Assembly: GCA_030827125.1 (NCBI GenBank)
Contig: JAURFD010000001.1
Location: 226,750 to 290,749, forward strand
From: Candidatus Nanopelagicales bacterium
GTDB taxonomy: Bacteria > Actinomycetota > Actinomycetes > S36-B12
Length of the DNA stretch: 64,000 nt
Reading direction: 5' to 3'
Shown here: positions 1-64,000 of the stretch, one piece after another
How positions within the stretch are numbered: position 1 is the first letter of the stretch
Layout of the letters: the number at the start of each line of letters is the position of its first letter
Position numbers and translations under genes: made by a program
The notes under the pieces: generated by a model
The model's database searches: none
Told to the model about the DNA's origin: nothing
The model's input: the letters and a program-made list of their open reading frames with translations, nothing else

Positions 1-2
1 TG

Positions 3-446
3 GTGCCGCGTATTCGAGATCTCGCGGAGGAAGGCCTGCCGCTGCGTTTGGCGGTGTCGCTGCATGCGCCCGATGATGAGCTCCGCGACACCCTCGTGCC
101 GATCAATACGCGCTACCCAGTCTCCGAGGTGCTCGACGCGGCGTGGTTTTACGCCGACCGCACGGGTCGTCGGATTAGCATTGAATACGCGCTTATCAAA
201 GATGTGAACGACCAGCGCTGGCGTGCCGAACTGCTGGCGAAGCGACTACGTGGGCACCTGGTGCATGTCAACCTCATCCCGCTCAACCCGACGCCGGGGT
301 CCCAGTGGACCGCGTCGGAGCCGCGAGACGAGCGTGCCTTCGTCCGTGCGCTCGAGGAGGCTGGAGTCCGGGTGACGGTTCGCGATACGCGCGGACGGGA
401 AATCGATGGAGCCTGCGGACAATTGGCGGCAACGGAGGCGGAATGA
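3..446 (+). CDS. rlmN: 23S rRNA/tRNA (adenine-C2)-methyltransferase RlmN, C-terminal part (5' end lies outside the window)
   Basis: The ORF is open at the window start. The C-terminal radical-SAM RlmN-type sequence includes NLIPLNP and the conserved C-terminal Cys motif IDGACGQL. The stop overlaps the next start (ATGA at 443-446). Confidence 0.8.
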
Positions 447-1000
447 GCCAGCCAGAGACCACGAGCCGACCGACGTCCGTGACGCGCGCCATCGCCGTCA
501 GTGTCTTGCGCGGCGGTCTCCTTTCGGCCGCGGTGATCGCGGGCACCTTGATCGTCGGTGACGCGAGAATTCTCGGCGCGGACGCGTGGGTGCTCGTCGC
601 CTTCTACCTCCTGCTCTGGGGCGCTGGCACCCTCGGCTACCTCGTGTGGTCGCTGCGTCGCATCGGAAGTGATGGCCACCCGGAGATCCGGGCGCTGGAG
701 ACTCTCATCGTCACGGCGGTGCTGGTGATCGCAATGTTCTCGAAGGCGTACCACCTGATGTCTGCGGCCGAGCCGAGTGCCTTCACCGAACCATTGGACG
801 CTTTTACGTCGTATTACTTCGCCGTCACGGTGCTCGCCACGGTCGGGTTTGGCGATATCACGCCGGTGATCACTTCGGCCCGCGCAATCACCATGGTCCA
901 GATGATTATCGACCTCGCGCTACTCGCCACCCTGGTGCGGTTGGTGACCACGGCGGTGAAGGTCAATCATCTGCGGCGCGCCCCGGACACCGTGCGCTAG
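443..1000 (+). CDS. Small potassium-channel family protein (Ion_trans_2-like pore domain)
   Basis: K+ selectivity-filter signature TVGFGD sits in [16 protein letters not shown], flanked by hydrophobic helices. The ATG at 443 overlaps the rlmN stop. The longer track ORF from 305 is an out-of-context extension. Confidence 0.75.
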
Positions 1001-1010
1001 CGTCGGCGCC

Positions 1011-2894
1011 ATGGAGGAGGGAACGACGTACCGGGACGTCCACGCGCGCAGCCTGGCCGAGCCGGAAGCCTTCTGGGCCGAAGCCGCTGAGGCCATCGAC
1101 TGGGTTACGGCGCCCACGCGAGTCCTGGACACAAGCAGCCCACCGCTGTTCCGATGGTTCCCCGACGGCGAACTCAACACCTGCGCCAATGCCGTAGATC
1201 GCCACGTCGATGCCGGGCGCGGTGATCGAGTGGCGGTCATCCATGACAGTGCGGTCACCGGCAAGGTCACCCGACTGACGTACGCGGAGTTGCGTGATCA
1301 GGTGGCGCGGTTCGCGGGCGCGTTACGCGACGCGGGCGTCGAGCAGGGCGATCGAGTGATCATCTACATGCCGATGGTGCCCGAAGCCGTGGTCGCAATG
1401 CTGGCCTGTGCTCGCATCGGAGCGGTGCACTCCGTGGTCTTCGGAGGCTTCGCGCCAGCCGAACTCGCGGCACGCATCGACGATGCCGAACCGACCGCGA
1501 TCGTGACCGCCTCATGTGGCGTCGAGGGCTCGCGCATTATCGAGTACAAGCCCCTTGTCGACGAAGCACTGCGGCTCGCTCAGCACCAGCCGACCGCGAC
1601 GATCCTGCTGCAGCGTCCCCAAGCCCAGGCAGTGATGGGGGACCGCGACCGCGACTGGACAGAGGTCATGGCGACCGCCGTGCCGGTGGATCCGGTGCCG
1701 GTCCAGGCAACCGACCCCCTCTACATCCTGTACACCTCGGGCACGACCGGAAAGCCCAAGGGAATCGTCCGCGACAACGGTGGACATGCGGTCGCCATGG
1801 CCTGGTCGCTCGGCAACGTCTACGGCATCGGTCCGGACGATGTGTGGTGGTCGGCCTCAGACGTGGGCTGGGTTGTCGGCCACTCGTACATCGTCTACGC
1901 CCCGCTCATCGTCGGAGCGACGACGGTGATGTTTGAGGGCAAGCCGATCGGCACCCCCGATGCGGGAGCCTTCTGGCGCGTCATCGCCGATCACGGAGTC
2001 AACGCGCTCTTCACCGCACCCACGGCAATCCGGGCGATCAAGAAGGAAGACCCGGACGGTGAGTTGCTGGCGCGGCACGACATTTCGAGTCTGCGGGCCC
2101 TCTTCCAGGCCGGCGAGCGACTCGATCCCGCCACCTTCGCGTGGGCGTCGCAGCACTTGGGCGTTTCCGTCGTGGACAACTGGTGGCAGACCGAGACCGG
2201 CTGGCCGATCACGGCCAATCTGCGCGGGCTCGATCCCATGCCGTTGAAGTCGGGCTCGTCGTCCGTACCGGTGCCCGGCTACGACGTGCGTGTCGTTGAT
2301 GAGCAGGGGCAGGACGTGGCGGCGGGGATCGAAGGAAACATCGTCATCCGACTGCCGCTGCCCCCCGGGACGTTGCCGACACTCTGGGGCGATGATCAAC
2401 GCTATATCGATTCCTACCTCTCGGTGTTTCCCGGCAACTACGCCACCGGGGACGGTGGCTTCATCGATGAGGATGGCTATGTTTTCGTCATGGGTCGCAC
2501 GGACGACGTCATCAACGTGGCCGGCCACCGACTGTCGACCGGATCCTTGGAGGCGGTTGTCGCTTCGCATCCCCGTGTCGCCGAATGCGCGGTGATCGGG
2601 GTCCGAGATGACCTGAAAGGGCAGGTCCCGCGCGCTTTCGTGGTGCTGAAAGCCGGGGCCAGTGATGACGGCGTAGAAGACGAGATCGTGGCACTGGTTC
2701 GAGATCGGGTTGGGCCCGTTGCCGCCCTCAAGCAGGTGTCTGTCGTCCCGGCCCTGCCCAAGACGCGCTCGGGCAAGATTCTGCGCCGTTCGATGCGCGC
2801 GATCGCCGACGGTCGCGACGAGGCACCTCCGTCAACCATCGAAGACATTCGCGTACTGGATGCACTCGGTCCCTTGCTGCGGGGCGACGCATGA
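1011..2894 (+). CDS. prpE: Propionate-CoA ligase / acyl-CoA synthetase (AMP-forming)
   Basis: 627 aa. AMP-binding motif YTSGTTGKPKG is present. The N-terminus (EPEAFWAEAAEAIDW), WWQTETGWPI and LPKTRSGKILRR match the PrpE/Acs subfamily as I remember it. Confidence 0.8.
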   Translation: MEEGTTYRDVHARSLAEPEAFWAEAAEAIDWVTAPTRVLDTSSPPLFRWFPDGELNTCANAVDRHVDAGRGDRVAVIHDSAVTGKVTRLTYAELRDQVARFAGALRDAGVEQGDRVIIYMPMVPEAVVAMLACARIGAVHSVVFGGFAPAELAARIDDAEPTAIVTASCGVEGSRIIEYKPLVDEALRLAQHQPTATILLQRPQAQAVMGDRDRDWTEVMATAVPVDPVPVQATDPLYILYTSGTTGKPKGIVRDNGGHAVAMAWSLGNVYGIGPDDVWWSASDVGWVVGHSYIVYAPLIVGATTVMFEGKPIGTPDAGAFWRVIADHGVNALFTAPTAIRAIKKEDPDGELLARHDISSLRALFQAGERLDPATFAWASQHLGVSVVDNWWQTETGWPITANLRGLDPMPLKSGSSSVPVPGYDVRVVDEQGQDVAAGIEGNIVIRLPLPPGTLPTLWGDDQRYIDSYLSVFPGNYATGDGGFIDEDGYVFVMGRTDDVINVAGHRLSTGSLEAVVASHPRVAECAVIGVRDDLKGQVPRAFVVLKAGASDDGVEDEIVALVRDRVGPVAALKQVSVVPALPKTRSGKILRRSMRAIADGRDEAPPSTIEDIRVLDALGPLLRGDA

Positions 2895-3988
2895 CCGGTC
2901 CCCTTCACGGGGTGCGCATCGCGGATCTCAGCCGGGTACTCGCTGGGCCCTACGCCACCATGCTCCTCGGCGATCTCGGAGCGGAGGTCATCAAGGTGGA
3001 GCGTCCGGAGGTCGGCGACGACACGAGGGCCTGGGGACCGCCGTACGCCGACAACGGCATGGCGACGTACTTCGCGGGGGTCAACCGCAATAAGTCATCG
3101 CACGCCATTGACCTATCGACCCTCGAGGGCATGGCGGACGTGCGCGCGCTGATTGCCGAGAGCGACGTGCTGGTGGAGAACTTCCGGCCGGGCGCCCTCG
3201 CAGCCATGGGTCTGGGATACGACGACCTCGCTGCGGAGCATCCGGGGTTGATCTATTGCTCGATCAGTGGCTTCGGGTCCGGTGAAGGTGCGGCGCTACC
3301 CGGGTACGACCTGCTGGTCCAGGCGATGGGCGGACTGATGAGCGTGACCGGCCCCGGGCCGGGCGAGCCAACCAAGGTCGGGGTGGCGCTGGTCGACGTG
3401 ATTACCGGTCTGCACGCGACAGTCGGCATCCTCGCAGCACTGCATCACCGGGATGAGACCGGTGAGGGTCAGCACATCGAGGTCAACCTGCTGTCGTCTC
3501 TGCTGTCCGCCCTGGTCAATCAGTCGTCAGGCTACGTGGCTGGCGGCGTCGTGCCCGGAATCCTCGGCAACGCGCATCCGTCGATTGCGCCGTACGAGGT
3601 GTTTGCGACCGCGGATCGACCGATCGTGCTCGCGGTGGGCAATGATGGACAGTTCCGAGCGCTGGTTGGCGCCCTAGGTCTTGCTGAACTCGCCGCTGAT
3701 GAGCGGTTTGCCGCCAACCCGCAGCGCGTAGCCCATCGTTCCGAATTGAAGGCCCTGCTCGAGGGTGCCTTGGCTTCTCGAGGGGCCAGCGAATGGCAGG
3801 TGACCATCGCCGCCGCGGGAGTGCCGTGCGGGCCCATCAATGATCTGGAGCACGCGTTTGCGCTGGCTCAGCGGCTCGGCCTTGATCCGGTCGTGGAGAT
3901 CGGGGGAGTGCCAACCGTGGCTAACCCGATCACACTGTCGGGGAGCCCGGTCGAGTACCGACTCCCACCACCCGACCTGGGTCGGTGA
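2891..3988 (+). CDS. Family III CoA-transferase (CaiB/BaiF type)
   Basis: N-terminal GVRIADLSRVLAGPYATMLLGDLGAEVIKVE is typical of the family. The ATGA overlap with the prpE stop suggests translational coupling. Confidence 0.8.
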   Translation: MTGPLHGVRIADLSRVLAGPYATMLLGDLGAEVIKVERPEVGDDTRAWGPPYADNGMATYFAGVNRNKSSHAIDLSTLEGMADVRALIAESDVLVENFRPGALAAMGLGYDDLAAEHPGLIYCSISGFGSGEGAALPGYDLLVQAMGGLMSVTGPGPGEPTKVGVALVDVITGLHATVGILAALHHRDETGEGQHIEVNLLSSLLSALVNQSSGYVAGGVVPGILGNAHPSIAPYEVFATADRPIVLAVGNDGQFRALVGALGLAELAADERFAANPQRVAHRSELKALLEGALASRGASEWQVTIAAAGVPCGPINDLEHAFALAQRLGLDPVVEIGGVPTVANPITLSGSPVEYRLPPPDLGR

Positions 3989-3989
3989 C

Positions 3990-5165
3990 TCAGCGGAAAG
4001 CCGGCATTCCGGTCAGGGCCTGGCCGATCACTAGCGTGTGCATCTCATTGGTGCCCTCGTAGGTGTAGACGGACTCCAGATTGTTCATGTGCCGGATGAC
4101 GGGGTACTCCAGCGTGATGCCATTGCCGCCCAGGATGCCGCGGCACTCCCGGGCGATGTTCAAAGCCTCGCGGGCGTTGTTGAGCTTGCCGAGGCTGACC
4201 TGCTCCGGCGTGATCTTGTGCTCGTCCTTGAGTCGGCCCAGGTGCAGCGCCAGCAGCATGCCTTTTCCAAGTTCGAGTGTCATGTCAGCCAACTTCTGCT
4301 GCGTCATTTGGTAGCCCGCAATTGGTCGGTCGAACTGCACGCGGTTGCTCGAGTAGTCAATGGCCGTCTCCAGGCAGTCGCGCGCGGCGCCGAGCGTGCC
4401 GAAGGCGATGCCGAAGCGCGCCTCATTCAGGCAGGCGAGTGGACCCTTGAGGCCACTGACACCTGGGAGAACGGCTGACGCCGGCAGGCGAACGTCTTCC
4501 AGTACCAACTCAGCGGTGACCGAAGCGCGCAGAGACAGTTTCTTGTGGATCTCACGAGCGCTGAACCCGGGGGTGTCAGTGGGAACGACAAAGCCGCGGA
4601 TACCGTCATCGGTCTGCGCCCAGACCACGGCCACGTCGGCAACGGTGCCATTGGTGATCCACATCTTCGATCCGTTGAGCACCCAGTCGTCGCCGTCCGG
4701 CTTGGCCGCGGTGCGCATGCCTCCGGGATTCGAGCCAAAGTCGGCCTCGGTGAGACCGAAGCATCCAATCAACTCACCAGCCGCCATGCCCGGGAGCCAC
4801 TCCTCACGCTGCTCCTCGGACCCGAACTCGTGGATGGCGAACATGGCCAGAGAGCCCTGGACGCTGACGAGAGACCGAATGCCGGAGTCACCGGCCTCCA
4901 GTTCCATGGCCGCCAGGCCGTAGGAGACGGCATTCGTGCCGGCGCAGCCGTAGCCCTCGAGGTGCATGCCCAGGACGCCGAGCGCGCCGAACTCCTTGGC
5001 GAGTTCGCGGGCCGGGATCGTGCCAGCCTCGAACCAATCGGCCACGTTGGGCTTGATGTTCTCCTCGACAAAGGAGCGAACGACGTCGCGAATAGCTCGC
5101 TCTTCCTCGGTGAGAAGTCCATCGATCGAGAACAACTCGAGGGGGAGCTGCGGGGCACGGGCCAC
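3990..5165 (-). CDS. gcdH: Acyl-CoA dehydrogenase, glutaryl-CoA dehydrogenase-like
   Basis: Motifs CFGLTEADFGSNPGGM, WITNG and YEGTNEMHTLVIGQALTG. I place the start at GTG 5165, preceded by AGGAGG at 5-nt spacing. The track ORF extends to 5204. Confidence 0.7.
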   Translation of the reverse strand: MARAPQLPLELFSIDGLLTEEERAIRDVVRSFVEENIKPNVADWFEAGTIPARELAKEFGALGVLGMHLEGYGCAGTNAVSYGLAAMELEAGDSGIRSLVSVQGSLAMFAIHEFGSEEQREEWLPGMAAGELIGCFGLTEADFGSNPGGMRTAAKPDGDDWVLNGSKMWITNGTVADVAVVWAQTDDGIRGFVVPTDTPGFSAREIHKKLSLRASVTAELVLEDVRLPASAVLPGVSGLKGPLACLNEARFGIAFGTLGAARDCLETAIDYSSNRVQFDRPIAGYQMTQQKLADMTLELGKGMLLALHLGRLKDEHKITPEQVSLGKLNNAREALNIARECRGILGGNGITLEYPVIRHMNNLESVYTYEGTNEMHTLVIGQALTGMPAFR

Positions 5166-5244
5166 GGGTACCTCCTGGGGTAATGGGGCTAGTATTCCGC
5201 ACATCCGGGCATCGGGAGAGTTGGGGATAGGTCAAGATGTCAAC

Positions 5245-7287
5245 ATGGCCCGATTGCCCCGTCTCCGCATTCCGCGGGATCTTGACCCATCGTCGCGCGC
5301 CGGCCTCATGCTCGGTGCGGTCAGCGTCGGACTGTCCTACCAGCCCAACCTGTTGACCCGGCGCAGCCTGGACCAGGGCCTCATCACCGGAGTGTCCGGT
5401 CTGGCCGGATATGCCTGGGGCGTCTCCGCCCACAGTGTCCTCAGCAGTCTTGGCGAGCGCCTCGGTGGACGCCGCGGACAGGTGGCTGGAGATGCCCTTG
5501 TCGTGCTGGGGTCGGCGGCCACGGCGCGCATGCTCGCGTGGCAGGAACACGAGCCGGCGTGGCGTTCGATGGGCCGGTTGGCGGCGAGCGCTTTCGCGGC
5601 GGCCGGTGCCGCGGGTATGGCATCTCGCGCTGTAGAAACGATCCCGCGCACTGGTCTTCGGATCATGGCCACGACCGGCGTGGTGTCCGCGCTCGGTGGT
5701 GGGGTCTATCTCGGCAGTCGTCTCATGGGGCAGCAGGTGGGGGCGCTCGGCCTGGGTGCCTTCCGCGACGACCGCGGTGGCGACGTGGCCGACGATCAAG
5801 ACCGCGCCGTCAACCCCATGGTGGCCACCGGAATCGGCATCGCGACGACCGGCACGCTGTTGGGGCTGGCTGCTGTGGAGTCCCGAGTGACCCGGCTCTG
5901 GGGACGCGGTGTGGCAGCCTTGATCGGGGGAACCCCGGAGGAGCACGCCGCGATCGCTCGAGGGCTGACAGCCGTGGCTGCGCTCGGCGTCGGAGCCCTC
6001 GGCCTCAAACTCGTGGATCATCAACTCGGCAATGCGGGTGAGGGTTCCGAACTCGCCCACGCGACCCCCCCGGACATCCCCGAAATCACCGGTTCGCCCT
6101 CATCGGGTCGCTCGTGGTCGGACCAGAGCCGTGAAGGGCGCCGTTGGCTCAGCATGGTCCTGCGTCCGGACACGATTTCGGCGGTCATGGGCGGTGGCGA
6201 AGCCAAGCAACCGATTCGCGTGTACGCGGGCCTGTCGAGCGCCGACACGGAGGAGGGTCGCGCCCAGGTCCTGCTCGACGAGATCGATCGCACGCGTGCG
6301 CTGGAGCGGCCCTATGTGGCACTGTGGTCACCTACCGGCTCTGGCTACGTCAACTACGTCGCCTGCGAGACATTCGAGTACCTCACCCGCGGTGACTGCG
6401 CGAGCCTGGCCATTCAGTACTCCGTTCTCCCGTCATCGCTGTCCCTGGCGGATGTCAAGACAGGGACCAACCAAACCCGCATGGTCTTCGCCGGGATTGC
6501 CGAGCGCCTGCGGAAGATGCCACCGGAGACCCACCCGCGCTTCTTCCTGTTCGGAGAGAGCCTCGGGTCGCAGGTGAGCGAGGAGATGTTCGAGGGGATG
6601 GGTGTCTTCGGTCCGGAGAGCCTCGGACTCGAAGCGGCGTTGTGGATCGGCACGCCCGAGGCGACCAAGTGGCGCAAGCAACTGTGGGGCAAGCGCAGTG
6701 TGTCTGCGCCGCCCGGCGTGGGTCCGGGCGACATCTATCTGCCTCGCTGGGTGGGCGACTGGACATCGCTGGACCCCGCGGAGCGTGAGCGTGTCCGCTA
6801 CCTGTTGCTGCAGAACGGCGACGACCCCATTCCAAAATTCTGGTTCGAACTACTCTGGCGCCGTCCCGCGTGGCTGGGACCTTGGGGCAAGCGACCGCCG
6901 GGTGCGCCTCGCCGGACGATCTGGTGGCCGGTCACGACGTTCATGGCCACCTTCATGGACGTCCTCAACGCCCTCGCGCCGACTCCCGGAGTTTTCGCCG
7001 AGGGCGGCCATGACTACCGGCTCGAGTTGCCCCACGCGATTCGCGAGGTCTGGCGACTCGAAGCCACAGATGAGCAGATGGCGTCAGTGCAACAGGCACT
7101 TCGTCAACGCGAGTTGGGCTGGGAGGCCAAGCGTCGCTGGATGGAGGCCGAAGCCACCGTGGGCCCAGAGCATCGCGCTCAGTCTGAGCGCAAAGTGCTC
7201 GATGACGTGGAGAAGTGGACCGGGCGTGCGTCTCTCACACCCGCCGATGTCAACGCGCTCATTGCGGCCGACTGCCAGCCCACCTAG
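5245..7287 (+). CDS. Membrane-anchored alpha/beta-hydrolase family protein (Abhydrolase_9-like)
   Basis: The N-terminal ~300 aa is rich in hydrophobic Gly/Ala helices. The C-terminal domain has the nucleophile elbow GESLG (6553-6567). Start ATG 5245 (MARLPRLRIP); the upstream part of the track ORF overlaps gcdH antisense and is discounted. Confidence 0.65.
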   Translation: MARLPRLRIPRDLDPSSRAGLMLGAVSVGLSYQPNLLTRRSLDQGLITGVSGLAGYAWGVSAHSVLSSLGERLGGRRGQVAGDALVVLGSAATARMLAWQEHEPAWRSMGRLAASAFAAAGAAGMASRAVETIPRTGLRIMATTGVVSALGGGVYLGSRLMGQQVGALGLGAFRDDRGGDVADDQDRAVNPMVATGIGIATTGTLLGLAAVESRVTRLWGRGVAALIGGTPEEHAAIARGLTAVAALGVGALGLKLVDHQLGNAGEGSELAHATPPDIPEITGSPSSGRSWSDQSREGRRWLSMVLRPDTISAVMGGGEAKQPIRVYAGLSSADTEEGRAQVLLDEIDRTRALERPYVALWSPTGSGYVNYVACETFEYLTRGDCASLAIQYSVLPSSLSLADVKTGTNQTRMVFAGIAERLRKMPPETHPRFFLFGESLGSQVSEEMFEGMGVFGPESLGLEAALWIGTPEATKWRKQLWGKRSVSAPPGVGPGDIYLPRWVGDWTSLDPAERERVRYLLLQNGDDPIPKFWFELLWRRPAWLGPWGKRPPGAPRRTIWWPVTTFMATFMDVLNALAPTPGVFAEGGHDYRLELPHAIREVWRLEATDEQMASVQQALRQRELGWEAKRRWMEAEATVGPEHRAQSERKVLDDVEKWTGRASLTPADVNALIAADCQPT

Positions 7288-8651
7288 TGGCCGAGGAAGC
7301 GGCTGAAGATCTTGGCCCGTCGAGCCGGGCGACCCGTACGTGCCTCGACCTCGTCGGCGGATCCCATCGCCCGCAGTCCCACTCCCGTGCCCAGCCAGCG
7401 CAAGGGTTCGGGCTCCCACCGCGGTGAGCGATGCCCCACCCAGGGCAGTCGCGTCAGCTCGCTGTCGTTGCCCACGATGAGGTCCGCGAGGGTCCGGCCA
7501 CCGAGATTCGAGGTTCCGACCCCGTCGCCCACATAGCCGCCCGACCAGGCCTGGCCTGTCTCCTTGTCGAGACCGCACGAGGCGAACCAATCGCGGGGTA
7601 CGCCGATCGGTCCGCCCCACGTGTGAGTCACCGCCCGGTCGGTCAGGAACGGGAACAGGTCGATCAAGGTCCGCCACAGTTCGGCGAACACCTGCGGATC
7701 GCGATCGAAGTGCGGATGCACCCGCGAGCCGAAGTGGTAGGGAGCGCCGCGGCCACCGAAGGCGAGGCGCCCGTCAGCGGTGCGCTGTCCGTAGATGATG
7801 AGGTGCCGGCCGTCGGCGAAGGTGGGCCGAGCAGCCAGTCCGATGCGGGACCAGTCCTCCTCCGGGAGTGGTTCAGTCGCCAGCATGAGCGAATAGATCG
7901 GCACCATCGTCCGGCGCTCGCCCTCCAGATCCGCCGTATAGCCCTCCGTCGCCCGTACGACGTGCCGCGCGCGAACCGACCCGTGCGCGGTGCGCACGAC
8001 ACCGGGCTCCCATGCCCGGGCGCGGGATCCTTCGAACAGCAGGGCGCCACGCTCGACCACCGTGCGGGCCAGGTGGCGCACCAGTCGCGCCGGGTGGATC
8101 GCCAGGCAGTGCGGGGTGTAGGTGGCCCCGAGGACATCGGTGGCGCCGAGCATGGCCCGTGCGGCGTTAGGCCCGAGGAGCGCATAGTCCGCCTCGCCGT
8201 AGCCCCATCGGCGCCACTCGGCGATCTCCTCCCGCGCCCGCTGCCACTGCAGGGGCGTGCGCGCGGCCACGACCGTGCCGCCCTTCGCGGCGTGGATTTC
8301 CCAACCTTCGCGCTCGGCGACGCGAGCCACCTCATCGACCGTCTGGTGCATCGCATCCTGCATCCGTACGGCCTGCTGGTCACTGCTCGCCTTGGCGACG
8401 GAAGACATGCTCGCGGGGAAGAGTGCCGAGCACCAGCCCCCGTTGCGGCCGCTCGCGCCGAATCCGGCGTACTCCGCCTCCACGAGGGCGATCCGCAAGT
8501 GCGGAGCGTTCTGCTGTAGGTAGTAGGCGGTCCACAGTCCGGTGAAGCCCGCGCCGATGATCGCCACGTCGGCGTCGACGTCCCCGTCCAAGGGGGACCC
8601 AAGCGGCTCGCGCAGGTCCGCAGGCAGCGTGTCCCACCACAGCGAAGTCAT
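7284..8651 (-). CDS. FAD-dependent oxidoreductase (DAO family, gamma-glutamylputrescine-oxidase-like)
   Basis: Dinucleotide-binding motif DVAIIGAGFTGLWTAYYL. ATG 8651 overlaps the upstream stop (ATGA); an alternative TTG start lies at 8663. Its stop shares the CTAG at 7284-7287 with the convergent hydrolase gene. Confidence 0.75.
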   Translation of the reverse strand: MTSLWWDTLPADLREPLGSPLDGDVDADVAIIGAGFTGLWTAYYLQQNAPHLRIALVEAEYAGFGASGRNGGWCSALFPASMSSVAKASSDQQAVRMQDAMHQTVDEVARVAEREGWEIHAAKGGTVVAARTPLQWQRAREEIAEWRRWGYGEADYALLGPNAARAMLGATDVLGATYTPHCLAIHPARLVRHLARTVVERGALLFEGSRARAWEPGVVRTAHGSVRARHVVRATEGYTADLEGERRTMVPIYSLMLATEPLPEEDWSRIGLAARPTFADGRHLIIYGQRTADGRLAFGGRGAPYHFGSRVHPHFDRDPQVFAELWRTLIDLFPFLTDRAVTHTWGGPIGVPRDWFASCGLDKETGQAWSGGYVGDGVGTSNLGGRTLADLIVGNDSELTRLPWVGHRSPRWEPEPLRWLGTGVGLRAMGSADEVEARTGRPARRAKIFSRFLGH

Positions 8652-9322
8652 GGCCACCGCCAACCTTCGATGTACGTAGGAACAGGCACACTCGCGGCTT
8701 GCTCATCGGCGACCGGGACGCCGTAGGTGCACTCGATGGGCACCGAGCCTGCCCACACGCCGGCATAGGGCGGCTCGACAAGGTCGGAGGGAACGTCATC
8801 CGGCGGACCATCGCCCACCTTCACGGACATTTCATCGAGGGGGAGGGCCAGGGTGATCGTCGCTTTGAGCTCTTTCGTGGTGGGGTGCCGGGCTTCGGTC
8901 GTGCGACCGGGCATGAGGTGCTCGGACAGGGCGAGGAGCGCGTCGATCTCGTCGTCGCCGGTGAGAACCCGAGCCACCCCCAGCACCATGATGCTGCGGT
9001 AGTGCATGGAGGACTCGAAGAGGCTGCGGGCCAGGACTAGTCCGTCAAGCAAGGTGACGGTGAGGCAGGTGGGAGCACCGGCCGCGAGGCTGGTGAACAG
9101 GCGTGAGGCGGACGATCCGTGGAAGATCACCTCGTCATCCCGACGAGCACAGGCCACCGGAACAACGAACGGTTGACCATCGACCGTCACGCCCACGTGG
9201 GCCATCAGGGCTGCATCGAGGATGGCATAGGCCACCTCTCGCTCGGTGACGGCCTTCTCGGGGAGGCGGCGGATTCGCGTGCGCTCGGTGGAGCCAGGTG
9301 CCGGCAGGTCGCTCGTGGCCAT
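8648..9322 (-). CDS. Pyridoxamine 5'-phosphate oxidase-family (flavin-binding split-barrel) protein
   Basis: Sequence of the general PNPOx-like class ([21 protein letters not shown] ... FHGSSASR). Start chosen at ATG 9322; upstream alternatives exist up to 9418. Confidence 0.55.
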
Positions 9323-9460
9323 AGGACTCCTCGATCGGGTAGTGACATTGGACAGCCTAGGGCCGCGGGTTCTCCTCTTCAGCGGCATATGGACACAAGC
9401 AGGGATAGCGTGGGACAACCGGTTCGCCGCGTCGGCGAGCCCCGGCGTAAAGGATGCGTA

Positions 9461-10906
9461 GTGAGCGACAAGCGCGTGTTGCAGAACATCGTGGGTGGCG
9501 AGCGAGTGGCTGCCGTTTCCGGGCAGACCCAGGACCTGGTCAATCCGACGACCGGCGAGGTCTTCGCCGAGTCACCCGTCTCGGGCCAGGAGGACATCGA
9601 CCGTGCCTATGCCGCCGCCTCGGGGGCGTTTGAAGGCTGGCGGGATTCCACCCCTGGTGAGCGGCAGAAGGCCATCTTGAATATCGCGGACCTCTTCGAG
9701 GAGCACGCGGAGGAGCTGGTCGCCCTCGAGAGCGAGAACACCGGCAAGCCGGTGGCCGTGACCATGGCGGAGGAGATTCCGCCGATGATCGATCAGATCC
9801 GGTTCTTCGCGGGGGCGGCACGTGTCCTCGAGGGCCGTGCCACCAGTGAATACATGCAGGGCTTCACGTCGATGATCCGCCGAGAGCCCGTCGGTGTCGT
9901 AGGTCAGGTCACCCCCTGGAACTACCCCATGATGATGGCGGTCTGGAAGTACATCCCGGCGATCGCCGCCGGCAACACAGTGGTGCTGAAGCCGTCCGAC
10001 ACCACTCCCGTGTCGACGCTGCGCATGGCGGAACTCATCGCCGATGCGGGCTTGCTGCCCCCGGGCGTCTTGAACGTCGTCACCGGTGATCGCGACACCG
10101 GCCGTGCCCTGGTGAGTCACCCGACACCGCAGATGGTGTCGATCACGGGATCGGTCCGCGCTGGCATGGAGGTGGCCGCCGAGGCATCACGCGATGTCAA
10201 GCGGGTCCACCTCGAACTCGGCGGCAAGGCCCCCATCGTCATCTTCGACGATGCCGATGTCGAGGCCGCTGCTGAATGGTTGGCCGTCGCCGGCTACTTC
10301 AACGCCGGCCAGGACTGCACGGCCGCCACGCGCATGATCGTGGCACCGGGGATCTATGACGACTTCGTCGCCGCGATCTCGGCGCAGGCGGCAGCAACAA
10401 GCACCACCTTCGAGGAAGGCCCCGGGGGAGAGGCCCTGGTGCCACCGGTCAACAACGCCAACCAACTCGAGCGCGTCCTCGGCTTCCTCGAGCGCGTCCC
10501 GAGCCACGCCGAGATCAAGGTCGGCGGCAAGCGCCAGGGTGATCGTGGCTACTTCATCGAGCCCACCGTGGTGGCCGACTTGCGGCAGGACGACGAGATG
10601 ATCCAGAACGAGATCTTCGGACCGGTCATCACGGTCCAGAAGTTCAGTGACGAAGCCGAGGCACTGGCGTGGGCCAACGGGGTCAACTACGGCCTGGCCT
10701 CGTCGGTCTGGACGCGGGACATTGGTCGAGCGATGAGGATGGCACGCAACCTCGACTTCGGCTGCGTCTGGATCAATACGCACATCCCGCTCGTGGCCGA
10801 GATGCCGCACGGTGGCTTCAAGCACTCCGGGTACGGCAAGGACCTGTCGATGTACGGGTTCGAGGACTACACGCGCATCAAGCACGTCATGGTCAGCCTC
10901 GACTAG
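9461..10906 (+). CDS. NAD-dependent aldehyde dehydrogenase, gamma-aminobutyraldehyde dehydrogenase-like
   Basis: ALDH motifs ELGGKAP and the catalytic-Cys context [12 protein letters not shown] start at 9461; the track ORF start at 9119 overlaps the divergent gene. Confidence 0.8.
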
Positions 10907-10922
10907 GTCTCGCCCAAACTTT

Positions 10923-10983
10923 GTTGAGTGGCGGGTTGTTGACGGATTTTCCGTCGAAAACCGTCAACAACCCGCCACTCAAC
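10923..10983. terminator. Perfect 23-bp-stem hairpin between convergent genes (candidate bidirectional terminator or structured element)
   Basis: GTTGAGTGGCGGGTTGTTGACGG (10923-10945) is the exact reverse complement of CCGTCAACAACCCGCCACTCAAC (10961-10983). The 15-nt spacer can extend the stem by TTTT/AAAA. Confidence 0.6.
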
Positions 10984-10995
10984 AGGCGGTAGCGG

Positions 10996-11041
10996 CATGG
11001 GGAAGGGCCCGGCTCCATCTGGAGCCGGGCCCTTCCCCATG
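10996..11041. terminator. Perfect 21-bp-stem, 4-nt-loop GC-rich hairpin (candidate bidirectional intrinsic terminator)
   Basis: CATGGGGAAGGGCCCGGCTCC, loop ATCT, GGAGCCGGGCCCTTCCCCATG. It lies 18 nt from the stop of the minus-strand binding-protein gene. Confidence 0.65.
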
Positions 11042-11058
11042 CGGTCGTTGCCGCGTGG

Positions 11059-12285
11059 CTAGTTGCCACCCTCATTCAACGTGACCTCGATCGGTGTGAA
11101 TCCATCACCCGTCGTATTCAGGCCCATTGCGCTGAGTTCAGCGTTCGCGGCCTCCGCGAACTGGTTGGTGTAGGCATCCGCAGAGGGCTCTGCGGTGATG
11201 ACCGTGACACCCTCGAGGTTGGGGGTGTTCAGGGAGATCGCCACGGTCTGCGCCCACGCAGCCGGGTCCATCACGCCCACGCCGTTCGGTGAGGGCCAGA
11301 TCAACTTGTTGATCTCATTCATCATCCACAGCTGATGGCTGGCGCCGAGCTGTGAACCGTTCGCCGTCACGATGTCCGCGCACTCCTGTGCGTTATCGCG
11401 GCAGTAGATCCAACCCTGGAGCGAGGCCGTGACGAATCGCTGGGTCAGATCCTGGTATGCAGCATCGGCGAGGCGCTCCTGGGAGGCCCAGATCGCATCC
11501 TGGAGCATGCCGACGCCGTACTCGGTGTAGTTGATGACGGTGAAGTCCTCCGGCTTGTACAGCTCGCCGGTATCGGGATTCACAGCCTCAAGCAACTGCG
11601 CGTACTCGTTGTAGGTCATGGCCTCGGCCGCGTCGATCTCACGGTTGAGCAGCGCGAGCATGTCGAACTGCTGCTGGACGAGTTCGACGTCCTTGGCCGG
11701 GTCGAGGCCCTCCTTGGCGAGCGCCGCGAAGATCTCGTACTCGTTGCCGAAGCCCCAGTTGCCGATCTTCTTGCCCTTGAAGTCCGCGGGGGTGCTGATG
11801 CCGGAGTCGGCCCAGGCCACCTGCAAAGTGCCGGAGCGCTGGAAGACCTGTGCCACGTCCACGATGCCGGCGCCCTGCTCGCGGGAGCTCAGGGCCTTGG
11901 GCACCCAGGAGATGGCAAAGTCCGAGCCACCCTGAGCCAGGACCGTCTGCGGCACGATGTCGACGCCGCCTTCGAGGATGGTGACGTCAAGGCACTGCTC
12001 CTCGTAGAAGCCGAGGTCCTTGGCGGCGTAGTAGCCGGCAAACTGCGCCTGAACGAACCACTGCAGTTGCAGGGACGCGGGCGTGAGTTCGGCGCACGTC
12101 TCGGCGGCCTCGGTCGACTCGGCCGGGGCGGCCTCGCTGGACTCCGACGACGCGGAGGACTCGGCCGGGGCCGAACTGGAATCGCCGGAAGTGCTGCCAC
12201 CGCCGCAGGCCGCAAGAACGAACGCGGCTGCGGAGACAACGCCGACGACGGCCGCCGCGCGGCCGCGCGGTGAGATCCGCTTCAT
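11059..12285 (-). CDS. ABC transporter substrate-binding lipoprotein (NMT1/THI5-like, NitT/TauT class)
   Basis: Lipoprotein signal MKRISPRGRAAAVVGVVSAAAFVLAAC is followed by a Ser/Glu/Ala-rich linker. It is the last gene of a permease, ATPase, permease and binding-protein operon. Confidence 0.7.
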   Translation of the reverse strand: MKRISPRGRAAAVVGVVSAAAFVLAACGGGSTSGDSSSAPAESSASSESSEAAPAESTEAAETCAELTPASLQLQWFVQAQFAGYYAAKDLGFYEEQCLDVTILEGGVDIVPQTVLAQGGSDFAISWVPKALSSREQGAGIVDVAQVFQRSGTLQVAWADSGISTPADFKGKKIGNWGFGNEYEIFAALAKEGLDPAKDVELVQQQFDMLALLNREIDAAEAMTYNEYAQLLEAVNPDTGELYKPEDFTVINYTEYGVGMLQDAIWASQERLADAAYQDLTQRFVTASLQGWIYCRDNAQECADIVTANGSQLGASHQLWMMNEINKLIWPSPNGVGVMDPAAWAQTVAISLNTPNLEGVTVITAEPSADAYTNQFAEAANAELSAMGLNTTGDGFTPIEVTLNEGGN

Positions 12286-12305
12286 AGTGTTCCTTTCTAG
12301 TGGGT

Positions 12306-13076
12306 TCAGGCTGATCGGGAGCGATCAGCCCACGGGGTCGTCCACCGCTCCAGGGCGATAGTGACCAGGTAGAAGACAAGTCCGGTAATGATGGCCGCGA
12401 CGACATAGGCCCACGCCCGACCGTAGGCGGTGTTCGCGGCAGAACTTGCGATACGGCTGCCGAGTCCCTCCTGTGGCCCTCCGAAGTACTCGGCAACCAG
12501 TGCCGCAATGACGGACAGGGGAGCGGCGATCTTAAGGCCGGTGAAGAAGAACGGGATGGCGTTGGGCACCCGCAGGATGCGGAGCACCGTGCGCGGCTTG
12601 GCGTTCATTGAGCGCATGAGTTCCAACTGCACCGGTTGGACCTGCACCAGGCCACGCGTGACGTTCACCAGCATGGGGAAGAAGACGATGATCATGGTCA
12701 CGAGCACGCGTGGTGTGCGGCTCGTAATACTGAACATGTTGTTCAGGATAGGCGTCAATGCGATGATCGGGACCGCAGCGAGGCCCGCCGCGAGCGGCGT
12801 TATCAGGTTGTTAACAACGATGAAGCGCTGCGCCAGGAACGCCATGATGACGCCCACGATCGTCCCGAGCACCAGCCCGAGGAACGCGGTCGTTGCGGTG
12901 TAGATCGCGGTGCCCCACATGAGGGACACATCCCCGAAGAAGTTCTGCGCGATAAGACTGGGAGCCGGGAGGAGATAGGGCTGGATGTCCTGAACGACCA
13001 CGATGGCCTGCCAGGCGGCCAGGACGAGAACGCCGATGAGGATCGGCGGCCAGATGAACCTCAGGCGATCGGTCAT
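12306..13076 (-). CDS. ABC transporter permease (NitT/TauT family)
   Basis: 256 aa polytopic membrane protein with a BPD-type permease layout. Its start overlaps the upstream ATPase stop by 1 nt. Confidence 0.75.
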   Translation of the reverse strand: MTDRLRFIWPPILIGVLVLAAWQAIVVVQDIQPYLLPAPSLIAQNFFGDVSLMWGTAIYTATTAFLGLVLGTIVGVIMAFLAQRFIVVNNLITPLAAGLAAVPIIALTPILNNMFSITSRTPRVLVTMIIVFFPMLVNVTRGLVQVQPVQLELMRSMNAKPRTVLRILRVPNAIPFFFTGLKIAAPLSVIAALVAEYFGGPQEGLGSRIASSAANTAYGRAWAYVVAAIITGLVFYLVTIALERWTTPWADRSRSA

Positions 13077-13894
13077 CAGACCTCGCCAATCCGAGCCCGT
13101 GCCTCCGCGCCCCCGACGCGTCCCCGGAGTGCCTCTCGGACGGCGGTCACCGCGTGGAAGAAGTCATCCGACTCGCGGGTGTCCTCGTCACGGTCGGCAC
13201 CGAGGGGGACCGGCACGATGTCGGTGATGCGTCCAGGGCGCGGTGACATCACGACGACGCGATCGGAGAGGTAGACCGCCTCGGGGATCGAATGTGTGAC
13301 GAAGACAATCGACTTCCCCGTCTCGCGGCGAATACGCAAGAGCTCGTTCTGCATGCGCTCACGCGTCATCTCGTCGAGGGCGCCGAAGGGCTCATCCATG
13401 AGCAGCAGTGGCGGATCGACGGCCAGGGACCGAGCGATGGCTACGCGTTGCTGCATGCCTCCGGACAACTGCCACGGTCGATGCTCGGCGAAGTCAGACA
13501 GTTGCACCATCTCGAGTAGTTCGAGTGCGCGCTCTCGCCGTTTGTCCTTGCTCCAGCCCATCAACTCCAATGGCAACTCGACATTCCGGCGCACAGTGCG
13601 CCACTCGAAAAGAGCTGCCTGCTGGAAGGCCATGCCATAGAGCTGCTTTTGGCGAGCCTCGTGCGGGGTGACGCCAGCGACCGTCATCTCGCCCCGGGTC
13701 GCTTCCGTAAGGTCGGCAATCACGCGCAAAAGGGTGGACTTGCCGCAGCCGGACGGTCCAATGAGAGAGACGAACTCACCGGTCTGAACCGTCATATCAA
13801 TGTCCTGAAGGGCCGTGACCTCGCCCAACTGGCCCTCGTTGAAGATCTTCCAGACCCCCTCGGCGAGTACCGCGGTCTGCGTCGCGTCTGTCAT
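13076..13894 (-). CDS. ABC transporter ATP-binding protein (NitT/TauT family)
   Basis: Walker A GPSGCGKST, signature LSGGMQQR, Walker B LLLMDEP. Start ATG 13894 overlaps the upstream permease stop (ATGA); the track ORF extension to 14320 is discounted. Confidence 0.85.
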   Translation of the reverse strand: MTDATQTAVLAEGVWKIFNEGQLGEVTALQDIDMTVQTGEFVSLIGPSGCGKSTLLRVIADLTEATRGEMTVAGVTPHEARQKQLYGMAFQQAALFEWRTVRRNVELPLELMGWSKDKRRERALELLEMVQLSDFAEHRPWQLSGGMQQRVAIARSLAVDPPLLLMDEPFGALDEMTRERMQNELLRIRRETGKSIVFVTHSIPEAVYLSDRVVVMSPRPGRITDIVPVPLGADRDEDTRESDDFFHAVTAVREALRGRVGGAEARARIGEV

Positions 13895-14796
13895 GCGCTG
13901 TTCTCCTTGGGCAGGTGTCGAGTGAGATAGACGTCGAGGGCCGCGACGAGCGCTGCCACGATGAGGCCCATCGCGAGGGCCCCGAAGACCGCCACGTAGA
14001 CCTTGGCGGGCTGCGAGGTGATCTGGCGTGCGTACTCGATGAGCAGGCGACCGATCCCGCCCCGTACACCCGTGGAGATTTCGGCAACGACGGTGCCCAC
14101 CACGGCGGCCGCTGCGGAAACCTTCAGCGCCGGAACCAGGTAGGGCACCGACGAAGGGAAGCGGAGTTTGCGCAGCGTTTGGCCTGGCGTGGCCGCGTAG
14201 GAGCGCATCAATTCCAGTGCGGTCGCAGTCGGTGCATGCAACCCGCGAAGCGCTCCGACGGAGACAGGGAAGAAGGCGAGGTAAGCGGCGATGAACATCA
14301 CCGAGTACGTCGTGTTCCATTCGATGGGGCCGATGGTGATGCGGTTGCCGATCCCCACGATGAGGGGGGCAAGCGCGATGAGTGGCACCGTCTGCGACGC
14401 GATGACGAAGGGCAGCAGGCCGCGCTCCATGAACAGGAACCGCTGCATGATCACCGCGAGAAGCAGGCCCACGCCCGCGCCGATGATGAAGCCACCGCCC
14501 GCAAGAAGGAGCGAACGCAAGGTTGCGGAGATGACCGCCTCAAGCACCGTGGTGTCCGATCCGCGGACTTCGGGCTCGCCCATCGCGGCAATCATCGTCC
14601 ACACGTGCGGCATGGTCATGTCGGAGGTGTTGAAGGGCATCGACATGATCGTCCCGAGCCACTTCGCCAATTCCCACATGAGCACGGCGATGCCGATGCC
14701 GGCGAGCGCCCACAGCAGCGAGATGCCGCCGTTGCGCAGCCGTCGACCCAGCCCACTGGAGCGGCGCGGCCGATCATCGGTCGCGATGCTGCTCAC
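13891..14796 (-). CDS. ABC transporter permease (second permease of the same system)
   Basis: 301 aa polytopic membrane protein, paralogous in layout to 12306-13076. Confidence 0.75.
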   Translation of the reverse strand: MSSIATDDRPRRSSGLGRRLRNGGISLLWALAGIGIAVLMWELAKWLGTIMSMPFNTSDMTMPHVWTMIAAMGEPEVRGSDTTVLEAVISATLRSLLLAGGGFIIGAGVGLLLAVIMQRFLFMERGLLPFVIASQTVPLIALAPLIVGIGNRITIGPIEWNTTYSVMFIAAYLAFFPVSVGALRGLHAPTATALELMRSYAATPGQTLRKLRFPSSVPYLVPALKVSAAAAVVGTVVAEISTGVRGGIGRLLIEYARQITSQPAKVYVAVFGALAMGLIVAALVAALDVYLTRHLPKENSA

Positions 14797-14822
14797 CTCA
14801 TGTCCTCCTTGAGTTCAAGCGC

Positions 14823-15839
14823 TCAGGACTTGGCGTCCACCGTCTCGGCAATGGCGGGGAGGATGCGCTCGCCGTACTCCAGCAGCGTGTGGTCCTTGTC
14901 GTCATGCTGCAGGTAGACGGCGAACTGATCGACGCCGAGCGCCTTCAACTCCTCGAGGCGGCGAATATGCTCCTCGGGCGGTCCGATGATGCAGAACCGG
15001 TCGATGATCTCGTCCGGAACGAAGTCCGTGTGAGTGTTGCCGGCTCGTCCGTGCTGGTTGTAGTCGTAGCCCTGTCGGTCCTTGATGTAGTCGGTCAGAG
15101 CCTTGGGCACGCCACCTCCCTCGCCGTAGCGCTCAACGATGTCGGCGACGTGGTTGCCCACCATGCCCCCGAACCAGCGCAACTGGTCGCGGGCGTGCTC
15201 GACGTCGTCGGTGACGTAGGCGGGAGCCGCTACGCAGATATAGATGTCGTCGGGGTTGCGCCCCGCAGCCTCGGCAGCGTTGCGCACGGCCTCGATGGTC
15301 CAGGCGGCGATCTGGGGATCGGCGAGTTGCAGGATGAAGCCGTCACCGACCTCACCGGTGAGGGCGAGCACCTTGGGGCCGTACGCCGCGACGAACACCT
15401 CGGTATGCCCGTCCGTGGCCCAGGGCAGTCGAATGCTGCTGCCCTTGTAGTCGATGGGGCGACCGTTGGTGAGGTCCTTGAGTTGGACGACGGCCTCTCG
15501 GAGTTCGGCCACGGTCACCGGCTTGCCGTTGGTTACGCGAACGGCCGAGTCACCACGTCCGATGCCGATGACGGTGCGATTGCCGTACATCTCATTGAGC
15601 GTCGCGAAAACCGATGCCGTTACCGTGAGGTCACGGGTGGCCGGATTGGTCACCATGGGACCGACGATGACCTTGCGTGTTTCGTCGAGGATGCGCGAGT
15701 AGATGACGTACGGCTCCTCCCACAGGATGTGCGAGTCGAAGGTCCAGACGTAGTCGAATCCGAGGGTCTCCGCCCGCTTCGCCAGGTCCACGACGCGGGA
15801 CGCAGGAGGGGTGCACTGAAGTACGACACCGAGATCCAT
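14823..15839 (-). CDS. Luciferase-like monooxygenase (LLM) class flavin/F420-dependent oxidoreductase
   Basis: 338 aa with a Mer/LLM-type TIM-barrel sequence (GFDYVWTFDSHILWEEPY, VAAYGPKVLALTGEVGDGFILQLADP). It resembles the LLM subfamily usually annotated as F420-dependent. Confidence 0.7.
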   Translation of the reverse strand: MDLGVVLQCTPPASRVVDLAKRAETLGFDYVWTFDSHILWEEPYVIYSRILDETRKVIVGPMVTNPATRDLTVTASVFATLNEMYGNRTVIGIGRGDSAVRVTNGKPVTVAELREAVVQLKDLTNGRPIDYKGSSIRLPWATDGHTEVFVAAYGPKVLALTGEVGDGFILQLADPQIAAWTIEAVRNAAEAAGRNPDDIYICVAAPAYVTDDVEHARDQLRWFGGMVGNHVADIVERYGEGGGVPKALTDYIKDRQGYDYNQHGRAGNTHTDFVPDEIIDRFCIIGPPEEHIRRLEELKALGVDQFAVYLQHDDKDHTLLEYGERILPAIAETVDAKS

Positions 15840-15847
15840 GTTTGCTC

Positions 15848-17335
<1,488 letters not shown>

Positions 17336-17404
17336 GGCACTCCCGTTCCTTGATGTGATGGGTTTGCTTGCCCGGGCGAGGGTGACACCCGAGTGTTGCT
17401 GAGG

Positions 17405-18817
17405 CTAGATGAGGTACTGCGACAGTCCGCGCTTGAGGTACCGGCCGCGGCCCTTGGTGCCGTGGAAGCCACTATCGTCCACGAGCACCTCACCGCGGGA
17501 CATGACGACATCGACGTGGCCGTCAATCTCGTAGCCCTCCCATGCGCTGTGATCCATGTTCATGTGGTGGGTCTTGTCGTAGCCGATGCTCGTGTGTCCG
17601 TTGGGGTCGTAGACGACGATGTCGGCGTCCGATCCGGGGGCAATGGCGCCCTTCTGCGGGTAGAGCCCGAACATGCGAGCGGGCGTGGTCGAGCACAACT
17701 CGACCCAGCGCTGGACGCTGAGTTTGCCATCCGCGACGCCCTGGTAGATCAGGTCCATGCGGTGTTCAACGGAGCCGATGCCGTTGGGGATCTTGGAAAA
17801 GTCCCCGACTCCGAGCTCCTTCTGCTCCTTCATGCAGAAGGGGCAGTGGTCCGTGCTCACGATCGATAGGTCGTTCGTGCGCAGGTAGCGCCACAACTCG
17901 TCCTGATGTCCCTCTTCGCGCGACCGCAGCGGCGTCGAGCACACCCACTTGGCGCCCTCGAAACCGGGAGCGCCAAGGTTGTCCTCCAGGGAGAGGTAGA
18001 GGTACTGCGGGCAGGTCTCCCCGAAGACGTTGAGGCCGAGGTCGCGCGCCTCCTGAAGAGTTCGCACGGCCTGCTTGGCCGACATGTGCACGATGTACAG
18101 CGGAGCGCCCGTCATCCGGGCGAGCATGATCGCGCGGTGTGTCGCCTCCTCCTCGGTCTCCCAGGGGCGCGTGAGGCCGTGGTTGATGGGGGCGGTCTCG
18201 CCGCGGGCGAGGGCCTGGCTCACCAGAACGTCGATGGCGATGCCGTTCTCGGCGTGCATCATGATCATGGAGCCGTTGTTCTTGGCCGTTTGCATGGCGC
18301 GCAGGATCTGGCCGTCGTCGCTGTAGAAGACACCTGGGTAGGCCATGAAGAGTTTGAAACTCGTGACGCCCTCGTCGACGAGTTCGTCCATCGCCTTGAG
18401 TGAGTCGTCATCGACGCCGCCGATGATCTGGTGGAAGCCGTAGTCGATGAAGCAGTTGCCGTCGGCCTTGGCGTGCCACGCGGCCAGGCCGTCTTGGACC
18501 CGCTCACCGTACTTTTGGACAGCGAAGTCGATGATCGTCGTGGTGCCGCCCCAGGCCGCCGCCCGTGTGCCGGTCTCAAAGGTGTCCGACGCAAAGGTGC
18601 CCCCGAAGGGAAGTTCCATGTGGGTGTGCGCGTCGATGCCACCGGGAACGACATATTTGCCGGCCGCGTCGATGACCCGATCAACCTGGGCGGCCAAGTC
18701 ATCGACGTGGGGCCCGGGCTCGTACAAGGCGGCGATGGTCTCCCCGTCCACGAGGACGTCCATCGCCTGAGCCCCTTGGGGACTCACCACGAGTCCATTG
18801 CGGATGAGTGTGCGCAT
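17405..18817 (-). CDS. Dihydropyrimidinase / D-hydantoinase
   Basis: Cyclic amidohydrolase metal site GGIDAHTHMELPF, the carboxylated-Lys context SFKLFMAY, and MMHAENG. Confidence 0.85.
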   Translation of the reverse strand: MRTLIRNGLVVSPQGAQAMDVLVDGETIAALYEPGPHVDDLAAQVDRVIDAAGKYVVPGGIDAHTHMELPFGGTFASDTFETGTRAAAWGGTTTIIDFAVQKYGERVQDGLAAWHAKADGNCFIDYGFHQIIGGVDDDSLKAMDELVDEGVTSFKLFMAYPGVFYSDDGQILRAMQTAKNNGSMIMMHAENGIAIDVLVSQALARGETAPINHGLTRPWETEEEATHRAIMLARMTGAPLYIVHMSAKQAVRTLQEARDLGLNVFGETCPQYLYLSLEDNLGAPGFEGAKWVCSTPLRSREEGHQDELWRYLRTNDLSIVSTDHCPFCMKEQKELGVGDFSKIPNGIGSVEHRMDLIYQGVADGKLSVQRWVELCSTTPARMFGLYPQKGAIAPGSDADIVVYDPNGHTSIGYDKTHHMNMDHSAWEGYEIDGHVDVVMSRGEVLVDDSGFHGTKGRGRYLKRGLSQYLI

Positions 18818-18834
18818 CGTGACTCCTTTGCAGA

Positions 18835-19674
18835 TCAGGGGCGGGTCAGGTCGCCGTACGCGTCGGGGCGGCGGTCGCGGTAGAAGGGCCAGCGGTTGCG
18901 GACCGTGGTGATGAGGTCCATGTCGAGGTCGCGGACGACGAGCTCGGGCTGGTAGGGATCGGCGGGCTCCCCGACGAACTTGCCTTCCGGATCGACGAAG
19001 TAGCTGGTGCCGTAGAAGTCATCGTCGCCGAGATCCTCGATTCCGACGCGATTGATCGCGCCAATGAAGTATTCGTTGGCAACGGCGGAGGCTGGCTGCT
19101 CAAGCTTCCACAGGTAGCCCGAGAGGCCCCGCGAGGTGGCCGAGGGGTTGAACACGATCTGCGCACCGTTGAGACCGAGCGCGCGCCAGCCCTCGGGGAA
19201 GTGGCGATCAAAGCAGATGTAGACGCCGATCTTGCCGACTGCGGTGTCGAAGACCGGATAGCCCAGGTTGCCCGGCCGGAAGTAGAACTTCTCCCAGAAG
19301 CCGGGCACATGGGGAATGTGCGTCTTGCGGTACTTGCCGAGGTATGTGCCGTCGGCATCCACAACGGCGGCGGTGTTGTAGAGGACCCCGGGCTGCTCTT
19401 CCTCGTACATCGGGAGCACCATCACCATGCCGAGCTCCGCCGCGAGGGCCTGGAACCGCTCCGTCGTGGGGCCGGGGATGCTCTCGGCGTACTTGTAGTA
19501 CTCGGTGTCCTGCACCTGGCAGAAGTAGGGACCGTAGAAGAGTTCCTGGAAGCACATGACCTTGGCCCCCTGGGCCGCCGCCTGCCGCGCGTACTCCTCG
19601 TGGGCCACGATCATGGACTCTTTGTCGCCCGTCCAGTTGGTCTGCACAAGGGCCGCCCGCACTACCGACATCAC
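18835..19674 (-). CDS. Carbon-nitrogen hydrolase: beta-ureidopropionase / N-carbamoyl-amino-acid amidohydrolase
   Basis: Nitrilase-superfamily Glu-Lys-Cys triad contexts are visible: MCFQELF, YRKTHIP, GVYICFDRHFPE. Confidence 0.8.
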   Translation of the reverse strand: MMSVVRAALVQTNWTGDKESMIVAHEEYARQAAAQGAKVMCFQELFYGPYFCQVQDTEYYKYAESIPGPTTERFQALAAELGMVMVLPMYEEEQPGVLYNTAAVVDADGTYLGKYRKTHIPHVPGFWEKFYFRPGNLGYPVFDTAVGKIGVYICFDRHFPEGWRALGLNGAQIVFNPSATSRGLSGYLWKLEQPASAVANEYFIGAINRVGIEDLGDDDFYGTSYFVDPEGKFVGEPADPYQPELVVRDLDMDLITTVRNRWPFYRDRRPDAYGDLTRP

Positions 19675-19897
19675 GCCTCCTCATCTCACGGGCGCCTCGC
19701 GCCCGAAGCGGCACCGTGCCGCAGTACGCGCCCCCACGCGCCTTGATCACCCTAGTGACCGTCGCGCTCCGCGTACGCGGAATCTGACTCCGGTAACGCT
19801 TCCATCTCACCGATCCGACTGCCACCCAGCAGCCGCTGTCCATGGATAGGCTGTGCGGAGGTGCCCGGGCTCCGGGTCCCTCACCGTGGAGGTTTTG

Positions 19898-21406
19898 ATG
19901 ACATCGGCCGCGTCGGCGACGGTCTCGGGAGTGGCGGGGGGGCGCCCGCTCGGTGCGAGCGCCGGTGCCATGGACGTCATCAATCCCGCTGATGGCAGCG
20001 TGGTGGCCACGGTCGGGCTTGCCGGTCAGGGCGAGGTCGATACTGCCGTGGCCGCGGCGACCGACGCCTTCGCCGACTGGTCACGAACCACTCCCGCGGA
20101 CCGCGGAGCGGCGCTGCTGGCGTTGGCGGAGCGCATGCAAGCCCGCGCTGCCGAGTACGCCGCCGTGGAATCACGTCAGACCGGCAAGACGCTGCGGCTG
20201 GCGACCGAGTTTGACGTCCCCGGATCCATTGACAACGTCGTGTTCTTTGCGGGAGCAGCGAGAACTCTCGGCGGCTCGAACTCTGCGGAGTACGACGCTG
20301 GACACACGTCGGTCATCCGGCGCGAGCCGGTGGGTGTGGTCGGCTCGGTCTCACCCTGGAACTACCCATTGCAGATGGCGATGTGGAAGATCCTGCCGGC
20401 CATCGCTGCGGGCAACACGATCGTTCTCAAGCCTGCCGAGATCACCCCCTTAACGTCGCTGATGTTGGCCGAGGATGTTGCGGCGGCGGGGATCCCGGAT
20501 GGCGTGGTCAATGTTGTGGTGGGGCGGGGCCGCGAGGCCGGAGAGGCGCTGATGGCGCATCCCGGGGTCTCCATGGTGTCGTTCACCGGCTCAACGCCGG
20601 TAGGTCGTCGCGTCATGGAGGTCGTTTCCGCCCGGGCTGCCCGGGTCCATCTTGAACTCGGTGGCAAGGCGCCGTTCGTGGTGTACGACGACGCCGACGT
20701 CGAGGCGGCCATCCACGGAGCAGTCGCGGGTTCCTTGATCAACACGGGTCAGGACTGCACCGCGGCGACCCGGGTCTACGTGCAGCGATCGCGCTTCGAC
20801 GAGATTGTCGAGGGCATTGCCGCGCTTTATGACGCCATCGTCGTGGGTGACCCGGGCGACGCCAACACCGACATGGGGCCGCTCGTGTCACACGCCCAGC
20901 GTGATCGTGTCGCAGGATTCGTGGACCGCGCGCGTGATGCCGGCGCCAAGGTCGTCGCAGGCGGGGAGGCCCCCGGTGGCGCGTTGGCGGCGGGAGCGTA
21001 CTACCGACCCACCCTGATCACGGGGGCCGCTCAAGATTCCGAGATCGTCCAGGACGAGATCTTCGGGCCAGTGCTGGTGGCCCTGCCCTTTGACGACGAC
21101 GCGGAGGCCCTGACACTGGCCAACGACACGGCCTACGGTCTGGCCGCCTCTGTGTGGACCCGAGATGTCTACCGAGCCCAGCATGCGCAACGAGCCATTC
21201 GGGCTGGCACCGTCTGGGTCAATGACCACATCCCCATCGTCAGCGAGATGCCGCACGGGGGCATGAAGCAGTCGGGATTCGGCAAAGACATGTCGGTGTA
21301 CTCCCTGGAGGAGTACACCGTGATCAAGCACGTCTCATGGGATATCTCCGGGGAGGCGCGCAAGGAGTGGCACCGTACGATTTTCCGAGATCGACAGGCA
21401 GAATAG
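19898..21406 (+). CDS. NAD-dependent aldehyde dehydrogenase (aminobutyraldehyde dehydrogenase-like, second copy)
   Basis: ELGGKAP and INTGQDCTA motifs. The N-terminus aligns with the paralog at 9461-10906 from VSGVAGGRP onward, which supports ATG 19898. Confidence 0.8.
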   Translation: MTSAASATVSGVAGGRPLGASAGAMDVINPADGSVVATVGLAGQGEVDTAVAAATDAFADWSRTTPADRGAALLALAERMQARAAEYAAVESRQTGKTLRLATEFDVPGSIDNVVFFAGAARTLGGSNSAEYDAGHTSVIRREPVGVVGSVSPWNYPLQMAMWKILPAIAAGNTIVLKPAEITPLTSLMLAEDVAAAGIPDGVVNVVVGRGREAGEALMAHPGVSMVSFTGSTPVGRRVMEVVSARAARVHLELGGKAPFVVYDDADVEAAIHGAVAGSLINTGQDCTAATRVYVQRSRFDEIVEGIAALYDAIVVGDPGDANTDMGPLVSHAQRDRVAGFVDRARDAGAKVVAGGEAPGGALAAGAYYRPTLITGAAQDSEIVQDEIFGPVLVALPFDDDAEALTLANDTAYGLAASVWTRDVYRAQHAQRAIRAGTVWVNDHIPIVSEMPHGGMKQSGFGKDMSVYSLEEYTVIKHVSWDISGEARKEWHRTIFRDRQAE

Positions 21407-21475
21407 GGAACGGCGAGGTTGTCGGCCGCAGGTCGCCAAGCCGCACGCGAAGAGACAGATACCGAAGGAGACCCG

Positions 21476-22708
21476 ATGAGAAAGCCGATGTCCGCCGAGG
21501 CGGCTGCGATTGTCCGAATGAGCCGATCTGCGCTGTCCCGCCGGCGACTGCTCCAGGCCGCCGGAGTGAGCGGCGTCGCCGTGGCGGCCGCCGCCTGTGG
21601 TGCCGGAGGCGGTGACGACTCCGGGTCCGCTTCGGGATCGGCAGCGCCCGAGACGTCCGCCGCAACCGACGTGTCCGATAGCGAGAAGATCGTCAACTGG
21701 GCGAACTGGCCCCTCTACATCGATGTCGACGACGAGACCGGGGCCTACCCGACTCTTGAGGCTTTCCAGCAGGCCTCCGGCATCACGGTCAACTACACCG
21801 AGGACATCAACGACAACAATGAGTTCTACGCCAAGGTGCGGGCGCAACTCGAGTCCGGTCAGTCCATCGACCGCGACATCGTCGTGCTCACCGACTGGAT
21901 GGCCGCTCTGTGGATCAACAATGGCTTCGCCGCCAAACTCGACAAGGCGAACATCCCCAACGCCGCCAACCTGAACCCCGCCTACCTGAACGTCGGCTTC
22001 GATCCCAACCGTGACTACACGCTGCCGTGGTTCTCTGGATTCGGCTGCTTCGGCTGGAACACCGCCGCGCTTCAGGAGACCCTGGGTACCGACAAGCTCG
22101 TCACACTTGACCAGTTGTGGGATCCGGCGCTCAAGGGGCGCATCACGGTGCTGTCCGAGATGCGCGACACCATGGGCATCATCCTTGCTGCGCAGGGCTA
22201 CGACCCGTCCAACTTCACCGACGAGCAGTTCCAGGAGGGCATCGCCGTCCTGCAGACGCAGATCGACAGTGGCCAGATCCGCCAGGTCGCCGGCAACGAC
22301 TACGTGGCCGCGCTCGAGACCGGTGACGTGATCGCCGTCATCGGGTGGTCCGGCGACATGTTCCAGCTCGGCGAGGACTACGGCGTGGGACTGCCGGAGT
22401 CCGGCGCGATGCTGTGGACCGACAACATGCTTGTCCCCTCGACCGCGACGCATAAGAAGAACGCCGAGCAGGTCATGAACTACTACTACGACCCCGTTGT
22501 CGCCGCCGAGGCGGCCGCGTGGGTTCAGTACATCTCGCCCGTAGCAGGGGCTCGGGAAGCCATGGCGGAGATCGATCCGGAGCTCGTGGACAACGAGTGG
22601 ATCTTCCCGTCCTCCACCATGCTCGACAATTCCTACGTCTTCATGACGTTGACGCCGGAGCAGGACGAGGCCTACCAGCGCGAATTCCAGAAGGCGATCG
22701 GCCTCTAG
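21476..22708 (+). CDS. Polyamine (spermidine/putrescine-type) ABC transporter substrate-binding lipoprotein
   Basis: Twin-arginine plus lipobox signal (SRRRLLQAAGVSGVAVAAAAC). PotD/PotF-like body, followed by potA/B/C-like genes. Confidence 0.75.
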   Translation: MRKPMSAEAAAIVRMSRSALSRRRLLQAAGVSGVAVAAAACGAGGGDDSGSASGSAAPETSAATDVSDSEKIVNWANWPLYIDVDDETGAYPTLEAFQQASGITVNYTEDINDNNEFYAKVRAQLESGQSIDRDIVVLTDWMAALWINNGFAAKLDKANIPNAANLNPAYLNVGFDPNRDYTLPWFSGFGCFGWNTAALQETLGTDKLVTLDQLWDPALKGRITVLSEMRDTMGIILAAQGYDPSNFTDEQFQEGIAVLQTQIDSGQIRQVAGNDYVAALETGDVIAVIGWSGDMFQLGEDYGVGLPESGAMLWTDNMLVPSTATHKKNAEQVMNYYYDPVVAAEAAAWVQYISPVAGAREAMAEIDPELVDNEWIFPSSTMLDNSYVFMTLTPEQDEAYQREFQKAIGL

Positions 22709-22796
22709 TCGACAGGTTCGGGCCGGCCCACTGGGTCGGCCCGAACTCTTCGGCATCACGAACGGACCTCGCGGGTCCTCAGGAAAGGGAGTCTGG

Positions 22797-23894
22797 GTGG
22801 ACGCATCCGGCGACGTACAAGATCTGCATCTGCTGGACCTCACCAAGGCCTTCGGCGACTTTGTTGCGGTGGACGACCTTACGTTGACGATCCCTGCTGG
22901 CTCGTTCTTCGCCCTCTTGGGGCCATCCGGATGTGGCAAGACCACGACACTGCGCATGGTTGCCGGGCTCGAGGATCCGACCCAGGGACAGATCCTGCTC
23001 GGGGAGACCGACATCACCCACGAAAAGCCATACAAGCGCCACGTCAACACCGTGTTCCAGTCATACGCACTCTTCCCGCACCTCGATATCTTCGAAAACG
23101 TCGCCTTCGGCCTGCGCCGTCGGGGGATCAAGAACGTCGAACCCCAGGTGACCGCCATGTTGGAGCTGGTCGAACTCGGTCCCTTGGCACGCCGCAAGCC
23201 CGCCCAACTCTCTGGTGGCCAGCAGCAGCGTGTGGCCGTCGCCCGCGCCCTCATCAATCAGCCGGGCGTTTTGCTGCTCGACGAGCCGCTTGGCGCACTC
23301 GACCTCAAGTTGCGCCGTCAGATGCAGATCGAACTCAAGCGCATTCAAACCGAGGTGGGGACGACCTTCGTCCACGTAACCCACGACCAGGAAGAAGCCA
23401 TGACGATGGCGGACACCGTCGCAGTGATGAACAAGGGACGCATCGAACAGATGGGGGCACCCATCGATATTTACGACCTGCCACAAACCTCCTTCGTCGC
23501 CAACTTCCTCGGCCAGTCCAACCTCCTGTCGGGGTCGGTCAATTCGGGGGGAGATGTTCTCGAGGTCAGTGCCCAGGGCCAGCGTTTCGGCGTACCCAGC
23601 AATCGCTCGGTGGTGACTAGTGGGGATATCGTCATCGGTGTCCGGCCGGAAAAACTGTCACTCGCGGCGGCGGGGGAGCAGGTGGCCGACGGGCGCAATG
23701 CGATCCCGGGCCGGGTGACCGACGCTTCCTTCACGGGCGTCTCGACCCAGTACCTCGTGATGACGCCGTGGGATGCGGAGTGGGTCGTCTTCGAGCAGAA
23801 TCGCGCATCCGCGATCATGCGCCCCGGCGACGAGGTCACCATCCACTGGGAGGTCCGACACACATTCGGACTGGCACCGGCCGAGGCGGTCTGA
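22797..23894 (+). CDS. Polyamine-type ABC transporter ATP-binding protein (PotA-like)
   Basis: Walker A GPSGCGKTT, signature LSGGQQQRVAVARAL, Walker B LLLDEP, and a C-terminal TOBE-like extension. GTG start. Confidence 0.85.
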   Translation: MDASGDVQDLHLLDLTKAFGDFVAVDDLTLTIPAGSFFALLGPSGCGKTTTLRMVAGLEDPTQGQILLGETDITHEKPYKRHVNTVFQSYALFPHLDIFENVAFGLRRRGIKNVEPQVTAMLELVELGPLARRKPAQLSGGQQQRVAVARALINQPGVLLLDEPLGALDLKLRRQMQIELKRIQTEVGTTFVHVTHDQEEAMTMADTVAVMNKGRIEQMGAPIDIYDLPQTSFVANFLGQSNLLSGSVNSGGDVLEVSAQGQRFGVPSNRSVVTSGDIVIGVRPEKLSLAAAGEQVADGRNAIPGRVTDASFTGVSTQYLVMTPWDAEWVVFEQNRASAIMRPGDEVTIHWEVRHTFGLAPAEAV

Positions 23895-23896
23895 CG

Positions 23897-24790
23897 ATGC
23901 CGGCGATGGCCCCCTCGAAGAAGTCGTCCGCATCGACCGGAGTCGGTGTTCGACGGCGGCCACGCACGGCTTACCTGCTGCTCATTCCCGGCCTCGGGTG
24001 GCTGTCAATTTTCTTTGTCGTCCCGCTGATCTCCCTGTTCGCCACGAGCCTTCAAGCTCCCACGGGCAAGAACGGCGTCTACCAGGCGGCCTTCCAGGTC
24101 TCGAACTACGCCGAGGCCATTGCGGAGTACTGGCCGCAGTTCGTGCGGTCCTTCATCTACTCGGGTATTGCCACGGTTCTTGCGCTGGTGATCGCCTATC
24201 CGCTCGCCTACTTCATCGCCTTCCGTGCGGGCAAGTGGCGGGCGCTGCTTCTCGTCCTGGTGGTGGCGCCCTTCTTCGCGTCGTTCCTCCTGCGCACCTA
24301 CGCGTGGCGCACGATCCTGGCTGACGAAGGTTTCATCACGTCGTTCTTCAACATGCTGCACCTCCTTCCGGAGCAGCGAATACTCAACACACCGATCGCG
24401 GTCGTGCTCGGACTGACGTACAACTTCCTGCCCTTCATGATCTTGCCGTTGTACGCCGCGCTCGAACGCATAGATCCACGACTTATTGAGGCGGCGGGCG
24501 ATCTGTACGCTTCGCCGTTCACCGGATTTCGCAAGGTGGTCTGGCCGCTGAGTCTCCCCGGCGTTGTCGCGGGAACGCTGCTGACGTTTATTCCCGCATC
24601 CGGCGACTACATCAACGCCACCTTGCTCGGTGCGCCGAGCGATCGCATGGTGGGCAACGCCATCCAGACAAACTTCCTGCAGTTCCGTGACTATCCGATC
24701 GCTAGCGCACTGTCGTTCATCCTCATGGCGATCATCCTCACCCTCGTCTTCGTCTATATCAGGCGCGCGGGAACGGAGGATCTGGTCTGA
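23897..24790 (+). CDS. Polyamine-type ABC transporter permease (PotB-like)
   Basis: Polytopic membrane protein. The ATG lies 3 nt after the ATPase stop; the track ORF start at 23768 is discounted. Confidence 0.8.
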   Translation: MPAMAPSKKSSASTGVGVRRRPRTAYLLLIPGLGWLSIFFVVPLISLFATSLQAPTGKNGVYQAAFQVSNYAEAIAEYWPQFVRSFIYSGIATVLALVIAYPLAYFIAFRAGKWRALLLVLVVAPFFASFLLRTYAWRTILADEGFITSFFNMLHLLPEQRILNTPIAVVLGLTYNFLPFMILPLYAALERIDPRLIEAAGDLYASPFTGFRKVVWPLSLPGVVAGTLLTFIPASGDYINATLLGAPSDRMVGNAIQTNFLQFRDYPIASALSFILMAIILTLVFVYIRRAGTEDLV

Positions 24791-25599
24791 TGCGTTGGCT
24801 TCGCAAGAACCTCATCCCGATTATCGGGATCCTGGTCTTGGTCTACCTCTTCATTCCGATCGCGGTCGTCGCGGTTCTCAGCTTCAACAAGCCCGCGGGC
24901 AAGTTCAACATCGCCTGGAATGAGTTCTCGCTCAGTGCATGGCAGAACATTTGTGGTGTCCCAGGAGTCTGCGGATCCTTCGTCACGAGTTTGGAGATTG
25001 GCCTGCTGGCGACCCTCGTCGGCACGATCTTTGGCACGATGATCGCCTTTGCGCTCGTGCGCTATCGCTTCCGCGGCCGATCGACGACCAACCTGCTCAT
25101 CTTCTTGCCCATGGCCACCCCCGAGGTCGTCCTCGGCTCAAGCTTGTTGGCACTGTTCCTCAACCTCGCGTTCCCGTTGGGTTTCTGGACCGTCGTGATC
25201 GCGCACATCATGTTCATCATCAGCTTCGTCGTGGTGGCGGTGAAGGCCCGACTGCAGGGTATGGACCCGCGACTGGAGGAAGCCGCGCGAGACCTCTACG
25301 CCGATGCGCGGTCGACGTTCCGTCATGTCACATTCCCGCTCGTTCTTCCCGGCATCCTCGGTGCAGCCCTGCTGGGCTTCTCCCTGTCGTTCGATGACTA
25401 CATCATCAGCGCGTTCAACGCCGGCACGCTCGTGACCTTCCCCATCTACATCTGGGGGGCGGCGCAGCGCGGCATTCCCGTGCAGGTCAATGCGCTGGCC
25501 ACTCTTGTCTTCGTGATTGCCCTCACCATCGTGCTTGTGTCTCAGTTCATCAACTACCGCCGCCGCCGCATGCTTGAGGCAGGCATGTCGGCGGACTGA
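24790..25599 (+). CDS. Polyamine-type ABC transporter permease (PotC-like)
   Basis: Polytopic membrane protein. Its start overlaps the preceding stop (TGATG). Confidence 0.8.
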   Translation: MRWLRKNLIPIIGILVLVYLFIPIAVVAVLSFNKPAGKFNIAWNEFSLSAWQNICGVPGVCGSFVTSLEIGLLATLVGTIFGTMIAFALVRYRFRGRSTTNLLIFLPMATPEVVLGSSLLALFLNLAFPLGFWTVVIAHIMFIISFVVVAVKARLQGMDPRLEEAARDLYADARSTFRHVTFPLVLPGILGAALLGFSLSFDDYIISAFNAGTLVTFPIYIWGAAQRGIPVQVNALATLVFVIALTIVLVSQFINYRRRRMLEAGMSAD

Positions 25600-25600
25600 C

Positions 25601-27013
25601 ATGTCATTCCCCAGCGAGGTCTCCCCCCAAGCGCGATCGGCCCTGGCCGACGTGCAGTTCGCGCCGTTCTGGTTGGACTCCCCGGACCGTCCCGAGGCGC
25701 GGCCCGGACTTGTCGTGGACCTTGAGGCCGACCTCGTCGTCATCGGGGGCGGCTTCAGCGGACTGTGGACCGCGTACGAGGCCACCCGGCGCTTCCCGGG
25801 GCGATCGGTGGTGCTTATCGAGGCCGATCGCATTGCCGAGGGCGCCACCGGACGCAATGGTGGCTTTGTTGCCGCGTCCTTGACCCATGGACTGGGCAAC
25901 GGCTTTGCGCGGTGGCCGGATGACATGCGCGAACTGTCACGGCTCGGTCAGGACAATCTCGAAGCCATCGTCGCCGTCATCGAAGCGGAGGGCATCGACT
26001 GCGATCTGGTGCGCAGTGGTGAACTCGATGTTGCTGTCGAGGACTATCAGGTCGCGGATCTGCACGAGATGGCTGACCTCGCGCAAGCGGCCGGCGTCGA
26101 CATGCAGCTGCTCGACGCGGAGCAGACGCGGGCGATGGTGAACTCACCGACCTATCGGGGCGGCATCTGGGACCGCTCCGGCGTGGTCATGGTCGACCCG
26201 GCACGGCTGGCGTGGGGGCTCGCCGCTGCCTGTGAGCGGCGCGGAGTGCAGATCTTCGAGGGCACGCGCATCGTCGATCTGGTTCGCGACGGCGGTGGTG
26301 TCCGAGCAAAGGCCGACTTCGGATCAGTCCTGGCCGGACGGGTGGCCCTGGCCACGAGCGCCTACCCGCCGCTGCTTCGCAGGATCAGCCACTACGTCAT
26401 CCCCGTCTACGACTCCGTGCTCATGACCGAACCGCTGAGTGCTGAACAGCGTGCGGCGATCGGCTGGTCCGGTCGCGAGGGGATGAGCGACGCGGGCAAT
26501 CAGTTCCATTACTACCGCACTACCGAGGATGGTCGGATCCTGTGGGGTGGGTACGACGCCTCGTACTACGGCGACTTCAGTCCACTCCACGAACGCGAAG
26601 GCACCCCATACGCCCGGCTCTCGGAGCACTTCCGCTACACCTTCCCGCAACTCAGCGAGGTGCGCTTCAGTCATGCATGGGCCGGTGCCATCGATACCTG
26701 CTCCCGCTTCAGCGCCTTCTGGGGCACCGCGCTCCAGGGACGGGTGGCGTACAGCGTCGGCTTCACCGGTCTCGGCGTGGGCGCGAGTCGCTTCGGTGCG
26801 CAGGTCATGCTGGATCTCATCGCGAGTGAGCAGACCGAGCGTACGTCACTGGAGATGGTGCGTACCAAGCCACTGCCCTTCCCGCCGCAGCCATTGCGCG
26901 GTGCCGGTATCGCGCTCACGCGACGCGCCATCGACCGAGCCGATCAGCAGCAGGGTCACCGCAATCTGTGGTTGCGCACTCTGGACCGCATCGGCCTGGG
27001 ATTCGATAGTTGA
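25601..27013 (+). CDS. FAD-dependent oxidoreductase (DAO family, second copy)
   Basis: DLVVIGGGFSGLWTAYE dinucleotide fold. Overall similar to 7284-8651. The ATG lies 2 nt after the permease stop. Confidence 0.75.
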   Translation: MSFPSEVSPQARSALADVQFAPFWLDSPDRPEARPGLVVDLEADLVVIGGGFSGLWTAYEATRRFPGRSVVLIEADRIAEGATGRNGGFVAASLTHGLGNGFARWPDDMRELSRLGQDNLEAIVAVIEAEGIDCDLVRSGELDVAVEDYQVADLHEMADLAQAAGVDMQLLDAEQTRAMVNSPTYRGGIWDRSGVVMVDPARLAWGLAAACERRGVQIFEGTRIVDLVRDGGGVRAKADFGSVLAGRVALATSAYPPLLRRISHYVIPVYDSVLMTEPLSAEQRAAIGWSGREGMSDAGNQFHYYRTTEDGRILWGGYDASYYGDFSPLHEREGTPYARLSEHFRYTFPQLSEVRFSHAWAGAIDTCSRFSAFWGTALQGRVAYSVGFTGLGVGASRFGAQVMLDLIASEQTERTSLEMVRTKPLPFPPQPLRGAGIALTRRAIDRADQQQGHRNLWLRTLDRIGLGFDS

Positions 27014-27047
27014 TGCGATCGTTGATCCGCTCACCTCTGGAGGCGAT

Positions 27048-28070
27048 GTGACCCGATACGGCGGCCAATACGGGCCGGACCTGACCTTCCTCGGCGTCCC
27101 GCGCTGTGACCTGGACGATCCCGAGACCTACGCCGATGCCGACGTCGTGATCCTCGGTGCGCCCTTCGACGGTGGGACGTCGTACCGCAGCGGAGCGCGA
27201 TTCGGGCCCCAGGCGCTGCGCATGGCCTGCTACCTCGGACACGACGGCTCTCGGCCGTCACTTGCGCTGCGCACCGATGGCCTGCAGGACCTCAAGGTCG
27301 TCGACGGTGGGGACGTCGAGATGTACAGCGGTGATGCGGCGCGGTCCTGCGCCGATCTCGAAGTGGTGGTCCAGCGTGTGGCGGAGACCGGTGCAATACC
27401 CCTCGTGTTGGGGGGAGATCACACGATCACCTGGCCTGACGTCACCGGTGTCGCCCGGGCCCGCGGGTGGGGGCGCGTCGCGGTGCTGCACTTCGACGCC
27501 CACGCCGATACCGGTGATATCGAGTTCGGCTCCCTGATCGGCCACGGCCAGCCAATGCGCCGGCTTATCGAGTCCGGAGCGGCGAGAGGTGACCGCTTCC
27601 TCCAGATTGGGCTGCGCGGCTACTGGCCCCCGCCGGACATCCTGGACTGGATGGCTGACCAGGGGATGCGGTCCTATGAGATGACCGAGATCGGTGAGCG
27701 CGGCCTGAACGAATGCCTCACCGAGGCCTTCTCCATCGCCATGGATGACTGCGACGGCATCTTCTTGTCGGTGGACATTGATGTTGCTGACCCTGGCCAT
27801 GCGCCGGGCACTGGCACCCCGGAGCCCGGCGGTCTCAGCGGACGTGAACTCCTCGACGCCGTACGCCGCATCTGCCTCGAACTGCCCATCGTCGGTATGG
27901 ACGTCGTCGAGGTATCGCCGCCCTTCGACCATGCGGACATCACCGCCATGCTCGGCAATCGTGTCGTGCTTGAGGCGCTGTCGGCGATGGCTCGTCGACG
28001 TCACGACGCGGCCACCGGCGAAACATGGGATCCCGCCAGGCCCCTACTTGATGGACGGGGGACGGAGTGA
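27048..28070 (+). CDS. Ureohydrolase of the agmatinase / guanidinobutyrase family
   Basis: Binuclear-Mn motifs GGDHTITWP, HFDAHADTGD and SVDIDVADPGHAPGTGTPEPGG. GTG start at 27048. Agmatine versus guanidino-acid substrate cannot be decided from sequence alone. Confidence 0.8.
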   Translation: MTRYGGQYGPDLTFLGVPRCDLDDPETYADADVVILGAPFDGGTSYRSGARFGPQALRMACYLGHDGSRPSLALRTDGLQDLKVVDGGDVEMYSGDAARSCADLEVVVQRVAETGAIPLVLGGDHTITWPDVTGVARARGWGRVAVLHFDAHADTGDIEFGSLIGHGQPMRRLIESGAARGDRFLQIGLRGYWPPPDILDWMADQGMRSYEMTEIGERGLNECLTEAFSIAMDDCDGIFLSVDIDVADPGHAPGTGTPEPGGLSGRELLDAVRRICLELPIVGMDVVEVSPPFDHADITAMLGNRVVLEALSAMARRRHDAATGETWDPARPLLDGRGTE

Positions 28071-29281
28071 TGCGCGTCTTAGCGATCGGATCGGGCGGTG
28101 TCGGCACGTCCGCTGCGCTCATTGCTGCTCGCCGGGACTTTTTCGACTCATGGGTGTGCGCGGACTACGACGGCTCCCGCGCGGCGGACCTAGCGGCGAG
28201 GACCGCAGACGCGCGGTTCAGCGGGATCACCTTGGACGCATCAGACGCGTCGGCTGTCGCGGCTGCCTGTCGCGACCATGGGATCACCCACGTGCTGAAT
28301 GTGGTGGACCCGCGCTTCAACATGCCGATCTTCCACGGCGCCTTCGAGGCCGGCTGTCACTACCTCGACACCGCCATGAGTCTGTCCCGTCCCCACGGCT
28401 CACGCCCGCACGAGGAGACCGGCATCAAACTCGGTGATGAGCAGTTCGCCGAGTCGGATGCGTGGGTCGAGCGGGGATTGCTCGCCCTATGCGGGATCGG
28501 TGTTGAGCCCGGACTCGCCGACGTCTTTGCCCGTTATGCCGCCGATCATCTCTTCGACTCGATCGAGGAGATCGGGATTCGTGATGGGGCGAACCTGGTG
28601 GTCGCGGGTCATGACTTCGCCCCGAGTTTTTCCATTTGGACCACCATCGAGGAATGCCTCAACCCGCCGGTGATCTGGGAGAAGGACCGCGGGTGGTTCA
28701 CGACGGCGCCGTTCTCCGAGCCAGAGGTGTTCGACTTCCCGGAGGGCATCGGTCCGGTCGAGTGCGTGAACGTCGAACACGAAGAGGTCCTCCTTGTACC
28801 GCGCTGGATCGATTGTGAGCGGGTGACGTTTAAGTATGGCCTCGGAGATGAGTTCATCGAGGTGCTCAAGACCTTGCACAAGCTCGGGCTGGACCGCACC
28901 GACCCGGTCACCGTGCGTGGCGTCGAGGTGAGCCCTCGGGACGTTGTCGCGGCGTGCCTACCTGATCCGGCGACGTTGGGCGACGCGATGTCCGGCAAGA
29001 CGTGCGCGGGGACCTGGGTCACCGGAACGGGCAAGGATGGTCAACGACGCGAGGTGTACCTCTATCACGTGGCGGACAACGAGTGGACGATGCGCGAATA
29101 CGGCACCCAGGCGGTCACCTGGCAGACCGCGATGAATCCGGTCATCGCGCTGGAGTTGCTCGCGCAAGGCACGTGGAGTGGAGCCGGTGTCCTCGGCCCC
29201 GAGGCCTTCGACTCCGTTCCCTACCTCGACCTCATGACCGACGGCTACGACCAGCCCTGGGGCATGCGCGAGGGGTCCTAG
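28067..29281 (+). CDS. Saccharopine-dehydrogenase-family NAD(P)-binding protein
   Basis: N-terminal Rossmann motif VLAIGSGGVGTSAA. The length and C-terminal domain fit the saccharopine/carboxynorspermidine dehydrogenase-like family. The start overlaps the ureohydrolase stop. Confidence 0.65.
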   Translation: MMRVLAIGSGGVGTSAALIAARRDFFDSWVCADYDGSRAADLAARTADARFSGITLDASDASAVAAACRDHGITHVLNVVDPRFNMPIFHGAFEAGCHYLDTAMSLSRPHGSRPHEETGIKLGDEQFAESDAWVERGLLALCGIGVEPGLADVFARYAADHLFDSIEEIGIRDGANLVVAGHDFAPSFSIWTTIEECLNPPVIWEKDRGWFTTAPFSEPEVFDFPEGIGPVECVNVEHEEVLLVPRWIDCERVTFKYGLGDEFIEVLKTLHKLGLDRTDPVTVRGVEVSPRDVVAACLPDPATLGDAMSGKTCAGTWVTGTGKDGQRREVYLYHVADNEWTMREYGTQAVTWQTAMNPVIALELLAQGTWSGAGVLGPEAFDSVPYLDLMTDGYDQPWGMREGS

Positions 29282-30615
29282 AAGCCGGCGGCCACGATGT
29301 CCAGACCCTCGCGCAGCAGATCGTCGGTGATGCTGAGCGGTGGGAGGAACCGCAGCACGTTGCCGTAGGTGCCGGCCGTCAAGGTGATGACACCCTGGGC
29401 GTGTGCCGCCTTCGCGACCCGCCCGGTGAGGTCGGCATCCGGGGTGACGGTGCCGGGTTGAACCAGCTCGACGGCCATCATCGCGCCGCGGCCACGGATG
29501 TCGCCAACCGCCGGATTGGCGGCAGCGAGTGCTTCGAGCTTCTCGCGCAGGATGGCTCCCACCTGCAGGGCGCGGGCATTGAGGTCGTCATCCTCCATCG
29601 CCTCGATCGCCCCGAGGGCCGCTGCGCAGGCGATCGGATTGCCGCCGTAGGTGCCGCCGAGGCCACCGACGTGCACGGCGTCCATGATTTCCGCGCGGCC
29701 CGTGACGGCCGCGAGTGGCAATCCACCGGCGATGCCCTTGGCCGTGGTGATGAGGTCTGGGACGATTCCTTCGTGTTCGCTGGCGAACCAGTGGCCGGTG
29801 CGGCAGAAGCCGGTCTGGATCTCATCGGAGACGAAGACGATGCCGTGTTGGGTTGCGTAGTCGCGCAGGGCGGGCAGGAAGCCCGGCGCGGGGACGATGA
29901 ATCCACCCTCGCCCTGAATCGGCTCGATGACGATGGCGGCAATGTTCTCGCCGCCGATCTCCTTGTCCATCTTGGTCGTCGCCCACGACGCAACCTCGGC
30001 TCCGGTGTGTGGTCCATCGCGGAAGGGATACGACATCGGCATGCGGTAGACCTCGGGGGCGAAGGGCCCGAAGGACTGCTTGTACGGCATGTTCTTGGCG
30101 GTCAACGCCATGGTGAGGTTGGTGCGGCCGTGGTAGCCGTGGTCGAACACCACGATCGCCTGACGCTTGGTGTGTGCCCGCGCGATCTTGACGGCGTTCT
30201 CCACGGCCTCGGCACCGGAGTTGAACAGCGCGGAGCGCTTGTCGAAGTCACCGGGTGTCAATCGATTGAGCGCCTCACACACCTCGACGTAACCGGCGTA
30301 CGGCGTCACCATGAAACAGGTGTGGGTGAAGTCGGCGACCTGACGCTGCACGCGCTCGACCACGCGTGGGTGGGAGTTGCCCACCGTCGTGACCGCGATA
30401 CCTGAGCCGAGGTCGATGAGCGAATTGCCGTCCACATCGAGGAGAACGCCGCCTGAAGCGCGCTCAGTGAAGACGGGCATCATCCCGCCGACGCCCGCCG
30501 AAACGGCCGACTGGCGGCGGGCCATAAGCTCGCGAGACCGCGGGCCGGGAATCTCGGTTACGAGGCGTCGCTCCTGGGGGAGCGGCTCGGCGGAGGGCAG
30601 CAGGGTGTCGGTCAT
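29278..30615 (-). CDS. gabT: 4-aminobutyrate--2-oxoglutarate transaminase
   Basis: Class III aminotransferase, 445 aa, with the PLP-lysine context DLITTAKGIAGG and a GabT-type N-terminus. The stop shares CTAG with the convergent gene. Confidence 0.8.
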   Translation of the reverse strand: MTDTLLPSAEPLPQERRLVTEIPGPRSRELMARRQSAVSAGVGGMMPVFTERASGGVLLDVDGNSLIDLGSGIAVTTVGNSHPRVVERVQRQVADFTHTCFMVTPYAGYVEVCEALNRLTPGDFDKRSALFNSGAEAVENAVKIARAHTKRQAIVVFDHGYHGRTNLTMALTAKNMPYKQSFGPFAPEVYRMPMSYPFRDGPHTGAEVASWATTKMDKEIGGENIAAIVIEPIQGEGGFIVPAPGFLPALRDYATQHGIVFVSDEIQTGFCRTGHWFASEHEGIVPDLITTAKGIAGGLPLAAVTGRAEIMDAVHVGGLGGTYGGNPIACAAALGAIEAMEDDDLNARALQVGAILREKLEALAAANPAVGDIRGRGAMMAVELVQPGTVTPDADLTGRVAKAAHAQGVITLTAGTYGNVLRFLPPLSITDDLLREGLDIVAAGF

Positions 30616-30641
30616 AGGGCTGAGCGTAGGACAATCTCCAC

Positions 30642-31799
30642 GTGAGTGAGAGCCGAGATGTCATCATCCTAGGCAGTACCGGCTCGATCGGGGTCCAGGC
30701 TTTGGACGTCATCGCCCGCAATCCGGACCGATTCCGGGTCGTGGGGCTCGCGGCCGGAGGGTCTGCGCCGGAGGCCCTCGCCGAGCAGGCACACCGGTTC
30801 GGGGTCGACGCCGTGGCCGTCGGCGCCGACGAGGCAGCCGACCTGGCCACCCAACCCTGCGACGTCGTCCTCAATGGCATGGCCGGGGCTGCGGGCCTCG
30901 TTCCCACACTTCGCGCGCTGGAGGCTGGTCGAATTCTTGCGCTGGCCAACAAGGAATCCCTCATCATTGGCGGCCCCCTCGTCCGTCAACGGGCCGAACC
31001 GGGGCAGATCCGACCGGTGGACTCCGAGCACTCCGCACTCGCGCAATGCCTGATGGGAGGCACGGCGGCTGAGGTACGGCGCCTCATCTTGACCGCGAGC
31101 GGCGGGCCTTTCCGTGGACGTACGCGCGATCAACTCGCCGACGTCACCCCCGAGCAGGCCCTGGCCCATCCGACCTGGTCGATGGGACCGCTGGTGACGA
31201 TCAACTCCGCGACGCTGGTCAACAAGGGCCTAGAGGTCATCGAGGCCCATCTGCTCTTCGACCTTCCGATGGAGCGCATCGATGTGGTGGTCCACCCGCA
31301 GTCGATCGTCCACTCCATGGTCGAGTTCACCGACGGATCCACCCTTGCGCAGGCGAGTCCGCCGGACATGCGCCTGCCGATCGCCTGGGCGCTGGGGTGG
31401 CCGGAGCGGGTGCCGGACGCCGCCCCGGGGTGCGACTGGACGGAGGCGGCCACCTGGGAGTTCCACCCGGTCGACGATGAGGCGTTCCCCGCGATCACCC
31501 TGGCGCGCCGAGCCGGGACCGTGGGCGGAACTGCGCCAGCGGTCTTCAACGCGGCGGACGAGGCCTGCGTGGCGGCGTTCCTCGAGGGTCGCCTGCCGTT
31601 CACCGGCATCGTCGATGTGGTGGCCGAGGTCCTCGGGGAGCATCTCGCGGGAGGTGAGTTCGCCATGACCGGCCGGTTCGAGCGCGCATCCGACGCTTCG
31701 TCGGGCGATCATGGGGGGAACCCGCTCACCGTGGCGGACGTCTTGCAGGCAGATGCTTGGGCGCGGTCCCGGGCCGCAGAACTGGTCGAGGAGGTGTGA
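30642..31799 (+). CDS. dxr: 1-deoxy-D-xylulose-5-phosphate reductoisomerase
   Basis: [21 protein letters not shown]-binding motif, [17 protein letters not shown]. Confidence 0.9.
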
Positions 31800-33121
31800 T
31801 GGCCTGGCAACTCGTGGGCATCATCGCCTTCGTCCTCATCATCCTCGCCTCGATCGGCCTCCATGAGATCGGTCATCTGGTCCCAGCCAAGAAGTTCGGC
31901 GTCAAGGTGACCGAATACATGATCGGATTCGGTCCGACGATCTGGTCCCGCCGTCGTGGCGAGACCACCTACGGGCTCAAGGCGATTCCGGTCGGCGGAT
32001 ACATCCGCATGATCGGCATGATCCCCCCGGCCAAGGATGACCCGGAGGGACGCGTCCGTAGCCTCTCGACAGGTCGACTCGCGCTGCTTGTCGAGGACGC
32101 CCGCAAGGCGTCGCTCGACGAGATCACCCCCGAGGATGCTGATCGCGTCTTCTACAAGTTGCCAGTGTGGAAGCGCGTCATCATCATGCTCGGCGGCCCG
32201 CTCATGAACCTCGTGCTGGCCTTCGTGCTGTTCGCCGCCGTCCTTGTCGGAATCGGCATCCCTCAATCCAGCCTGCAGGTCTCGTCCGTGGTGCCGTGCC
32301 TTCCCACGGTCGCCGTACCGTCGGGTGAGCCGGATGCCGCAGGCCTGTGTGCCGCGGGGGAGTCCCCGGCAGCCGTGGCCGGCCTCCAGCCCGGCGATCT
32401 CATCCTCGACTACAACGGGTCCGCTGTTGGGTCCTGGGACGACCTGACCGCCGCGATCCGAGCGACGCCTCCGAGCACCGCCGATCTCACTGTCCAGCGC
32501 CCCGATGGAACCGTCGTCGATCTCGCCGTGCCGATCGCCGAGGTCACCCGACCGGTCCTCGACGAGGCTGGGCAGCCCACGGACGAGTCCGAGACCACCG
32601 GGTTCCTCGGCGTGCGACCTGAGTGGGAGTACGTCCCGCAGCCCTGGTCCGCCGTTCCCGAGCAGATGTGGGATCTCACGAGTCGGTCCGTGGCGGCGCT
32701 CGTCACCCTTCCGCTACGCGTCTACGAGCTGCTCACCGAGACGATCATCGGCGGTGGTCAGCGCAGTCTGGATAGTCCGGTCAGTGTTGTGGGAGTGAGT
32801 CGTCTCGGCGGTGAGGTAGCCGCGTCCCAAGAGCCGGTCGAGGGCAAGATTGCGATGTTCCTCGGCCTGGCGGCCTCCCTCAACCTCTTCCTTTTCCTGT
32901 TCAACCTGTTGCCCATTCTGCCTCTGGACGGGGGACATGTGGCGGGTGCGCTCTATGAGGGTGCCCGACGGCAGATCGCTCGGCTGCGCCGCAAACCCGA
33001 CCCGGGCCCGGTCGATGTGGCCAAACTCATGCCGGTGGCCTACGTGGTCGCCATGGCCCTGGTCGTCGTCGGCGCCGTCGTGATCCTCGCCGACATCGTC
33101 AAGCCCATAACCCTGGGCTGA
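31799..33121 (+). CDS. rip1: M50-family site-2 (RIP) zinc metalloprotease with PDZ domain
   Basis: HEIGH zinc motif in the first TM segment and [12 protein letters not shown] near the C-terminus. The ATG overlaps the dxr stop. Confidence 0.85.
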
Positions 33122-33165
33122 CGGGTCGACAGGTGCGCCGGCGTGAAGTCGGGGATACTGGCGGG

Positions 33166-34329
33166 GTGAGTATCGATCTCGGCATCCCGGCCAGCCCTCC
33201 GCCCGTGCTCGCGCCGCGACGTCACACGCGTCAGTTGCTGCTGCGTCACGACACGCACCCCGTCTACGTCGGCGGGGATGCCCCGGTGAGCGTGCAATCC
33301 ATGGCGACCACCCTGACGGCCGATATCAACGCCACGCTCCAGCAGATCGCCGAACTCACGGCCGCCGGCTGTCAGGTCGTGCGCGTTGCCGTCCCCAGCC
33401 AGGACGATGCGGACGCGCTACCCATCATCGCCAAGAAGTCCGGCATCCCGGTCATCGCCGACATCCACTTCCAACCCAAGTACGTCTTTGCCGCCATCGA
33501 CGCTGGGTGCGCCGGAGTGCGCGTCAATCCGGGCAACATCAAGAAGTTCGACGACAAGATCAAGGAGATCGCCAAAGCGGCCGGCGATGCGGGAACGCCA
33601 ATCCGTATCGGCGTCAATGCCGGGTCACTGGACAAGCGACTGTTGGAGAAGTACGGCAAGGCAACCCCGGAGGCGCTGGTCGAGTCTGCGCTCTGGGAGG
33701 CCTCGCTGTTCGAAGAGCACGGCTTCGGTGACATCAAGATCTCGGTCAAGCACCACGATCCGGTCACGATGGTGCAGGCCTACCGCTTGCTCGCTGAGTC
33801 GTGTGACTACCCCTTGCATCTCGGTGTGACTGAGGCCGGGCCGGCCTTCCAGGGCACCATCAAGTCCGCGGTCGCCTTCGGTGCCCTCCTCTCGCAAGGC
33901 ATTGGCGACACGATCCGCGTTTCGCTGTCTGCACCGCCCATCGAGGAGGTCAAGGTCGGCATCGGGATTCTTGAGTCGTTGAACCTGCGCCAGCGCGGTC
34001 TTGAGATCGTCTCGTGCCCCTCGTGTGGCCGGGCCCAGGTCGACGTCTACACCCTGGCCAACGAGGTCACCGCCGGTCTCGAAGGTCTGGAGGTGCCGTT
34101 GCGCGTGGCCGTCATGGGCTGCGTCGTCAACGGCCCGGGCGAGGCTCGTGAGGCTGATCTCGGCGTGGCCTCGGGCAACGGCAAGGGCCAGATATTCGTG
34201 CGGGGCGAGGTCATCAAGACCGTTCCCGAGCATCAAATCGTGGAGACCTTGATCGAGGAGGCCATGCGCCTCGCCGAGGAGATGTCCGACGATGACCGCT
34301 CCGGTGGTCCCGTCGTCAGCGTCGGCTGA
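33166..34329 (+). CDS. ispG: 4-hydroxy-3-methylbut-2-en-1-yl diphosphate synthase
   Basis: IspG/GcpE-type sequence ([36 protein letters not shown]). The start is GTG 33166 or the earlier in-frame codon at 33133. Confidence 0.9.
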
Positions 34330-35152
34330 GGGAGAGACTCGGCCGCTCACGTCAGCGGACGCCCCTGCCCTGCGTCGACTACTCGACGCGGACCCGGTGA
34401 CCCACTGCTTCGTGGCGAGTCGACTCGAGTCCCTCGGTGGCCGTATCGGTGCCGATGTGTGGGGCTACTTCGTCGGCGGCGAACTCGTCTCGGCGCTGCA
34501 TGTCGGGGCCAACATCGTGCCGGTCGCGACGGACGCCGAGGCGCGAGTGGCTCTCGCCGATCGACTGCTGCGTACAGGTCGTCGCGGATCGTCGTTCGTC
34601 GGTCCAGCGGAGGAGGTGCTCGACCTGTGGAGCCGGGTGGAGCATCGCTGGGGTCGTCCGCGGGAAATTCGCGCTGCCCAGCCGTTGCTCATGATGGACC
34701 GCGATAGCGATATCCCGCCCGATGGCGGGGTGAGACCGGCTCGGCCGCATGAACTCGATGTTCTCGTGCCGGCGTGTGTCGCGATGTTCACCGAGGAGGT
34801 GGGCATCTCGCCCGTGTCCGGAGGCGCCGCAGCGGCGTACCGCGCTCGCATCGCCGAACTCGTCCATGGTCAGCGCGCCCTCGTCCGCATCGAGGACGGG
34901 GCCGTGGTGTTCAAGGCCGAGATCGGGGCGCTCACGACTGCCGTGTGCCAGGTACAGGGTGTCTGGGTGGCCCCCGGTCGACGCGGCGAGGGGATCTCGG
35001 TCCCCGGCATGTCCGCCGTCGTCCACCTCGCTCGACGTTCCGTCGCTCCGGTGGTCAGCCTCTACGTGAACGACTACAACCGCGCTGCGCGGGCGTGCTA
35101 CGCCGCCGTGGGGTTCCGGCAGGTCGGGGAGTTCGCGACCGTCCTGCTGTAG
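34292..35152 (+). CDS. GNAT-family N-acetyltransferase (the conserved actinobacterial gene downstream of ispG)
   Basis: 286 aa. The C-terminal acetyltransferase-like segment ([15 protein letters not shown]) resembles the acetyl-CoA-binding Q/RxxGxG/A motif. The start is uncertain and overlaps the ispG end. Confidence 0.6.
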
Positions 35153-35195
35153 CGAGGCGGGTATCCTCGCCAGGGCCGTCGATGAGGAGAACCCC

Positions 35196-36959
35196 GTGCT
35201 GCTGCGCATGTCCACCCTGTTCGTCCGCACCCTGCGGGACGATCCCGCCGACGCCGAGGTGCCCAGTCACCGCCTGCTAGTCCGCGCCGGATACGTCCGC
35301 CGAGTGGCGCCCGGCATCTTCTCCTGGCTGCCCTTGGGCTACCTCGTCTACCGCAACATTGAGCGGATAGTGCGCGAGGAAATGGACGCTGCAGGCTTCC
35401 AGGAGGTGCACTTCCCTGCGCTGCTCCCGCGTGAGCCCTACGACCGCAGCAACCGATGGGAGGAGTACGGCGACAACCTCTTCCGGCTCAAGGACCGCAA
35501 GGACGGTGACTACCTGCTCGGCCCGACCCACGAGGAGATGTTCACCCTCATGGTGAAGGGCGAGTACTCGTCGTACAAGGACCTGCCGCTGGTGATCTAC
35601 CAGATCCAGACGAAGTACCGGGACGAGGCACGCCCGCGGGCCGGAATCCTGCGCGGCCGCGAGTTCGTCATGAAGGATTCCTATTCCTTCGACGTCGACG
35701 ATACCGGCCTGGAGCGCTCCTACCTGCGGCACCGAGATGCCTACATCACCTGCTTTGATCGACTGGGCTTGGACTACGTCATCGTGTCCGCGCAGTCTGG
35801 GGCGATGGGCGGCTCCCAAAGTGAGGAGTTCCTCGCACCCACCGAGTACGGCGAGGACACCTACGTGCGTTGCACCGCCTGCGACTACGCGGCCAATGTC
35901 GAGGCCGTGGTGAGTCCACCCATGCCGGCGCAGGACGCTTCCTCTCTGCCCCCTGCCGTGGTGCACGACACCCCGGACACGCCAACGATCGCCACCTTGG
36001 TGGATGTGTCCAACGAGCGCGAGGACATCCGTCGCGCCGACCGCGCGTGGACGGCGGCGGACACGCTCAAGAACGTCGTCTTCATGGCGACCTATCCGGA
36101 CGGCACATCGGAGCCGCTAGCGGTGGGCGTCCCGGGAGATCGCGAGGTCGACGTCAAGCGCATCGAGGCCGCGCTGCACCCCGCCGTGTTGCGTCCCTTT
36201 GAGGAAGGGGACTTCCCGAAGTACCCCGCGCTGGTCAAGGGCTACATCGGACCCGGCGCTCTGGGCGGCGAGGGCAATATCCGCTACCTCGTCGATCCCC
36301 GCGTTGCCGAAGGCACCGCGTGGATCACCGGAGCCAACGAAAAGGGTCGCCATGTCTACGGACTGGTCCGCGGGCGCGACTTCGACGTGGACGGGCAGAT
36401 CGAGGCGGTCGAGATCATCGCCGGAGATCCGTGCCCGCGGTGCGGCGCCACGGTGGAAATCGCACGAGGGATCGAGATTGGTCACATCTTCCAACTTGGC
36501 CGCAAGTACGCCGAGGCTCTCGGGCTCACGGTGCTGGATGAGAACGGCAAGCAGGTCACGGTGACGATGGGCTCATACGGGCTCGGAGTGTCCCGCGCCG
36601 TCGCGGCGATCGCTGAGCAGCATTGTGACGACAAAGGCCTGGTGTGGCCGCGTGAGGTAGCCCCGGCGGATGTCCACATCGTGGCGACCGGCAAGGAAGA
36701 TGCACCCTTCGAGACCGCCGAGGAACTCGCCCGATCATTGAACGAGGCGGGTGTGCGGGTCCTCATCGACGATCGACGAGGCGCCTCACCCGGTGTGAAA
36801 TTCAAGGACGCGGAACTGATCGGCATCCCCACCATCGTCGTCGTCGGAAAGCGCCTTGCTGATGGGGTGGTCGAACTACGCGATCGTGTGACCGGTGAGT
36901 CGGCGGATGTGCCTGTGAGTGAGATCGCCGGACGCCTCATCGACCTTTGCCGGGCATGA
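35196..36959 (+). CDS. proS: Proline--tRNA ligase (bacterial type with editing insertion)
   Basis: 587 aa with the typical N-terminus [19 protein letters not shown], class II motifs ([25 protein letters not shown]) and the C-terminal anticodon-binding domain. Confidence 0.9.
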
Positions 36960-37672
36960 CCGTCGAGGCGGTCATCTTTGACTGGGGTGGAACCCTGACG
37001 CCCTGGCACGACATCGACCTCGTGCAGCAATGGTCGGCCTACGCACGCGTCTATGCGCCGGATGATGCCCACTTGGCACAGCGTCTCACCGAGGCCGAAC
37101 TCATTCTGTGGCGTCGCCAGCAGTCCTCGCGCGGCGCCGACGGCACCGGCAGCCTGGATCACATCTTCGAGTCAGTCGGCGTCGACATCACCTCAACGAT
37201 CCACGGGGAAGCGTTGGCCGCCTATCTCGAGGGATGGGAGCCGCACACCCTGGCCGATGATCAGGCCCGCCCCACGATGGAGGCACTGCGTGAACGCGGC
37301 ATCCGCATCGGCATTCTTTCCAACACCATGTGGCCGCGATGGCATCACGAGGCGGTGTTCTCACGGGACGGACTCGCGCACCTCATCGACGGCGCTGTCT
37401 ACTCCAGCGAGATCCCGCATGCAAAACCGCATGCCGAAGCCTTTCGTGCCGCGCTCGACGCCGTGTCGGCGACGGCTGACATCGCGGTCTTCGTCGGCGA
37501 CCGGCCCTGGGACGATGTGCATGGCGCCCAGGAGGTCGGTATGCGCGCAGTGCTGCTGCCACATTCGAATCTCGGTGATCAGGCCGTCGACATCGACGTG
37601 GAACCGGACGCGGTGATCAGCGAACTTCTCGAACTCGTCGCTGTTGTCGATCGCTGGCGTTCGGCAGTATGA
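36956..37672 (+). CDS. HAD-superfamily hydrolase
   Basis: Motif [10 protein letters not shown] and VGDRPWDDV (motif IV-like). The ATG overlaps the proS stop (ATGA). Confidence 0.7.
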
Positions 37673-38439
37673 CTCCCGACTGGTACGTCATCGCGCTGCT
37701 TTGCCTCGTGGCGGCGGCTGCGGGATGGGTCGATGCGGTGAGCGGCGGGGGAGGGCTGCTCCAACTCCCGGCGCTCCTCATCGTGACGCCGGCCGATCAA
37801 CCTGCTGCGGCGCTCGGCACCAACAAGCTCTCGTCGATTTTTGGCACGTCGGCGGCGGCCATCACCTACGGGCGCATCGAAATGCCGCGGCTGCGCACGG
37901 CGCTACCCATGGCCGCAGCGGCATTCGTGGGCGCGGCGTTCGGCTCCCTCACGGCCATTCACCTACCACCGACGATCTTTCGACCCATCATTCTCGTAGC
38001 GCTCATCGTCGTGTGGCTGTTCATCGCCTTCCGGCGCTCCTTTGGGCTTGAGGCGCGCGAGGTATCCCGAGGCCGCCATCTGCTGACCGCGATCGTCGGA
38101 GGACTGGCGATTGGCTTCTATGACGGGGCGATCGGTCCCGGGACCGGTTCCTTCCTCATCATCTTGCTGGTGGCTGCGGTGGGCTACACCTTCCTGCAGG
38201 CTTCGGCGACGGCGAAGATCGTCAACGTGGGCACGAACGCGGCATCCCTGATTGTCTTCGGGATCAGCGGGTCCGTCCTGTGGTTCGTGGGCCTGCTCAT
38301 GGCCGCGTGCAATGTCGCCGGGGCGATTGTCGGTGCGCGCACGGCGATCGCGCGAGGGAGTGAGTTCGTGCGCACGGTGCTGCTGGTCGTCACGGCGGTG
38401 CTCATCGCCGTGTTGGCGGTCCAGATCATTCGCGGCTAG
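37669..38439 (+). CDS. TauE/SafE-family anion-exporter-like membrane protein
   Basis: 256 aa with about 8 hydrophobic helices and the internal-repeat architecture typical of TauE/SafE. ATGA overlap with the HAD gene. Confidence 0.65.
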   Translation: MTPDWYVIALLCLVAAAAGWVDAVSGGGGLLQLPALLIVTPADQPAAALGTNKLSSIFGTSAAAITYGRIEMPRLRTALPMAAAAFVGAAFGSLTAIHLPPTIFRPIILVALIVVWLFIAFRRSFGLEAREVSRGRHLLTAIVGGLAIGFYDGAIGPGTGSFLIILLVAAVGYTFLQASATAKIVNVGTNAASLIVFGISGSVLWFVGLLMAACNVAGAIVGARTAIARGSEFVRTVLLVVTAVLIAVLAVQIIRG

Positions 38440-38483
38440 TCGCGTCTCCGCCGAAAGCCTCGGGGGGGCGGCAGGGAAGAGGA

Positions 38484-38873
38484 CTAGCGGCCGGGGAAGG
38501 CTTCCGGTGGACCGCCCCACCCGATAGCTCGGGCCGAACACTCGCAGGCCGTGAGGACTCCTTCGGTCCGATCCGCGCCCGAACTCGCACCGGCAAGGTC
38601 GGCGTACGTCGCAGCCAGACGGGCCTCGGCCCCCGCGAGCAGGGCACGGGCCTGCTCGGGGGTCTCCACCGGCCCGGTGAGGTAGCCCCCGGCGGCACCG
38701 GGTTCGGTGACGTCGTCGGCGCGCTCGCGCAGGATCAGGATGCGCGCCCGATGGGCGGCCAGACCGCCGAGAGCCATGTCGCGGTCAGCGTCAGCGAGGT
38801 GCGGGCCGGCGACGCCGTATGCGTAGAGCGCCGCCTGTTCGCCGATGATGGCGGCGGTGAGGGCGTCGTTCAT
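38484..38873 (-). CDS. Ferritin-like (DUF4439-like) protein, no signal peptide
   Basis: 129 aa, Ala-rich helical. EQAALYAYGVAGPHL and ARLAATYADLAG resemble the ferritin-like family found upstream of rimP in actinobacteria. Confidence 0.5.
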   Translation of the reverse strand: MNDALTAAIIGEQAALYAYGVAGPHLADADRDMALGGLAAHRARILILRERADDVTEPGAAGGYLTGPVETPEQARALLAGAEARLAATYADLAGASSGADRTEGVLTACECSARAIGWGGPPEAFPGR

Positions 38874-39370
38874 GGCCCGCTCCGACGCAGGTACTCGACA
38901 TGGCCGGCCTCGGAGGCGGCGATGAGCGCGGTGAGGGCGGCAAAGTCGGAGCCGCGTGCGGCGTCGCAGGCTTCCGTCCGCTGAGTGACCGCCGCCCGTT
39001 CGGCGGCGAGCAGGTCGGAGAGCACCTGCTCGCGCGAAGCGCCAGCGGCGAGGCTGGACGACTGTCCCGTGGGCGCCTGGGTCGATCCGACAGCACTCGC
39101 GTGCTCACGATGTTGATCGCGCAGCGGGGCAAGGAGCGGTGCGAGATCGGGCTGCGCCTGCAGGGCCCGATCGTAGGCGGCCACGAGCGCCCATTCCTGC
39201 TCGGCGACCTGCTGCGCGAGGGCCGCATCGGGATCGCTGGTGGTCGATGAGCCGCTGGCGGAGCCTGATGTCGAGTCACCGTCACCCGAACCCGTGCAAG
39301 CGCTCAGGCCGAGGAGGGCGCCGAGGCCCATGACCTCGCGTCGGGTGACCTTCCGCACGTCGGTCAGCAT
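38870..39370 (-). CDS. Tat-signal lipoprotein with ferritin-like (DUF4439-like) domain
   Basis: Twin-arginine motif plus lipobox (VTRREVMGLGALLGLSAC) and a helical Ala-rich body (EQEWALVAAYDRAL, AAERAAV). The start is ATG 39370 or upstream, up to 39433. The stop overlaps the next gene start (ATGA). Confidence 0.5.
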   Translation of the reverse strand: MLTDVRKVTRREVMGLGALLGLSACTGSGDGDSTSGSASGSSTTSDPDAALAQQVAEQEWALVAAYDRALQAQPDLAPLLAPLRDQHREHASAVGSTQAPTGQSSSLAAGASREQVLSDLLAAERAAVTQRTEACDAARGSDFAALTALIAASEAGHVEYLRRSGP

Positions 39371-39555
39371 GCCATGGCGGGCCCGTCTCCTCGTCAAGCG
39401 ACGCCGTGGGCCCGTGAATCGGGCCGGAATCACGCCACGAGGGACCCCCGGCAGGATCGGGGCAGGTACTCTTGGGATCCACGGTCGAGGCCTCGGCGGA
39501 ACGACTGTCTGGAATGCAGCGCACGGCGGCTACACACGTGAATAGAGGAGATGCC

Positions 39556-40023
39556 ATGGGTCAGCCTGATCTTCGCCCCCTCCTTGAGCCTGTCGTGACC
39601 GCGTCCGGGTGTGACCTTGAGGACCTTGTCGTCTCCCTCGCGGGCAAGCGCCGCCGTGTGGAGTTGGTCATCGACCGCGACGGTGGAGTGAACCTCGATC
39701 TCATCGCCGAAGTGAGCCGGGCCGCGTCGCAGGCGCTGGATGCCGGCGATGTCGGTGATGCGCCGTACATCTTGGAAGTGACCTCCCCGGGCATTGACCG
39801 ACCGCTCACCCAACCGCGCCATTGGCGTCGCAATGTGGGACGACTCGTCGATGTCGAACTTGCCGACGGAGCCACCATCACCGGGCGAATTCGCTCGGTG
39901 GAGGAGGGCGCTGACGGCTCGGTCACGGTGGAGGACGATGGCGATCAGCGTGACATCTCATTCGCGCAGATTGCGCGGGGACGAGTCCAGGTGGAGTTCA
40001 AGCGCCCCGAGGAGGAGAACTAG
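39556..40023 (+). CDS. rimP: Ribosome maturation factor RimP
   Basis: 155 aa, [12 protein letters not shown] motif, positioned immediately upstream of nusA. Confidence 0.85.
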
Positions 40024-40025
40024 CC

Positions 40026-41042
40026 GTGGATATCGACGTAAATGCCTTGAAGGCACTCGTCCGCGAAAAGGAACTGTCCTGGGAACTCGTGGTCGATTCC
40101 ATCGAGCAGGCCCTCCTCATGGCCTACCAGCGAACCGAGGGATCCGCCACGGAGGCCCGCGTGGAACTCGACCGCAAGACAGGTCACGTAACCGTGTGGG
40201 CTCGTGAACCTCGCGAGGAGGACCAGGACACGCCGCCCCGCGAGTACGACGACACCCCCACCGATTTCGGCCGCGTGGCGGCCACGACCGCTCGCCAGGT
40301 GCTCCTTCAGCGGCTTCGCGACGCCGAGGGTGATCGCACCTTCGGGGAGTTCAGCGGCACGGAGGGCGATCTTGTGTCCGGCGTTGTTCAACAGGCAAGT
40401 GATCCGCGCGTCGTGCGCGTCGATCTCGGCAAGGTTGAGGCGCTCCTGCCACCTGCAGAGCAGGTGCCGGGGGAGACCTACCCGCATGGGACACGCGTCA
40501 AGGCCGTAGTCACCTCGGTGCGCAAGGGTCCACGTGGCCCCCAGGTGACTGTCTCGCGCAGCCACCCGGCGCTGGTGAGAGGACTGTTTGCCCTGGAGGT
40601 CCCCGAGATCGCCGACGGCAGCGTGGAGATCGCCGCGATGGCTCGTGAGGCAGGGCATCGCACGAAGATCGCGGTGCGCTCCACCGTTCCCGGACTCAAC
40701 GCCAAGGGCGCGTGCATCGGACCCATGGGGCAGCGAGTGCGCCAGGTCATGAGTGAACTCGGCGGGGAGAAGATCGACATCGTCGATTTCAGCGATGATC
40801 CGGCCGAGCTCATCGCCTACGCACTGTCGCCGGCCCGAGTCTCCTCGGTCGAGATCGTGGATCCGGTCGCGAAGGCGGCCCGGGTCACCGTGCCCGACTA
40901 CCAACTGTCCCTCGCGATCGGCAAGGAAGGGCAAAACGCTCGCTTGGCCGCTCGAATGACCGGCTGGCGGATCGATATTCGCCCCGACACGCCGACCTCA
41001 GAGACGGGGCCCGCGCAGGACGCGGAGCCGGGGCAAGAGTGA
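40026..41042 (+). CDS. nusA: Transcription termination/antitermination factor NusA
   Basis: 338 aa with S1 and two KH-domain regions ([36 protein letters not shown]). GTG start. Confidence 0.9.
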
Positions 41043-41100
41043 TCGGCCGGACCAGCGGCGCTACACTCAGGCGGTCCGAGGGTCCCGCCCGAGGCCGCCC

Positions 41101-41394
41101 ATGACTCGAGCTCGCGCGTCCAGCGTGCGCACCTGCGTGGGGTGCCGCGAACGGAATCACCCGGATGACCTCCTTCGGGTCGTGGTCGAGGACGGGATCG
41201 TTATCCCGGACCCGTCAGCTACCCGAGGCGGACGAGGTGCCTGGTTGCACCCCGGCTGTCTGGAGATCGCTGAACGCCGCAGGGCGTTGAGCCGCGCGCT
41301 GCGGATCTCGTCAGCACTCGATCTTCGGGTGTTACGCGAGTTTGTAGCCCGCAACGTCAGCACGGCGACCCCGTCGCCGTCGACGCAAGCATGA
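41101..41394 (+). CDS. ylxR: YlxR/DUF448-family RNA-binding protein
   Basis: RTCVGCRER ... GRGAWLHP motif, in the conserved position between nusA and infB. Confidence 0.85.
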   Translation: MTRARASSVRTCVGCRERNHPDDLLRVVVEDGIVIPDPSATRGGRGAWLHPGCLEIAERRRALSRALRISSALDLRVLREFVARNVSTATPSPSTQA

Positions 41395-41544
41395 CCGAGC
41401 CGTCAGAACGACGGTCCGCCGCACAGATGGGGTTAAGCAGGATGAGCCACCGATGAGCACCCAGCCATGAGCAGGGTCGTCCACCACTGACGGTTCGGTC
41501 GCGCGCATGACCAGCGCGCCGCCCGGACCAAAGACAGGAGAGTT

Positions 41545-44307
41545 GTGTCGAAAGTCCGGGTCTACGAGCTCGCCAAAGAGCTTGGAGTCGAAAGCAAGGT
41601 CGTGCTCGCTAAGTTGGCTGAGCTCGGCGAATTCGTTCGTTCCGCGTCCTCCACGATTGAGGCGCCGGTTGTCCGCAAGCTGAAGGACGCCATGCCGCCT
41701 GCGGAGGCGGCTCCCGCCAAGTCGAAGGCTGCCAAGCCCAAGCCGAAGCCGAAGGCTGCTCCGGCAGCCCCCGAAGCGCCAGCGGTCGGCGAGGCTCCCG
41801 TTGAAGCGGCTGCTGCGGAGCCTGCACCTACCCCGGCTCCCGCTGCGACCCCGGTGGCTCCCGCTGCGACCCCGGCCGCTCCCGAAGCGCCGGCCGAGCA
41901 GGTAGCCGCCCCCGCCGAACCGAAGCCGGCTACCAAGCCCACTGGCCCCCGCCCCGGCAACAACCCCTTCACCGGCAATGTGGCCGCCCGGGAGACTCCG
42001 CGTCCGAGCGCGCCGCGCCCCGGCAACAACCCCTTCACCGGCAACACCGGCATGGGGCGGTCCGCACCCGCCGTGCCGGGTGTTCCTCGCCCGAATCCGG
42101 GGATGATGCCACGCTCCGCTGGTCCGACCCCGCCGCGTACCGGCGGCCGACCGGCCACGCGTGGTCCTGGCGGTCCCGGAGCCGGACGAGGCCCCGGTGG
42201 TGCTCCTGGCCGCGGTGGTCCCGGTGGTGCGCCCGGTGGTGCTCCTGGCCGTGGCGGTCCCGGTGGACCCGGTGGTCCCGGTGGTGCGCCCGGTGGTGCT
42301 CCTGGCCGTGGCGGACCCGGAGGTGGCCGCGGTGGCTTCGGTGGCCCCGGCGGTCGCGGTGGTCCCGGCGGTCGCGGTGGCACGGCCGGCGCGTTTGGCA
42401 AGCCCGGCGGGCGTCCGTCGCGTGGGCGCAAGTCCAAGCGGGCGAAGCGTCAGGAATTCGACAACATGCAGGCACCGACGATCGGTGGCGTGCGCCTTCC
42501 GCGTGGCAACGGCCAGGTGGTACGGCTGCCCCGTGGCGCCAGCCTGACCGACTTTGCCGAGAAGATCGACGCGAGCCCTGCGGATCTCGTGACCGTGCTG
42601 TTCAAGCTCGGCGAGATGGTCACCGCGACCCAATCCGTCGACGATGACACCCTGCGCCTGCTCGGCGGTGAGTTGGACTTTGACGTCCAGGTCGTCTCGC
42701 CTGAGGATGAGGATCGCGAACTGCTCGAGTCCTTCGACCTAGAATTTGGTGAAGACGAGGGCGGCGAAGGTGATCTGGCGGCCCGTCCGCCGGTCGTCAC
42801 GGTGATGGGTCACGTTGACCACGGCAAGACCAAACTCCTCGACGCGGTGCGCAAAACCAACGTGGTGGCGGGCGAGGCCGGTGGCATCACGCAGCACATC
42901 GGTGCCTACCAGATCGTGGCGCACGCCGACGGCGGCGATCGGGCGATCACCTTCATCGACACCCCCGGTCACGAGGCGTTCACCGCCATGCGTGCCCGTG
43001 GTGCGCAGGTCACGGACATCGCCGTCCTCGTTGTGGCGGCCGACGACGGTGTGAAGCCTCAGACGATCGAAGCGCTGAACCACGCGCAGGCCGCTGAGGT
43101 CCCGATCGTGGTCGCCGTGAACAAGGTGGACAAAGAAGGCGCCGATCCGTCCAAGGTGCGTGGCCAACTCACCGAGTTCGGTCTCGTGGCCGAGGAGTAC
43201 GGCGGCGACACGATGTTCGTGGATGTCTCGGCGGTCCAGGGCAGTGGCATTGATGAACTGCTCGATGCCATCCTGCTCACGGCCGACGCGGCGCTCGATC
43301 TGCGCGCCAATCCCACGCAGGATGCCCAAGGCGTGGCAATCGAGGCGCACCTCGACCGTGGCCGCGGCCCAGTGGCGACGGTGCTCGTGCAGCGTGGCAC
43401 GCTGCGACCCGGTGCGTCGATCGTGGTGGGCGATGCCTACGGTCGCGTCCGCGCGATGCTCGATGAGGACGGCAACGCCGTTGAGGAGGCCTTCCCCTCC
43501 CGTCCGGTGCAGGTGCTCGGCCTCACGTCCGTTCCCGGTGCCGGCGACACCTTCCTCGTCGTCGACGAGGACCGGACCGCACGCCAGATCGCCACGACCC
43601 GTCAGGCGCGTGAACGCAATGCTCAACTCGCCAAGTCGCGCGCCCGCCGCACTCTCGAGGACTTCCTCAAGGTCATCGAGGATGGTGAGCAGCATGAGCT
43701 CAACCTCATCCTCAAGGGCGACGTCTCCGGCTCGGTCGAGGCACTTGAGGATGCGCTGCTCAAGATCGAGGTCGGTGACGATGTCTCCCTTCGCGTGATC
43801 CACCGCGGTGTTGGCGCCATCACCAAGAGTGACGTCACTCTCGCGAGTGCGTCGGACGCGGTCGTGGTTGGCTTCAACGTTCGACCCGAGGGCAAGGTGG
43901 CCGAGTTCGCCAGCCAGGAGGGGGTGGATGTCCGGTTCTACTCGGTCATCTACCAGGCCATCGACGAGATCGAGGCGGCCCTGCGCGGCATGCTCAAGCC
44001 GGAATTCGAGGAGGTGCAGCTCGGTACCGCCGAGGTGCGCGAGGTATTCAAGTCCTCCAAGTTCGGCACCATCGCCGGTTCGCTCGTGCGGTCGGGTGAG
44101 ATTCGCCGCAACACCAAGGCGCGTCTGGTGCGCGACGGCGCCGTCGTCGCCAACGACCTCACCATCTCGTCGCTGCGTCGCTTCAAGGACGACGTCACGG
44201 AGGTCCGCGAGGGTTACGAGTGCGGCATCAACCTCGGCACCTACGGCGACGTCAAGGTGGATGACGTCATCGAGACCTACGAGATGCGGGAGAAGCCACG
44301 GGCCTAG
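41545..44307 (+). CDS. infB: Translation initiation factor IF-2
   Basis: 920 aa. GTPase motifs [22 protein letters not shown] and NKVD, plus a long Ala/Pro/Gly-rich N-terminal region. GTG start preceded by AGGAGA. Confidence 0.95.
42140..42425 (+). repeat. In-frame Gly/Pro/Arg-rich low-complexity tandem repeats inside infB
   Basis: Repeated GGTGGTGCTCCTGGCCG / GGTCCCGGTGG units encode [11 protein letters not shown] repeats. This is typical of the IF-2 N-terminal linker in high-GC actinobacteria. Confidence 0.8.
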
Positions 44308-44331
44308 GCCCTCGACGATCGAGGAGTAGAC

Positions 44332-44766
44332 ATGCCATCGGAAGCCCGAGCACGCAAACTCGCCGAGCGCGTGCGCGAAATCGTTGCGGAGGCGCTGGAG
44401 ATGCGCGTGAAGGACCCCCGACTGGGGTTCATCACGGTCACCGATGCACGTGTGACGGCTGACTTGCGTGAGGCGACCGTTTTTTACACCGTGTACGGCG
44501 ACGAGGAGGCCCGCGCCGCCACGGCGACGGCGCTGGAATCCGCCAAGGGTGTCCTGCGCACCGAGGTGGGTCGCCAGACCGGAATCAAGCACACCCCGTC
44601 GCTGGAGTTCGTGCTCGACGCGGTGCCGGACACGGCGCGACACATCGATGAATTGCTCAAGGACGCTGCCGAGTCCGATGCGCAGGTCCATGAGCAAGCC
44701 GCTGCCGCGCATTACGCCGGTGACCCCGATCCATACCGGCATCGCGATGCCGGCGATGGGGAGTAG
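44332..44766 (+). CDS. rbfA: Ribosome-binding factor A
   Basis: 144 aa with RbfA-type sequence (RVREIVAEALEMRVKDPRLGFITVTDARVTADLREATVFY). Confidence 0.9.
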   Translation: MPSEARARKLAERVREIVAEALEMRVKDPRLGFITVTDARVTADLREATVFYTVYGDEEARAATATALESAKGVLRTEVGRQTGIKHTPSLEFVLDAVPDTARHIDELLKDAAESDAQVHEQAAAAHYAGDPDPYRHRDAGDGE

Positions 44767-45667
44767 CCCGCCCCGCGGGATCCTTGTCGTCGACAAGCCG
44801 GCCGGCCCGTCATCGCACGCGGTGGTGTCGTGGGCCCGCAAGGCTCTGGGCATTCGCAAGATCGGGCACGCGGGCACTTTGGATCCCGCGGCCACCGGTG
44901 TGCTGGTGCTGGGCGTTGGTGCAGGAACCCGTCTGCTCGGGTACCTCTCCGGTGACGACAAGGAATACCTCAGCACCTTTGTCTTCGGCATCGGGACGAC
45001 AACCGATGATGCGCAAGGTGAGGTCGTCGCCACGCCTGGCGCGTCGGTGGATGGCTCTGCGGTCTCGGCCGCGATGCAGGCGTGGACCGGCGACATCATG
45101 CAGCGTCCCAGTGCGGTGAGTGCCATCAAGGTCGATGGCAAACGCGCATACGACCTGGTGCGGGCCGGGCACGAGGTCGAATTGGCGGCGCGACCCGTGC
45201 ACATTGCGGCCTTCGATTTGCTCGGCCTCCGTGGCGAGTCAATGGACGTGCCTGGCGTGGGACCGGTGGCTGTTTCCGTGGCCGACGTGCGCGTGGTGGG
45301 TAGTTCCGGCACCTATGTCCGGGCACTAGCACGGGATGTGGCCGCGGACCTGGGCACCGTCGGGCACGTGCGTGATCTTCGTCGCGTGAGGTCTGGAGCC
45401 TTCGGGCTCGATGATGCCGTCGCGGCCGATGCCCTGGACTCGGCCCATCTTGTCCGCCTCGACCACGCGGCACGGCGCAGCCTGCCCTGGGTAGAAATCG
45501 GTGCGAACGATGTCGCGCCCATCCGCAACGGCGTGCAAATTGCGTGGCCGCCCGATGCGCCTACCGCCGATGCCGTGGCATTGGTGCATGGTGACGAGCT
45601 CGTGGCGCTGGCCCAGCGGCGGGGCGATCGCGCCCGCTACCTCGCCGTCTTCCCCGCCGACTCCTAG
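44747..45667 (+). CDS. truB: tRNA pseudouridine(55) synthase
   Basis: GILVVDKPAGPSSH and the catalytic-Asp motif GHAGTLDPAATGVL. Start at ATG 44747 or 44756, overlapping the rbfA end. Confidence 0.9.
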   Translation: MPAMGSSPPRGILVVDKPAGPSSHAVVSWARKALGIRKIGHAGTLDPAATGVLVLGVGAGTRLLGYLSGDDKEYLSTFVFGIGTTTDDAQGEVVATPGASVDGSAVSAAMQAWTGDIMQRPSAVSAIKVDGKRAYDLVRAGHEVELAARPVHIAAFDLLGLRGESMDVPGVGPVAVSVADVRVVGSSGTYVRALARDVAADLGTVGHVRDLRRVRSGAFGLDDAVAADALDSAHLVRLDHAARRSLPWVEIGANDVAPIRNGVQIAWPPDAPTADAVALVHGDELVALAQRRGDRARYLAVFPADS

Positions 45668-45669
45668 GC

Positions 45670-47877
45670 CTACTGGGCGAGGGTGCCCTGGGCTGTGTCG
45701 GGGGAGAGGTCCTCCACGAGAATGCGCGCCCACTCATCGCAAACCGCGGGGAGCGGGAAACTGGCCTCCACCTGTTGGCGGGCCTCGGCAGCCGTCTGAG
45801 CCCAGCGGCCACTGGCGACCGTCTCGTGGATGGACTCGGCGATTGCTACCGGATCGGCGTGAATCCACCGCGTGTCATAGATCGTGTCTGATCCGGGCCA
45901 TGGCAGGAGCGCCGGGACGGCACCGGAGGCCATGCCCTCGGCGGGTGCGAGATGGAAACTCTCATCGTCTGACGTGGACAACACCCAGCCCACGCGTCGC
46001 AGCCAGGCGGGGACGTCGCCGCCGAAACCGTCGAAACTCACCGCACCGCGCACCGTGGGATCGGCATGCAGGCGCTCGAAGAGCCGTTCGGTCTCCGCTC
46101 TCTCTTCGGGCTTGCGCCAGATCCACCAGTAGTCCCACGGGAGCTTGGACTTGACGGCCAGGCGGTAGCGGCGGTCGCGGCGTCGCAGCCGCGACAGGAT
46201 CTCCAGACCCAGGTCCGGGCGCTTGCGGTGCGGCGAAATCCCGATCATCCCCAGCGTGAACTGAACATCGCCGAGTTTGGGGCGATCGAACTGCTCGATA
46301 TCGACCCAGTTCGGGATGACAATGATGCGATCAGCCGGCCAGCCGGTGCGCTGTGCGGTGAGTTGCGCATAGAACGGGCTGACGCAGACGACCTGGTCAA
46401 CGGCCTCGATGCGGACATCGTTGAGCCAACCGGCATCGAGTTCGAAACGATGCAGGCGCACGATAAGTCTTTGGTTGTCCCGCTTGTGCCGGCTGTACCA
46501 GACCAGATTGGGACCGGCCCATTCGCAGATGATGACGTCGGCCCACTCCACCATGGCGCGACTGGCTTCCTCGTCGTGGCTGGCCAGAGCTGCCCAGTGG
46601 TCGATACGTACCTCGAGTTCGGGGAGTGCCTCGAGGTGTTCCTGGATGCGGGTGAAGAACTTGAGGTCGTGGCTCACGACTCCCACGCGCAACCGCGCAC
46701 GTCCGGCAAGGGCGGGCGGAGCCGCCGGCAAGGCACGCTCGAGAAGACCTCGCATGCGATCGACCGACGCGGCCATCGTGTACGGCGCCACTGCGGCGGA
46801 CATGTCCCGGCACGCGGCACCGTGCAACTCCGGATTGGCGATGAGTGACTGGCATGCGGCCACGATGTCCTCGGCACTGCCGACGAACAACGGGTAGTCC
46901 TCGCCGATGAGATTCACGTGCATCGGCGTTCGATTGAGGAGTGGGGGGACGCCTAGCGCTCCGAACTCGAGGACCTTGGTGGACAGTTCGAGGCTTGCGT
47001 CCATCTTCGGATCCCGCCACGACATCCCGAGATCGGCGGTAGACGTGAGTTCCATCGCCTGCTGGCGGGGCATTCCGCCGTGCCAAATCACTCCGGGGGA
47101 GTCTTCGAGGGCGCTGCGCATCCGGTTCGACCAGTCGGGGTCGTCCGGGACGTCGTGAATCTTGTCGCCGACCATGTGCAGTTCGGCGTCGATGCCCACG
47201 GCCGCGAGCATCGCCGGGATCTGCGTCATCTCGAGCGTGTTCCACAGCGGAGCGAACTTGCCCGTGTAGACCAGACGCAGCGGCCGCACCTGCTGACCGT
47301 CCACGCTCACCGGCGAGCGCTCGGGCAGACCGAACTCGGGCTCGGGAACGACGGGACTCCACAGCACAGAGCGACCACAGGCCGCGGGCACGGTGGATTC
47401 GAGAAGGCAGCGCAGTTCCTCCGTCTGACACATCATGTAGCGGCTCGCTCGCGCAATGGCCTGCAGTCGATCTACCTGTTCGTCGTCCATCGCCAGTGGG
47501 TCTTGAGCGATGTCGGTGAGGTAGGTCCACAGGCGACCCGTCAGTCGCTCGCTGGCCGCCGCCGCGGTGACGAACCGCAGGCCGCGGACGACGATGAGAT
47601 CGGCCCGTTGCGCAGCATCGAGTTGCTCGAGATGGTCGACCGCCTGCGCGGGGGTGAGCGGGGTGCCCGTCCTCGCACCGTCGAAGGGATCAACGACGGT
47701 GACGCCGGACATCTCCCGAAGTGGTGCCACGAGCCGGTCGTTGTCCACGGGCGCCTTGAGGAGGACGCGCACCTCCACACCGCTGCGAGAGAGCGCCTCG
47801 CACATGGATTGCACCCAGATGGCCGAACCGTCAAGGATGTTGAGGTTGACGTCGCCGTAGACGAGTGCGCTGGTCAT
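45670..47877 (-). CDS. Dual-domain glycosyltransferase (two tandem GT-B / GT4-like modules); candidate polymerase
   Basis: About 735 aa. The first module ends with an E-x7-E-like ELSTKVLEFGALGVP. The second module has ESFHLAPAEGMASGAVP. ATG 47877 overlaps the upstream stop (ATGA); an alternative GTG lies at 47889. Confidence 0.65.
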   Translation of the reverse strand: MTSALVYGDVNLNILDGSAIWVQSMCEALSRSGVEVRVLLKAPVDNDRLVAPLREMSGVTVVDPFDGARTGTPLTPAQAVDHLEQLDAAQRADLIVVRGLRFVTAAAASERLTGRLWTYLTDIAQDPLAMDDEQVDRLQAIARASRYMMCQTEELRCLLESTVPAACGRSVLWSPVVPEPEFGLPERSPVSVDGQQVRPLRLVYTGKFAPLWNTLEMTQIPAMLAAVGIDAELHMVGDKIHDVPDDPDWSNRMRSALEDSPGVIWHGGMPRQQAMELTSTADLGMSWRDPKMDASLELSTKVLEFGALGVPPLLNRTPMHVNLIGEDYPLFVGSAEDIVAACQSLIANPELHGAACRDMSAAVAPYTMAASVDRMRGLLERALPAAPPALAGRARLRVGVVSHDLKFFTRIQEHLEALPELEVRIDHWAALASHDEEASRAMVEWADVIICEWAGPNLVWYSRHKRDNQRLIVRLHRFELDAGWLNDVRIEAVDQVVCVSPFYAQLTAQRTGWPADRIIVIPNWVDIEQFDRPKLGDVQFTLGMIGISPHRKRPDLGLEILSRLRRRDRRYRLAVKSKLPWDYWWIWRKPEERAETERLFERLHADPTVRGAVSFDGFGGDVPAWLRRVGWVLSTSDDESFHLAPAEGMASGAVPALLPWPGSDTIYDTRWIHADPVAIAESIHETVASGRWAQTAAEARQQVEASFPLPAVCDEWARILVEDLSPDTAQGTLAQ

Positions 47878-49466
47878 CGTGTGCTCCACAACACCGAGTC
47901 ATGCTGACGGGGCAGCGTCGGGAGTCCCGCGATCTGCTCGATCAGCAGATCGAGGATGGCATCGGGATCGTCGAGGTCGACCTGGCGCGCGATGTAGGGC
48001 GTGGTGACCGCCATGTTGAGCAGGGTGCGATCGCGGAGGACATCGTCGGGGAGAGGCGTGACGACGATTCCCTCCTCGTGCAGAAGGTTCATCGATCGGT
48101 CGGACAGGGGAGTCCGCACGACGAGTTCCCGCGGTCGCCACGACTGCAGGAGGATCTGATCGACATCGGGATCAGCACCGGCGATCAAGGCCACATCCCA
48201 CACGGCGCGCGGACGTGACTCGACGTCGAGGAGTTCCGCCAGGGTGGTCAACTGCACGGGCGCGGAGGCTCCGACCATGAGCGCACGCAGCACCGCCCGT
48301 CGCTGCCCGTCCGACATCGGTCGAGCTGCCTGTTCGAGCGCATCGGGGACGTTGGATGTCCCCTCGGTGAAGACGACGGCGCCGCGCGCTGCGTCCTGAC
48401 CGGCCAGCAGCGTGCGCAGGTCCGCATCGTGACCGGCGAGGACACGGCGCCCCGAGGCCAGCAGGCCGAGGCTGGTCGACGTCGCCCCCAGGAGGTGGTC
48501 GGGGGTCCACATCGGGTCCGCCAAGCCGAACGACGCCTTCGAGATCGCCTCGCGCAAGGCCACCGAGCGTTGGAGGCGAGGGTCGGGGGAGCACTCATCG
48601 CGTCCTGACCGATCAGCCTCGATCGCCGCGCGTAGTTCGCGTTCGAGAGGCGTGCCCGCGCGGCTCTCGCGGGGAACGAAGATGGAGGCGGAATGCGGGA
48701 CCTCCCCGAACTGCCAGGCGGCCGGGTCGATGCCCGGATGCCAGGGGTTGTCGCGGACCGAGCCCGGACCATCGACGACGAGATCGCACCGCTCCGCGAG
48801 TTCGGAGAGGAAGACGGTGCGGGACGGGGGCGTGGACCGAAGGAGGACCACGGGGCGCCCCTGCGCATGGGCCGCGTCGACCAACGCGGCGGCCGCGCGA
48901 AGTCGATCGACGGCTGCGGGGTCGCCGAGGTGCTCCCAGGATTCCCCCGGCAAGGCGGAAGCGGTGTCGATGACGACGATGTCGGCATCGACGGCTTCGA
49001 TCAGTGCGGGGCCTTCGTGCGGAAGGGCATTGCTCACCGCCGCATAGGGCGCCCACGCGAGTGCGGTGCGGTGTGAGAGGGCGCCAGCGATGGCCAGGGA
49101 TCCCTGCGCGGCCGCGGCTACCGACGTGCGCGGGATCAGTAGTCGCGGGGCGTCAAGATCGAGGACATCGTCGCGACGACCTCGCGTCGAAGGCGTGGTG
49201 GTCGGAGCCGTACGTCGCGATCGGCGAAGCCGCCAGATGCGCCATAGATCGCGGGGAAGGGTGAGGAGTCGTCGTGGGCTCTTGGCCGCATTCACCAAGA
49301 GGTTGCCGACGACGAACGACGCACTGCGCTGTGCACGTTCGAGGGCGCGCTCCGCACGATCGGCACGGGCTTCGGCGCGCCGCAGGTCGTGTTGGAGGCG
49401 GGCGACCTGGTTGGTAGGGCCGGGCTCGGGGGGCGCCTGCAGTTCGTCGGCCGGACCCTCGGTCAT
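47874..49466 (-). CDS. Hypothetical protein with N-terminal coiled-coil and basic amphipathic helix (function unknown)
   Basis: 530 aa. The N-terminus reads ARLQHDLRRAEARADRAERALERAQRSASFVVGNLLVNAAKSPRRLLTLPRDLWRIWRLRR. I recognise no catalytic motif. It is coupled by ATGA overlaps to both neighbouring genes. Confidence 0.6.
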   Translation of the reverse strand: MTEGPADELQAPPEPGPTNQVARLQHDLRRAEARADRAERALERAQRSASFVVGNLLVNAAKSPRRLLTLPRDLWRIWRLRRSRRTAPTTTPSTRGRRDDVLDLDAPRLLIPRTSVAAAAQGSLAIAGALSHRTALAWAPYAAVSNALPHEGPALIEAVDADIVVIDTASALPGESWEHLGDPAAVDRLRAAAALVDAAHAQGRPVVLLRSTPPSRTVFLSELAERCDLVVDGPGSVRDNPWHPGIDPAAWQFGEVPHSASIFVPRESRAGTPLERELRAAIEADRSGRDECSPDPRLQRSVALREAISKASFGLADPMWTPDHLLGATSTSLGLLASGRRVLAGHDADLRTLLAGQDAARGAVVFTEGTSNVPDALEQAARPMSDGQRRAVLRALMVGASAPVQLTTLAELLDVESRPRAVWDVALIAGADPDVDQILLQSWRPRELVVRTPLSDRSMNLLHEEGIVVTPLPDDVLRDRTLLNMAVTTPYIARQVDLDDPDAILDLLIEQIAGLPTLPRQHDSVLWSTR

Positions 49467-50548
49467 TCGCGGCCGCGTTCGTCAAGCCAGTCCAAGATGA
49501 CCTCGGCGATCCGATCACCGGCGTGCCCATCCCACAGGGGCGGGATCCGCTCGGCGTCGACGGGCTCGGCGAGGACCTCGTCAAGAAGGGCGACGAGCGT
49601 GGCGGGGGACGCGAGGCGATTGGTCCCATGGGTGATCGTGACCGGCCGCTCGGTGTTGGGGCGCAAGGTCAAGCAGGGCACCCGCAGCACGGTGGTTTCT
49701 TCCTGGACACCGCCGGAGTCGGTGATGACGGCACGGGCCCCGCTCACGAGGGACATGAAGTCCAGGTAGCCGAGGGGTTCCACGACGTGCACGCGCGGGT
49801 GATCCCCAATGCCGAGCGCCTCGAGGACGCGTCGCCCGCGCGGATGCAAGGGCAGAACGATCTCGGCCCGGGCAGCGGCTGAATGCACGAGGGCGACCAG
49901 TTCGGCCGCGGACTCAGGATCGTCGACGTTGCCCGGGCGGTGAAGGGTTGCGACGAGGTAGTCGTCGGGAAGTCCGAGGTCGGTACGAGCGCGCTGGGCG
50001 TCGAGGCGATCGAGGTTGGCGAGCAGGGTGTCGATCATGGGATTGCCGACCAGGTGGATCCGTTCCGCCGGCACCCCCTCGTGGGCGAGGTGAGCGATCG
50101 CGTCGGGACTGGTGCACAGCAGCAGGTCGGCGAGGCGATCGGTGACGATGCGATTGATCTCCTCGGGCATCGACATATCGAAGCTGCGCAATCCGGCCTC
50201 GACATGGGCCACGGGGATCTGCAGTTTGGCGGCGGCGATGCTCGCGGCCAAAGTGGAGTTCACATCGCCGTAGACGACGACCATGTCGGGTCGGGTGTCG
50301 AGCATCTCCACTTCGAGTCCGACAAGGATGGCGGCCGTCTGCTCGGCATGACTGCCCGAACCGACGCCCAGGTTGATGTCCGGCCGGGGGAGGTCGAGTT
50401 CGCGGAAGAAGATCTCCGACATGCGATCGTCGTAGTGCTGGCCGGTATGCACCAGGCGCTGACGGGCACCGCGGCGGGCGAGCGCGGCGATGACCGGGGC
50501 GGCCTTGGGGAAGTTGGGGCGGGCGCCGGTGACGTGCAGCAGGGTCAT
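49463..50548 (-). CDS. wecB: UDP-N-acetylglucosamine 2-epimerase (non-hydrolysing)
   Basis: MTLLHVTGARPNFPKAAPV, HTGQHYD, VYGDVNSTLA, HVEAGLRSFD and DSGGVQEE are classic WecB/MnaA motifs. Start ATG 50548; the track extension to 50758 is discounted. Confidence 0.9.
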   Translation of the reverse strand: MTLLHVTGARPNFPKAAPVIAALARRGARQRLVHTGQHYDDRMSEIFFRELDLPRPDINLGVGSGSHAEQTAAILVGLEVEMLDTRPDMVVVYGDVNSTLAASIAAAKLQIPVAHVEAGLRSFDMSMPEEINRIVTDRLADLLLCTSPDAIAHLAHEGVPAERIHLVGNPMIDTLLANLDRLDAQRARTDLGLPDDYLVATLHRPGNVDDPESAAELVALVHSAAARAEIVLPLHPRGRRVLEALGIGDHPRVHVVEPLGYLDFMSLVSGARAVITDSGGVQEETTVLRVPCLTLRPNTERPVTITHGTNRLASPATLVALLDEVLAEPVDAERIPPLWDGHAGDRIAEVILDWLDERGRE

Positions 50549-50627
50549 CTCGGCCTTCCCGTCATGTGGTCCTCGATTCAGCGCTCTACCTGCGCCGCCG
50601 TCTACTATCCCAGACCGGGAGGTGTCG

Positions 50628-52337
50628 ATGGCTACGCGCGGGCAAGACCGGCGTGCCCGCGAGGGTGCGCCTACCGACGCGGACTCACCGCGGCCGATCG
50701 GCTCCTCGCCGCGGCTGTGGGAGCGCGTCCTGCCCACGGTGCAGCACACACCCCTCATCGTGACCGGTGCGGTCCGTCGATTCCGCGAGGATCCGGCCCG
50801 GGGTCGGGCCGCCCTTGAGCGCGCCCTTCCTCGGCTGACCCCGGGTGCACCGGGCGGTGACGTGCTCGCCGCACTCGATCGGGCGATCGCGGCGGATCGC
50901 TACGACGAGGCGGTCACCTTGCTCGAACGCCTTGCTCCGGGTGACCCCGCGCGCCTTGGCGCGGAACTTGCGGTGGCCGGACTCGCCGGGCGACTGAACG
51001 ACGTCCTCGCCCATGAGCCGTCCGACCGACGCGGTCGGCGGGCGCTACGGCGTGCCGCGGCAGATCGGCAACGGCTCTCGGCCCCACTGCCCACCTGGTG
51101 CGCGGTATCGCCACGCACGCGTCCCACCACAGCAGAGGCGCCACGGATCCTCCACGTGGTGACCAATTCCCTGCCGCGCGTCCAGGCAGGCTCGACGATC
51201 CGCACTCAGCGCGTTGCCCGCGCGCAGCGCGACGCGGGGTGGGATGCCCAGGTCGTCACCCGTCCGGGATTCCCGGTCACTCGGGGTGAGGCCTGGGCCG
51301 CCGACGTGCAGTACGTCGACGGGATTCCCTATCACCGACTTCTGCCGCGGACGATGCCGTCCGAGGCTCGCGTGCCGGAGGTCTACGCCCGCGAGTTGGC
51401 CGCCCTCGTCGATGGGATCCGTCCCGATCTGCTCCACGGCGCCTCGGACCCGGTGAACGCCCGAGCCGCACTCGAGGTCGGGCGTCGGGCAGGTCTGCCG
51501 GTCGCCTACGAGGCGCGCAGCTTCTTCGAGGACACCTGGCTCAGCCGGCACGGAGGCGATCCCACGGCCGACACCTACCGCCTCCTCCGCGATCGCCACA
51601 CCGAGATCCTGCGGGCCGCTGATGTTGTGACGACGCTCGGTGTGGCCATGCGCGACGAGATCGTGCGTCGCGGGGTCCCCGCCGATCGCGTGATCATTGC
51701 CCCCAATGCCGTACCGGCCGCCTTCCTCGAGCCGCGAGCGGACACGGCGGAGCAGGCTCGCAGTCGCCTCGGCCTTGAAAACGCCGATCTGTGGGTTGGC
51801 AGCCTCGCGACTCTGAACGCCGACGAGGGCTTCGACACTCTCCTCGAGGCACTGGCTCTCCTGCGTGCCGAAGGGGTCGACGCGCGAGCGCTGCTCGTGG
51901 GGTCTGGCCCGACCTCGGCTGACCTCGCTCGACAGGCGGAGCAACGTGCAGTGCCCCTGACCATGCCGGGTCGGGTCCCGGTCGACGCGGTCCTGCCCTG
52001 GTACGACGCGCTGGACGTCTTCGCCTTCCCGCGACATGACACGGCGCTCAACCGCCTGGTTACCGGACTCAAGCCTGTGGAAGCCCAGGCCCGGGAGATC
52101 CCCGTGGTGGGCAGCGACCTGCCGGCCGTGCGGGAGGTGTCCGCTCCGGGGGCTGCTCTCGTGGCGTCCGGGGACGCGGCCGCGCTCGCGGAGGCCCTCA
52201 GCGGCCTGCTGGATCCCCGTGAACGAGGGGAGCGAGGCCGCGCCGCGCGCCAGTGGGTGAAGGAGACACGCACGTGGCCTCGCGTCATGGAGGCCTACCG
52301 GGCCGCGTACTCTTTCGGGGGTATCAGCGCCGCCTGA
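50628..52337 (+). CDS. GT4-family glycosyltransferase with ~190-aa N-terminal helical extension
   Basis: The GT-B core starts at RILHVVTNSLP. The C-terminal half has the donor-binding region (LVTGLKPVEAQAREIPVVGS). The preceding Ala/Arg/Leu-rich region has no recognisable motif. Confidence 0.7.
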   Translation: MATRGQDRRAREGAPTDADSPRPIGSSPRLWERVLPTVQHTPLIVTGAVRRFREDPARGRAALERALPRLTPGAPGGDVLAALDRAIAADRYDEAVTLLERLAPGDPARLGAELAVAGLAGRLNDVLAHEPSDRRGRRALRRAAADRQRLSAPLPTWCAVSPRTRPTTAEAPRILHVVTNSLPRVQAGSTIRTQRVARAQRDAGWDAQVVTRPGFPVTRGEAWAADVQYVDGIPYHRLLPRTMPSEARVPEVYARELAALVDGIRPDLLHGASDPVNARAALEVGRRAGLPVAYEARSFFEDTWLSRHGGDPTADTYRLLRDRHTEILRAADVVTTLGVAMRDEIVRRGVPADRVIIAPNAVPAAFLEPRADTAEQARSRLGLENADLWVGSLATLNADEGFDTLLEALALLRAEGVDARALLVGSGPTSADLARQAEQRAVPLTMPGRVPVDAVLPWYDALDVFAFPRHDTALNRLVTGLKPVEAQAREIPVVGSDLPAVREVSAPGAALVASGDAAALAEALSGLLDPRERGERGRAARQWVKETRTWPRVMEAYRAAYSFGGISAA

Positions 52338-52375
52338 GGGCGGAGCCGGCCATGGCGGCCGCGCGGCGACGAAGG

Positions 52376-53641
52376 ATGGATATGGCACGCGATCTCGTGG
52401 TCATCGGGCTCGGCTATGTCGGTCTGCCCCTCGCCCAGGAGGCCTGCCGATCGGGCCTCACGGTCACCGGACTCGACGTCTCCGAGCATGTTGTATCGGG
52501 TCTCAACGCTGGCCGATCGCACGTCGACGACCTGTCCGATGACGACATCAATGCCATGCTCAAGGCGGGATTCAGTGCGACGACCGACCCATCGGTCATC
52601 GGCGATGCGCACACCGTCGTCATCTGTGTACCCACCCCGCTGACGCCGGAGGGTGGCCCGGACCTCGGTGCCGTCCTCGGCGCAACGCAGTCGATCGCAG
52701 CGCACTTGCAGCGCGGGCAACTCATCGTCTTGGAGTCCACGACCTATCCGGGGACGACGGACGACGAGGTGCGCCCAGTGCTCGAGGCCGGCGGACTCGT
52801 TGCCGGCCGGGACTTCCATCTCGCCTTTAGCCCCGAGCGAATCGACCCGGGCAACCCCACCTATGGGATGCGCAACACACCCAAGGTCGTCGGCGGACAC
52901 ACGCCCGAGTGCACGGATGCGGCGTCAACGTTCTACGGGCGATTCGTCGATACCGTCGTGCCCGCGCGCGGGACCCGCGAGGCGGAGATGGCCAAACTCC
53001 TCGAAAATACCTACCGCCACATCAACATTGCACTCGTCAATGAGATGGCGCGCTTCTGCCACGAACTCGACATTGACCTGTGGGATGTCATCGCGGCGGC
53101 CAAGAGCAAGCCCTTCGGCTTTCAGGCGTTCTACCCCGGCCCCGGCGTTGGCGGTCACTGCATTCCAATCGATCCGAACTATCTGAGCTACCAGGTGCAG
53201 GCCAAACTCGGCTATCCCTTCCGCTTCGTCGAACTCGCGCAGGAGATCAACGCGGGAATGCCGACTTACGTCATCCGTCGGGTCCAGGACATCTTGAACG
53301 AGGACGGCAAGGCCCTGCGAGGAGCGCGCGTGCTACTCCTTGGCGTGACATACAAGCCCGACATCGCCGATCAGCGCGAATCACCGGCCAAGCCCATCGC
53401 CCAGCAATTGCGCGACAAGGGCGCCATCGTGGAGTACCACGATCCACACGTCACAGCCTGGCGTCTGAATGGCGAGACCCTCGCCCCGGTCCCCGACCTT
53501 GATGCCGCGGTGAGTGACGCGGATCTCACCATCCTGCTGCAAAACCACGATGCCTATGACATTCCCGCCCTCGTGGCGCGCTCGCGTCGTTTCTTCGACA
53601 CCCGAGGTGTCACCCGAGGTAACGAGGCGGTGCGACTCTGA
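52376..53641 (+). CDS. Nucleotide-sugar 6-dehydrogenase (UDP-GlcNAc/UDP-ManNAc dehydrogenase type)
   Basis: N-terminal VIGLGYVGLPLA Rossmann motif and the catalytic-Cys motif GVGGHCIPIDP. It belongs to the UDP-glucose/GDP-mannose dehydrogenase family. The substrate (GlcNAc, ManNAc or another sugar) is not resolvable by eye. Confidence 0.8.
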   Translation: MDMARDLVVIGLGYVGLPLAQEACRSGLTVTGLDVSEHVVSGLNAGRSHVDDLSDDDINAMLKAGFSATTDPSVIGDAHTVVICVPTPLTPEGGPDLGAVLGATQSIAAHLQRGQLIVLESTTYPGTTDDEVRPVLEAGGLVAGRDFHLAFSPERIDPGNPTYGMRNTPKVVGGHTPECTDAASTFYGRFVDTVVPARGTREAEMAKLLENTYRHINIALVNEMARFCHELDIDLWDVIAAAKSKPFGFQAFYPGPGVGGHCIPIDPNYLSYQVQAKLGYPFRFVELAQEINAGMPTYVIRRVQDILNEDGKALRGARVLLLGVTYKPDIADQRESPAKPIAQQLRDKGAIVEYHDPHVTAWRLNGETLAPVPDLDAAVSDADLTILLQNHDAYDIPALVARSRRFFDTRGVTRGNEAVRL

Positions 53642-53691
53642 TCGACGGCGGACAGCAGGTCGCAGCGAGCACCGTCACCGTCCCGGCCGAC

Positions 53692-54543
53692 GTGCTCGCC
53701 CGGGAGGCCGGGCTCACCCGAGTCAACAGCCGGCCGCCCTTCTTCGCCTACCTCCGCTCGCTGTGGCAGCGGCGTGCGTTCATCCGCGCGTTCGCCAAGG
53801 CAAGCGTCGATAAGCAGAACACCAAGAGTCGACTGGGCCAGTTCTGGCAGGTGATGGATCCGGTCCTCACCATGGCCCTGTACTGGTTCCTCTTCGGATT
53901 CCTGCTCGGTGGTCGCGGCAGCGTGGAGAATTACACCGGCTTCCTCGCGGCGGGTGTCTTCAGTTTTGCGATCATTCGCCAGTCCATTACGGCGGGTTCG
54001 CGTTCCATCTCGGGCAATGAGGGACTCGTCCGCTCCATTCACTTCCCGCGCGCGGTCTTGCCGATCGCCGTGGTGATGAAGCAACTGCGGGTCTTCTACT
54101 ACGCGATCCCCATCATGGTGGTGATTCTGCTCATTACGGGTGAGCCGATCACGTGGCGATGGTTGCTCGCGCCCGTCGGACTTCTGCTCATCGTGATGTT
54201 CTCGCTGGGTATGGCGATGATCATGGCCCGCATTGTGGCGACGCTGCAGGATGTGTCAGAGATCCTCGGATATCTGCTGCGCATCTGGGGATACATGTCC
54301 GGCGTGATGATCCCGATCGCCGACCGTCTCAGCCGGCTCGGCTTGCCGCCGTGGGCCGTGTTCATCATCGAAATCAATCCGGGGACGGTTTACCTCAACG
54401 TGATGCGTGATGCCCTCATGGCCTCCTATTACTCACCGGGCGGAGCACTGAACTGGATTCTGGCGGTCGCCTGGGCCGTGGTGATGCTGCCCTTCGGCAT
54501 GTGGTTCTTCTGGCGGGCGGAGGATCGCTATGGTCGAGGATGA
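53692..54543 (+). CDS. ABC-2-type polysaccharide/teichoic-acid exporter permease (Wzm/TagG-like)
   Basis: 283 aa with six predicted TM segments and the N-terminal amphipathic LRSLWQRRAFIRAF ... LGQFWQVMDPVL typical of ABC-2 permeases. GTG start is uncertain. Confidence 0.8.
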   Translation: MLAREAGLTRVNSRPPFFAYLRSLWQRRAFIRAFAKASVDKQNTKSRLGQFWQVMDPVLTMALYWFLFGFLLGGRGSVENYTGFLAAGVFSFAIIRQSITAGSRSISGNEGLVRSIHFPRAVLPIAVVMKQLRVFYYAIPIMVVILLITGEPITWRWLLAPVGLLLIVMFSLGMAMIMARIVATLQDVSEILGYLLRIWGYMSGVMIPIADRLSRLGLPPWAVFIIEINPGTVYLNVMRDALMASYYSPGGALNWILAVAWAVVMLPFGMWFFWRAEDRYGRG

Positions 54544-55498
54544 CGATGAGATGGAGATCGATCTCAGTGAGGAGGCCGACTTCTCCGATGTCGCGCCACC
54601 ACGCGAGAACGATCCGAACGCGCCAATCAAGGTGGTCGTCGACAACCTCCACATCGTCTATCGGGTGTGGACCGCTCCCGACCAGCCCCTAGAGGACACC
54701 GCCAGTCGCTGGCAGCGCATGCGCGCACGCCGGCCCGTGTCGACCAAGAGGGAGATCCATGCCCTGCGTGGCGTGAACTTCGTCGCGCGCCAGGGTGAGG
54801 CGGTGGGCGTCATCGGCAAGAATGGCGCGGGCAAATCCACGCTTATGCGCGCGATCGCCGGGCTCCTTCCGCCAAATCAGGGCGTGGTCTACGCCGACGG
54901 TCAACCGACGATGCTCGGCGTGAGTTCGGCGCTGATGCAGGCGCTGTCCGGCCTGCGCAATGTCGAGCTCGGCCTGCTTGCTTTGGGCCTCACTCCCAAG
55001 GAGGTCAAGGCGCGCATCCCGGACGTCATCGAATTCAGCGGAATTGGATCGGCGATCCATATGCCGATGAGCACCTATTCGTCAGGCATGTCCGCACGGT
55101 TGAAGTTCGCCATCGCCTCGGCGGTCACCCACGAAATCTTGCTCATCGATGAGGCGCTGTCGACCGGTGATGGTGAGTTCGTCAAGCGGTCGAGTCAGCG
55201 CATCCAGCAATTGCGCGATGACGCGGACACCATCTTCCTCGTAAGTCACTCGATGGGCGCCATCCGGTCCGCCTGCAATCGCGTGCTGTGGCTCGATGAG
55301 GGACAGATCCTGGCTGATGGACATCCGGACGACATCATCCCCGAGTACGAAGCGCGCTTCGGCCTGAAGTCGAAGAAGGCCATGCGTGAGCGGCGGAAGA
55401 AGCGCAAAGACGCCAACGAGCAGGCGATGGCCGAACTCGCCGCCGAAGGGTCGGACATGGTCAGCGCGACGGACCCGACGGTTCGCGGCCGGGACTAG
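54530..55498 (+). CDS. Polysaccharide/teichoic-acid exporter ATP-binding protein (Wzt/TagH-like)
   Basis: Walker A GKNGAGKSTL, signature YSSGMSARL, Walker B LLIDEA. It has an acidic N-terminal tail and a short charged C-terminal tail. Confidence 0.85.
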   Translation: MVEDDDEMEIDLSEEADFSDVAPPRENDPNAPIKVVVDNLHIVYRVWTAPDQPLEDTASRWQRMRARRPVSTKREIHALRGVNFVARQGEAVGVIGKNGAGKSTLMRAIAGLLPPNQGVVYADGQPTMLGVSSALMQALSGLRNVELGLLALGLTPKEVKARIPDVIEFSGIGSAIHMPMSTYSSGMSARLKFAIASAVTHEILLIDEALSTGDGEFVKRSSQRIQQLRDDADTIFLVSHSMGAIRSACNRVLWLDEGQILADGHPDDIIPEYEARFGLKSKKAMRERRKKRKDANEQAMAELAAEGSDMVSATDPTVRGRD

Positions 55499-55500
55499 CC

Positions 55501-56571
55501 GTGCGCGTCCTCGTCCTGTGTGCCGTGCACGATCCGCGAGATGCGCGCATCGCGGAACGCGAGATCGCGGCCCTTCTCGCGGCGGGGCATGAGGTGACCC
55601 AGGCCGGTCCGTTCAGCGCCTACGGCGCGGTGCCGCGTGATGGAGTGCGCGGCATCGATATTCCCCGAGCGACGGGCCGACGGCGCTTGGGCGCACTGCG
55701 TGAGTCGCGGCGAGTGCTGCGGCGTGAGGCTGCCTCCCACGACGTGGTGATCTTGCACAGTGCCGAAGCGGTAGCCGCCGCCACCGGGCTGCGCCATCCG
55801 TCCATCGTGTGGGATGTCCACGAGGACACCGCTGCGTCGCTCAGCCTGAAGCCTTGGTTGCCCAATCTGCTGCGTCGTCCCGTGGCCGGTCTCGCCCGTG
55901 CCGGGGAGTCGCTCGTCGAACGCCGTCGGCACCTTCTGCTCGCTGAGACGGCGTACGCACATCGGTTCGGCAGCGACCACCCGGTCGTGCCGAACAGTCC
56001 TGTGGTTCCGGCGCGAGTCCCGGCGAGCGGCCGCGGACGTGCGATCTACGTCGGGAGTGTGACAGTGGCGCGCGGCGGTGACGACCTCATCGCGCTGTCC
56101 CGACGACTGACCACTGTGAGCGTCGATGTGGTGGGCCCGGCGACCGGGGACCTGGTGGGACGGCTGCGCGCGGCCGAGGGTGAGTCGTTTCACTGGTGGG
56201 GATTCCGTCCCAACGCCGAAGCGCTCGCGCAGGTGGAGGGAGCGACCGTTGGCCTGTCACTCCTGCACGACGAGCCGAACTATCGGCACTCCATGCCCAC
56301 CAAGGTGTTGGAGTATCTCGCACGCGGTGTGCCCTTCATCTCGACTCCGCTTCCCCTGGCCGTTGACGTGGCCGAGCAGAGTGGCGCGGGGGTGATTGTG
56401 CCGTTCGGGGACCTCGATGCCGCGGCCGTCGCGGTGCAAGAGCTCAACGACGACGACGCGCGACGTCAGGCGATGGCCGAGGCTGGGAGGGCGTGGGTGC
56501 GTGCGAATGCCGACTGGGCCAACGACGGCCCGGCCTTCGTGGCGATCCTGGAGTCCTGGGCGCGGGGTTAG
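55501..56571 (+). CDS. Glycosyltransferase (GT-B fold, GT4-like)
   Basis: 356 aa. E-x7-E-like region SMPTKVLEYLARGVPFIS, and the N-terminal VRVLVLCAV typical of GT-B enzymes. Confidence 0.7.
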   Translation: MRVLVLCAVHDPRDARIAEREIAALLAAGHEVTQAGPFSAYGAVPRDGVRGIDIPRATGRRRLGALRESRRVLRREAASHDVVILHSAEAVAAATGLRHPSIVWDVHEDTAASLSLKPWLPNLLRRPVAGLARAGESLVERRRHLLLAETAYAHRFGSDHPVVPNSPVVPARVPASGRGRAIYVGSVTVARGGDDLIALSRRLTTVSVDVVGPATGDLVGRLRAAEGESFHWWGFRPNAEALAQVEGATVGLSLLHDEPNYRHSMPTKVLEYLARGVPFISTPLPLAVDVAEQSGAGVIVPFGDLDAAAVAVQELNDDDARRQAMAEAGRAWVRANADWANDGPAFVAILESWARG

Positions 56572-56640
56572 GCTGCGCCGGCTCGGCCGGCGTCGCACTA
56601 CCGAGCGCGCATTGCCATCGGGCGCCGGCCTGCCGGGCGC

Positions 56641-57729
56641 CTAGTCGCCAGACTCCTCCTCCGCCGCGGGCTTGCCGCCGCGGCGTTGGCTGAGCAGGTA
56701 GGCGGCGGCCCCGGCCGCTCGGGCCACGTCCTCCGGTGTGGGTACGCCGTCGGTGCCATCGGCCGCGACCGCGAGGTCCGCGAGATCTCCGAAGATTCGC
56801 ACTCCGGTGGCGCCGAGGTCGGCGATGTCCTCGGCGGCCCAGGTGCTCACGGTCGGAAGTAGCGCGGCCGGGAGTCCGAGTCGCTCGCCGCGATCCGGGC
56901 GGTCCGTCCAACCGCGACGGATGAGGGCGCGATGGGTCGACCGGACCTCTCGCCGGCCTTCGCCGGCCGCACGGGCCGCCAGGTTGAATCCGAAGATCGC
57001 GTAGGTCTCCGGCCCAGTCAGCGAGATGTTCGCTTTGTCCTCGGGTACCACCGGCGGGAGGGCTGGTAGGTCGTCGATGCCGCAGGCGGACGCGAATCGC
57101 TCCCACACCAGGGCCGCGCCGCCCCCGGCAGCGGGGACCGTGACCACGCGAACGGACTGCGCCCCTGCCGCCAGCCAGCGCCGCACGAGTTCGCCGTATC
57201 GATACGCCCGCCAGAATCCTCGGCGCAGCTCATCGCGATGACTCTGCGTTTCGCGTTCCTGCGCGCGCAGGCGCAGGTAGTCCGGATAGGCCTCGAAGTT
57301 GCCGTTGCGCATGTGCTGCTGCCAGGAACTCGGCAGGATCCGCGCGAGATCGCGCGCGGTGACCACGACGTCCATCGATACGCCGTCGAACGCATCGACG
57401 ACCGCAGCCGCTCCGTCATCGGTGAGCACCGACAGCGCTTCGGCGGACAGGATGACCTCGCCGGGGGCGCTGTGCACCACCGAGAGAAGTGCTTCGGCAT
57501 CGGAGCCGTCCTGCTCGGTCCAGGCATCCGGCTGAAGGCCGATGCCGCCGGATTGGCGCGCGAGATCGATGAGACCGGGCACCTGATTGTGGTCGACGCG
57601 GCCGCGGGTCTCGATGGGATAGATGGTGGGGGCAAGTTCACCGGCGAGGACCAGCGCCTGCAGGGCGCGTTGAACGTATGTGGTCGCGGTTTTGCGCGGT
57701 CCGATGTGCAGAACGACGCGCGATGCCAC
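56641..57729 (-). CDS. Sulfotransferase-like protein, uncharacterised family (paralog of 58762-59850)
   Basis: The N-terminal VVLHIGPRKTATTYVQ resembles the PAPS 5'-phosphosulfate-binding loop. VVVTARDLARILPSSWQQH resembles the 3'-phosphate-binding R-x-x-x-D/S region. It is clearly paralogous to the gene two positions upstream. Confidence 0.5.
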   Translation of the reverse strand: MASRVVLHIGPRKTATTYVQRALQALVLAGELAPTIYPIETRGRVDHNQVPGLIDLARQSGGIGLQPDAWTEQDGSDAEALLSVVHSAPGEVILSAEALSVLTDDGAAAVVDAFDGVSMDVVVTARDLARILPSSWQQHMRNGNFEAYPDYLRLRAQERETQSHRDELRRGFWRAYRYGELVRRWLAAGAQSVRVVTVPAAGGGAALVWERFASACGIDDLPALPPVVPEDKANISLTGPETYAIFGFNLAARAAGEGRREVRSTHRALIRRGWTDRPDRGERLGLPAALLPTVSTWAAEDIADLGATGVRIFGDLADLAVAADGTDGVPTPEDVARAAGAAAYLLSQRRGGKPAAEEESGD

Positions 57730-57738
57730 GGGCTGGCC

Positions 57739-58752
57739 TCAGCGACCGAAGCGACGCCGGACGGCCGCGACGAGATCCTCGGGTCGCTGGTCGTCGCGGC
57801 CGAGGCAGTAGGCCCCGGCCACACCGCACAGGGTTGCTGCCGCCCACAGCAGGGACGACGACCCTGGATTGCGGCGTGAGCTCACCGCCGCCGCCAGGGA
57901 CAACACTCCGGCGGCCGCGAGTGGGAGGAGGGCAGCCGGCAAATCGCCCGCTTCACCGGAGATGCGCGACGTGCGGGCACCGACACTCGACCCGCTCTGG
58001 GCGTGCTTGGGCTGGTACTCCTCGGGCTCGCGCAGGTCCAGGGTCTTGCGCGTGCCGACCGCGGTCTCTACGCCGTAGCCGTGCTCCACGAGCCAGCGGG
58101 CACCCTCGGCCTCGATCGCGACGAGCTCCTCATCGGTGAGGGTGTCGCGCCACGCGCCAGCGCGACCGTCGGTGATGTGGTTGGAGGTCACGCGCAGGTC
58201 GTCGTCGACACCGTGCGCCTTGGCCGCGACTGCGCGCTGCTCCTGAGCCGCGAGATCGACGTCCGCGACGATCTTGGCCACTCCGGCCTCATCGATATCC
58301 ACCTCGAGGAACGTCGCGAGATCGCGGACCAGCCCCGGAACGTCATCGCGGAAGTCTTCATATTTGCCGATCCAGACATCCTTGCGTGAGGTCCAGAACT
58401 CATCACCGCGCAATTCACGGCGCACGATGAGGCGACTGTTGCGCGCACCACGCTCGGGATCGCCCGGCTTTGCGCGGCCCTTGCGATAGAGCGAAGCGAC
58501 GACGTCGCGAGGGTCGCGATAGGTGTAGAGGTATTTCGCTCCCGCGTCCGGGAAGTCGCCGCGGTTGAGGGCCGGCCGGAAGTGCACCTTGGCCATGAGG
58601 AGATCAGCCGGGTCCGCCGCCGCCGCGGGATATTCCGACGTGGGGATGCCACGCGGGTTGCGCAGGCCAGGGCGACCGTCGACGAGTTGTCGGGCGATCT
58701 GCCACACGAGCGTGGAACCGGAGCGGTGCATGCCGCAGACGAGGAGAAGCAC
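57739..58752 (-). CDS. Sulfotransferase with C-terminal membrane anchor
   Basis: GMHRSGSTLVWQ (5'-PSB loop) and YTYRDPRDVVASLYRK (3'-PB motif). The C-terminal ~70 aa contains two hydrophobic segments (LPAALLPLAAAGVLSLAAAV, LLWAAATLCGVAGAYCLG). GTG start. Confidence 0.65.
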   Translation of the reverse strand: MLLLVCGMHRSGSTLVWQIARQLVDGRPGLRNPRGIPTSEYPAAAADPADLLMAKVHFRPALNRGDFPDAGAKYLYTYRDPRDVVASLYRKGRAKPGDPERGARNSRLIVRRELRGDEFWTSRKDVWIGKYEDFRDDVPGLVRDLATFLEVDIDEAGVAKIVADVDLAAQEQRAVAAKAHGVDDDLRVTSNHITDGRAGAWRDTLTDEELVAIEAEGARWLVEHGYGVETAVGTRKTLDLREPEEYQPKHAQSGSSVGARTSRISGEAGDLPAALLPLAAAGVLSLAAAVSSRRNPGSSSLLWAAATLCGVAGAYCLGRDDQRPEDLVAAVRRRFGR

Positions 58753-58761
58753 GTGCGCAGT

Positions 58762-59850
58762 CTAGGTGCTGCGGACCGGGAGTCCGGCGAGGTAGGCCAT
58801 CGCCGCGCCCGCTGCGCGGGCGATCTCGTCCGGATCGGGACCGTCACCGACGGGAGCGTCGGCGTCCACCAGGAGATCGGATCGCGGACCGACGAGGATG
58901 GCCGAGGTCGAATCGAGAACCTCGACATCGTCACGGGCCCACGCGCGGGCCCGTTCGGCCCAATGGCGGGGGAGTTGAACGGGTGTTCCGCGGTCAGGTC
59001 GGACCGCGAAGGCCTCGCGCACCAGCCGGCCGCGCAGGGCACGCAGGTCAGGTCCGTCGGCCTTCACCGAGTCCACCTGCCGGTTTAGGGCGGCGAGGAC
59101 CAGGACCTCAGGCTCGGTCAGACCGACATTGGCGGCGAGGTCGTCGATGGTCGGAGGAGTTTCTGGCAGCGCGGGGCCCACGTCAAGGGCGCGCCGGAAG
59201 CGATGCCACAACTCATCCGGGGCCGCGCCGCGGCGGGGGACGGTGACGACGCTTACGGTGCGCGCGAAGGGCGCCCAGCGTTCGACCAGGGTGCCGATGG
59301 CATAGGCCCGCCAGAAGGTCTGGTCCGGATCGTCGTTCCACCGAGCGGCGCGCTCCCGTGCGTTGCCCTCGCCACGACGGTCGGCCTGTTGCTGAAGGAA
59401 CGACGGGAAACTCGTCGACCTGCCATTGCGGATGTGCTGCTGCCACGAACTCGGCAGCACGCGTCCGAGATCACGGGCGGTGATGATGACGTGGGTGTTG
59501 GGGACCCCAAGACTCTCGACAAGACGTCGCGCTGCGTCGGCGTCGATGACGGAGAGCGCCTCGCCTGACACGATCGCCGTGCCATCCCACTGGCCGACCT
59601 TGCGCACGAGGCCGTTCCATGATCCTTCCTGCCCTCGCGCACGGGCCTCGGGCACCCACGGGAAAGAGGCGGTCCCGAGCAGTCCGTAGGCGGCCGCTTC
59701 ATGGTTGTAGACCTCGCGGCGCCCGTGCAGGCGCGTTGGGTAGAGCACGCCGTCGCGCTTGAGCGAGGACGAGAGGGCCGCGAGGACGCGCTGGAGGTAC
59801 GTCGTACCGGACTTCTGCGTACCGATGTGCAGCAGCAGTCGATCGGCCAC
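58762..59850 (-). CDS. Sulfotransferase-like protein, uncharacterised family (paralog of 56641-57729)
   Basis: LLLHIGTQKSGTTYLQ, IITARDLGRVLPSSWQQH, FWRAY and VSVVTVP are all shared with the paralog. Start GTG 59850 is preceded by GGGAG; the track ORF extends to 59904. Confidence 0.5.
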   Translation of the reverse strand: MADRLLLHIGTQKSGTTYLQRVLAALSSSLKRDGVLYPTRLHGRREVYNHEAAAYGLLGTASFPWVPEARARGQEGSWNGLVRKVGQWDGTAIVSGEALSVIDADAARRLVESLGVPNTHVIITARDLGRVLPSSWQQHIRNGRSTSFPSFLQQQADRRGEGNARERAARWNDDPDQTFWRAYAIGTLVERWAPFARTVSVVTVPRRGAAPDELWHRFRRALDVGPALPETPPTIDDLAANVGLTEPEVLVLAALNRQVDSVKADGPDLRALRGRLVREAFAVRPDRGTPVQLPRHWAERARAWARDDVEVLDSTSAILVGPRSDLLVDADAPVGDGPDPDEIARAAGAAMAYLAGLPVRST

Positions 59851-59932
59851 ACGCGCTCCCTGCGACTCGGGACGTCCTCGACGTCGGGAGCCCCATCCTG
59901 TCACGACCCGATCGCGTGGCAGGCTTGCCCGC

Positions 59933-60832
59933 GTGCGCGTGGCGACGGTCGGAAATTTCGATGGGGTGCATCGAGGGCATCAGGCCTTGATCGCCCGCGC
60001 CCGCGCGGCGCTGCCCGGGGATGCGGACGACCGCGTCATCGTCGTCACCTTCGATCCCCATCCGCAGGCCGTCCTGCGCCCGGACGCGGCACCCAAGTTG
60101 CTCGCCACACTGCCGCGCCGCATTGAGCTCCTGCGCGAGCACGGCGCGGACGATGTGGTCGTGGTCCCGTTCACCCGCGAGTTCGCGGCTAACGAACCCG
60201 AGGACTTCGCGCGCTTGCTGCGAGATGATCCGGGCATCGCCGCTGATCGTGTGGTTGTTGGCGAGAACTTCCGATTCGGCCGTCGTGCCAGCGGTGACGT
60301 GAGCGACCTCACCCGGCTCGGACAGGAGCTCGGTTTCACCGTGGATGCCGTACCCCTGATGGAGGCGGAGTCGGCCGACGGCGTTCCGTGGTCGTCCAGC
60401 TTCGTGCGCGAGCAGATTGACGCCGGGGACATGGGGGCCGCCGCCGCGGCCCTCGGCCATCCGCATCGCCTTGAGGGCCCCGTGCGTCACGGCGATGCCC
60501 GGGGTCGGGAGCTGGGCTACCCCACGGCCAACCTCGAGGTGGGCCCGCAATTCGCGGTGCCGCCCGATGGTGTCTACGCGGGCTGGCTGCTCGATGGCCC
60601 CGAGCGGTACCCGGCTGCTGTCTCCATTGGCACCAATCCCCAGTTCGCCGGGACCGAGCGGCGGGTGGAGGCCTATGTCCTCGATCGGGACGATCTCGAC
60701 CTCTACGACCACGACGTGGCGCTCGACCTGGTGTCCCGACTGCGGGGACAGGCCACCTTTGCGTCGGTGGACGACCTCATCGAGCAGATGGGTCGAGATG
60801 TCGCCATGGCACGGGGGGCCCTCGGGGGCTGA
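59933..60832 (+). CDS. ribF: Bifunctional riboflavin kinase / FMN adenylyltransferase
   Basis: VGNFDGVHRGHQ (FAD synthetase) and ELGYPTANL plus VEAYVLD (riboflavin kinase). GTG start at 59933 or 59939; the track ORF start at 59759 overlaps the divergent gene. Confidence 0.9.
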   Translation: MRVATVGNFDGVHRGHQALIARARAALPGDADDRVIVVTFDPHPQAVLRPDAAPKLLATLPRRIELLREHGADDVVVVPFTREFAANEPEDFARLLRDDPGIAADRVVVGENFRFGRRASGDVSDLTRLGQELGFTVDAVPLMEAESADGVPWSSSFVREQIDAGDMGAAAAALGHPHRLEGPVRHGDARGRELGYPTANLEVGPQFAVPPDGVYAGWLLDGPERYPAAVSIGTNPQFAGTERRVEAYVLDRDDLDLYDHDVALDLVSRLRGQATFASVDDLIEQMGRDVAMARGALGG

Positions 60833-60950
60833 TACCCTTGGCCACTGACGGTCCTGGGGCGGGCGCCCTGGGATTCGTGTCGGTTCGGGACTTCCGAGCC
60901 CCCGGCGTCGCCGCAAGGTGTCTGTCGGTCCACGCGCCCTGAAGGAAATC

Positions 60951-61220
60951 ATGTCTCTCGACACCGCAACAAAGCAGCAGATCATCGCCGAGTACGGCCA
61001 AAACGCGCAGGACACCGGTAGCCCGGAGGTCCAGATCGCGATGCTGAGCCGTCGGATCACCGACCTCACCGAGCACCTCAAGACGCACAAGCACGACCAT
61101 CACTCGCGTCGCGGCCTGCTCATCCTGGTCGGCCAGCGCCGTCGCCTCCTGCAGTACCTGCAGAAGGTGGATATCGAGCGCTACCGCTCGATCATCGAGC
61201 GCCTCGGCCTGCGCCGCTAG
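60951..61220 (+). CDS. rpsO: 30S ribosomal protein S15
   Basis: 89 aa, sequence [57 protein letters not shown]. Confidence 0.95.
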
Positions 61221-61300
61221 GTGGCGTAGGTCGAAGGGACTGCCTGCGCCGCTAGGTGGCGTAGGCCGGAGGGACTGCCTGCGCCGCTAGGTGGCGTAGG
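61208..61300 (+). repeat. 35-bp-period tandem repeat (3 copies of a 23-nt hairpin core) spanning the rpsO stop codon
   Basis: CCTGCGCCGCTAGGTGGCGTAGG occurs exactly at 61208, 61243 and 61278. Each copy can fold as an 8-bp stem (one G-U pair) with a 7-nt loop. The rpsO TAG lies in the first loop. Confidence 0.85.
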
Positions 61301-61461
61301 CACATAACTACATAGACATTCATCCACGACGTCCGTCGCCGATCCGTGATCGGTCCTCGGTAGTGGCTTCCGGGCGTGGACCCGTGGGCCTCGATCGAAG
61401 ACCGACCCCCAGGTGGTGGGCGCCGAGGTCGCCATGCGACCGGCACCGACAGGAGATACCC

Positions 61462-63663
61462 GTGGAGGGTTCTGTAACAACCACCGAAGCTGTCTTGGAC
61501 AACGGCAGCTTCGGCAAGCGCACCGTTCGATTCGAAACTGGCCGACTGGCCCGTCAGGCGGGTGGCAGTGTTGCCGCTTTCCTCGACGACGACACCATGG
61601 TGCTCAGCGCTACTTCGGCTTCGAAGCAGCCCAAGGAGCACTTCGATTTCTTCCCCTTGACCGTCGACGTCGAAGAGCGGATGTACTCCGTGGGCCGCAT
61701 CCCCGGCTCGTTCTTCCGCCGCGAGGGGCGTCCCACCGAGGATGCGATCCTCACCTGCCGTCTCATCGATCGCCCGCTGCGTCCGTCCTTCGTGAAGGGC
61801 CTGCGCAACGAGGTTCAGGTCGTCGTGACGGTCTTCGCACTCAACCCCGATGATCTGTACGACGTCCTCGCGATCAATGCCGCGTCCGCGTCCACCCAGA
61901 TTTCCGGGCTGCCGTTCTCCGGCCCGATCGGTGGCGTCCGCGTCGCCCTCATCGATGGCCAGTGGGTGGCTTTCCCCCGGCACTCCGAGCTCGAGCGTGC
62001 GGTCTTCGACATGGTCGTGGCCGGTCGCGTGGTGGGTGACGATGTCGCCATCATGATGGTCGAGGCCGAGGCGACGAACGAGACGATCAACCTCGTCGCA
62101 AGTGGCGCCACGGCACCGACCGAGTCGGTCGTCGCGGAGGGACTGGAGGCGGCTAAGCCGTTCATCCGCGTCCTGTGCGAAGCGCAGCAGGCTCTCGCGG
62201 ACACCGCCGCCAAGCCGGTGGCCGAGTTCCCCGTGTTCCTCGACTACACCGATGATGTCTACGACGCCGTGGCCGAGGTCGCGTCCGCTCGTGTCGCCCA
62301 GGCGCTCACGATCGTCGGCAAGGCCGAGCGTGAGAGCGCCCTGGATGACATCAAGGCTGACGTCATGTCCGCCCTCTCCGACCGTTTCGAAGGTCGCGAG
62401 AAGGAGATCAGCGCGGCGCTGCGCAGCGTGACGAAGAACAGCGTCCGCGAGCGCGTCCTGCGCGAGAAGGTTCGCATCGACGGTCGTGGCCCGCGCGATA
62501 TCCGCGTCCTGGCCGCGGAGGTCGACGTGCTCCCGCGCGTGCACGGGTCGGCCCTGTTCGAGCGCGGTGAGACGCAGATTCTCGGCGTCACCACGCTGAA
62601 CATGCTCAAGATGGAGCAGTGGCTCGACACGTTGTCGCCGGACAACCGCAAGCGCTACATGCACAACTACAACTTCCCGCCGTACTCCACCGGTGAGACC
62701 GGCCGAGTCGGTTCGCCGAAGCGTCGCGAGATCGGGCACGGCGCACTTGCCGAGCGCGCCCTCGTGCCGGTGCTGCCGACCCGCGAGGAGTTCCCCTACG
62801 CGATCCGACAGGTATCCGAGGCACTCGGTTCCAACGGCTCGACCTCCATGGGCTCGGTGTGCGCGAGCACGATGTCGCTCATGGCGGCGGGTGTGCCCCT
62901 GAAGGCTCCCGTGGCCGGCATCGCGATGGGCTTGATCTCCGGTGAGGTCGACGGCAAGACCGAGTACGTCGCCATCACCGACATCCTCGGCGCCGAGGAT
63001 GCGTTCGGCGACATGGACTTCAAGGTTGCCGGCACCAAGGACTTCGTGACGGCGCTGCAGCTGGACACCAAGCTCGACGGCATTCCCGCGTCGGTGCTGG
63101 CGGGCGCGCTGGACCAGGCTCGCGAGGCGCGCCTGACCATCCTCGATGTCATGAACGAGGCGATCGACGCACCGGGCGAGATGTCGCTCTACGCGCCGCG
63201 CATCATCACGGTGAACATTCCGGTGGACAAGATCGGCGAGGTGATCGGGCCGAAGGGCAAGATCATCAACCAGATCCAAGAGGACACCGGCGCTGACATC
63301 ACCATCGAGGACGACGGCACGATCTTCATCGGTGCCGCCGACGGCTCGTCGGCGGAGGCGGCTCGGGCCAAGATCAACGCGATCGCCAATCCGACAATGC
63401 CCGAGATTGGCGAGCGCTACCTCGGCACCGTCGTCAAGACGACCAATTTCGGCGCCTTCGTGTCGCTCGTGCCCGGCCGCGATGGCCTGCTGCACATTTC
63501 CGAGGTCAAGAAGCTCTCGCCGGACAAGAAGCGCCTCGAGAATGTCGAAGAGGTTCTCAAGGTGGGCGACAAGGTCCAGGTCGAGATCAAAGAAATTGAT
63601 CCGCGGGGCAAGCTCTCGCTCGTCCCGGTTCTCGATGAGTCGGCCGGAGAATCGTCGGAGTAA
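61462..63663 (+). CDS. pnp: Polyribonucleotide nucleotidyltransferase (PNPase)
   Basis: Two RNase PH-like domains followed by KH ([12 protein letters not shown]) and S1 ([15 protein letters not shown]) domains. GTG 61462 is preceded by AGGAGA; the track start at 61363 is discounted. Confidence 0.95.
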
Positions 63664-63669
63664 CACGAC

Positions 63670-64000
63670 GTGACTGCACGAAGGGCCTCGACGCGCACCC
63701 TGGTCCAGGGTGCCGGCGGGGCCCTCGTGCGTCTCACCACCCTGCCGAACGGGTTGCGCATCGTCACCGAAGCCGTACCCGGCGTGCGCTCAGTGTCCTT
63801 CGGCGCCTGGGTCGGGGTGGGGTCGCGCGACGAAACCCCGCAGCAAACAGGATCGGCGCACTTCCTCGAGCATCTGCTCTTCAAGGGGACCGCGCACCGT
63901 TCAGCGTGGGAGATCACCGCGCCGATCGAGGCGGTGGGGGGCGAGATGAACGCCTTCACCACCAAGGAATACACCTGCTACTACGCGCGCGTGCTCGACG
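63670..64000 (+). CDS. M16-family zinc peptidase (PepR-like), N-terminal part (3' end lies outside the window)
   Basis: My own translation from GTG 63670 gives LPNGLRIVTEAVPGVRSVSFGAWVGVGSRDE ... SAHFLEHLLFKGT, containing the inverted zinc motif HxxEH. Its position after pnp is conserved in actinobacteria. Confidence 0.8.
   Translation, partial: MTARRASTRTLVQGAGGALVRLTTLPNGLRIVTEAVPGVRSVSFGAWVGVGSRDETPQQTGSAHFLEHLLFKGTAHRSAWEITAPIEAVGGEMNAFTTKEYTCYYARVLD

What the first reader, a model, noticed from the sequence alone, without database searches (positions are those of the whole stretch)
45670..59904. 14-kb wall-glycopolymer biosynthesis and export island inserted precisely between truB and ribF
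**Seen in the sequence.**
- In the otherwise canonical nusA, ylxR, infB, rbfA, truB, ribF, rpsO, pnp block, 11 extra genes sit between truB and ribF.
- The truB stop (45667) is only 2 nt from the stop of the convergent first island gene, with no hairpin between them.
- The last island gene starts 30-80 nt from the divergent ribF start.
- The island forms three units.
  - Minus strand: wecB, the 530-aa unknown and the dual glycosyltransferase, joined by ATGA overlaps.
  - Plus strand: GT4, nucleotide-sugar 6-dehydrogenase, Wzm, Wzt and a further glycosyltransferase.
  - Minus strand: three sulfotransferase-like genes.

**From established knowledge.**
- An epimerase plus a 6-dehydrogenase yields N-acetylhexosaminuronic acid donors.
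- Glycosyltransferases combined with an ABC-2 exporter are the hallmark of ABC-transporter-dependent teichuronic-acid or O-antigen-like pathways.

**Inference.** The island makes an acidic cell-wall polysaccharide.

**Missing from the island.**
- a priming phosphoglycosyltransferase (TagO/WecA type)
- an LCP-family ligase
- PAPS-synthesis genes
- any integrase, transposase or flanking tRNA
Basis: partly seen in the sequence, partly recalled or inferred. Interest (0 to 1): 0.75.

Follow-up and report, generated by a model that had tools for sequence, protein, structure and literature searches.

The report
Conserved sulfated wall-polysaccharide gene cluster
Eleven genes wedged between two housekeeping genes (truB and ribF) of an uncultured high-GC actinobacterium look like an assembly line for an acidic, probably sulfated, cell-surface polysaccharide. 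The block is an old, vertically inherited feature of a whole uncultured lineage, not a recent mobile island.

Summary
Eleven genes (45670-59850) sit between truB (stop 45667) and ribF (start 59933), with the junctions described.

Profile searches confirm these parts:
- a WecB-type UDP-GlcNAc 2-epimerase
- a Cap5O/WecC-like nucleotide-sugar 6-dehydrogenase
- a Wzm/Wzt ABC-2 exporter
- GT4-type glycosyltransferases
- one bona fide sulfotransferase

The 530-aa "unknown" is predicted with confidence to be a divergent GT-B glycosyltransferase-fold protein with an N-terminal helical arm. The two other "sulfotransferase-like" genes are paralogues in an unclassified P-loop family that keeps sulfotransferase-like PAPS-binding residues.

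The "island" reading is only half right:
- Outgroup Actinomycetes have truB next to ribF.
- Every g2 or g11 relative whose contig reached far enough carries the same cluster at the same site. Truncated contigs show the matching part. This holds down to 39% identity for the 530-aa protein and 52% for truB.
- Island and flanking genes diverge in the same order.
- Codon usage equals the rest of the window.
- There are no tRNAs, mobility genes or flanking repeats.

So this is an ancient, fixed insertion.

Best reading: an ABC-transporter-dependent pathway for a ManNAcA-containing, cytoplasmically sulfated, teichuronic-acid-like polymer. That is a new variant of a known kind, of moderate interest.

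The parts
44756..45667 (+). truB (tRNA pseudouridine-55 synthase), left boundary
   Evidence: PF01509 at 8.6e-44. The 303-aa gene call comes from identical public contigs.
45670..47877 (-). g1: 735-aa protein with two tandem GT-B (GT4-like) modules; candidate polymerase
   Evidence: Pfam Glyco_transf_4 (45 bits) and Glyco_trans_1_4 (34 bits) in the C-terminal half. The N-terminal half has weaker, sub-threshold GT4-type hits. No sequence match in the PDB. It is 71-86% identical across the clade. More than 120 90%-identity clusters share at least 66% identity, all metagenomic.
47874..49466 (-). g2: 530-aa protein with no Pfam or NCBIfam family; N-terminal long helices followed by a divergent GT-B fold
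   Evidence: No family above threshold. AlphaFold model has pLDDT 86.5, with helices at 17-110 and then two Rossmann-like domains. Foldseek gives probability 1.0 to PglA, MshA, PimA and BshA, E 7e-6 to 1e-3. The module is fused to GT2 or to TPR+GT4 in other proteins.
49463..50548 (-). g3: non-hydrolysing UDP-GlcNAc 2-epimerase (WecB/Cap5P type)
   Evidence: TIGR00236 scores 299.9 bits against a cut-off of 210. PF02350 at 3.9e-102.
50549..50627 (.). 79-nt divergent intergenic region between g3 and g4 (presumed shared promoter region)
   Evidence: Sequence read. No sigma-70 consensus match, which is uninformative for a high-GC actinomycete.
50628..52337 (+). g4: GT4 glycosyltransferase with a ~170-aa N-terminal helical extension
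   Evidence: Glyco_trans_1_4 at 1.9e-20 and Glyco_trans_4_4 at 2.8e-17. The best NCBIfam hit, TIGR04063, is below its cut-off. PimB' is the best PDB sequence match.
52352..53641 (+). g5: nucleotide-sugar 6-dehydrogenase, most like UDP-ManNAc dehydrogenase (WecC/Cap5O)
   Evidence: TIGR03026 scores 429 bits against a cut-off of 190. The UDP-ManNAc dehydrogenase equivalog is the best specific hit but is below its cut-off (251 vs 459). The best solved relative is Cap5O at 6.7e-66.
53692..54543 (+). g6: Wzm-type ABC-2 permease
   Evidence: PF01061 scores 43.5 bits against a cut-off of 26.9. It has multiple hydrophobic segments. It is 84-95% identical across the clade.
54530..55498 (+). g7: Wzt/TagH-type ATP-binding subunit, without a C-terminal carbohydrate-binding domain
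   Evidence: PF00005 at 8.7e-19. The best NCBIfam hits are the TagH models (187-195 bits, below their cut-offs). After the ATPase domain only a short charged tail remains.
55501..56571 (+). g8: GT-B (GT4-like) glycosyltransferase
   Evidence: Glyco_trans_1_2 at 2.2e-8 and Glyco_trans_1_4 at 2.3e-8, both above their cut-offs.
56641..57729 (-). g9: paralogue of g11; unclassified sulfotransferase-like P-loop protein
   Evidence: No Pfam or NCBIfam hit. It is 34% identical to g11, E 1e-54. It shares the HIGxxKxxTTY and TARDLxRxLPSSWQQHxRNG motifs.
57739..58731 (-). g10: PAPS-type sulfotransferase with a C-terminal hydrophobic membrane anchor
   Evidence: PF00685 scores 53.2 bits against a cut-off of 22. 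Its PDB relatives are retinol dehydratase, SULT4A1 and StaL. The hydrophobic C-terminal hairpin is conserved in relatives.
58762..59850 (-). g11: unclassified sulfotransferase-like P-loop protein
   Evidence: PF13469 scores only 18.9 bits against a cut-off of 27. AlphaFold model has pLDDT 93.9. There is no strong PDB fold match; sulfotransferases appear among the weak hits. K13, T17, R126 and S134 are invariant.
59851..59932 (.). 82-nt divergent intergenic region between g11 and ribF
59933..60832 (+). ribF (FAD synthetase / riboflavin kinase), right boundary
   Evidence: PF06574 at 1.1e-39 and PF01687 at 3.4e-36.

Best explanation
The 11 genes form a vertically inherited, lineage-wide cluster for ABC-transporter-dependent synthesis of an acidic cell-envelope glycopolymer. 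The polymer is probably sulfated and is closest in logic to a teichuronic acid. The lineage is uncultured and high-GC; depositors name relatives 'Candidatus Nanopelagicales bacterium' or 'Actinomycetales bacterium mxb001'.

**Proposed steps**
1. g3 (WecB type) converts UDP-GlcNAc to UDP-ManNAc, and g5 (Cap5O/WecC-like) oxidises it to UDP-ManNAcA. The families are shown here; the substrate is inferred.
2. A WecA/TagO-type enzyme encoded elsewhere primes the chain on undecaprenyl phosphate (inferred).
3. The chain is built entirely on the cytoplasmic face by five GT-B modules. g4 and g8 probably act as adaptor or side-chain transferases. The two-module g1 is the likely alternating co-polymerase. 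g2 is a divergent GT-B protein with a helical arm, acting either as a further transferase or as a scaffold or chain-length factor. The folds are shown; the roles are inferred.
4. While still cytoplasmic, the chain is O-sulfated from PAPS. The membrane-anchored g10 does this, and probably the paralogues g9 and g11 do too. g10's family is shown; g9/g11 activity is inferred from conserved PAPS-loop-like residues.
5. Wzm/Wzt (g6/g7) export the finished polymer. Wzt has no carbohydrate-binding domain, so export is not gated by a chain-end cap (inferred).
6. LCP enzymes encoded elsewhere attach the polymer to peptidoglycan (inferred).

**Origin.** The cluster entered the truB|ribF operon boundary once, in the ancestor of this clade, and has been kept under strong purifying selection since.
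For: **Gene families**
- assign the families.
- wecB exceeds its equivalog cut-off. The dehydrogenase exceeds its subfamily cut-off, and its best solved relative is Cap5O (6.7e-66).
- ABC2_membrane, ABC_tran and Sulfotransfer_1 are all above their gathering scores.

**g2**
- The model is confident (pLDDT 86.5).
- Its GT-B matches have Foldseek probability 1.0.
- The g2-like module is fused to GT2 or to TPR+GT4 elsewhere. One such fusion sits in another glycosyltransferase-rich cluster.

**No Wzx/Wzy**
- Wzm is the only multi-pass membrane protein in the block.

**Ancient vertical inheritance**
- The same gene order occurs at the same site in L038-L042 and L044.
- Identities of island and flanking genes fall in the same order across loci. 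Wzm (84-95%), the dehydrogenase (83-92%) and wecB (80-91%) are more conserved than truB (52-75%).
- Codon usage and GC3 of island genes do not differ from 35 other window genes (Mann-Whitney p = 0.96 and p = 0.13).
- There is no tRNA and no flanking repeat.

**Derived state**
- Outgroup loci that include both genes show ribF just downstream of truB. This includes low-GC Nanopelagicales.

**Precedents from the literature**
- Micrococcus luteus teichuronic acid is a [ManNAcA-Glc]n polymer made by a membrane enzyme complex (PMC3005890).
- Sulfated, ABC-transporter-exported capsules with cluster-encoded sulfotransferases exist in Vibrio sp. KMM 8419 (PMC11641403).
Against: - There is no chemistry. 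The organism is uncultured, and the polymer, its uronic acid and its sulfate are all predictions.
- The dehydrogenase is below the UDP-ManNAc dehydrogenase equivalog cut-off (251 vs 459 bits), so the exact sugar is uncertain.
- g9 and g11 fail the Pfam threshold (18.9 vs 27 bits).
- The g11 family has no significant fold or profile match to sulfotransferases. Foldseek E is at best 1e-3, with TM no higher than 0.40. hhalign gives E 0.31 and the PDB profile search gives E 0.61.
- No PAPS-synthesis, priming-transferase or LCP gene is in the 64 kb window. PAPS supply and wall attachment therefore rest on genes not seen.
- Foldseek TM-scores for g2 are low (0.31-0.44). No catalytic motif was identified, so g2 may be a non-catalytic GT-B-like protein.
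- Carriers were found by querying with island proteins. Island-less members inside the clade cannot be excluded.
Confidence: 0.65

Rival explanations
1. The block is a recently acquired genomic island, horizontally transferred and strain- or species-specific, dropped into the truB-ribF junction.
For: - truB and ribF are direct neighbours in the outgroup Actinomycetes sampled, so the block is an insertion relative to them.
- The boundaries are very tight: 2 nt at truB and 82 nt at ribF.
- Other Actinomycetes show smaller, different insertions of about 0.8-3.3 kb at this junction, for example L002, L008 and L021. The site therefore tolerates insertions.
Against: - The same 11-gene order occurs at the same site in relatives whose truB is only 52-75% identical.
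- Island and flanking genes diverge together.
- Codon usage and GC3 cannot be told apart from the rest of the window.
- No integrase or transposase domain, no tRNA and no flanking repeats were found.
Confidence: 0.05
2. The product is a released or loosely attached capsule or exopolysaccharide, or a lipid-anchored glycan, rather than a peptidoglycan-linked teichuronic-acid-like wall polymer. It would be made by the same ABC-dependent route.
For: - No LCP ligase is in the cluster or the window.
- ABC-transporter-dependent sulfated polymers known so far are capsules of Gram-negative bacteria (PMC11641403).
- The sulfated polysaccharide predicted for Actinoplanes missouriensis is an extracellular matrix EPS (PMC13390465).
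Against: - Capsule and O-antigen loci are typically hypervariable between strains. Here, gene content and order stay fixed across deep divergence, and the genes are more conserved than truB. This resembles core wall-polymer pathways.
- LCP genes are usually encoded away from the polymer cluster. This point rests on established knowledge and was not tested here.
Confidence: 0.2
3. The polymer is not sulfated, or carries only one sulfate. g9 and g11 would then be P-loop enzymes of another kind, such as kinases or other transferases, or they would act on a small molecule or lipid rather than the polymer.
For: - g9 and g11 have no family assignment above threshold.
- The top Foldseek hits for the g11 model are GPN-loop GTPases and nucleotide kinases as much as sulfotransferases, all weak.
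- Homologues in Actinomadura sit outside any glycan cluster.
- One relative (L042) lacks g9 next to g8.
- No PAPS genes are nearby.
Against: - Fourteen of 52 family members hit only Sulfotransfer_3 among relevant Pfam families.
- A UniRef entry in the family is named 'sulfotransferase family protein'.
- The invariant K13/T17 residues, and R126/S134 spaced eight residues apart, match the 5'-PSB and 3'-PB PAPS-binding signatures of sulfotransferases. This is knowledge-based; hhalign aligns the second motif to g10's RDPRDVVAS.
- g9 and g11 flank the bona fide sulfotransferase g10 in one co-directional block that is conserved across the clade.
Confidence: 0.25

Closest known systems
Micrococcus luteus cell-wall teichuronic acid, [-4-beta-D-ManNAcA-(1->6)-alpha-D-Glc-1-]n (PMC3005890)
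   Same: - It occurs in an actinobacterium.
- It is an acidic wall polymer whose acid sugar is ManNAcA.
- It needs the epimerase and dehydrogenase pair that g3 and g5 resemble.
- It is an alternating two-sugar polymer made by a membrane-associated complex with two transferase activities, which matches the two-module g1.
   Different: - No sulfation is known for it.
- No sequence comparison with the M. luteus genes was possible here.
- Wall linkage of the present polymer is untested.
- The present cluster adds three sulfotransferase-like genes and the g2 family.
ABC-transporter-dependent wall teichoic acid and O-antigen pathways (TagGH; Wzm/Wzt)
   Same: - It has an ABC-2 permease and ATPase pair. 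The best NCBIfam hits are TagH and the mycobacterial galactan Wzm/Wzt.
- The glycosyltransferases are all cytoplasmic.
- There is no Wzx or Wzy.
- The priming enzyme is encoded elsewhere, as is common.
   Different: - All transporter hits are far below the equivalog cut-offs.
- Wzt has no carbohydrate-binding domain, so it is not the capped-chain O9a type.
- The polymer is a glycan with a uronic acid, not a polyol phosphate.
Sulfated ABC-transporter-dependent capsule of Vibrio sp. KMM 8419 (PMC11641403), and KpsS-dependent sulfation in Mesorhizobium loti (cited in PMC11625862)
   Same: - A polysaccharide is assembled in the cytoplasm.
- It is sulfated by cluster-encoded PAPS-type sulfotransferases.
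- It is exported by an ABC transporter.
   Different: - Those systems are in Gram-negative bacteria and involve outer-membrane export.
- The Vibrio cluster carries its own cysDNC PAPS genes and mobile elements, and it varies between strains.
- The present cluster has no PAPS genes, is compositionally native and is fixed across a lineage.
wps-1 cluster of Actinoplanes missouriensis, a predicted sulfated exopolysaccharide (PMC13390465)
   Same: - It is in an actinomycete.
- It combines glycosyltransferases with two sulfotransferases of different families.
- Its sulfated product is predicted but not chemically shown.
   Different: - It uses the Wzx/Wzy-dependent route, not an ABC transporter.
- It has a developmental role in the sporangium matrix.
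- No uronic-acid module is described for it.

Membership tests
ABC-transporter-dependent glycopolymer pathway (Wzm/Wzt or TagGH type) | Adjacent ABC-2 permease and ATP-binding subunit genes | tested here: met
   PF01061 scores 43.5 bits (cut-off 26.9) and PF00005 scores 68.9 bits (cut-off 25). The two genes overlap at 54530-54543. The best NCBIfam hits are TagH, Wzt and Wzm, but all are below the equivalog cut-offs.
ABC-transporter-dependent glycopolymer pathway (Wzm/Wzt or TagGH type) | Soluble or peripheral cytoplasmic glycosyltransferases build the whole chain; no Wzx flippase or Wzy polymerase | tested here: met
   There are five GT-B modules in g1, g2, g4 and g8. Only Wzm has multiple hydrophobic segments.
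ABC-transporter-dependent glycopolymer pathway (Wzm/Wzt or TagGH type) | Priming on undecaprenyl phosphate by a WecA/TagO-type phosphoglycosyltransferase | tested here: not met
   No such gene is in the cluster or elsewhere in the 64 kb window. The rest of the genome is not available, so absence from the organism is not shown.
Teichuronic acid (uronic-acid wall polymer) | Dedicated synthesis of a nucleotide-activated uronic acid | tested here: met
   wecB equivalog TIGR00236 scores 299.9 bits (cut-off 210). The nucleotide-sugar dehydrogenase subfamily model scores 429 bits (cut-off 190). The best solved relative is Cap5O, a UDP-ManNAc dehydrogenase, at 6.7e-66. The exact substrate is not proven: the UDP-ManNAc dehydrogenase equivalog scores 251 bits against a cut-off of 459.
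Teichuronic acid (uronic-acid wall polymer) | Covalent attachment to peptidoglycan (LCP ligase; phosphodiester to MurNAc) | not testable with these tools
   No LCP gene is in the window. This needs the full genome and wall chemistry.
PAPS-dependent sulfotransferases: g10 | Match to a curated sulfotransferase model above threshold | tested here: met
   PF00685 scores 53.2 bits against a cut-off of 22. Its PDB relatives are SULT-type enzymes and StaL.
PAPS-dependent sulfotransferases: g9 and g11 | Match to a curated sulfotransferase model above threshold | tested here: not met
   g11 scores 18.9 bits on PF13469 against a cut-off of 27. g9 has no hit. Fourteen of 52 family members give weak PF13469 hits, the best at 5.9e-5.
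PAPS-dependent sulfotransferases: g9 and g11 | Sulfotransferase fold with 5'-PSB (K, T/S) and 3'-PB (R...S) PAPS-binding loops | tested here: inconclusive
   K13, T17, R126 and S134 are invariant in 52 sequences. Their spacing matches the known motifs, which is a knowledge-based reading. The confident model (pLDDT 93.9) has a P-loop-type core but only weak PDB matches. hhalign to g10 aligns the R...S motif only, at E 0.31.
GT-B glycosyltransferases: g2 | Two Rossmann-like domains with the GT-B topology | tested here: met
   The AlphaFold model has pLDDT 86.5. Foldseek gives probability 1.0 to PglA, MshA, PimA, GlgM and BshA, but TM-scores are only 0.31-0.44.
GT-B glycosyltransferases: g2 | Sequence membership of a CAZy or Pfam GT family, and catalytic or donor-binding motifs | tested here: not met
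   There is no Pfam or NCBIfam hit. The invariant residues cluster in the N-terminal Rossmann domain. No EX7E-type motif was identified.
Recently acquired genomic island | Atypical composition, mobility genes or a tRNA/repeat boundary, and patchy distribution among close relatives | tested here: not met
   Codon usage and GC3 equal the rest of the window. There is no tRNA, no flanking repeats and no integrase or transposase domain. The same cluster sits at the same site across deep divergence.

The most novel reading that the evidence does not exclude
This would be the first multiply sulfated, ManNAcA-based wall (teichuronic-acid-type) polymer in a Gram-positive lineage. It would be a defining, core-genome envelope component of an abundant uncultured high-GC actinobacterial clade. 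It would be made with two protein families that no database classifies: the g9/g11 sulfotransferase-like family and the g2 helical-arm GT-B family.
Probability: 0.3. Interest if true: 0.6.

Novelty: new variant of a known kind. Interest (0 to 1): 0.45.

Why it matters
- **Rare chemistry.** Sulfated polysaccharides are rare in bacteria. They are documented mainly in cyanobacteria, rhizobia and a few marine Gram-negatives, and for actinomycetes they are so far only predicted (PMC13390465).
- **A fixed envelope feature.** This cluster is conserved and native in composition. It would give an entire uncultured, environmentally widespread actinobacterial lineage a strongly anionic, sulfate-bearing envelope polymer. 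That would bear on phage and toxin receptors, on metal and cation binding, and on carbon and sulfur cycling.
- **Two families to test.** Two unclassified protein families can be tested biochemically: g2 (a GT-B fold with a helical arm) and g9/g11 (a candidate new polysaccharide sulfotransferase family). Enzymes of the latter kind are sought for biotechnological sulfation.
- **Operon evolution.** It is a clean example of a large biosynthetic operon set becoming fixed inside the ancient nusA-infB-rbfA-truB / ribF-rpsO-pnp housekeeping block.

Tried and rejected
- **truB synteny scans.** They served as outgroups but could not sample close relatives without the island.
- **Exact look-up of g2.** It found nothing, although identical contigs exist. 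Look-up with Wzt worked.
- **Fold search of the g11 model.** It gave no decisive match.
- **Other tests of the g11 family.** The PDB profile search and hhalign against g10 were not significant.
- **Actinomadura homologue of g11.** Its neighbourhood is unrelated, so cultured homologues give no functional context.
- **Last protein search, on g1.** The 120 best hits listed included no cultured organism, so no experimental model could be named.
- **Literature searches.** Searches for a sulfated teichuronic acid or wall glycopolymer in actinomycetes found nothing relevant. A search for 'mxb001' gave only irrelevant papers.
- **Antisense ORFs.** ORFs such as 51045-52388 (minus) and 45326-45733 (minus) were rejected as high-GC shadow ORFs. 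The opposite-strand genes have domain hits and public gene calls.
- **TauE-family permease at 37579-38439.** Its link to sulfation was left as coincidence. It is conserved beside rimP/nusA in relatives, but nothing connects it to PAPS metabolism.

Full report
**1. Observation**

The window is high-GC DNA (about 67%) with the strong GC3 bias of an actinomycete.

The ORF map, translations and Pfam scans confirm the housekeeping block nusA, ylxR, infB, rbfA, truB | ribF, rpsO, pnp. Eleven extra genes lie between truB (44756-45667) and ribF (59933-60832).

Near-identical public contigs carry the same genes. Their gene calls fix the start codons:

| Gene | Coordinates | Strand |
|---|---|---|
| g1 | 45670-47877 | - |
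| g2 | 47874-49466 | - |
| g3 | 49463-50548 | - |
| g4 | 50628-52337 | + |
| g5 | 52352-53641 | + |
| g6 | 53692-54543 | + |
| g7 | 54530-55498 | + |
| g8 | 55501-56571 | + |
| g9 | 56641-57729 | - |
| g10 | 57739-58731 | - |
| g11 | 58762-59850 | - |

- The truB TAG and the g1 stop are separated by 2 nt, with no terminator-like hairpin.
- g3/g2 and g2/g1 overlap by ATGA.
- 82 nt separate the divergent g11 and ribF starts.

**2. What the genes are**

*Sugar-nucleotide enzymes*
- g3 passes the NCBIfam equivalog cut-off for the non-hydrolysing UDP-GlcNAc 2-epimerase WecB (299.9 vs 210 bits).
- g5 passes the nucleotide-sugar dehydrogenase subfamily cut-off (429 vs 190 bits).
- g5's best specific model is UDP-ManNAc dehydrogenase, which it does not reach (251 vs 459 bits).
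- g5's best solved relative is S. aureus Cap5O, a UDP-ManNAc dehydrogenase (6.7e-66).

*Exporter*
- g6 and g7 are an ABC-2 permease and ATPase pair. Their best hits are TagH and the mycobacterial galactan Wzm/Wzt, all below the equivalog cut-offs.
- Wzt ends in a short charged tail, not a carbohydrate-binding domain.

*Glycosyltransferases*
- g4 and g8 are GT4-type GT-B glycosyltransferases. g4 has a helical N-terminal extension of about 170 aa.
- g1 has two tandem GT-B modules. The N-terminal one is only weakly detected.

*Sulfotransferase-like genes*
- g10 is a genuine Sulfotransfer_1 member (53 bits against a cut-off of 22).
- g10 carries a C-terminal hydrophobic hairpin that is conserved in relatives, so it is probably membrane-anchored.
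- g9 and g11 are paralogues (34% identity, E 1e-54) with no family above threshold.

**3. The two unclassified families**

*g2 (530 aa)*
- It has no Pfam or NCBIfam hit.
- An alignment-based AlphaFold model is confident (pLDDT 86.5, pTM 0.75). It shows long N-terminal helices (residues 17-110), including an invariant motif around G54-R76, followed by two Rossmann-like domains.
- Foldseek against the PDB returns GT4-type GT-B enzymes with probability 1.0: PglA, MshA, PimA, GlgM and BshA. E-values are 7e-6 to 1e-3 and TM-scores are modest, 0.31-0.44.
- A profile search of 1.84 billion representative proteins finds 432 relatives.
- In some relatives the g2-like module is fused behind a GT2 domain, or behind TPR plus GT4. 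One such fusion lies in another glycosyltransferase-rich cluster.
- g2 is therefore a divergent GT-B-fold component of glycan assembly. Whether it is catalytic is open.

*g11*
- Its model is very confident (pLDDT 93.9) and has a P-loop-type core, but no strong structural neighbour. Sulfotransferases, GPN-loop GTPases and nucleotide kinases all appear as weak hits.
- Fourteen of 52 family members weakly hit Sulfotransfer_3.
- The invariant residues K13 and T17 (in HIGTQKSGTTY), and R126 and S134 (in TARDLGRVLPSSWQQ), have the positions and spacing of the 5'-PSB and 3'-PB PAPS-binding loops of sulfotransferases. This comparison rests on established knowledge of the family.
- hhalign aligns the second motif to g10's YRDPRDVVAS, without significance.
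- I read g9 and g11 as probable but unproven sulfotransferases.

**4. Is it an island?**

*Against other Actinomycetes it is an insertion.*
- In 49 loci from species-representative genomes and JGI metagenomes, every locus containing both genes has ribF downstream of truB with none of the island genes between them. This includes low-GC Nanopelagicales.
- A few loci carry other, smaller insertions of roughly 0.8-3.3 kb at the junction.

*Within its lineage it is not an island.*
- Homologues of g2 form a narrow family: 87 clusters at 90% identity, all metagenomic.
- Every g2 homologue whose contig I could inspect sits in the same cluster in the same order, and wherever the contig reaches that far the cluster abuts truB (L038-L042). 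Short contigs (L043, L068, L069) show only the matching core.
- A g11 homologue at 62% identity shows the ribF-rpsO-pnp side (L044).

*Island and flanking genes diverge in the same order across loci L038, L039, L040, L041 and L042.*

| Gene | L038 | L039 | L040 | L041 | L042 |
|---|---|---|---|---|---|
| truB | 75% | 68% | 55% | 56% | 52% |
| g1 | 86% | 80% | 73% | 71% | 71% |
| g2 | 76% | 64% | 48% | 50% | 39% |

- Wzm, the dehydrogenase and wecB (80-95%) are more conserved than truB.
- Codon usage and GC3 of the 11 genes do not differ from 35 other genes of the window (p = 0.96 and p = 0.13).
- There is no tRNA and no flanking repeat. No protein scanned in the block or its flanks has an integrase or transposase domain.
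- g1 alone has more than 120 90%-identity clusters at 66% identity or more, all from metagenomes. The carrier clade is therefore diverse, widespread and uncultured.
- Depositors name relatives 'Candidatus Nanopelagicales bacterium' and 'Actinomycetales bacterium mxb001'.

*Caveat.* Carriers were found with island proteins as queries, so secondary loss inside the clade cannot be excluded.

*Variation seen.*
- One relative (L042) lacks g9.
- A distant locus (L043) has the wecB-g2 / GT4-dehydrogenase-GT core without the transporter between them.

**5. Mechanism proposed**

1. UDP-GlcNAc is epimerised by g3 and oxidised by g5 to UDP-ManNAcA.
2. A lipid-linked primer made by an enzyme encoded elsewhere is extended in the cytoplasm by g4 and g8. 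It is then polymerised by the two-module g1, with g2 as a further transferase or scaffold.
3. The chain is sulfated from PAPS by the membrane-anchored g10, and probably by g9 and g11. This is topologically possible only because ABC-dependent pathways finish the polymer in the cytoplasm.
4. Wzm/Wzt export the polymer.
5. LCP enzymes encoded elsewhere would attach it to the wall.

*Shown here:* the families and folds, the gene organisation, and the conservation.

*Inferred:* the substrates, the order of action, the sulfation by g9 and g11, and the wall linkage.

No PAPS-synthesis, priming or LCP gene lies in the 64 kb window.

**6. Comparison with known systems**

- The closest known logic is the Micrococcus luteus ManNAcA-Glc teichuronic acid (PMC3005890) combined with TagGH- or Wzm/Wzt-type export.
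- Cytoplasmic sulfation has precedents in the ABC-dependent sulfated capsule of Vibrio sp. KMM 8419 (PMC11641403) and in KpsS of Mesorhizobium loti (cited in PMC11625862).
- For actinomycetes, only a predicted Wzx/Wzy-dependent sulfated EPS has been reported, in Actinoplanes missouriensis (PMC13390465).
- Searches of the held literature found no sulfated wall teichuronic acid in actinomycetes.

**7. Verdict**

- The functional reading is supported and refined.
- The 'inserted island' reading is replaced by 'ancient, fixed, lineage-defining cluster'.
- It is a new variant of a known kind of pathway and contains two unclassified protein families.
- Interest is moderate, because everything about the product is still prediction and the organism is uncultured.

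Noticed in passing
window 61349-61406 (+): An Actino-pnp RNA (Rfam RF01688; 62.7 bits against a gathering score of 47.7) lies in the rpsO-pnp leader. The longest pnp ORF (GTG at 61363) overlaps it. The public gene call starts pnp at 61462, which leaves the RNA element in the 5' UTR.
   Followed up: partly
window 44307-44332; L040 15181-15483, L041 15116-15421, L042 13663-13968: Deeper-branching relatives carry a ~100-aa DUF503 gene between infB and rbfA. The window, like L038 and L039, has only 24 nt there. The gene was therefore lost, or never gained, in the window's sub-lineage.
   Followed up: partly
window 37579-38439 (+): A TauE/SafE-family anion (sulfite-type) permease lies about 7 kb upstream of the cluster. 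It occupies the same position beside rimP/nusA in relatives L038, L040 and L041. No link to the sulfotransferases was established.
   Followed up: no
L002, L008, L021, L007, L011, L015, L058 (truB-ribF junctions): Several unrelated Actinomycetes have 0.8-3.3 kb of other DNA between truB and ribF. This operon boundary seems to accept insertions repeatedly. The contents of these insertions were not examined.
   Followed up: no
window 7284-30660: A dense run of amine and aldehyde catabolism-type genes. It includes three aldehyde dehydrogenases, two DAO-type FAD oxidoreductases, a class-III aminotransferase, saccharopine-dehydrogenase-like, amidohydrolase, nitrilase-family and luciferase-like monooxygenase genes. 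It also holds two ABC importers with solute-binding proteins. This looks like a polyamine or organic-amine utilisation region.
   Followed up: no
window 41545-44307 (+), infB residues ~50-300: Initiation factor IF-2 has a very long Ala/Pro/Gly-rich, low-complexity N-terminal region with repeated '[14 protein letters not shown]' units. It accounts for the local GC peak (0.73) at 41500-42500.
   Followed up: no
L045 (Actinomadura sp. WMMB 499, CP044407.1) 8928-11119: The g11-family homologue of a cultured Actinomadura sits next to another 339-aa protein with no Pfam family, outside any glycan cluster. The g9/g11 family therefore has other, unknown contexts in cultured actinomycetes.
   Followed up: no
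window 51045-52388 (-) and 45326-45733 (-): Long antisense 'shadow' ORFs with coding-like GC3 lie opposite g4 and opposite the truB 3' end. They are typical of high-GC genomes. Their opposite-strand genes, g4 and truB, have Pfam hits, and the shadow ORFs are absent from the public gene calls.
   Followed up: partly

What the first reader, a model, noticed from the sequence alone, without database searches (positions are those of the whole stretch)
56641..59904. Operon of three sulfotransferase-like genes attached to the glycopolymer island suggests a sulfated cell-wall polymer
**Seen in the sequence.**
- Three co-oriented genes are separated by only 9-nt gaps.
- The middle gene has convincing PAPS-sulfotransferase motifs: GMHRSGST as the 5'-phosphosulfate loop and YRDPRDVVAS as the 3'-phosphate motif.
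- The two flanking genes carry HIG(P/T)(R/Q)K(T/S)(A/G)TTY(V/L)Q and TARDLxRxLPSSWQQH in the equivalent positions.

**From established knowledge.**
- These motif classes define PAPS-dependent sulfotransferases.
- As far as I know, sulfated cell-envelope glycans are well documented in mycobacterial glycolipids and rhizobial Nod factors, but are rarely described for actinobacterial wall polysaccharides.

**Inference.** Having three enzymes implies several sulfation positions or substrates on the polymer made next door, modified on the cytoplasmic face before ABC export.
Basis: partly seen in the sequence, partly recalled or inferred. Interest (0 to 1): 0.8.

Follow-up and report, generated by a model that had tools for sequence, protein, structure and literature searches.

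The report
Sulfotransferase operon beside glycopolymer export cluster
Three tightly packed genes next to a surface-sugar-polymer export cluster in a freshwater actinobacterium encode one clear sulfate-adding enzyme and two relatives from an undescribed sulfotransferase-like family, which predicts a sulfated surface polymer, something hardly documented in this bacterial phylum.

Summary
Three minus-strand genes, A (58762-59850), B (57739-58752) and C (56641-57729), are separated by exactly 9 nt, and every quoted motif is present.

B is a genuine Sulfotransfer_1 protein. It scores 53 bits against a cut-off of 22. It has the PSB loop, the catalytic His, the R-x7-S 3'-phosphate motif and GxxGxWR, plus a conserved C-terminal hydrophobic hairpin.

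A and C are paralogues (34% identity) from a large family absent from Pfam and NCBIfam.
- For sulfotransferase: the only Pfam hits are weak, sub-threshold Sulfotransfer_3/_1 matches. The loop is KSGTT rather than Walker A. The R-x7-S spacing is identical to B's.
- Inconclusive: AlphaFold models match P-loop kinases as well as sulfotransferases.
- Best functional evidence: in one related lineage, a single A-family gene with no B sits between cysD-cysNC (PAPS synthesis) and the orthologous polymer cluster.

The island (wecB, ManNAc-type dehydrogenase, glycosyltransferases, TagGH-like ABC exporter, A-B(-C)) lies between truB and ribF. It is syntenic in about 35 freshwater Nanopelagicales/Actinomycetota MAGs; C is optional.

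PAPS genes are not in the window. They are common in the order but not shown for this genome.

Verdict: probably cytoplasmic sulfation of an ABC-exported acidic glycopolymer.

The parts
58762..59850 (-). Gene A: 362-aa sulfotransferase-like protein of an unannotated family. The longest ORF runs to 59904; the probable start is the GTG at 59850.
   Evidence: ORF. Start from the homologue alignment and the AGGGAG RBS. Sub-threshold Sulfotransfer_3 hit, 18.7 bits against a cut-off of 27. AlphaFold pLDDT 93.
59791..59829 (-). A: HIGTQKSGTTYLQ, a putative 5'-phosphosulfate-binding loop. It contains invariant His, Gly, Lys and Gln.
   Evidence: It lies in a strand-loop-helix in the model. It is not a Walker A motif.
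59557..59571 (-). A: VSGEA, with family-invariant Ser-x-Glu at the end of a beta-strand. The Glu is a candidate catalytic base.
   Evidence: S113 and E115 are invariant. Coordinates.
59434..59481 (-). A: TARDLGRVLPSSWQQH, a putative 3'-phosphate-binding motif (R144 ... S152, spacing R-x7-S).
   Evidence: The strand ends at R and a helix follows.
58753..58761 (-). 9-nt spacer between A and B.
57739..58752 (-). Gene B: 337-aa Sulfotransfer_1-family PAPS sulfotransferase with a C-terminal membrane anchor.
   Evidence: Pfam PF00685, 53.2 bits against a cut-off of 22. PDB sequence hits to retinol dehydratase, SULT4A1, StaL and Teg12. Family alignment.
58711..58734 (-). B: GMHRSGST, the 5'-PSB loop (Arg variant).
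58579..58593 (-). B: AKVHF. The invariant His57 aligns with the catalytic His of the KTH(L)P motif.
   Evidence: Alignment to retinol dehydratase. Invariant. Coordinates.
58492..58521 (-). B: YRDPRDVVAS, the 3'-PB motif (R79 ... S87).
58144..58170 (-). B: DGRAGAWRD, the C-terminal GxxGxW(K/R) 3'-phosphate motif.
   Evidence: Aligned to RKGKAGCWRD of retinol dehydratase. Invariant.
57799..57951 (-). B: two hydrophobic segments (about residues 268-318). They are a putative membrane hairpin anchor.
   Evidence: Kyte-Doolittle scan. The feature is conserved in all 20 homologues examined, although the sequence varies.
57730..57738 (-). 9-nt spacer between B and C.
56641..57729 (-). Gene C: 362-aa paralogue of A (34% identity). 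It is optional in related genomes.
   Evidence: BLASTP E = 1e-53. C-type subfamily found in 21 loci, the window included, plus one outlier (L026). Absent from about 13 syntenic loci.
57670..57708 (-). C: HIGPRKTATTYVQ, a putative PSB loop with Ala in place of the usual Gly.
57313..57360 (-). C: TARDLARILPSSWQQH, a putative 3'-PB motif.
59851..59932 (.). 82-nt divergent intergenic region between A and ribF (GTG at 59933). It is the presumed promoter region of the operon.
   Evidence: No sigma-70 consensus match was found.
55501..56571 (+). GT1-family glycosyltransferase, convergent with C.
   Evidence: Pfam. Syntenic in related loci.
53692..55498 (+). ABC-2 permease (53692-54543) and TagH-like ATPase (54530-55498), forming the polymer exporter.
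   Evidence: ABC2_membrane and ABC_tran Pfam annotations on the corresponding genes of the near-identical contig L001. Best NCBIfam hits are Wzm/RfbD and TagH, below the equivalog cut-offs.
52253..53641 (+). Nucleotide-sugar dehydrogenase, closest to UDP-ManNAc dehydrogenase.
   Evidence: TIGR03026, 429 bits, above cut-off. PRK11064, 251 bits, below cut-off. Pfam.
50490..52337 (+). GT4 glycosyltransferase. The true start is probably further downstream.
49463..50758 (-). wecB-type non-hydrolysing UDP-GlcNAc 2-epimerase.
   Evidence: TIGR00236, 300 bits against a cut-off of 210. Pfam.
47874..49466 (-). 530-aa protein with no family assignment. It is conserved in the island.
   Evidence: No Pfam or NCBIfam hit. 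Syntenic in related loci.
45670..47889 (-). 739-aa double GT4-type glycosyltransferase. It is the far end of the island, next to truB.

Best explanation
The three genes form one operon that encodes the sulfation module of a glycopolymer pathway.

**The polymer (inferred).** It probably contains ManNAc or ManNAcA. It is built on the cytoplasmic face by the neighbouring glycosyltransferases from UDP-GlcNAc-derived precursors supplied by the WecB epimerase and an NDP-sugar dehydrogenase.

**Sulfation (part shown, part inferred).**
- B is a canonical PAPS-dependent Sulfotransfer_1 enzyme. A C-terminal hydrophobic hairpin tethers it to the membrane.
- A and C are soluble paralogues from an unannotated sulfotransferase-like family. 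They retain a KSGTT-type phosphosulfate loop and an R-x7-S 3'-phosphate motif.
- Together they would transfer sulfate from PAPS onto the lipid-linked polymer.

**Export (inferred).** The TagGH-like ABC transporter then exports the polymer.

**What is shown.**
- Gene structure and motifs.
- B's family membership.
- The paralogy of A and C.
- Synteny of the island.
- Linkage of an A-family gene to cysD-cysNC in a related lineage.

**What is inferred.**
- Catalytic activity of A and C.
- The acceptor.
- The timing of sulfation before export.
- The final location of the polymer.
For: **B.**
- PF00685 at 53.2 bits against a cut-off of 22.
- Residue-level alignment of His57, R79-S87 and GxxGxWR to solved SULT-fold enzymes.
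- All of these residues are invariant in 20 homologues.
- The hydrophobic hairpin is conserved.

**A and C.**
- They are paralogues.
- The only Pfam families hit at E <= 1 are Sulfotransfer_3 and Sulfotransfer_1, co-linear over residues 27-191. This recurs in 14 of 26 relatives at E <= 0.1 and 6 of 57 at E <= 0.01.
- H26, G28, K31, Q38, S113, E115 and R144 are invariant across a 57-member, roughly 30%-identity alignment.
- The motifs lie in strand-loop-helix elements of a high-confidence model.
- Lys sits at the sulfotransferase position (xKSGTT), not at the Walker A position GxxxxGK[ST].

**Context.**
- In L074/L098/L099 an A-family gene lies between cysD plus cysNC (APS_kinase, 213 bits) and orthologues of the same GT1, ABC, dehydrogenase, GT4 and wecB cluster. 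No B-type gene is present there.
- A-family and B-family genes stay adjacent to this cluster in several gene orders: A-B-C, A-B, A-A'-B and B-A.
- The ribF-adjacent island is syntenic in about 35 MAGs.
- In Actinomadura and Spirillospora, the A-family gene abuts a Wzx/Wzy polysaccharide cluster.
- CysD plus CysN-CysC are common in Nanopelagicales MAGs.
Against: - A scores below Pfam's threshold, and C has no hit at all.
- No NCBIfam model matches A, B or C.
- Profile searches of the PDB find nothing.
- hhalign of the A family against the B family is not significant (probability 1-2%).
- Foldseek's best hits for the A N-domain are adenylate, polynucleotide and gluconate kinases and GPN-loop GTPases (E = 2e-4 to 1e-3). 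Sulfotransferases come in at about 8e-3 with similar TM-scores of 0.35-0.45.
- The cysDNC linkage rests on a single lineage.
- A third paralogue type sits between glnA and glnE, with no polysaccharide genes nearby.
- No APS kinase or ATP sulfurylase gene is in the 64-kb window. Their presence in this genome is unverified.
- No chemical evidence for ester sulfate exists for any polymer of this lineage.
Confidence: 0.6

Rival explanations
1. Only B is a sulfotransferase. A and C are P-loop-derived kinases or NTPases, for example glycan or lipid-carrier kinases, or assembly ATPases. They would use ATP or GTP rather than PAPS.
For: Foldseek ranks adenylate kinase, polynucleotide kinase, gluconate kinase and GPN-loop GTPases above sulfotransferases. 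hhalign against the B family is not significant.
Against: - There is no Walker A motif. The Lys lies three residues upstream of the canonical GK[ST] position, exactly as in sulfotransferase PSB loops.
- No kinase or NTPase Pfam model is hit even at E <= 1, whereas two sulfotransferase models are.
- The R-x7-S motif has sulfotransferase spacing.
- The A-family gene sits next to cysD-cysNC with no other sulfotransferase in the cluster.
- Sulfotransferases and nucleotide kinases share a fold (established knowledge), so the fold hits do not discriminate.
Confidence: 0.12
2. A and C are catalytically inactive sulfotransferase-like partners. They would be PAPS/PAP-binding or acceptor-binding scaffolds that regulate or target B.
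For: A and B are always adjacent and appear translationally coupled (9-nt gaps). A/C lack the canonical catalytic His of B. C has Ala in place of the loop Gly.
Against: PAPS-binding residues and an invariant Ser-x-Glu and His are conserved over a family of at least 1,400 clusters at E <= 1e-30, which is typical of enzymes. In L074 the A-family gene occurs with cysDNC and without any B homologue. Many family members occur alone.
Confidence: 0.1
3. All three are sulfotransferases, but the acceptor is not the neighbouring polymer. It could be a lipid, a metabolite or a protein, and adjacency to the island would be incidental.
For: A third paralogue type lies between glnA and glnE, away from glycan genes. 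B's closest solved relatives sulfate small molecules or glycopeptides.
Against: Adjacency to the same GT/ABC cluster is kept through four different gene orders and in a different chromosomal location in L074. B is membrane-anchored next to a TagGH-type exporter.
Confidence: 0.13

Closest known systems
Cytosolic-type PAPS sulfotransferases (Pfam Sulfotransfer_1), e.g. StaL and Teg12 glycopeptide sulfotransferases and Stf0 of mycobacteria
   Same: B has the PSB loop, catalytic His, 3'-PB R-x7-S and GxxGxW(K/R) motifs, and passes the Pfam threshold.
   Different: - B carries a C-terminal hydrophobic hairpin.
- It sits in an ABC-exporter glycopolymer cluster.
- Its PSB loop has Arg instead of Lys.
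- It is only distantly related to solved enzymes (best E = 1e-5).
- Its acceptor is unknown.
Bacterial polysaccharide sulfation systems: Sinorhizobium/Mesorhizobium LpsS and KpsS, and the Synechocystis synechan xss cluster (PMC8205485, PMC11625862)
   Same: PAPS-dependent sulfotransferase genes are embedded in a surface-polysaccharide biosynthesis and export locus. More than one sulfotransferase is present per cluster.
   Different: - Those systems are in Gram-negative bacteria and cyanobacteria, and the synechan system uses Wzx/Wzy.
- Here the host is a freshwater actinobacterium with a TagGH-like ABC exporter.
- Two of the three enzymes here belong to a family not covered by Pfam.
Actinoplanes missouriensis wps-1 cluster (PMC13390465, 2026)
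   Same: It is an actinomycete polysaccharide cluster with two predicted sulfotransferases, and it suggests sulfated polysaccharide in Actinomycetota. It is also unverified chemically.
   Different: wps-1 is Wzx/Wzy-dependent. Its sulfotransferases are recognised InterPro types (Gal/GlcNAc/GalNAc-type and heparan-sulfate-type). No relation to the A/C family was tested.
Teichuronic acid / wall teichoic acid ABC-exporter pathways (TagGH, Tua; ManNAcA-containing teichuronic acid of Micrococcus luteus)
   Same: The island has a TagH-like ATPase, an ABC-2 permease, a WecB epimerase, a ManNAc-type dehydrogenase and GT4/GT1 enzymes.
   Different: NCBIfam scores are below the equivalog cut-offs. No TagO/WecA primer enzyme or LCP ligase is in the island. 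Sulfation is not known for these polymers.
P-loop nucleotide kinases and GPN-loop GTPases
   Same: They are the best Foldseek matches of the A N-domain and share the three-layer alpha/beta fold.
   Different: A/C lack Walker A GxxxxGK[ST]. TM-scores are only 0.3-0.5. No sequence-profile match was found.

Membership tests
Sulfotransfer_1 (PF00685), gene B | Score above Pfam's gathering threshold | tested here: met
   53.2 bits against a cut-off of 22, covering profile positions 5-239 of 255. Homologues are pre-annotated PF00685.
Sulfotransfer_1 (PF00685), gene B | 5'-phosphosulfate-binding loop (K/R)-x-G-(S/T)-T after strand 1 | tested here: met
   LLLVCGMH-R10-S-G-S-T14. Nearly invariant in 20 homologues.
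Sulfotransfer_1 (PF00685), gene B | Catalytic His at the end of the KTH-type strand | tested here: met
   His57 (AKVHF) aligns with the His of KTHLP in retinol dehydratase. Invariant.
Sulfotransfer_1 (PF00685), gene B | 3'-phosphate-binding R-x7-S and C-terminal GxxGxW(K/R) | tested here: met
   R79...S87 and G196-RA-G199-A-W201-R202, aligned and invariant.
Sulfotransfer_1 (PF00685), gene B | PAPS-dependent sulfotransfer activity | not testable with these tools
   Needs an enzyme assay.
PAPS sulfotransferase superfamily, genes A and C | Significant match to a curated sulfotransferase profile | tested here: not met
   A: Sulfotransfer_3 at 18.7 bits (cut-off 27) and Sulfotransfer_1 at 13.4 bits (cut-off 22). 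C: no hit. No NCBIfam hit. The best family member reaches E = 3.9e-4.
PAPS sulfotransferase superfamily, genes A and C | PSB loop with Lys/Arg at the x-K-x-G-T-T position in a strand-loop-helix | tested here: met
   QKSGTTY in A and RKTATTY in C. K31 is invariant in 57 diverse members. It lies in the loop between strand 22-28 and helix 34-43.
PAPS sulfotransferase superfamily, genes A and C | 3'-PB motif: Arg at the strand end, Ser eight residues later in the following helix | tested here: met
   R144...S152. Strand 137-143, helix 146-159. R144 is invariant. The spacing is the same as in B.
PAPS sulfotransferase superfamily, genes A and C | Structural similarity closest to sulfotransferases | tested here: inconclusive
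   CurM ST, TPST2 and NST1 appear at E about 8e-3 with TMq 0.34-0.45. Adenylate kinase, PNK and GPN GTPases score E = 2e-4 to 1e-3 with TMq 0.3-0.46.
PAPS sulfotransferase superfamily, genes A and C | Identifiable catalytic base (His or Glu) | tested here: inconclusive
   E115 (in S-x-E at a strand end) and H26 are invariant. Their equivalence to known catalytic bases could not be tested without superposition.
PAPS sulfotransferase superfamily, genes A and C | Genomic coupling to PAPS synthesis | tested here: met
   Met in one related lineage only: cysNC-cysD | A-like | polymer cluster in L074, L098 and L099. Not met in the window itself.
Walker-A P-loop NTPases/kinases, genes A and C | GxxxxGK[ST] Walker A motif | tested here: not met
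   The sequence is G28-T-Q-K-S-G33-T34-T35, so Thr occupies the Lys position. No NTPase or kinase Pfam hit at E <= 1.
TagGH-type ABC-exported wall glycopolymer pathway (the neighbouring island) | ABC-2 permease plus TagH/Wzt-type ATPase with glycosyltransferases and nucleotide-sugar enzymes | tested here: inconclusive
   Pfam domains are present. The best NCBIfam hits are TagH (195 bits, cut-off 538) and Wzm (73 bits, cut-off 380), below the equivalog cut-offs. wecB passes. No priming enzyme or LCP ligase is in the island.
Complete sulfation pathway in this genome | ATP sulfurylase plus APS kinase (PAPS supply) | not testable with these tools
   None found in the 64-kb window. CysD plus CysN-CysC are common in Nanopelagicales MAGs. 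The rest of this genome is not available.

The most novel reading that the evidence does not exclude
The A/C proteins would define a large, previously unrecognised clade of carbohydrate sulfotransferases. There are at least 1,400 50%-identity clusters at E <= 1e-30. The clade would have its own catalytic set, an invariant His in strand 1 plus Ser-x-Glu.

Abundant freshwater Actinomycetota would then coat themselves with a sulfated, uronic-acid-type, phosphorus-free polyanionic polymer. Sulfate would take the place of teichoic-acid phosphate in phosphorus-poor lakes.
Probability: 0.3. Interest if true: 0.8.

Novelty: new variant of a known kind. Interest (0 to 1): 0.6.

Why it matters
**Sulfated polysaccharides in bacteria are rarely documented.**
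- A 2026 paper (PMC13390465) states they are reported essentially only in cyanobacteria. It raises them for actinomycetes only as an unverified genetic possibility.
- A 2024 review (PMC11625862) notes that Pfam profiles miss many bacterial polysaccharide sulfotransferases.

**What this locus offers.**
- A conserved, compact, testable case in an abundant freshwater actinobacterial lineage.
- One canonical sulfotransferase plus members of a large unannotated sulfotransferase-like family.
- A direct link to an ABC-exported acidic glycopolymer and, in one lineage, to PAPS synthesis genes.

**If confirmed, it would:**
- add a new enzyme family to the carbohydrate-sulfation toolbox;
- reveal a sulfated envelope polymer in Actinomycetota;
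- bear on surface charge, phage and grazer interactions, and phosphorus economy in lake bacterioplankton.

Tried and rejected
**Searches that found nothing or were not significant.**
- Sequence searches of A and C against the PDB, as single sequences and with 26- and 57-member profiles, found nothing meaningful.
- hhalign of the A-family profiles against the B-family profile was not significant. The only aligned piece was the 3'-PB motif.
- NCBIfam gave no hit for A, B or C.
- The simple promoter and terminator scan of 56400-60100 found nothing.
- A literature search for Nanopelagicales plus sulfotransferase returned no papers.

**Fold searches.**
- Foldseek with the full-length A model gave only weak hits (E > 4e-3), mixing GTPases, ATP synthase subunits and sulfotransferases.
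- Repeating it with an N-domain-only model improved the E-values but favoured kinases and GTPases slightly over sulfotransferases. Fold alone cannot decide.

**Search for sulfate activation genes.**
- The whole window was scanned with Pfam. None were found, only a TauE/SafE-type transporter.
- I tried to link CysNC to a MAG that also carries the operon. The contigs retrieved belong to other assemblies, so the link is at order level only.
- The metagenome scan for L074-like loci returned only the same organism for the cysDNC arrangement, so that linkage remains a single lineage.

**A technical failure.** The search for related loci with the most diverse alignment failed for lack of a sufficiently conserved stretch. 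It was rerun with the 26-member alignment A1.

**Rejected.** The 380-aa reading of gene A is the longest ORF, not the real start.

Full report
**Observation**

The region holds three co-oriented minus-strand ORFs: 58762-59904, 57739-58752 and 56641-57729. I call them A, B and C in transcription order. The stop of A and the GTG start of B are 9 nt apart, and so are the stop of B and the GTG start of C.

One coordinate needs correcting. The 380-aa reading of A is the longest ORF, not the likely gene.
- All homologues start at M-A-(D/S)-R.
- An AGGGAG ribosome-binding site precedes the GTG at 59850.
- Gene callers give 362 aa on a near-identical public contig.

This leaves an 82-nt divergent intergenic region before ribF, whose start is the GTG at 59933.

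The longer reading of B (337 aa, GTG at 58752) is supported. The LLLVCG strand upstream of the internal Met is conserved at the protein level.

**Gene B**

B is a bona fide member of Pfam Sulfotransfer_1. It scores 53.2 bits against a gathering score of 22, over almost the whole profile.

Its best solved relatives are SULT-fold enzymes: retinol dehydratase, SULT4A1, and StaL and Teg12, with E = 1e-5 to 0.03. The residue-level alignment places:
- His57 (AKVHF) on the catalytic His of KTHLP;
- R79...S87 (YRDPRDVVAS) on the 3'-phosphate motif;
- GRAGAWR on the C-terminal RKGxxGxW(K/R) motif.

These residues and the RSGST phosphosulfate loop are invariant or nearly so in 20 homologues of 58-88% identity.

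After the catalytic domain (about residues 1-235) come a variable linker and two hydrophobic segments (about residues 268-318). Their sequences vary, but the feature is kept in all 20 homologues. I read this as a membrane hairpin that holds a cytoplasmic enzyme at the membrane. A and C have no such segment.

**Genes A and C**

A and C are paralogues: 34% identity over 345 residues, E = 1e-53.

The family is large.
- A 26-member profile finds 11,779 50%-identity clusters at E <= 1e-3 and 1,446 at E <= 1e-30 among 1.84 billion representatives. Most are full-length matches.
- Some of the best-scoring hits are tandem two-domain proteins of 750-850 aa.
- None of the 120 best relatives has a precomputed Pfam domain, and nearly all are called hypothetical.
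- NCBIfam has no model.

Evidence that the family is sulfotransferase-like:
1. At E <= 1, the only Pfam families hit by A are Sulfotransfer_3 (E = 0.0022, 18.7 bits, below the cut-off of 27, co-linear over residues 27-191) and Sulfotransfer_1. No kinase or NTPase model is hit. The same weak Sulfotransfer_3 signal recurs in 14 of 26 relatives at E <= 0.1. Among 57 more diverse relatives, 6 hit Sulfotransfer_3 at E <= 0.01, best E = 3.9e-4.
2. In a 57-member alignment of about 30% mean identity, the invariant residues are H26, G28, K31, Q38, S113, E115, R144 and G339.
3. The AlphaFold models have mean pLDDT 93-94. HIGTQKSGTT falls in a strand-loop-helix (strand 22-28, helix 34-43). TARDLGRVLPSS falls in a second strand-loop-helix (strand 137-143, helix 146-159). 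From established knowledge of SULT structures, this is the geometry of the 5'-PSB and 3'-PB elements.
4. The loop reads x-K-S-G-T-T, as in PKSGTTW of cytosolic sulfotransferases. It does not read GxxxxGK[ST]; a Thr occupies the Walker lysine position.
5. The Arg-to-Ser spacing (R144 to S152) is the same R-x7-S as in B (R79 to S87).

Evidence that falls short:
- C has no Pfam hit at all.
- PDB sequence and profile searches are empty.
- hhalign against the B family is not significant. It aligns only the 3'-PB region.
- Foldseek cannot separate sulfotransferases from nucleotide kinases. For the N-domain model the best hits are GPN-loop GTPases and polynucleotide, gluconate and adenylate kinases (E = 2e-4 to 1e-3, TM 0.3-0.5). 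CurM ST, TPST2 and NST1 follow at E about 8e-3 with similar TM-scores. The full-length model gives the same mixture at weaker E-values.

Sulfotransferases and nucleotide kinases are known to share this fold, so the result is inconclusive rather than contrary.

**Genomic context**

The window shows nusA, infB and truB (44468-45667), followed by a roughly 14-kb island, and then ribF, rpsO and pnp. The island contains, in order:
- a 739-aa double GT4 protein;
- a 530-aa protein with no family assignment;
- a wecB-type UDP-GlcNAc 2-epimerase, above the TIGR00236 cut-off;
- a GT4 glycosyltransferase;
- an NDP-sugar dehydrogenase closest to UDP-ManNAc dehydrogenase;
- an ABC-2 permease;
- a TagH-like ATPase;
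- a GT1 glycosyltransferase;
- C, B and A.

The enzyme set suggests a ManNAc- or ManNAcA-containing acidic polymer exported by a TagGH/Wzm-Wzt-type transporter. The NCBIfam scores for the transporter and the dehydrogenase are below the equivalog cut-offs. No priming enzyme or LCP ligase is present, so 'cell-wall polymer' remains an inference.

A scan of GTDB species representatives found 452 loci that encode a relative of A. Among the best 80:
- About 35 are the same ribF-adjacent island, in MAGs labelled Candidatus Nanopelagicales or Actinomycetota. They come mostly from lakes and rivers.
- The order is ribF | A B (C) | GT1, ABC ATPase, permease, dehydrogenase, GT4 | wecB, the 530-aa gene, GT739.
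- A and B are always present where the contig allows.
- C is present in about 22 loci. It is truly absent in about 13, where B is followed directly by GT1.

Other gene orders next to the same cluster occur in metagenome contigs: A-A'-B, and B-A.

The same MAGs carry a third paralogue type between glnA and glnE. In Actinomadura and Spirillospora the family member sits beside a Wzx/Wzy polysaccharide cluster.

**Link to PAPS**

The most informative locus is L074. The same organism was recovered twice more as L098 and L099.
- An A-family gene (40% identical to A) is flanked on one side by divergent cysD and a cysN-cysC fusion. The fusion scores 213 bits on APS_kinase, and cysD 176 bits on PAPS_reduct.
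- On the other side it is flanked by UDP-glucose dehydrogenase, GT2, and orthologues of the window's GT1 (45%), ABC ATPase (56%), permease (46%), ManNAc-type dehydrogenase (64%), GT4 and wecB (62%).
- No B homologue is in that cluster.

So the A-family protein there is the only candidate consumer of the PAPS made next door. This is the best functional evidence that the family uses PAPS and acts on this polymer. It comes from one lineage only.

The 64-kb window itself has no sulfate-activation gene. CysD plus CysN-CysC are widespread in Nanopelagicales MAGs, where they sit between infC-rpmI-rplT and pheST rather than with sulfite-reduction genes. I could not show that they occur in this genome.

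**Mechanism proposed**

1. The polymer is assembled on a lipid carrier at the cytoplasmic face.
2. Membrane-anchored B, and soluble A and C, transfer sulfate from PAPS to distinct hydroxyl or amino positions.
3. The ABC transporter exports the sulfated polymer.

Sulfation must precede export, because PAPS is cytoplasmic (established knowledge).

Confidence by step:
- B's activity class: well supported, about 0.9.
- A/C as active sulfotransferases: probable, about 0.65.
- The polymer as acceptor: probable, about 0.6-0.7.
- Wall attachment: unknown.

**Comparison with known systems and novelty**

B is a new member of a known family.

Placing sulfotransferases inside a polysaccharide locus is known from rhizobial LpsS and KpsS and from the cyanobacterial synechan cluster (PMC11625862, PMC8205485). 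For Actinomycetota, a 2026 paper on the Actinoplanes wps-1 cluster presents sulfated polysaccharide only as an unverified possibility. That paper states that bacterial sulfated polysaccharides are otherwise essentially cyanobacterial (PMC13390465).

The new elements here are:
- the ABC-exporter context in a freshwater actinobacterial lineage;
- the conserved A-B(-C) module;
- the A/C family, which curated libraries do not recognise.

I rate this a new variant of a known kind, of moderate-to-good interest. The main caveats are that A/C membership is not proven and that no chemistry exists.

Noticed in passing
window 45670-59850: The whole glycopolymer-plus-sulfotransferase island (about 14 kb) sits between truB (44468-45667) and ribF (59933-60832), inside the conserved nusA-infB-truB-ribF-rpsO-pnp housekeeping stretch. 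It is syntenic in about 35 related MAGs, so it is not a strain-variable island.
   Followed up: partly
window 47874-49466 (-): This 530-aa protein has no Pfam or NCBIfam match and no hydrophobic segment. It is conserved in the island between wecB and the 739-aa double glycosyltransferase in related loci. Its function is unknown.
   Followed up: partly
L004 10001-11173; L044-L053, L055, L058, L060, L061, L070, L078, L079, L083, L085: The same MAGs that carry the ribF-adjacent operon hold a third paralogue type of the A/C family (about 42% identity). In the two loci whose neighbours were examined (L004, L005) it stands alone between glnA and glnE, away from glycan genes. Its acceptor may be something else.
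   Followed up: partly
P0247, P0259, P0264, P0272 and others; L007 2621-5050: Tandem two-domain members of the A/C family (750-850 aa) exist. L007 holds a cluster of four family copies in a row, and one of them carries a faint Sulfotransfer_3 Pfam mark.
   Followed up: no
L088-L097 (about 5087-7854): In Nanopelagicales MAGs, cysD and a cysN-cysC fusion are inserted between infC-rpmI-rplT-(methylase) and pheS-pheT, with no sulfite or APS reductase genes nearby. This would fit a dedicated PAPS supply rather than assimilation.
   Followed up: partly
window 37669-38439 (+): A TauE/SafE-family (sulfite/sulfonate exporter-type) membrane protein gene lies upstream of nusA. It is the only sulfur-related gene found in the window outside the finding.
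   Followed up: no
window 11059-15839 (-): This cluster holds an NMT1/THI5-like binding protein, two ABC permeases, an ABC ATPase and a luciferase-like monooxygenase. The layout resembles ssuABCD-type sulfonate uptake and desulfonation. Amidohydrolase, nitrilase-type and aldehyde dehydrogenase genes follow it. The substrate was not determined.
   Followed up: no
L003 8697-11113; L006 8666-11107: In Spirillospora and Actinomadura, the A-family gene is conserved next to a YkuD-type L,D-transpeptidase gene and a Wzx/Wzy polysaccharide cluster (Bac_transf, Wzy_C, MurJ-type flippase, deacetylase, GT4, Wzz).
   Followed up: partly
window 58582-59088 (+) and other antisense ORFs: Long antisense ORFs with high third-position GC overlap genes A and B. 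They are the usual high-GC artefacts and have no homology support.
   Followed up: partly

What the first reader, a model, noticed from the sequence alone, without database searches (positions are those of the whole stretch)
58762..59850. Two ~360-aa paralogs define an apparently uncharacterised sulfotransferase-like family with a conserved C-terminal extension
The proteins at 58762-59850 and 56641-57729 align along their whole length. Shared blocks are:
- LHIGxxKxxTTYxQRxL
- SxEALSV
- TARDLxRxLPSSWQQHxRNG
- FWRAY
- VxVVTVP
- ARAAGAAxAYL near the C-terminus

Only the first ~150 aa look like a sulfotransferase core. The remaining ~200 aa, including a block containing NxxLTxPE, have no motif I recognise and could be an acceptor-recognition domain. 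The duplication flanks the canonical membrane-anchored enzyme, which suggests subfunctionalisation.
Basis: seen in the sequence. Interest (0 to 1): 0.6.

Follow-up and report, generated by a model that had tools for sequence, protein, structure and literature searches.

The report
Unnamed sulfotransferase-like family in wall-glycan loci
Two old paralogs in an uncultured aquatic actinobacterium belong to a large family with no Pfam or NCBIfam model that most likely adds sulfate to a cell-wall sugar polymer, a modification said in a 2026 paper to be reported so far only in cyanobacteria among bacteria.

Summary
The proteins at 58762-59850 and 56641-57729 (minus strand) align over 345 residues (34% identity, E 5e-54), and all seven quoted motifs are present in both.

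- **Family:** large and unnamed, with 2,682 cluster representatives, no Pfam or NCBIfam model and no relative in the PDB by sequence.
- **Function:** most likely divergent PAPS-dependent sulfotransferases.
  - Every weak signal points only to sulfotransferases: the K-x-G-T-T loop, an invariant Arg, an invariant Glu, a profile match (72%, P 3e-5 against six controls at P 0.16 or more) and the best fold scores.
  - The genome keeps cysD-cysNC but shows no sulfite reductase or CysH.
  - The C-terminal 200 residues are not a separate domain. The model is one compact domain, and natural fused doublets repeat the whole 350-residue unit.
  - The pair is not a local duplication (AU p 0.00014). The second copy is missing from 11 of 28 syntenic loci.
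- **New here:** elsewhere the family forms arrays of 3-6 paralogs beside galactofuranan or teichoic-type genes.

No activity has been shown for any member. This scan has noted the same trio in other genomes before.

The parts
58762..59850 (-). NF_A: 362-aa member of the unnamed sulfotransferase-like family, and the conserved copy
   Evidence: ORF and translation. The start is set by orthologs and a GGAG. Orthologs of 53-93% identity sit next to ribF in all 36 syntenic loci. AlphaFold pLDDT 93.2, pTM 0.91.
59791..59829 (-). HIGTQKSGTTYLQ: sulfotransferase-type 5'-phosphosulfate-binding loop (K13, G15, T16, T17) after strand 1
   Evidence: Translation. H8, G10, K13 and Q20 are present in all 121 of 124 diverse representatives that have a residue there. 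hhalign aligns it to the PRSGTT loop of Sulfotransfer_3.
59425..59568 (-). S95-x-E97 after strand 2 (candidate general base), then T124-x-R126 ... S134 (candidate 3'-phosphate-binding Arg and Ser, 8 residues apart) and the WQQ helix
   Evidence: Translation. E97 and R126 are invariant in 124 of 124 representatives; S134 is Ser in 75 and Ala in 48. hhalign places R126 and S134 on the hRd....aS block of Sulfotransfer_3. The assigned roles are inferred.
57739..58752 (-). ST1_TM: Pfam Sulfotransfer_1 enzyme with a C-terminal membrane anchor, 9 nt after NF_A and in the same frame
   Evidence: Pfam PF00685 E 3.8e-14. Hydrophobic window at 268-275 plus 19 residues. Junction sequence. Present in every syntenic locus that reaches this position.
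56641..57729 (-). NF_B: 362-aa second family member (loop KTATT; acidic tail), 9 nt after ST1_TM; the dispensable copy
   Evidence: Translation. 34% identical to NF_A. Junction sequence. Present in 17 and absent from 11 of 28 syntenic loci that span the site. Sister to NF_C, not to NF_A.
59851..59933 (.). about 83-bp divergent intergenic region between NF_A and ribF (ribF most likely starts at the GTG at 59934 or 59940)
   Evidence: Sequence. No sigma-70 consensus promoter or intrinsic terminator between 56400 and 60200. A 150-nt metatranscriptome contig covers 59724-59873 without a mismatch, which is only a weak hint.
55501..56571 (+). GT-B glycosyltransferase, convergent with the sulfotransferase operon
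   Evidence: Pfam Glyco_trans_1_2, Glyco_trans_1_4 and Glycos_transf_1. Syntenic.
53692..55498 (+). ABC-2 permease (53692-54543) and ATPase (54530-55498): Wzm/Wzt- or TagGH-type polymer exporter
   Evidence: Pfam ABC2_membrane 3.4e-11 and ABC_tran 8.7e-19. Syntenic.
52253..53641 (+). UDP-sugar 6-dehydrogenase (UDP-ManNAc or UDP-glucose dehydrogenase family)
   Evidence: Pfam UDPG_MGDP_dh_N, central and C domains.
50490..52337 (+). GT4 glycosyltransferase; the catalytic part starts near residue 230 and the true start is uncertain
   Evidence: Pfam Glyco_trans_4_4, Glyco_trans_1_4 and Glycos_transf_1.
49463..50758 (-). UDP-GlcNAc 2-epimerase (WecB/MnaA type)
   Evidence: Pfam Epimerase_2 E 3.9e-102.
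45670..49466 (-). 530-aa protein without a Pfam domain (47874-49466) and a 739-aa double GT4 glycosyltransferase (45670-47889); this is the far end of the island
   Evidence: Pfam. The 530-aa protein is found at 35-59% identity in six syntenic loci.

Best explanation
NF_A and NF_B are soluble cytoplasmic sulfotransferases that use PAPS and belong to a divergent family with no Pfam or NCBIfam model. Together with the membrane-anchored Sulfotransfer_1 enzyme encoded between them, they most likely O-sulfate a lipid-linked, uronic-acid-containing wall glycan.

**Proposed pathway (inferred)**
- The neighbouring glycosyltransferases, UDP-GlcNAc 2-epimerase and UDP-sugar dehydrogenase build the glycan.
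- Sulfation happens on the cytoplasmic face of the membrane, before the ABC-2 transporter exports the polymer.

**Proposed chemistry (inferred by analogy with solved sulfotransferases)**
- K13, T16 and T17 of the H-I-G-x-x-K-x-G-T-T loop hold the 5'-phosphosulfate.
- R126, with S134 eight residues later, holds the 3'-phosphate.
- The invariant E97, just after strand 2, deprotonates the acceptor hydroxyl, as Glu does in heparan-sulfate sulfotransferases.

The whole ~350-residue protein is one catalytic domain. The three enzymes probably differ in the sugar or position they sulfate.

**What is shown and what is not**
- Shown: the homology signals, the single-domain model, the conserved residues, the gene context and the presence of PAPS synthesis genes.
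- Inferred: PAPS binding, sulfate transfer, the acceptor and the residue roles.
For: **1. Sequence motifs**
- The loop is K-x-G-T-T, the sulfotransferase type. It is not the Walker A pattern G-x4-G-K-[ST].
- E97 and R126 are invariant. H8, G10, K13, Q20, S95, T124, W136 and Q137 are at least 94% conserved in 124 representatives, which are 26-46% identical to NF_A.

**2. Profile comparison**
- hhalign of the family against a Sulfotransfer_3 profile gives probability 72%, P 3.4e-5. The loop, the R...S block and strand 4 plus the following helix all align in register.
- Against the Sulfotransfer_1 ortholog profile, P is 0.012.
- Six controls, including an ABC ATPase and a reversed profile, give P 0.16-0.77.

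**3. Pfam**
- The only recurring Pfam hits among the 124 members are Sulfotransfer_3 (16 members) and Sulfotransfer_1 (3 members), all sub-threshold.

**4. ESM Atlas**
- The nearest named clusters are Sulfotransfer_1 and Sulfotransfer_3.

**5. Fold**
- For the compact member, the highest query-normalised TM-scores in the PDB are all sulfotransferases: CurM ST 0.40, 3-OST-3 0.38, NDST1 0.35 and TPST1 0.33.
- Retinol dehydratase and CurM ST are also among the hits for NF_A.

**6. Gene context**
- The genes form a tight operon with a bona fide sulfotransferase inside an ABC-transporter glycan island. The island is syntenic in 28 or more species.
- In other actinomycetes the family lies beside GlfT2-like transferases, UDP-galactopyranose mutase, GT2, TagF-like, ABC-2, LCP and pyruvyl-transferase genes.

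**7. Sulfate donor**
- The genome has cysD plus a cysN-cysC fusion.
- It has no second PAPS_reduct-family gene (so no CysH) and no NIR_SIR sulfite reductase, at 97% completeness. Activated sulfate therefore has no visible assimilatory use.
- APS kinase is found in 36 of 38 family-positive sampled genomes and 78 of 113 family-negative ones.
Against: - No member of the family has been characterised, and no ligand-bound structure exists.
- Pfam gathering thresholds are not met: 18.7 bits against 27 for NF_A, and no hit for NF_B.
- Foldseek E-values are all above 1e-3 for sulfotransferases and TM-scores are below 0.5. The top-ranked hits by E-value are generic P-loop GTPases.
- The putative 3'-phosphate Ser is Ala in 48 of 124 members. 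The R-x-x-R-G block that might match the R-K-G loop is not conserved family-wide.
- NF_B has Ala in place of the loop Gly.
- APS kinase is common in the class anyway (75%), and related genomes are not independent samples.
- The third paralog sits between glnE and glnA with no glycan genes nearby, so not every member need act on a wall polymer.
- Transcription is not shown. Only two 150-nt contigs from one RNA library map to the gene.
Confidence: 0.62

Rival explanations
1. They are true sulfotransferases, but they act as chain terminators. A sulfate on the non-reducing end of the growing glycan stops polymerisation and sets chain length, in the way phosphate-methyl caps do in some ABC-transporter O-antigen systems.
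For: The pathway depends on an ABC transporter. A conserved 530-aa protein without a domain hit is translationally coupled to the putative polymerase. The conserved core of the locus is one NF_A plus one membrane-anchored enzyme.
Against: Arrays of 3-6 distinct, orthologously conserved paralogs elsewhere suit many modification sites better than a single cap. The ATPase is only 322 aa, which leaves no room for a cap-binding module.
Confidence: 0.12
2. They are sulfotransferases whose acceptor is not the wall glycan but a lipid, a small metabolite or a protein.
For: The stand-alone paralog NF_C lies among glutamine-synthetase genes. The Actinomadura, Streptomonospora and Spirillospora homologs showed no match to the island's genes within 10 kb. 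Mycobacterial sulfotransferases act on trehalose lipids and on menaquinone (from general knowledge).
Against: NF_A keeps its place in the glycan island in every syntenic locus. Unrelated lineages place arrays next to galactofuranan or teichoic-type genes.
Confidence: 0.12
3. They are P-loop kinases or phosphotransferases that phosphorylate the polymer or a sugar precursor, not sulfotransferases.
For: The best Foldseek E-values go to P-loop GTPases, and nucleotide kinases are among the hits. The sulfotransferase and kinase folds are related.
Against: There is no Walker A G-K-[ST] and no conserved Walker B Asp (D127 is conserved in only 91 of 124). The profile match to the ABC ATPase control is P 0.64, against 3.4e-5 for Sulfotransfer_3. 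No kinase family appears in the Pfam scan of 124 members.
Confidence: 0.07
4. One or both are non-catalytic partners (pseudoenzymes) that scaffold or regulate the membrane-anchored Sulfotransfer_1 enzyme.
For: NF_B is dispensable in 11 of 28 loci and has Ala in the loop. Some fused doublets have lost the loop motif in their second module.
Against: K13, E97, R126 and S134 are kept in both proteins, and E97 and R126 are invariant across the family. Such strict conservation of polar residues is typical of active sites.
Confidence: 0.07

Closest known systems
Pfam Sulfotransfer_3 (PF13469), e.g. mycobacterial Stf3-like enzymes
   Same: It gives the only recurring Pfam signal and the best profile-profile match (72%, P 3.4e-5). 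The P-loop, the Arg...Ser block and the fourth strand plus helix all align in register. The donor pathway (cysDNC) is the same.
   Different: Scores fall below the gathering threshold. There is no match beyond residue 222. The loop reads H-I-G-x-x-K-x-G-T-T rather than G-x-P-R-S-G-T-T. The protein starts directly at strand 1. The family occurs as tandem arrays and fused doublets in glycan loci.
Heparan-sulfate sulfotransferases (3-OST-3, PDB 6xkg; NDST1, PDB 8cd0)
   Same: They are among the best structural matches by query-normalised TM-score (0.38 and 0.35). They are carbohydrate O/N-sulfotransferases that use a Glu general base (from general knowledge), which would fit the invariant E97.
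   Different: TM-scores are below 0.5 and E-values are about 0.02. Sequence identity is 11-12%. They are eukaryotic Golgi enzymes. The equivalence of E97 to their catalytic Glu has not been tested by superposition.
CurM sulfotransferase domain (PDB 4gbm) and cytosolic-type Sulfotransfer_1 enzymes (retinol dehydratase 1x8k, Teg14 3nib, and the neighbouring ST1_TM)
   Same: CurM ST gives the highest TMq (0.40 over 365 columns). Sulfotransfer_1 hits appear in 3 of 124 members, and one close homolog has a precomputed PF00685 hit. A low-confidence hhalign alignment puts the loop, the R...S block, the FW motif and the R-x-x-R-G block opposite the corresponding ST1 motifs.
   Different: The statistical support is weak (P 0.012). 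These enzymes use His, not Glu, as the base (from general knowledge). They carry no comparable terminal helix or helical insertions.
Gene clusters for bacterial sulfated polysaccharides: synechan (xss) of Synechocystis and the wps-1 cluster of Actinoplanes missouriensis
   Same: Sulfotransferase genes are embedded in polysaccharide synthesis and export clusters. The Actinoplanes paper likewise predicts, without chemical proof, a sulfated polysaccharide in an actinomycete (PMC13390465; PMC8205485 is cited there).
   Different: Those sulfotransferases carry recognised InterPro domains, and wps-1 uses a Wzx/Wzy pathway (PMC13390465). Here the family has no Pfam or NCBIfam model and the pathway depends on an ABC transporter.

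Membership tests
PAPS-dependent sulfotransferase superfamily | 5'-phosphosulfate-binding loop K-x-G-T-T directly after the first strand | tested here: met
   NF_A has QKSGTT at residues 12-17 after strand 4-10; NF_B has RKTATT. K13 is present in all 121 of 124 representatives with a residue there; G15 in 116, T16 in 112, T17 in 107.
PAPS-dependent sulfotransferase superfamily | 3'-phosphate-binding Arg at the end of a core strand, with Ser eight residues later in the next helix | tested here: met
   R126 follows strand 119-125 and S134 lies in helix 128-141 in both proteins. hhalign aligns them to the same block of Sulfotransfer_3. Family-wide, Arg is present in 124 of 124, but Ser in only 75 of 124, with Ala in 48.
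PAPS-dependent sulfotransferase superfamily | General base (His or Glu) after a core strand next to the loop | tested here: inconclusive
   E97 is invariant and follows strand 91-96. No superposition on a ligand-bound structure was possible because model coordinates are not exposed and the VIA libraries are absent.
PAPS-dependent sulfotransferase superfamily | Fold similarity to solved sulfotransferases | tested here: inconclusive
   Sulfotransferases give the highest TMq values (0.33-0.40), but their E-values are 0.007-0.05. Generic P-loop GTPases rank first by E-value.
PAPS-dependent sulfotransferase superfamily | PAPS binding and sulfate transfer | not testable with these tools
   This needs biochemistry. 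The only indirect support is cysD-cysNC without a reduction pathway.
Pfam Sulfotransfer_3 (PF13469) / Sulfotransfer_1 (PF00685) | Score at or above the curated gathering threshold | tested here: not met
   NF_A scores 18.7 bits against 27 (PF13469) and 13.4 against 22 (PF00685). NF_B has no hit. The 16 Sulfotransfer_3 and 3 Sulfotransfer_1 hits among the 124 members have best E-values of 6e-5 and 5.2e-4.
P-loop NTP kinases / NTPases | Walker A G-x4-G-K-[ST] and a Walker B acidic residue | tested here: not met
   The loop is G-x-x-K-x-G-T-T, with no Lys after the second Gly. The only candidate Asp (D127) is present in 91 of 124. The profile match to an ABC ATPase is P 0.64.

The most novel reading that the evidence does not exclude
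This family is the signature of a widespread, chemically undescribed trait: multi-site sulfation of cell-wall glycans (teichuronic-like polymers and galactofuranans) in Actinomycetota, especially uncultured aquatic lineages. Arrays of up to six specialised paralogs and fused doublets would write a sulfation pattern. Sulfate activation (cysDNC) would be kept solely for this purpose in genomes that have lost assimilatory sulfate reduction.
Probability: 0.3. Interest if true: 0.7.

Novelty: new variant of a known kind. Interest (0 to 1): 0.5.

Why it matters

- **Scale.** Here a family of at least 2,682 sequence clusters has no Pfam or NCBIfam model, and nearly every source name is 'hypothetical protein'. 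It sits in wall-glycopolymer loci in about a quarter of the sampled genomes of the class.
- **Function, if confirmed.** If the family members are sulfotransferases, a sulfated cell envelope would be common in abundant freshwater and estuarine actinobacteria. That would bear on surface charge, phage and grazer recognition, and the pool of sulfated organic matter.
- **Sulfur metabolism.** It would also explain why a genome with no visible sulfate reduction keeps cysDNC.
- **Testability.** Cultured hosts exist: Actinomadura madurae ATCC 19425, Streptomonospora alba, Haloactinopolyspora alba and Actinoallomurus iriomotensis.
- **Practical step.** The family deserves a profile model so that these genes stop being annotated as hypothetical.

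Tried and rejected
**Searches that found nothing useful**
- PDB by sequence, with the single protein and with two profiles. There were no meaningful hits; the one sulfotransferase, 3rnl, came at E 1.3.
- NCBIfam: nothing.
- hhalign of the family against the single ST1_TM sequence aligned only the loop, at probability 1.8%.
- Foldseek against viral models returned only weak P-loop and sulfotransferase hits.
- Three literature searches found no characterised member and no report of a sulfated actinobacterial wall polymer.
- Cluster look-up of ten distant representatives gave no names or organisms.
- The promoter and terminator scan of 56400-60200 found nothing.
- RNA evidence: most of the island has no cover in the one metatranscriptome that holds any of it. 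This says nothing about silence.

Contexts were instead taken with the fetch from genomes and my own GC3-based ORF calling. That calling worked poorly on four loci (L053-L056), which were left out.
It was run with A1 instead.

**Readings rejected**
- A separate C-terminal domain.
- A recent tandem duplication.
- A Walker-type kinase.

**Unpublished genomes**
- The tallies include genomes flagged unpublished (G006, G014, G023, G029, G031, G035, G042).
- Without them, the family is found in 36 of 144 genomes. APS kinase is then found in 34 of 36 family-positive and 74 of 108 family-negative genomes.
- No sequence from these genomes was used.
Full report
**Observation**

The window is GC-rich (about 66%) DNA from a 2.6-Mb, 97%-complete genome. 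By best hits it belongs to an uncultured 'Candidatus Nanopelagicales' actinobacterium.

Three genes lie on the minus strand with 9-nt spacers, all in one frame:
- NF_A at 58762-59850;
- a Pfam Sulfotransfer_1 gene with a C-terminal hydrophobic anchor at 57739-58752;
- NF_B at 56641-57729.

The NF_A ORF extends to 59904, but orthologs start at the GTG at 59850, which has a GGAG five bases upstream. NF_A and NF_B align end to end: 34% identity over 345 residues, E 5e-54.

**Is the family known?**

- Pfam gives NF_A only sub-threshold hits (Sulfotransfer_3 at 18.7 bits against a cut-off of 27; Sulfotransfer_1 at 13.4 against 22). It gives NF_B nothing.
- NCBIfam gives nothing.
- PDB sequence and profile searches give nothing.
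- The family is nevertheless large. An exhaustive phmmer search over 1.84 billion cluster representatives finds 2,682 at E 1e-3 or better and 1,431 at E 1e-10 or better. Almost all match over the full length.
- Source names are 'hypothetical protein', apart from one automatic 'sulfotransferase family protein'.
- Three literature searches found no characterised member.

**Is it a sulfotransferase?**

Every weak signal points the same way, and none points elsewhere.

1. *Motifs.*
   - The N-terminal loop H-I-G-x-x-K-x-G-T-T is the sulfotransferase 5'-phosphosulfate loop. It is not a Walker A motif.
   - R126 with S134 reproduces the Arg-x7-Ser 3'-phosphate element.
   - E97 follows strand 2, where sulfotransferases place their base.
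   - E97 and R126 are invariant in 124 diverse representatives. H8, G10, K13 and Q20 are present in every sequence that has the position.
2. *Profile comparison.*
   - I built a Sulfotransfer_3 profile from 17 actinomycete genes found with PF13469. hhalign of the family against it gives probability 72%, P 3.4e-5.
   - Three motifs align in register, and the match runs to residue 222.
   - The profile of the neighbouring Sulfotransfer_1 orthologs gives P 0.012.
   - Six controls, including a P-loop ABC ATPase and the reversed profile, give P 0.16-0.77.
3. *Pfam.* The only Pfam families that recur among the 124 members are Sulfotransfer_3 (16 members) and Sulfotransfer_1 (3 members).
4. *ESM Atlas.* The nearest named clusters are Sulfotransfer_1 and Sulfotransfer_3.
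5. *Fold.*
   - Two AlphaFold models were made, of NF_A and of a compact 330-aa member. Both have pLDDT 93 and pTM 0.91.
   - Foldseek finds nothing strong. Generic P-loop GTPases rank first by E-value.
   - The highest query-normalised TM-scores all belong to sulfotransferases: CurM ST 0.40, 3-OST-3 0.38, NDST1 0.35, TPST1 0.33 and Teg14 0.33.
   - On its own the fold evidence is inconclusive.

**Donor supply**

The genome encodes cysD next to a cysN-cysC fusion, that is, a GTPase plus APS kinase. Three further findings bear on what that PAPS is for:
- That cysD is the only PAPS_reduct-family gene, so there is no CysH.
- No NIR_SIR sulfite reductase was found, although the same search rings in 11 of 14 control genomes.
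- Candidate PAP phosphatases are present.

At 97% completeness, this suggests that sulfate is activated but not reduced, which leaves sulfotransferases as the visible users of PAPS.

The genome has six sulfotransferase-like genes: three of this family, one Sulfotransfer_1 and two Sulfotransfer_3.

Across 151 sampled genomes of the class, APS kinase is present in 36 of 38 family-positive and 78 of 113 family-negative genomes. The odds ratio is 8 and the nominal p is 0.0009, but related genomes are not independent and the base rate is high.

**Context in the window**

The trio closes a roughly 14-kb island next to ribF-rpsO-pnp, downstream of nusA and infB. In order, the island holds:
- a double GT4 glycosyltransferase;
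- a 530-aa protein with no domain hit;
- UDP-GlcNAc 2-epimerase;
- a GT4 glycosyltransferase;
- a UDP-sugar dehydrogenase;
- an ABC-2 permease and its ATPase;
- a GT-B transferase;
- the three sulfotransferase-like genes.

The epimerase and dehydrogenase suggest an N-acetylmannosaminuronic-acid-type sugar. This is an inference from the known WecB/WecC and teichuronic-acid pathways.

The order ribF | NF_A | ST1_TM | (NF_B) | GT | ABC | ... is kept in 36 loci from other species, with NF_A at 53-93% identity. An independent 2025 estuary contig spans 53092-61233.

NF_A and NF_B have no hydrophobic segment. They would therefore act in the cytoplasm, where PAPS is, before export.

**The C-terminal half**

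- The models show a single compact domain. Its four core strands are at 4-10, 91-96, 119-125 and 198-203.
- The profile match to Sulfotransfer_3 covers this strand and the following helix, which holds the LWxRF block.
- Highly conserved positions continue through the second half: W180, R191, W192, P205, W215, R217, F218, N241 (the N of the NxxLTxPE block) and G321.
- Ten natural fusion proteins of 748-809 aa consist of two modules each. In nine of them both modules are complete, covering profile positions from about 3-21 to about 331-360. In three, only one module matches the strict loop pattern. This shows that the ~350-residue unit is the module.
- Compared with a cytosolic sulfotransferase (from my own knowledge, not tested by superposition), the spacing of motifs suggests an ordinary sulfotransferase core with longer helical inserts and one extra terminal helix (340-354, the ARAAGAA block).

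**The 'duplication'**

- A third paralog, NF_C, lies at contig 54, 10794-11966, between glnE and glnA. It has a basic tail.
- In trees, NF_A, NF_B and NF_C each group with their own orthologs from the same set of related genomes. NF_B is sister to NF_C, with SH-aLRT support of 99.
- Forcing NF_A and NF_B together costs 56.8 log-likelihood units (AU p 0.00014).
- NF_B is absent from 11 of the 28 syntenic loci that span its site. One locus has two copies of the membrane-anchored enzyme instead.

The pair is therefore an old paralogy with a variable second member, not a local duplication. Different specificities remain plausible but untested.

**Wider picture (new relative to the finding)**

- The family occurs in 38 of 151 sampled genomes of the class.
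- It often forms tandem arrays. Six consecutive copies lie at G011:C1:416109-422564. There are five copies in each of G118:C11 and G022:C65, and three or four in several other genomes.
- Positions within the arrays are orthologous between genomes.
- Neighbours within four genes of family members include:
  - GT2 glycosyltransferases (13);
  - UDP-galactopyranose mutase (5);
  - TagF-like glycerophosphotransferases (5);
  - GlfT2-like galactofuranosyltransferases (4, or 5 counting a paralog by identity);
  - ABC-2 permeases (4);
  - IspD-like cytidylyltransferases (3);
  - LCP ligases (2);
  - Stealth proteins (2);
  - a polysaccharide pyruvyl transferase, seen in a separate per-protein check of one locus.
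- In G118 the order is five family genes, then a GlfT2-like gene, UDP-galactopyranose mutase, two GT2 genes and one more family gene.
- Named hosts are Actinomadura (including A. madurae ATCC 19425), Spirillospora, Streptomonospora, Haloactinopolyspora and Actinoallomurus.

**Verdict**

The most likely reading (0.62) is a divergent family of PAPS-dependent sulfotransferases, without a Pfam or NCBIfam model, that modifies wall glycopolymers.

Rivals, with the evidence for and against each given in the Rival explanations section:
- a chain-capping role;
- a non-glycan acceptor;
- a kinase;
- a pseudoenzyme partner.

The same trio was noted earlier in this scan on other genomes. What this report adds:
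- the size of the family;
- the profile-level test with controls;
- the single-domain result;
- the old paralogy of the two copies;
- the arrays and fused doublets;
- the galactofuranan and teichoic-type contexts;
- sulfate activation without a visible reduction pathway.

No biochemical evidence exists for any member. The tallies include a few genomes flagged unpublished; the figures without them are given under Tried and rejected.

Noticed in passing
G000 contig 54, 10794-11966 (minus); locus L139: A third family paralog (390 aa) stands alone between glnE and a glutamine synthetase gene. It ends in a basic Arg-rich tail. Orthologs occur in the same related genomes (L101, L109, L132).
   Followed up: partly
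proteins P0141, P0159, P0160, P0163, P0168, P0178, P0187, P0196, P0203, P0213: These are natural fusions of two modules of the family in one 748-809-aa protein; in nine of the ten both modules are complete. In P0187, P0203 and P0213 only one module matches the strict H-x-G-x-x-K-x-G-T-T pattern, which may mark a degenerate module.
   Followed up: partly
L039 (G011:C1:408000-427999), L040 (G118:C11:1-18000), L041 (G095:C7): Arrays of three to six distinct family paralogs lie directly beside GlfT2-like galactofuranosyltransferase, UDP-galactopyranose mutase, GT2 and ABC-2 genes. In G011 a polysaccharide pyruvyl transferase follows the array.
   Followed up: partly
G000 contig 3, about 65997-68821 (L140:5997-8821): cysD and a cysN-cysC fusion are present. 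No second PAPS_reduct-family gene (CysH) and no NIR_SIR sulfite reductase was found in the 97%-complete genome. Sulfate appears to be activated but not reduced.
   Followed up: partly
G000 contig 33, 195750-196421 (L141:7583-8467, minus) and contig 4, 12-518: Two further sulfotransferase genes of the Pfam Sulfotransfer_3 type. The first lies immediately downstream of secA.
   Followed up: no
L066 (VGBQ01000114.1), 4548-6600: This syntenic locus carries two tandem copies of the membrane-anchored Sulfotransfer_1 gene between the NF_A and NF_B orthologs.
   Followed up: no
G011:C1:417275-418342 and G140:C3:295325-296371: Family members inside arrays each have one in-frame TGA. They may be pseudogenes or sequencing errors.
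   Followed up: no
window 47874-49466: The 530-aa protein without a Pfam domain is kept in the syntenic islands but diverges fast (35-59% identity, while its neighbours are 70-90%).
   Followed up: no
window 56641-59850, public runs: Near-identical DNA (63-98% of sampled words) occurs in estuary, freshwater, marine plankton, crustacean- and sponge-associated and sediment metagenomes from about 15 studies. One metatranscriptome yields two 150-nt contigs, at 59474-59623 and 59724-59873.
   Followed up: partly
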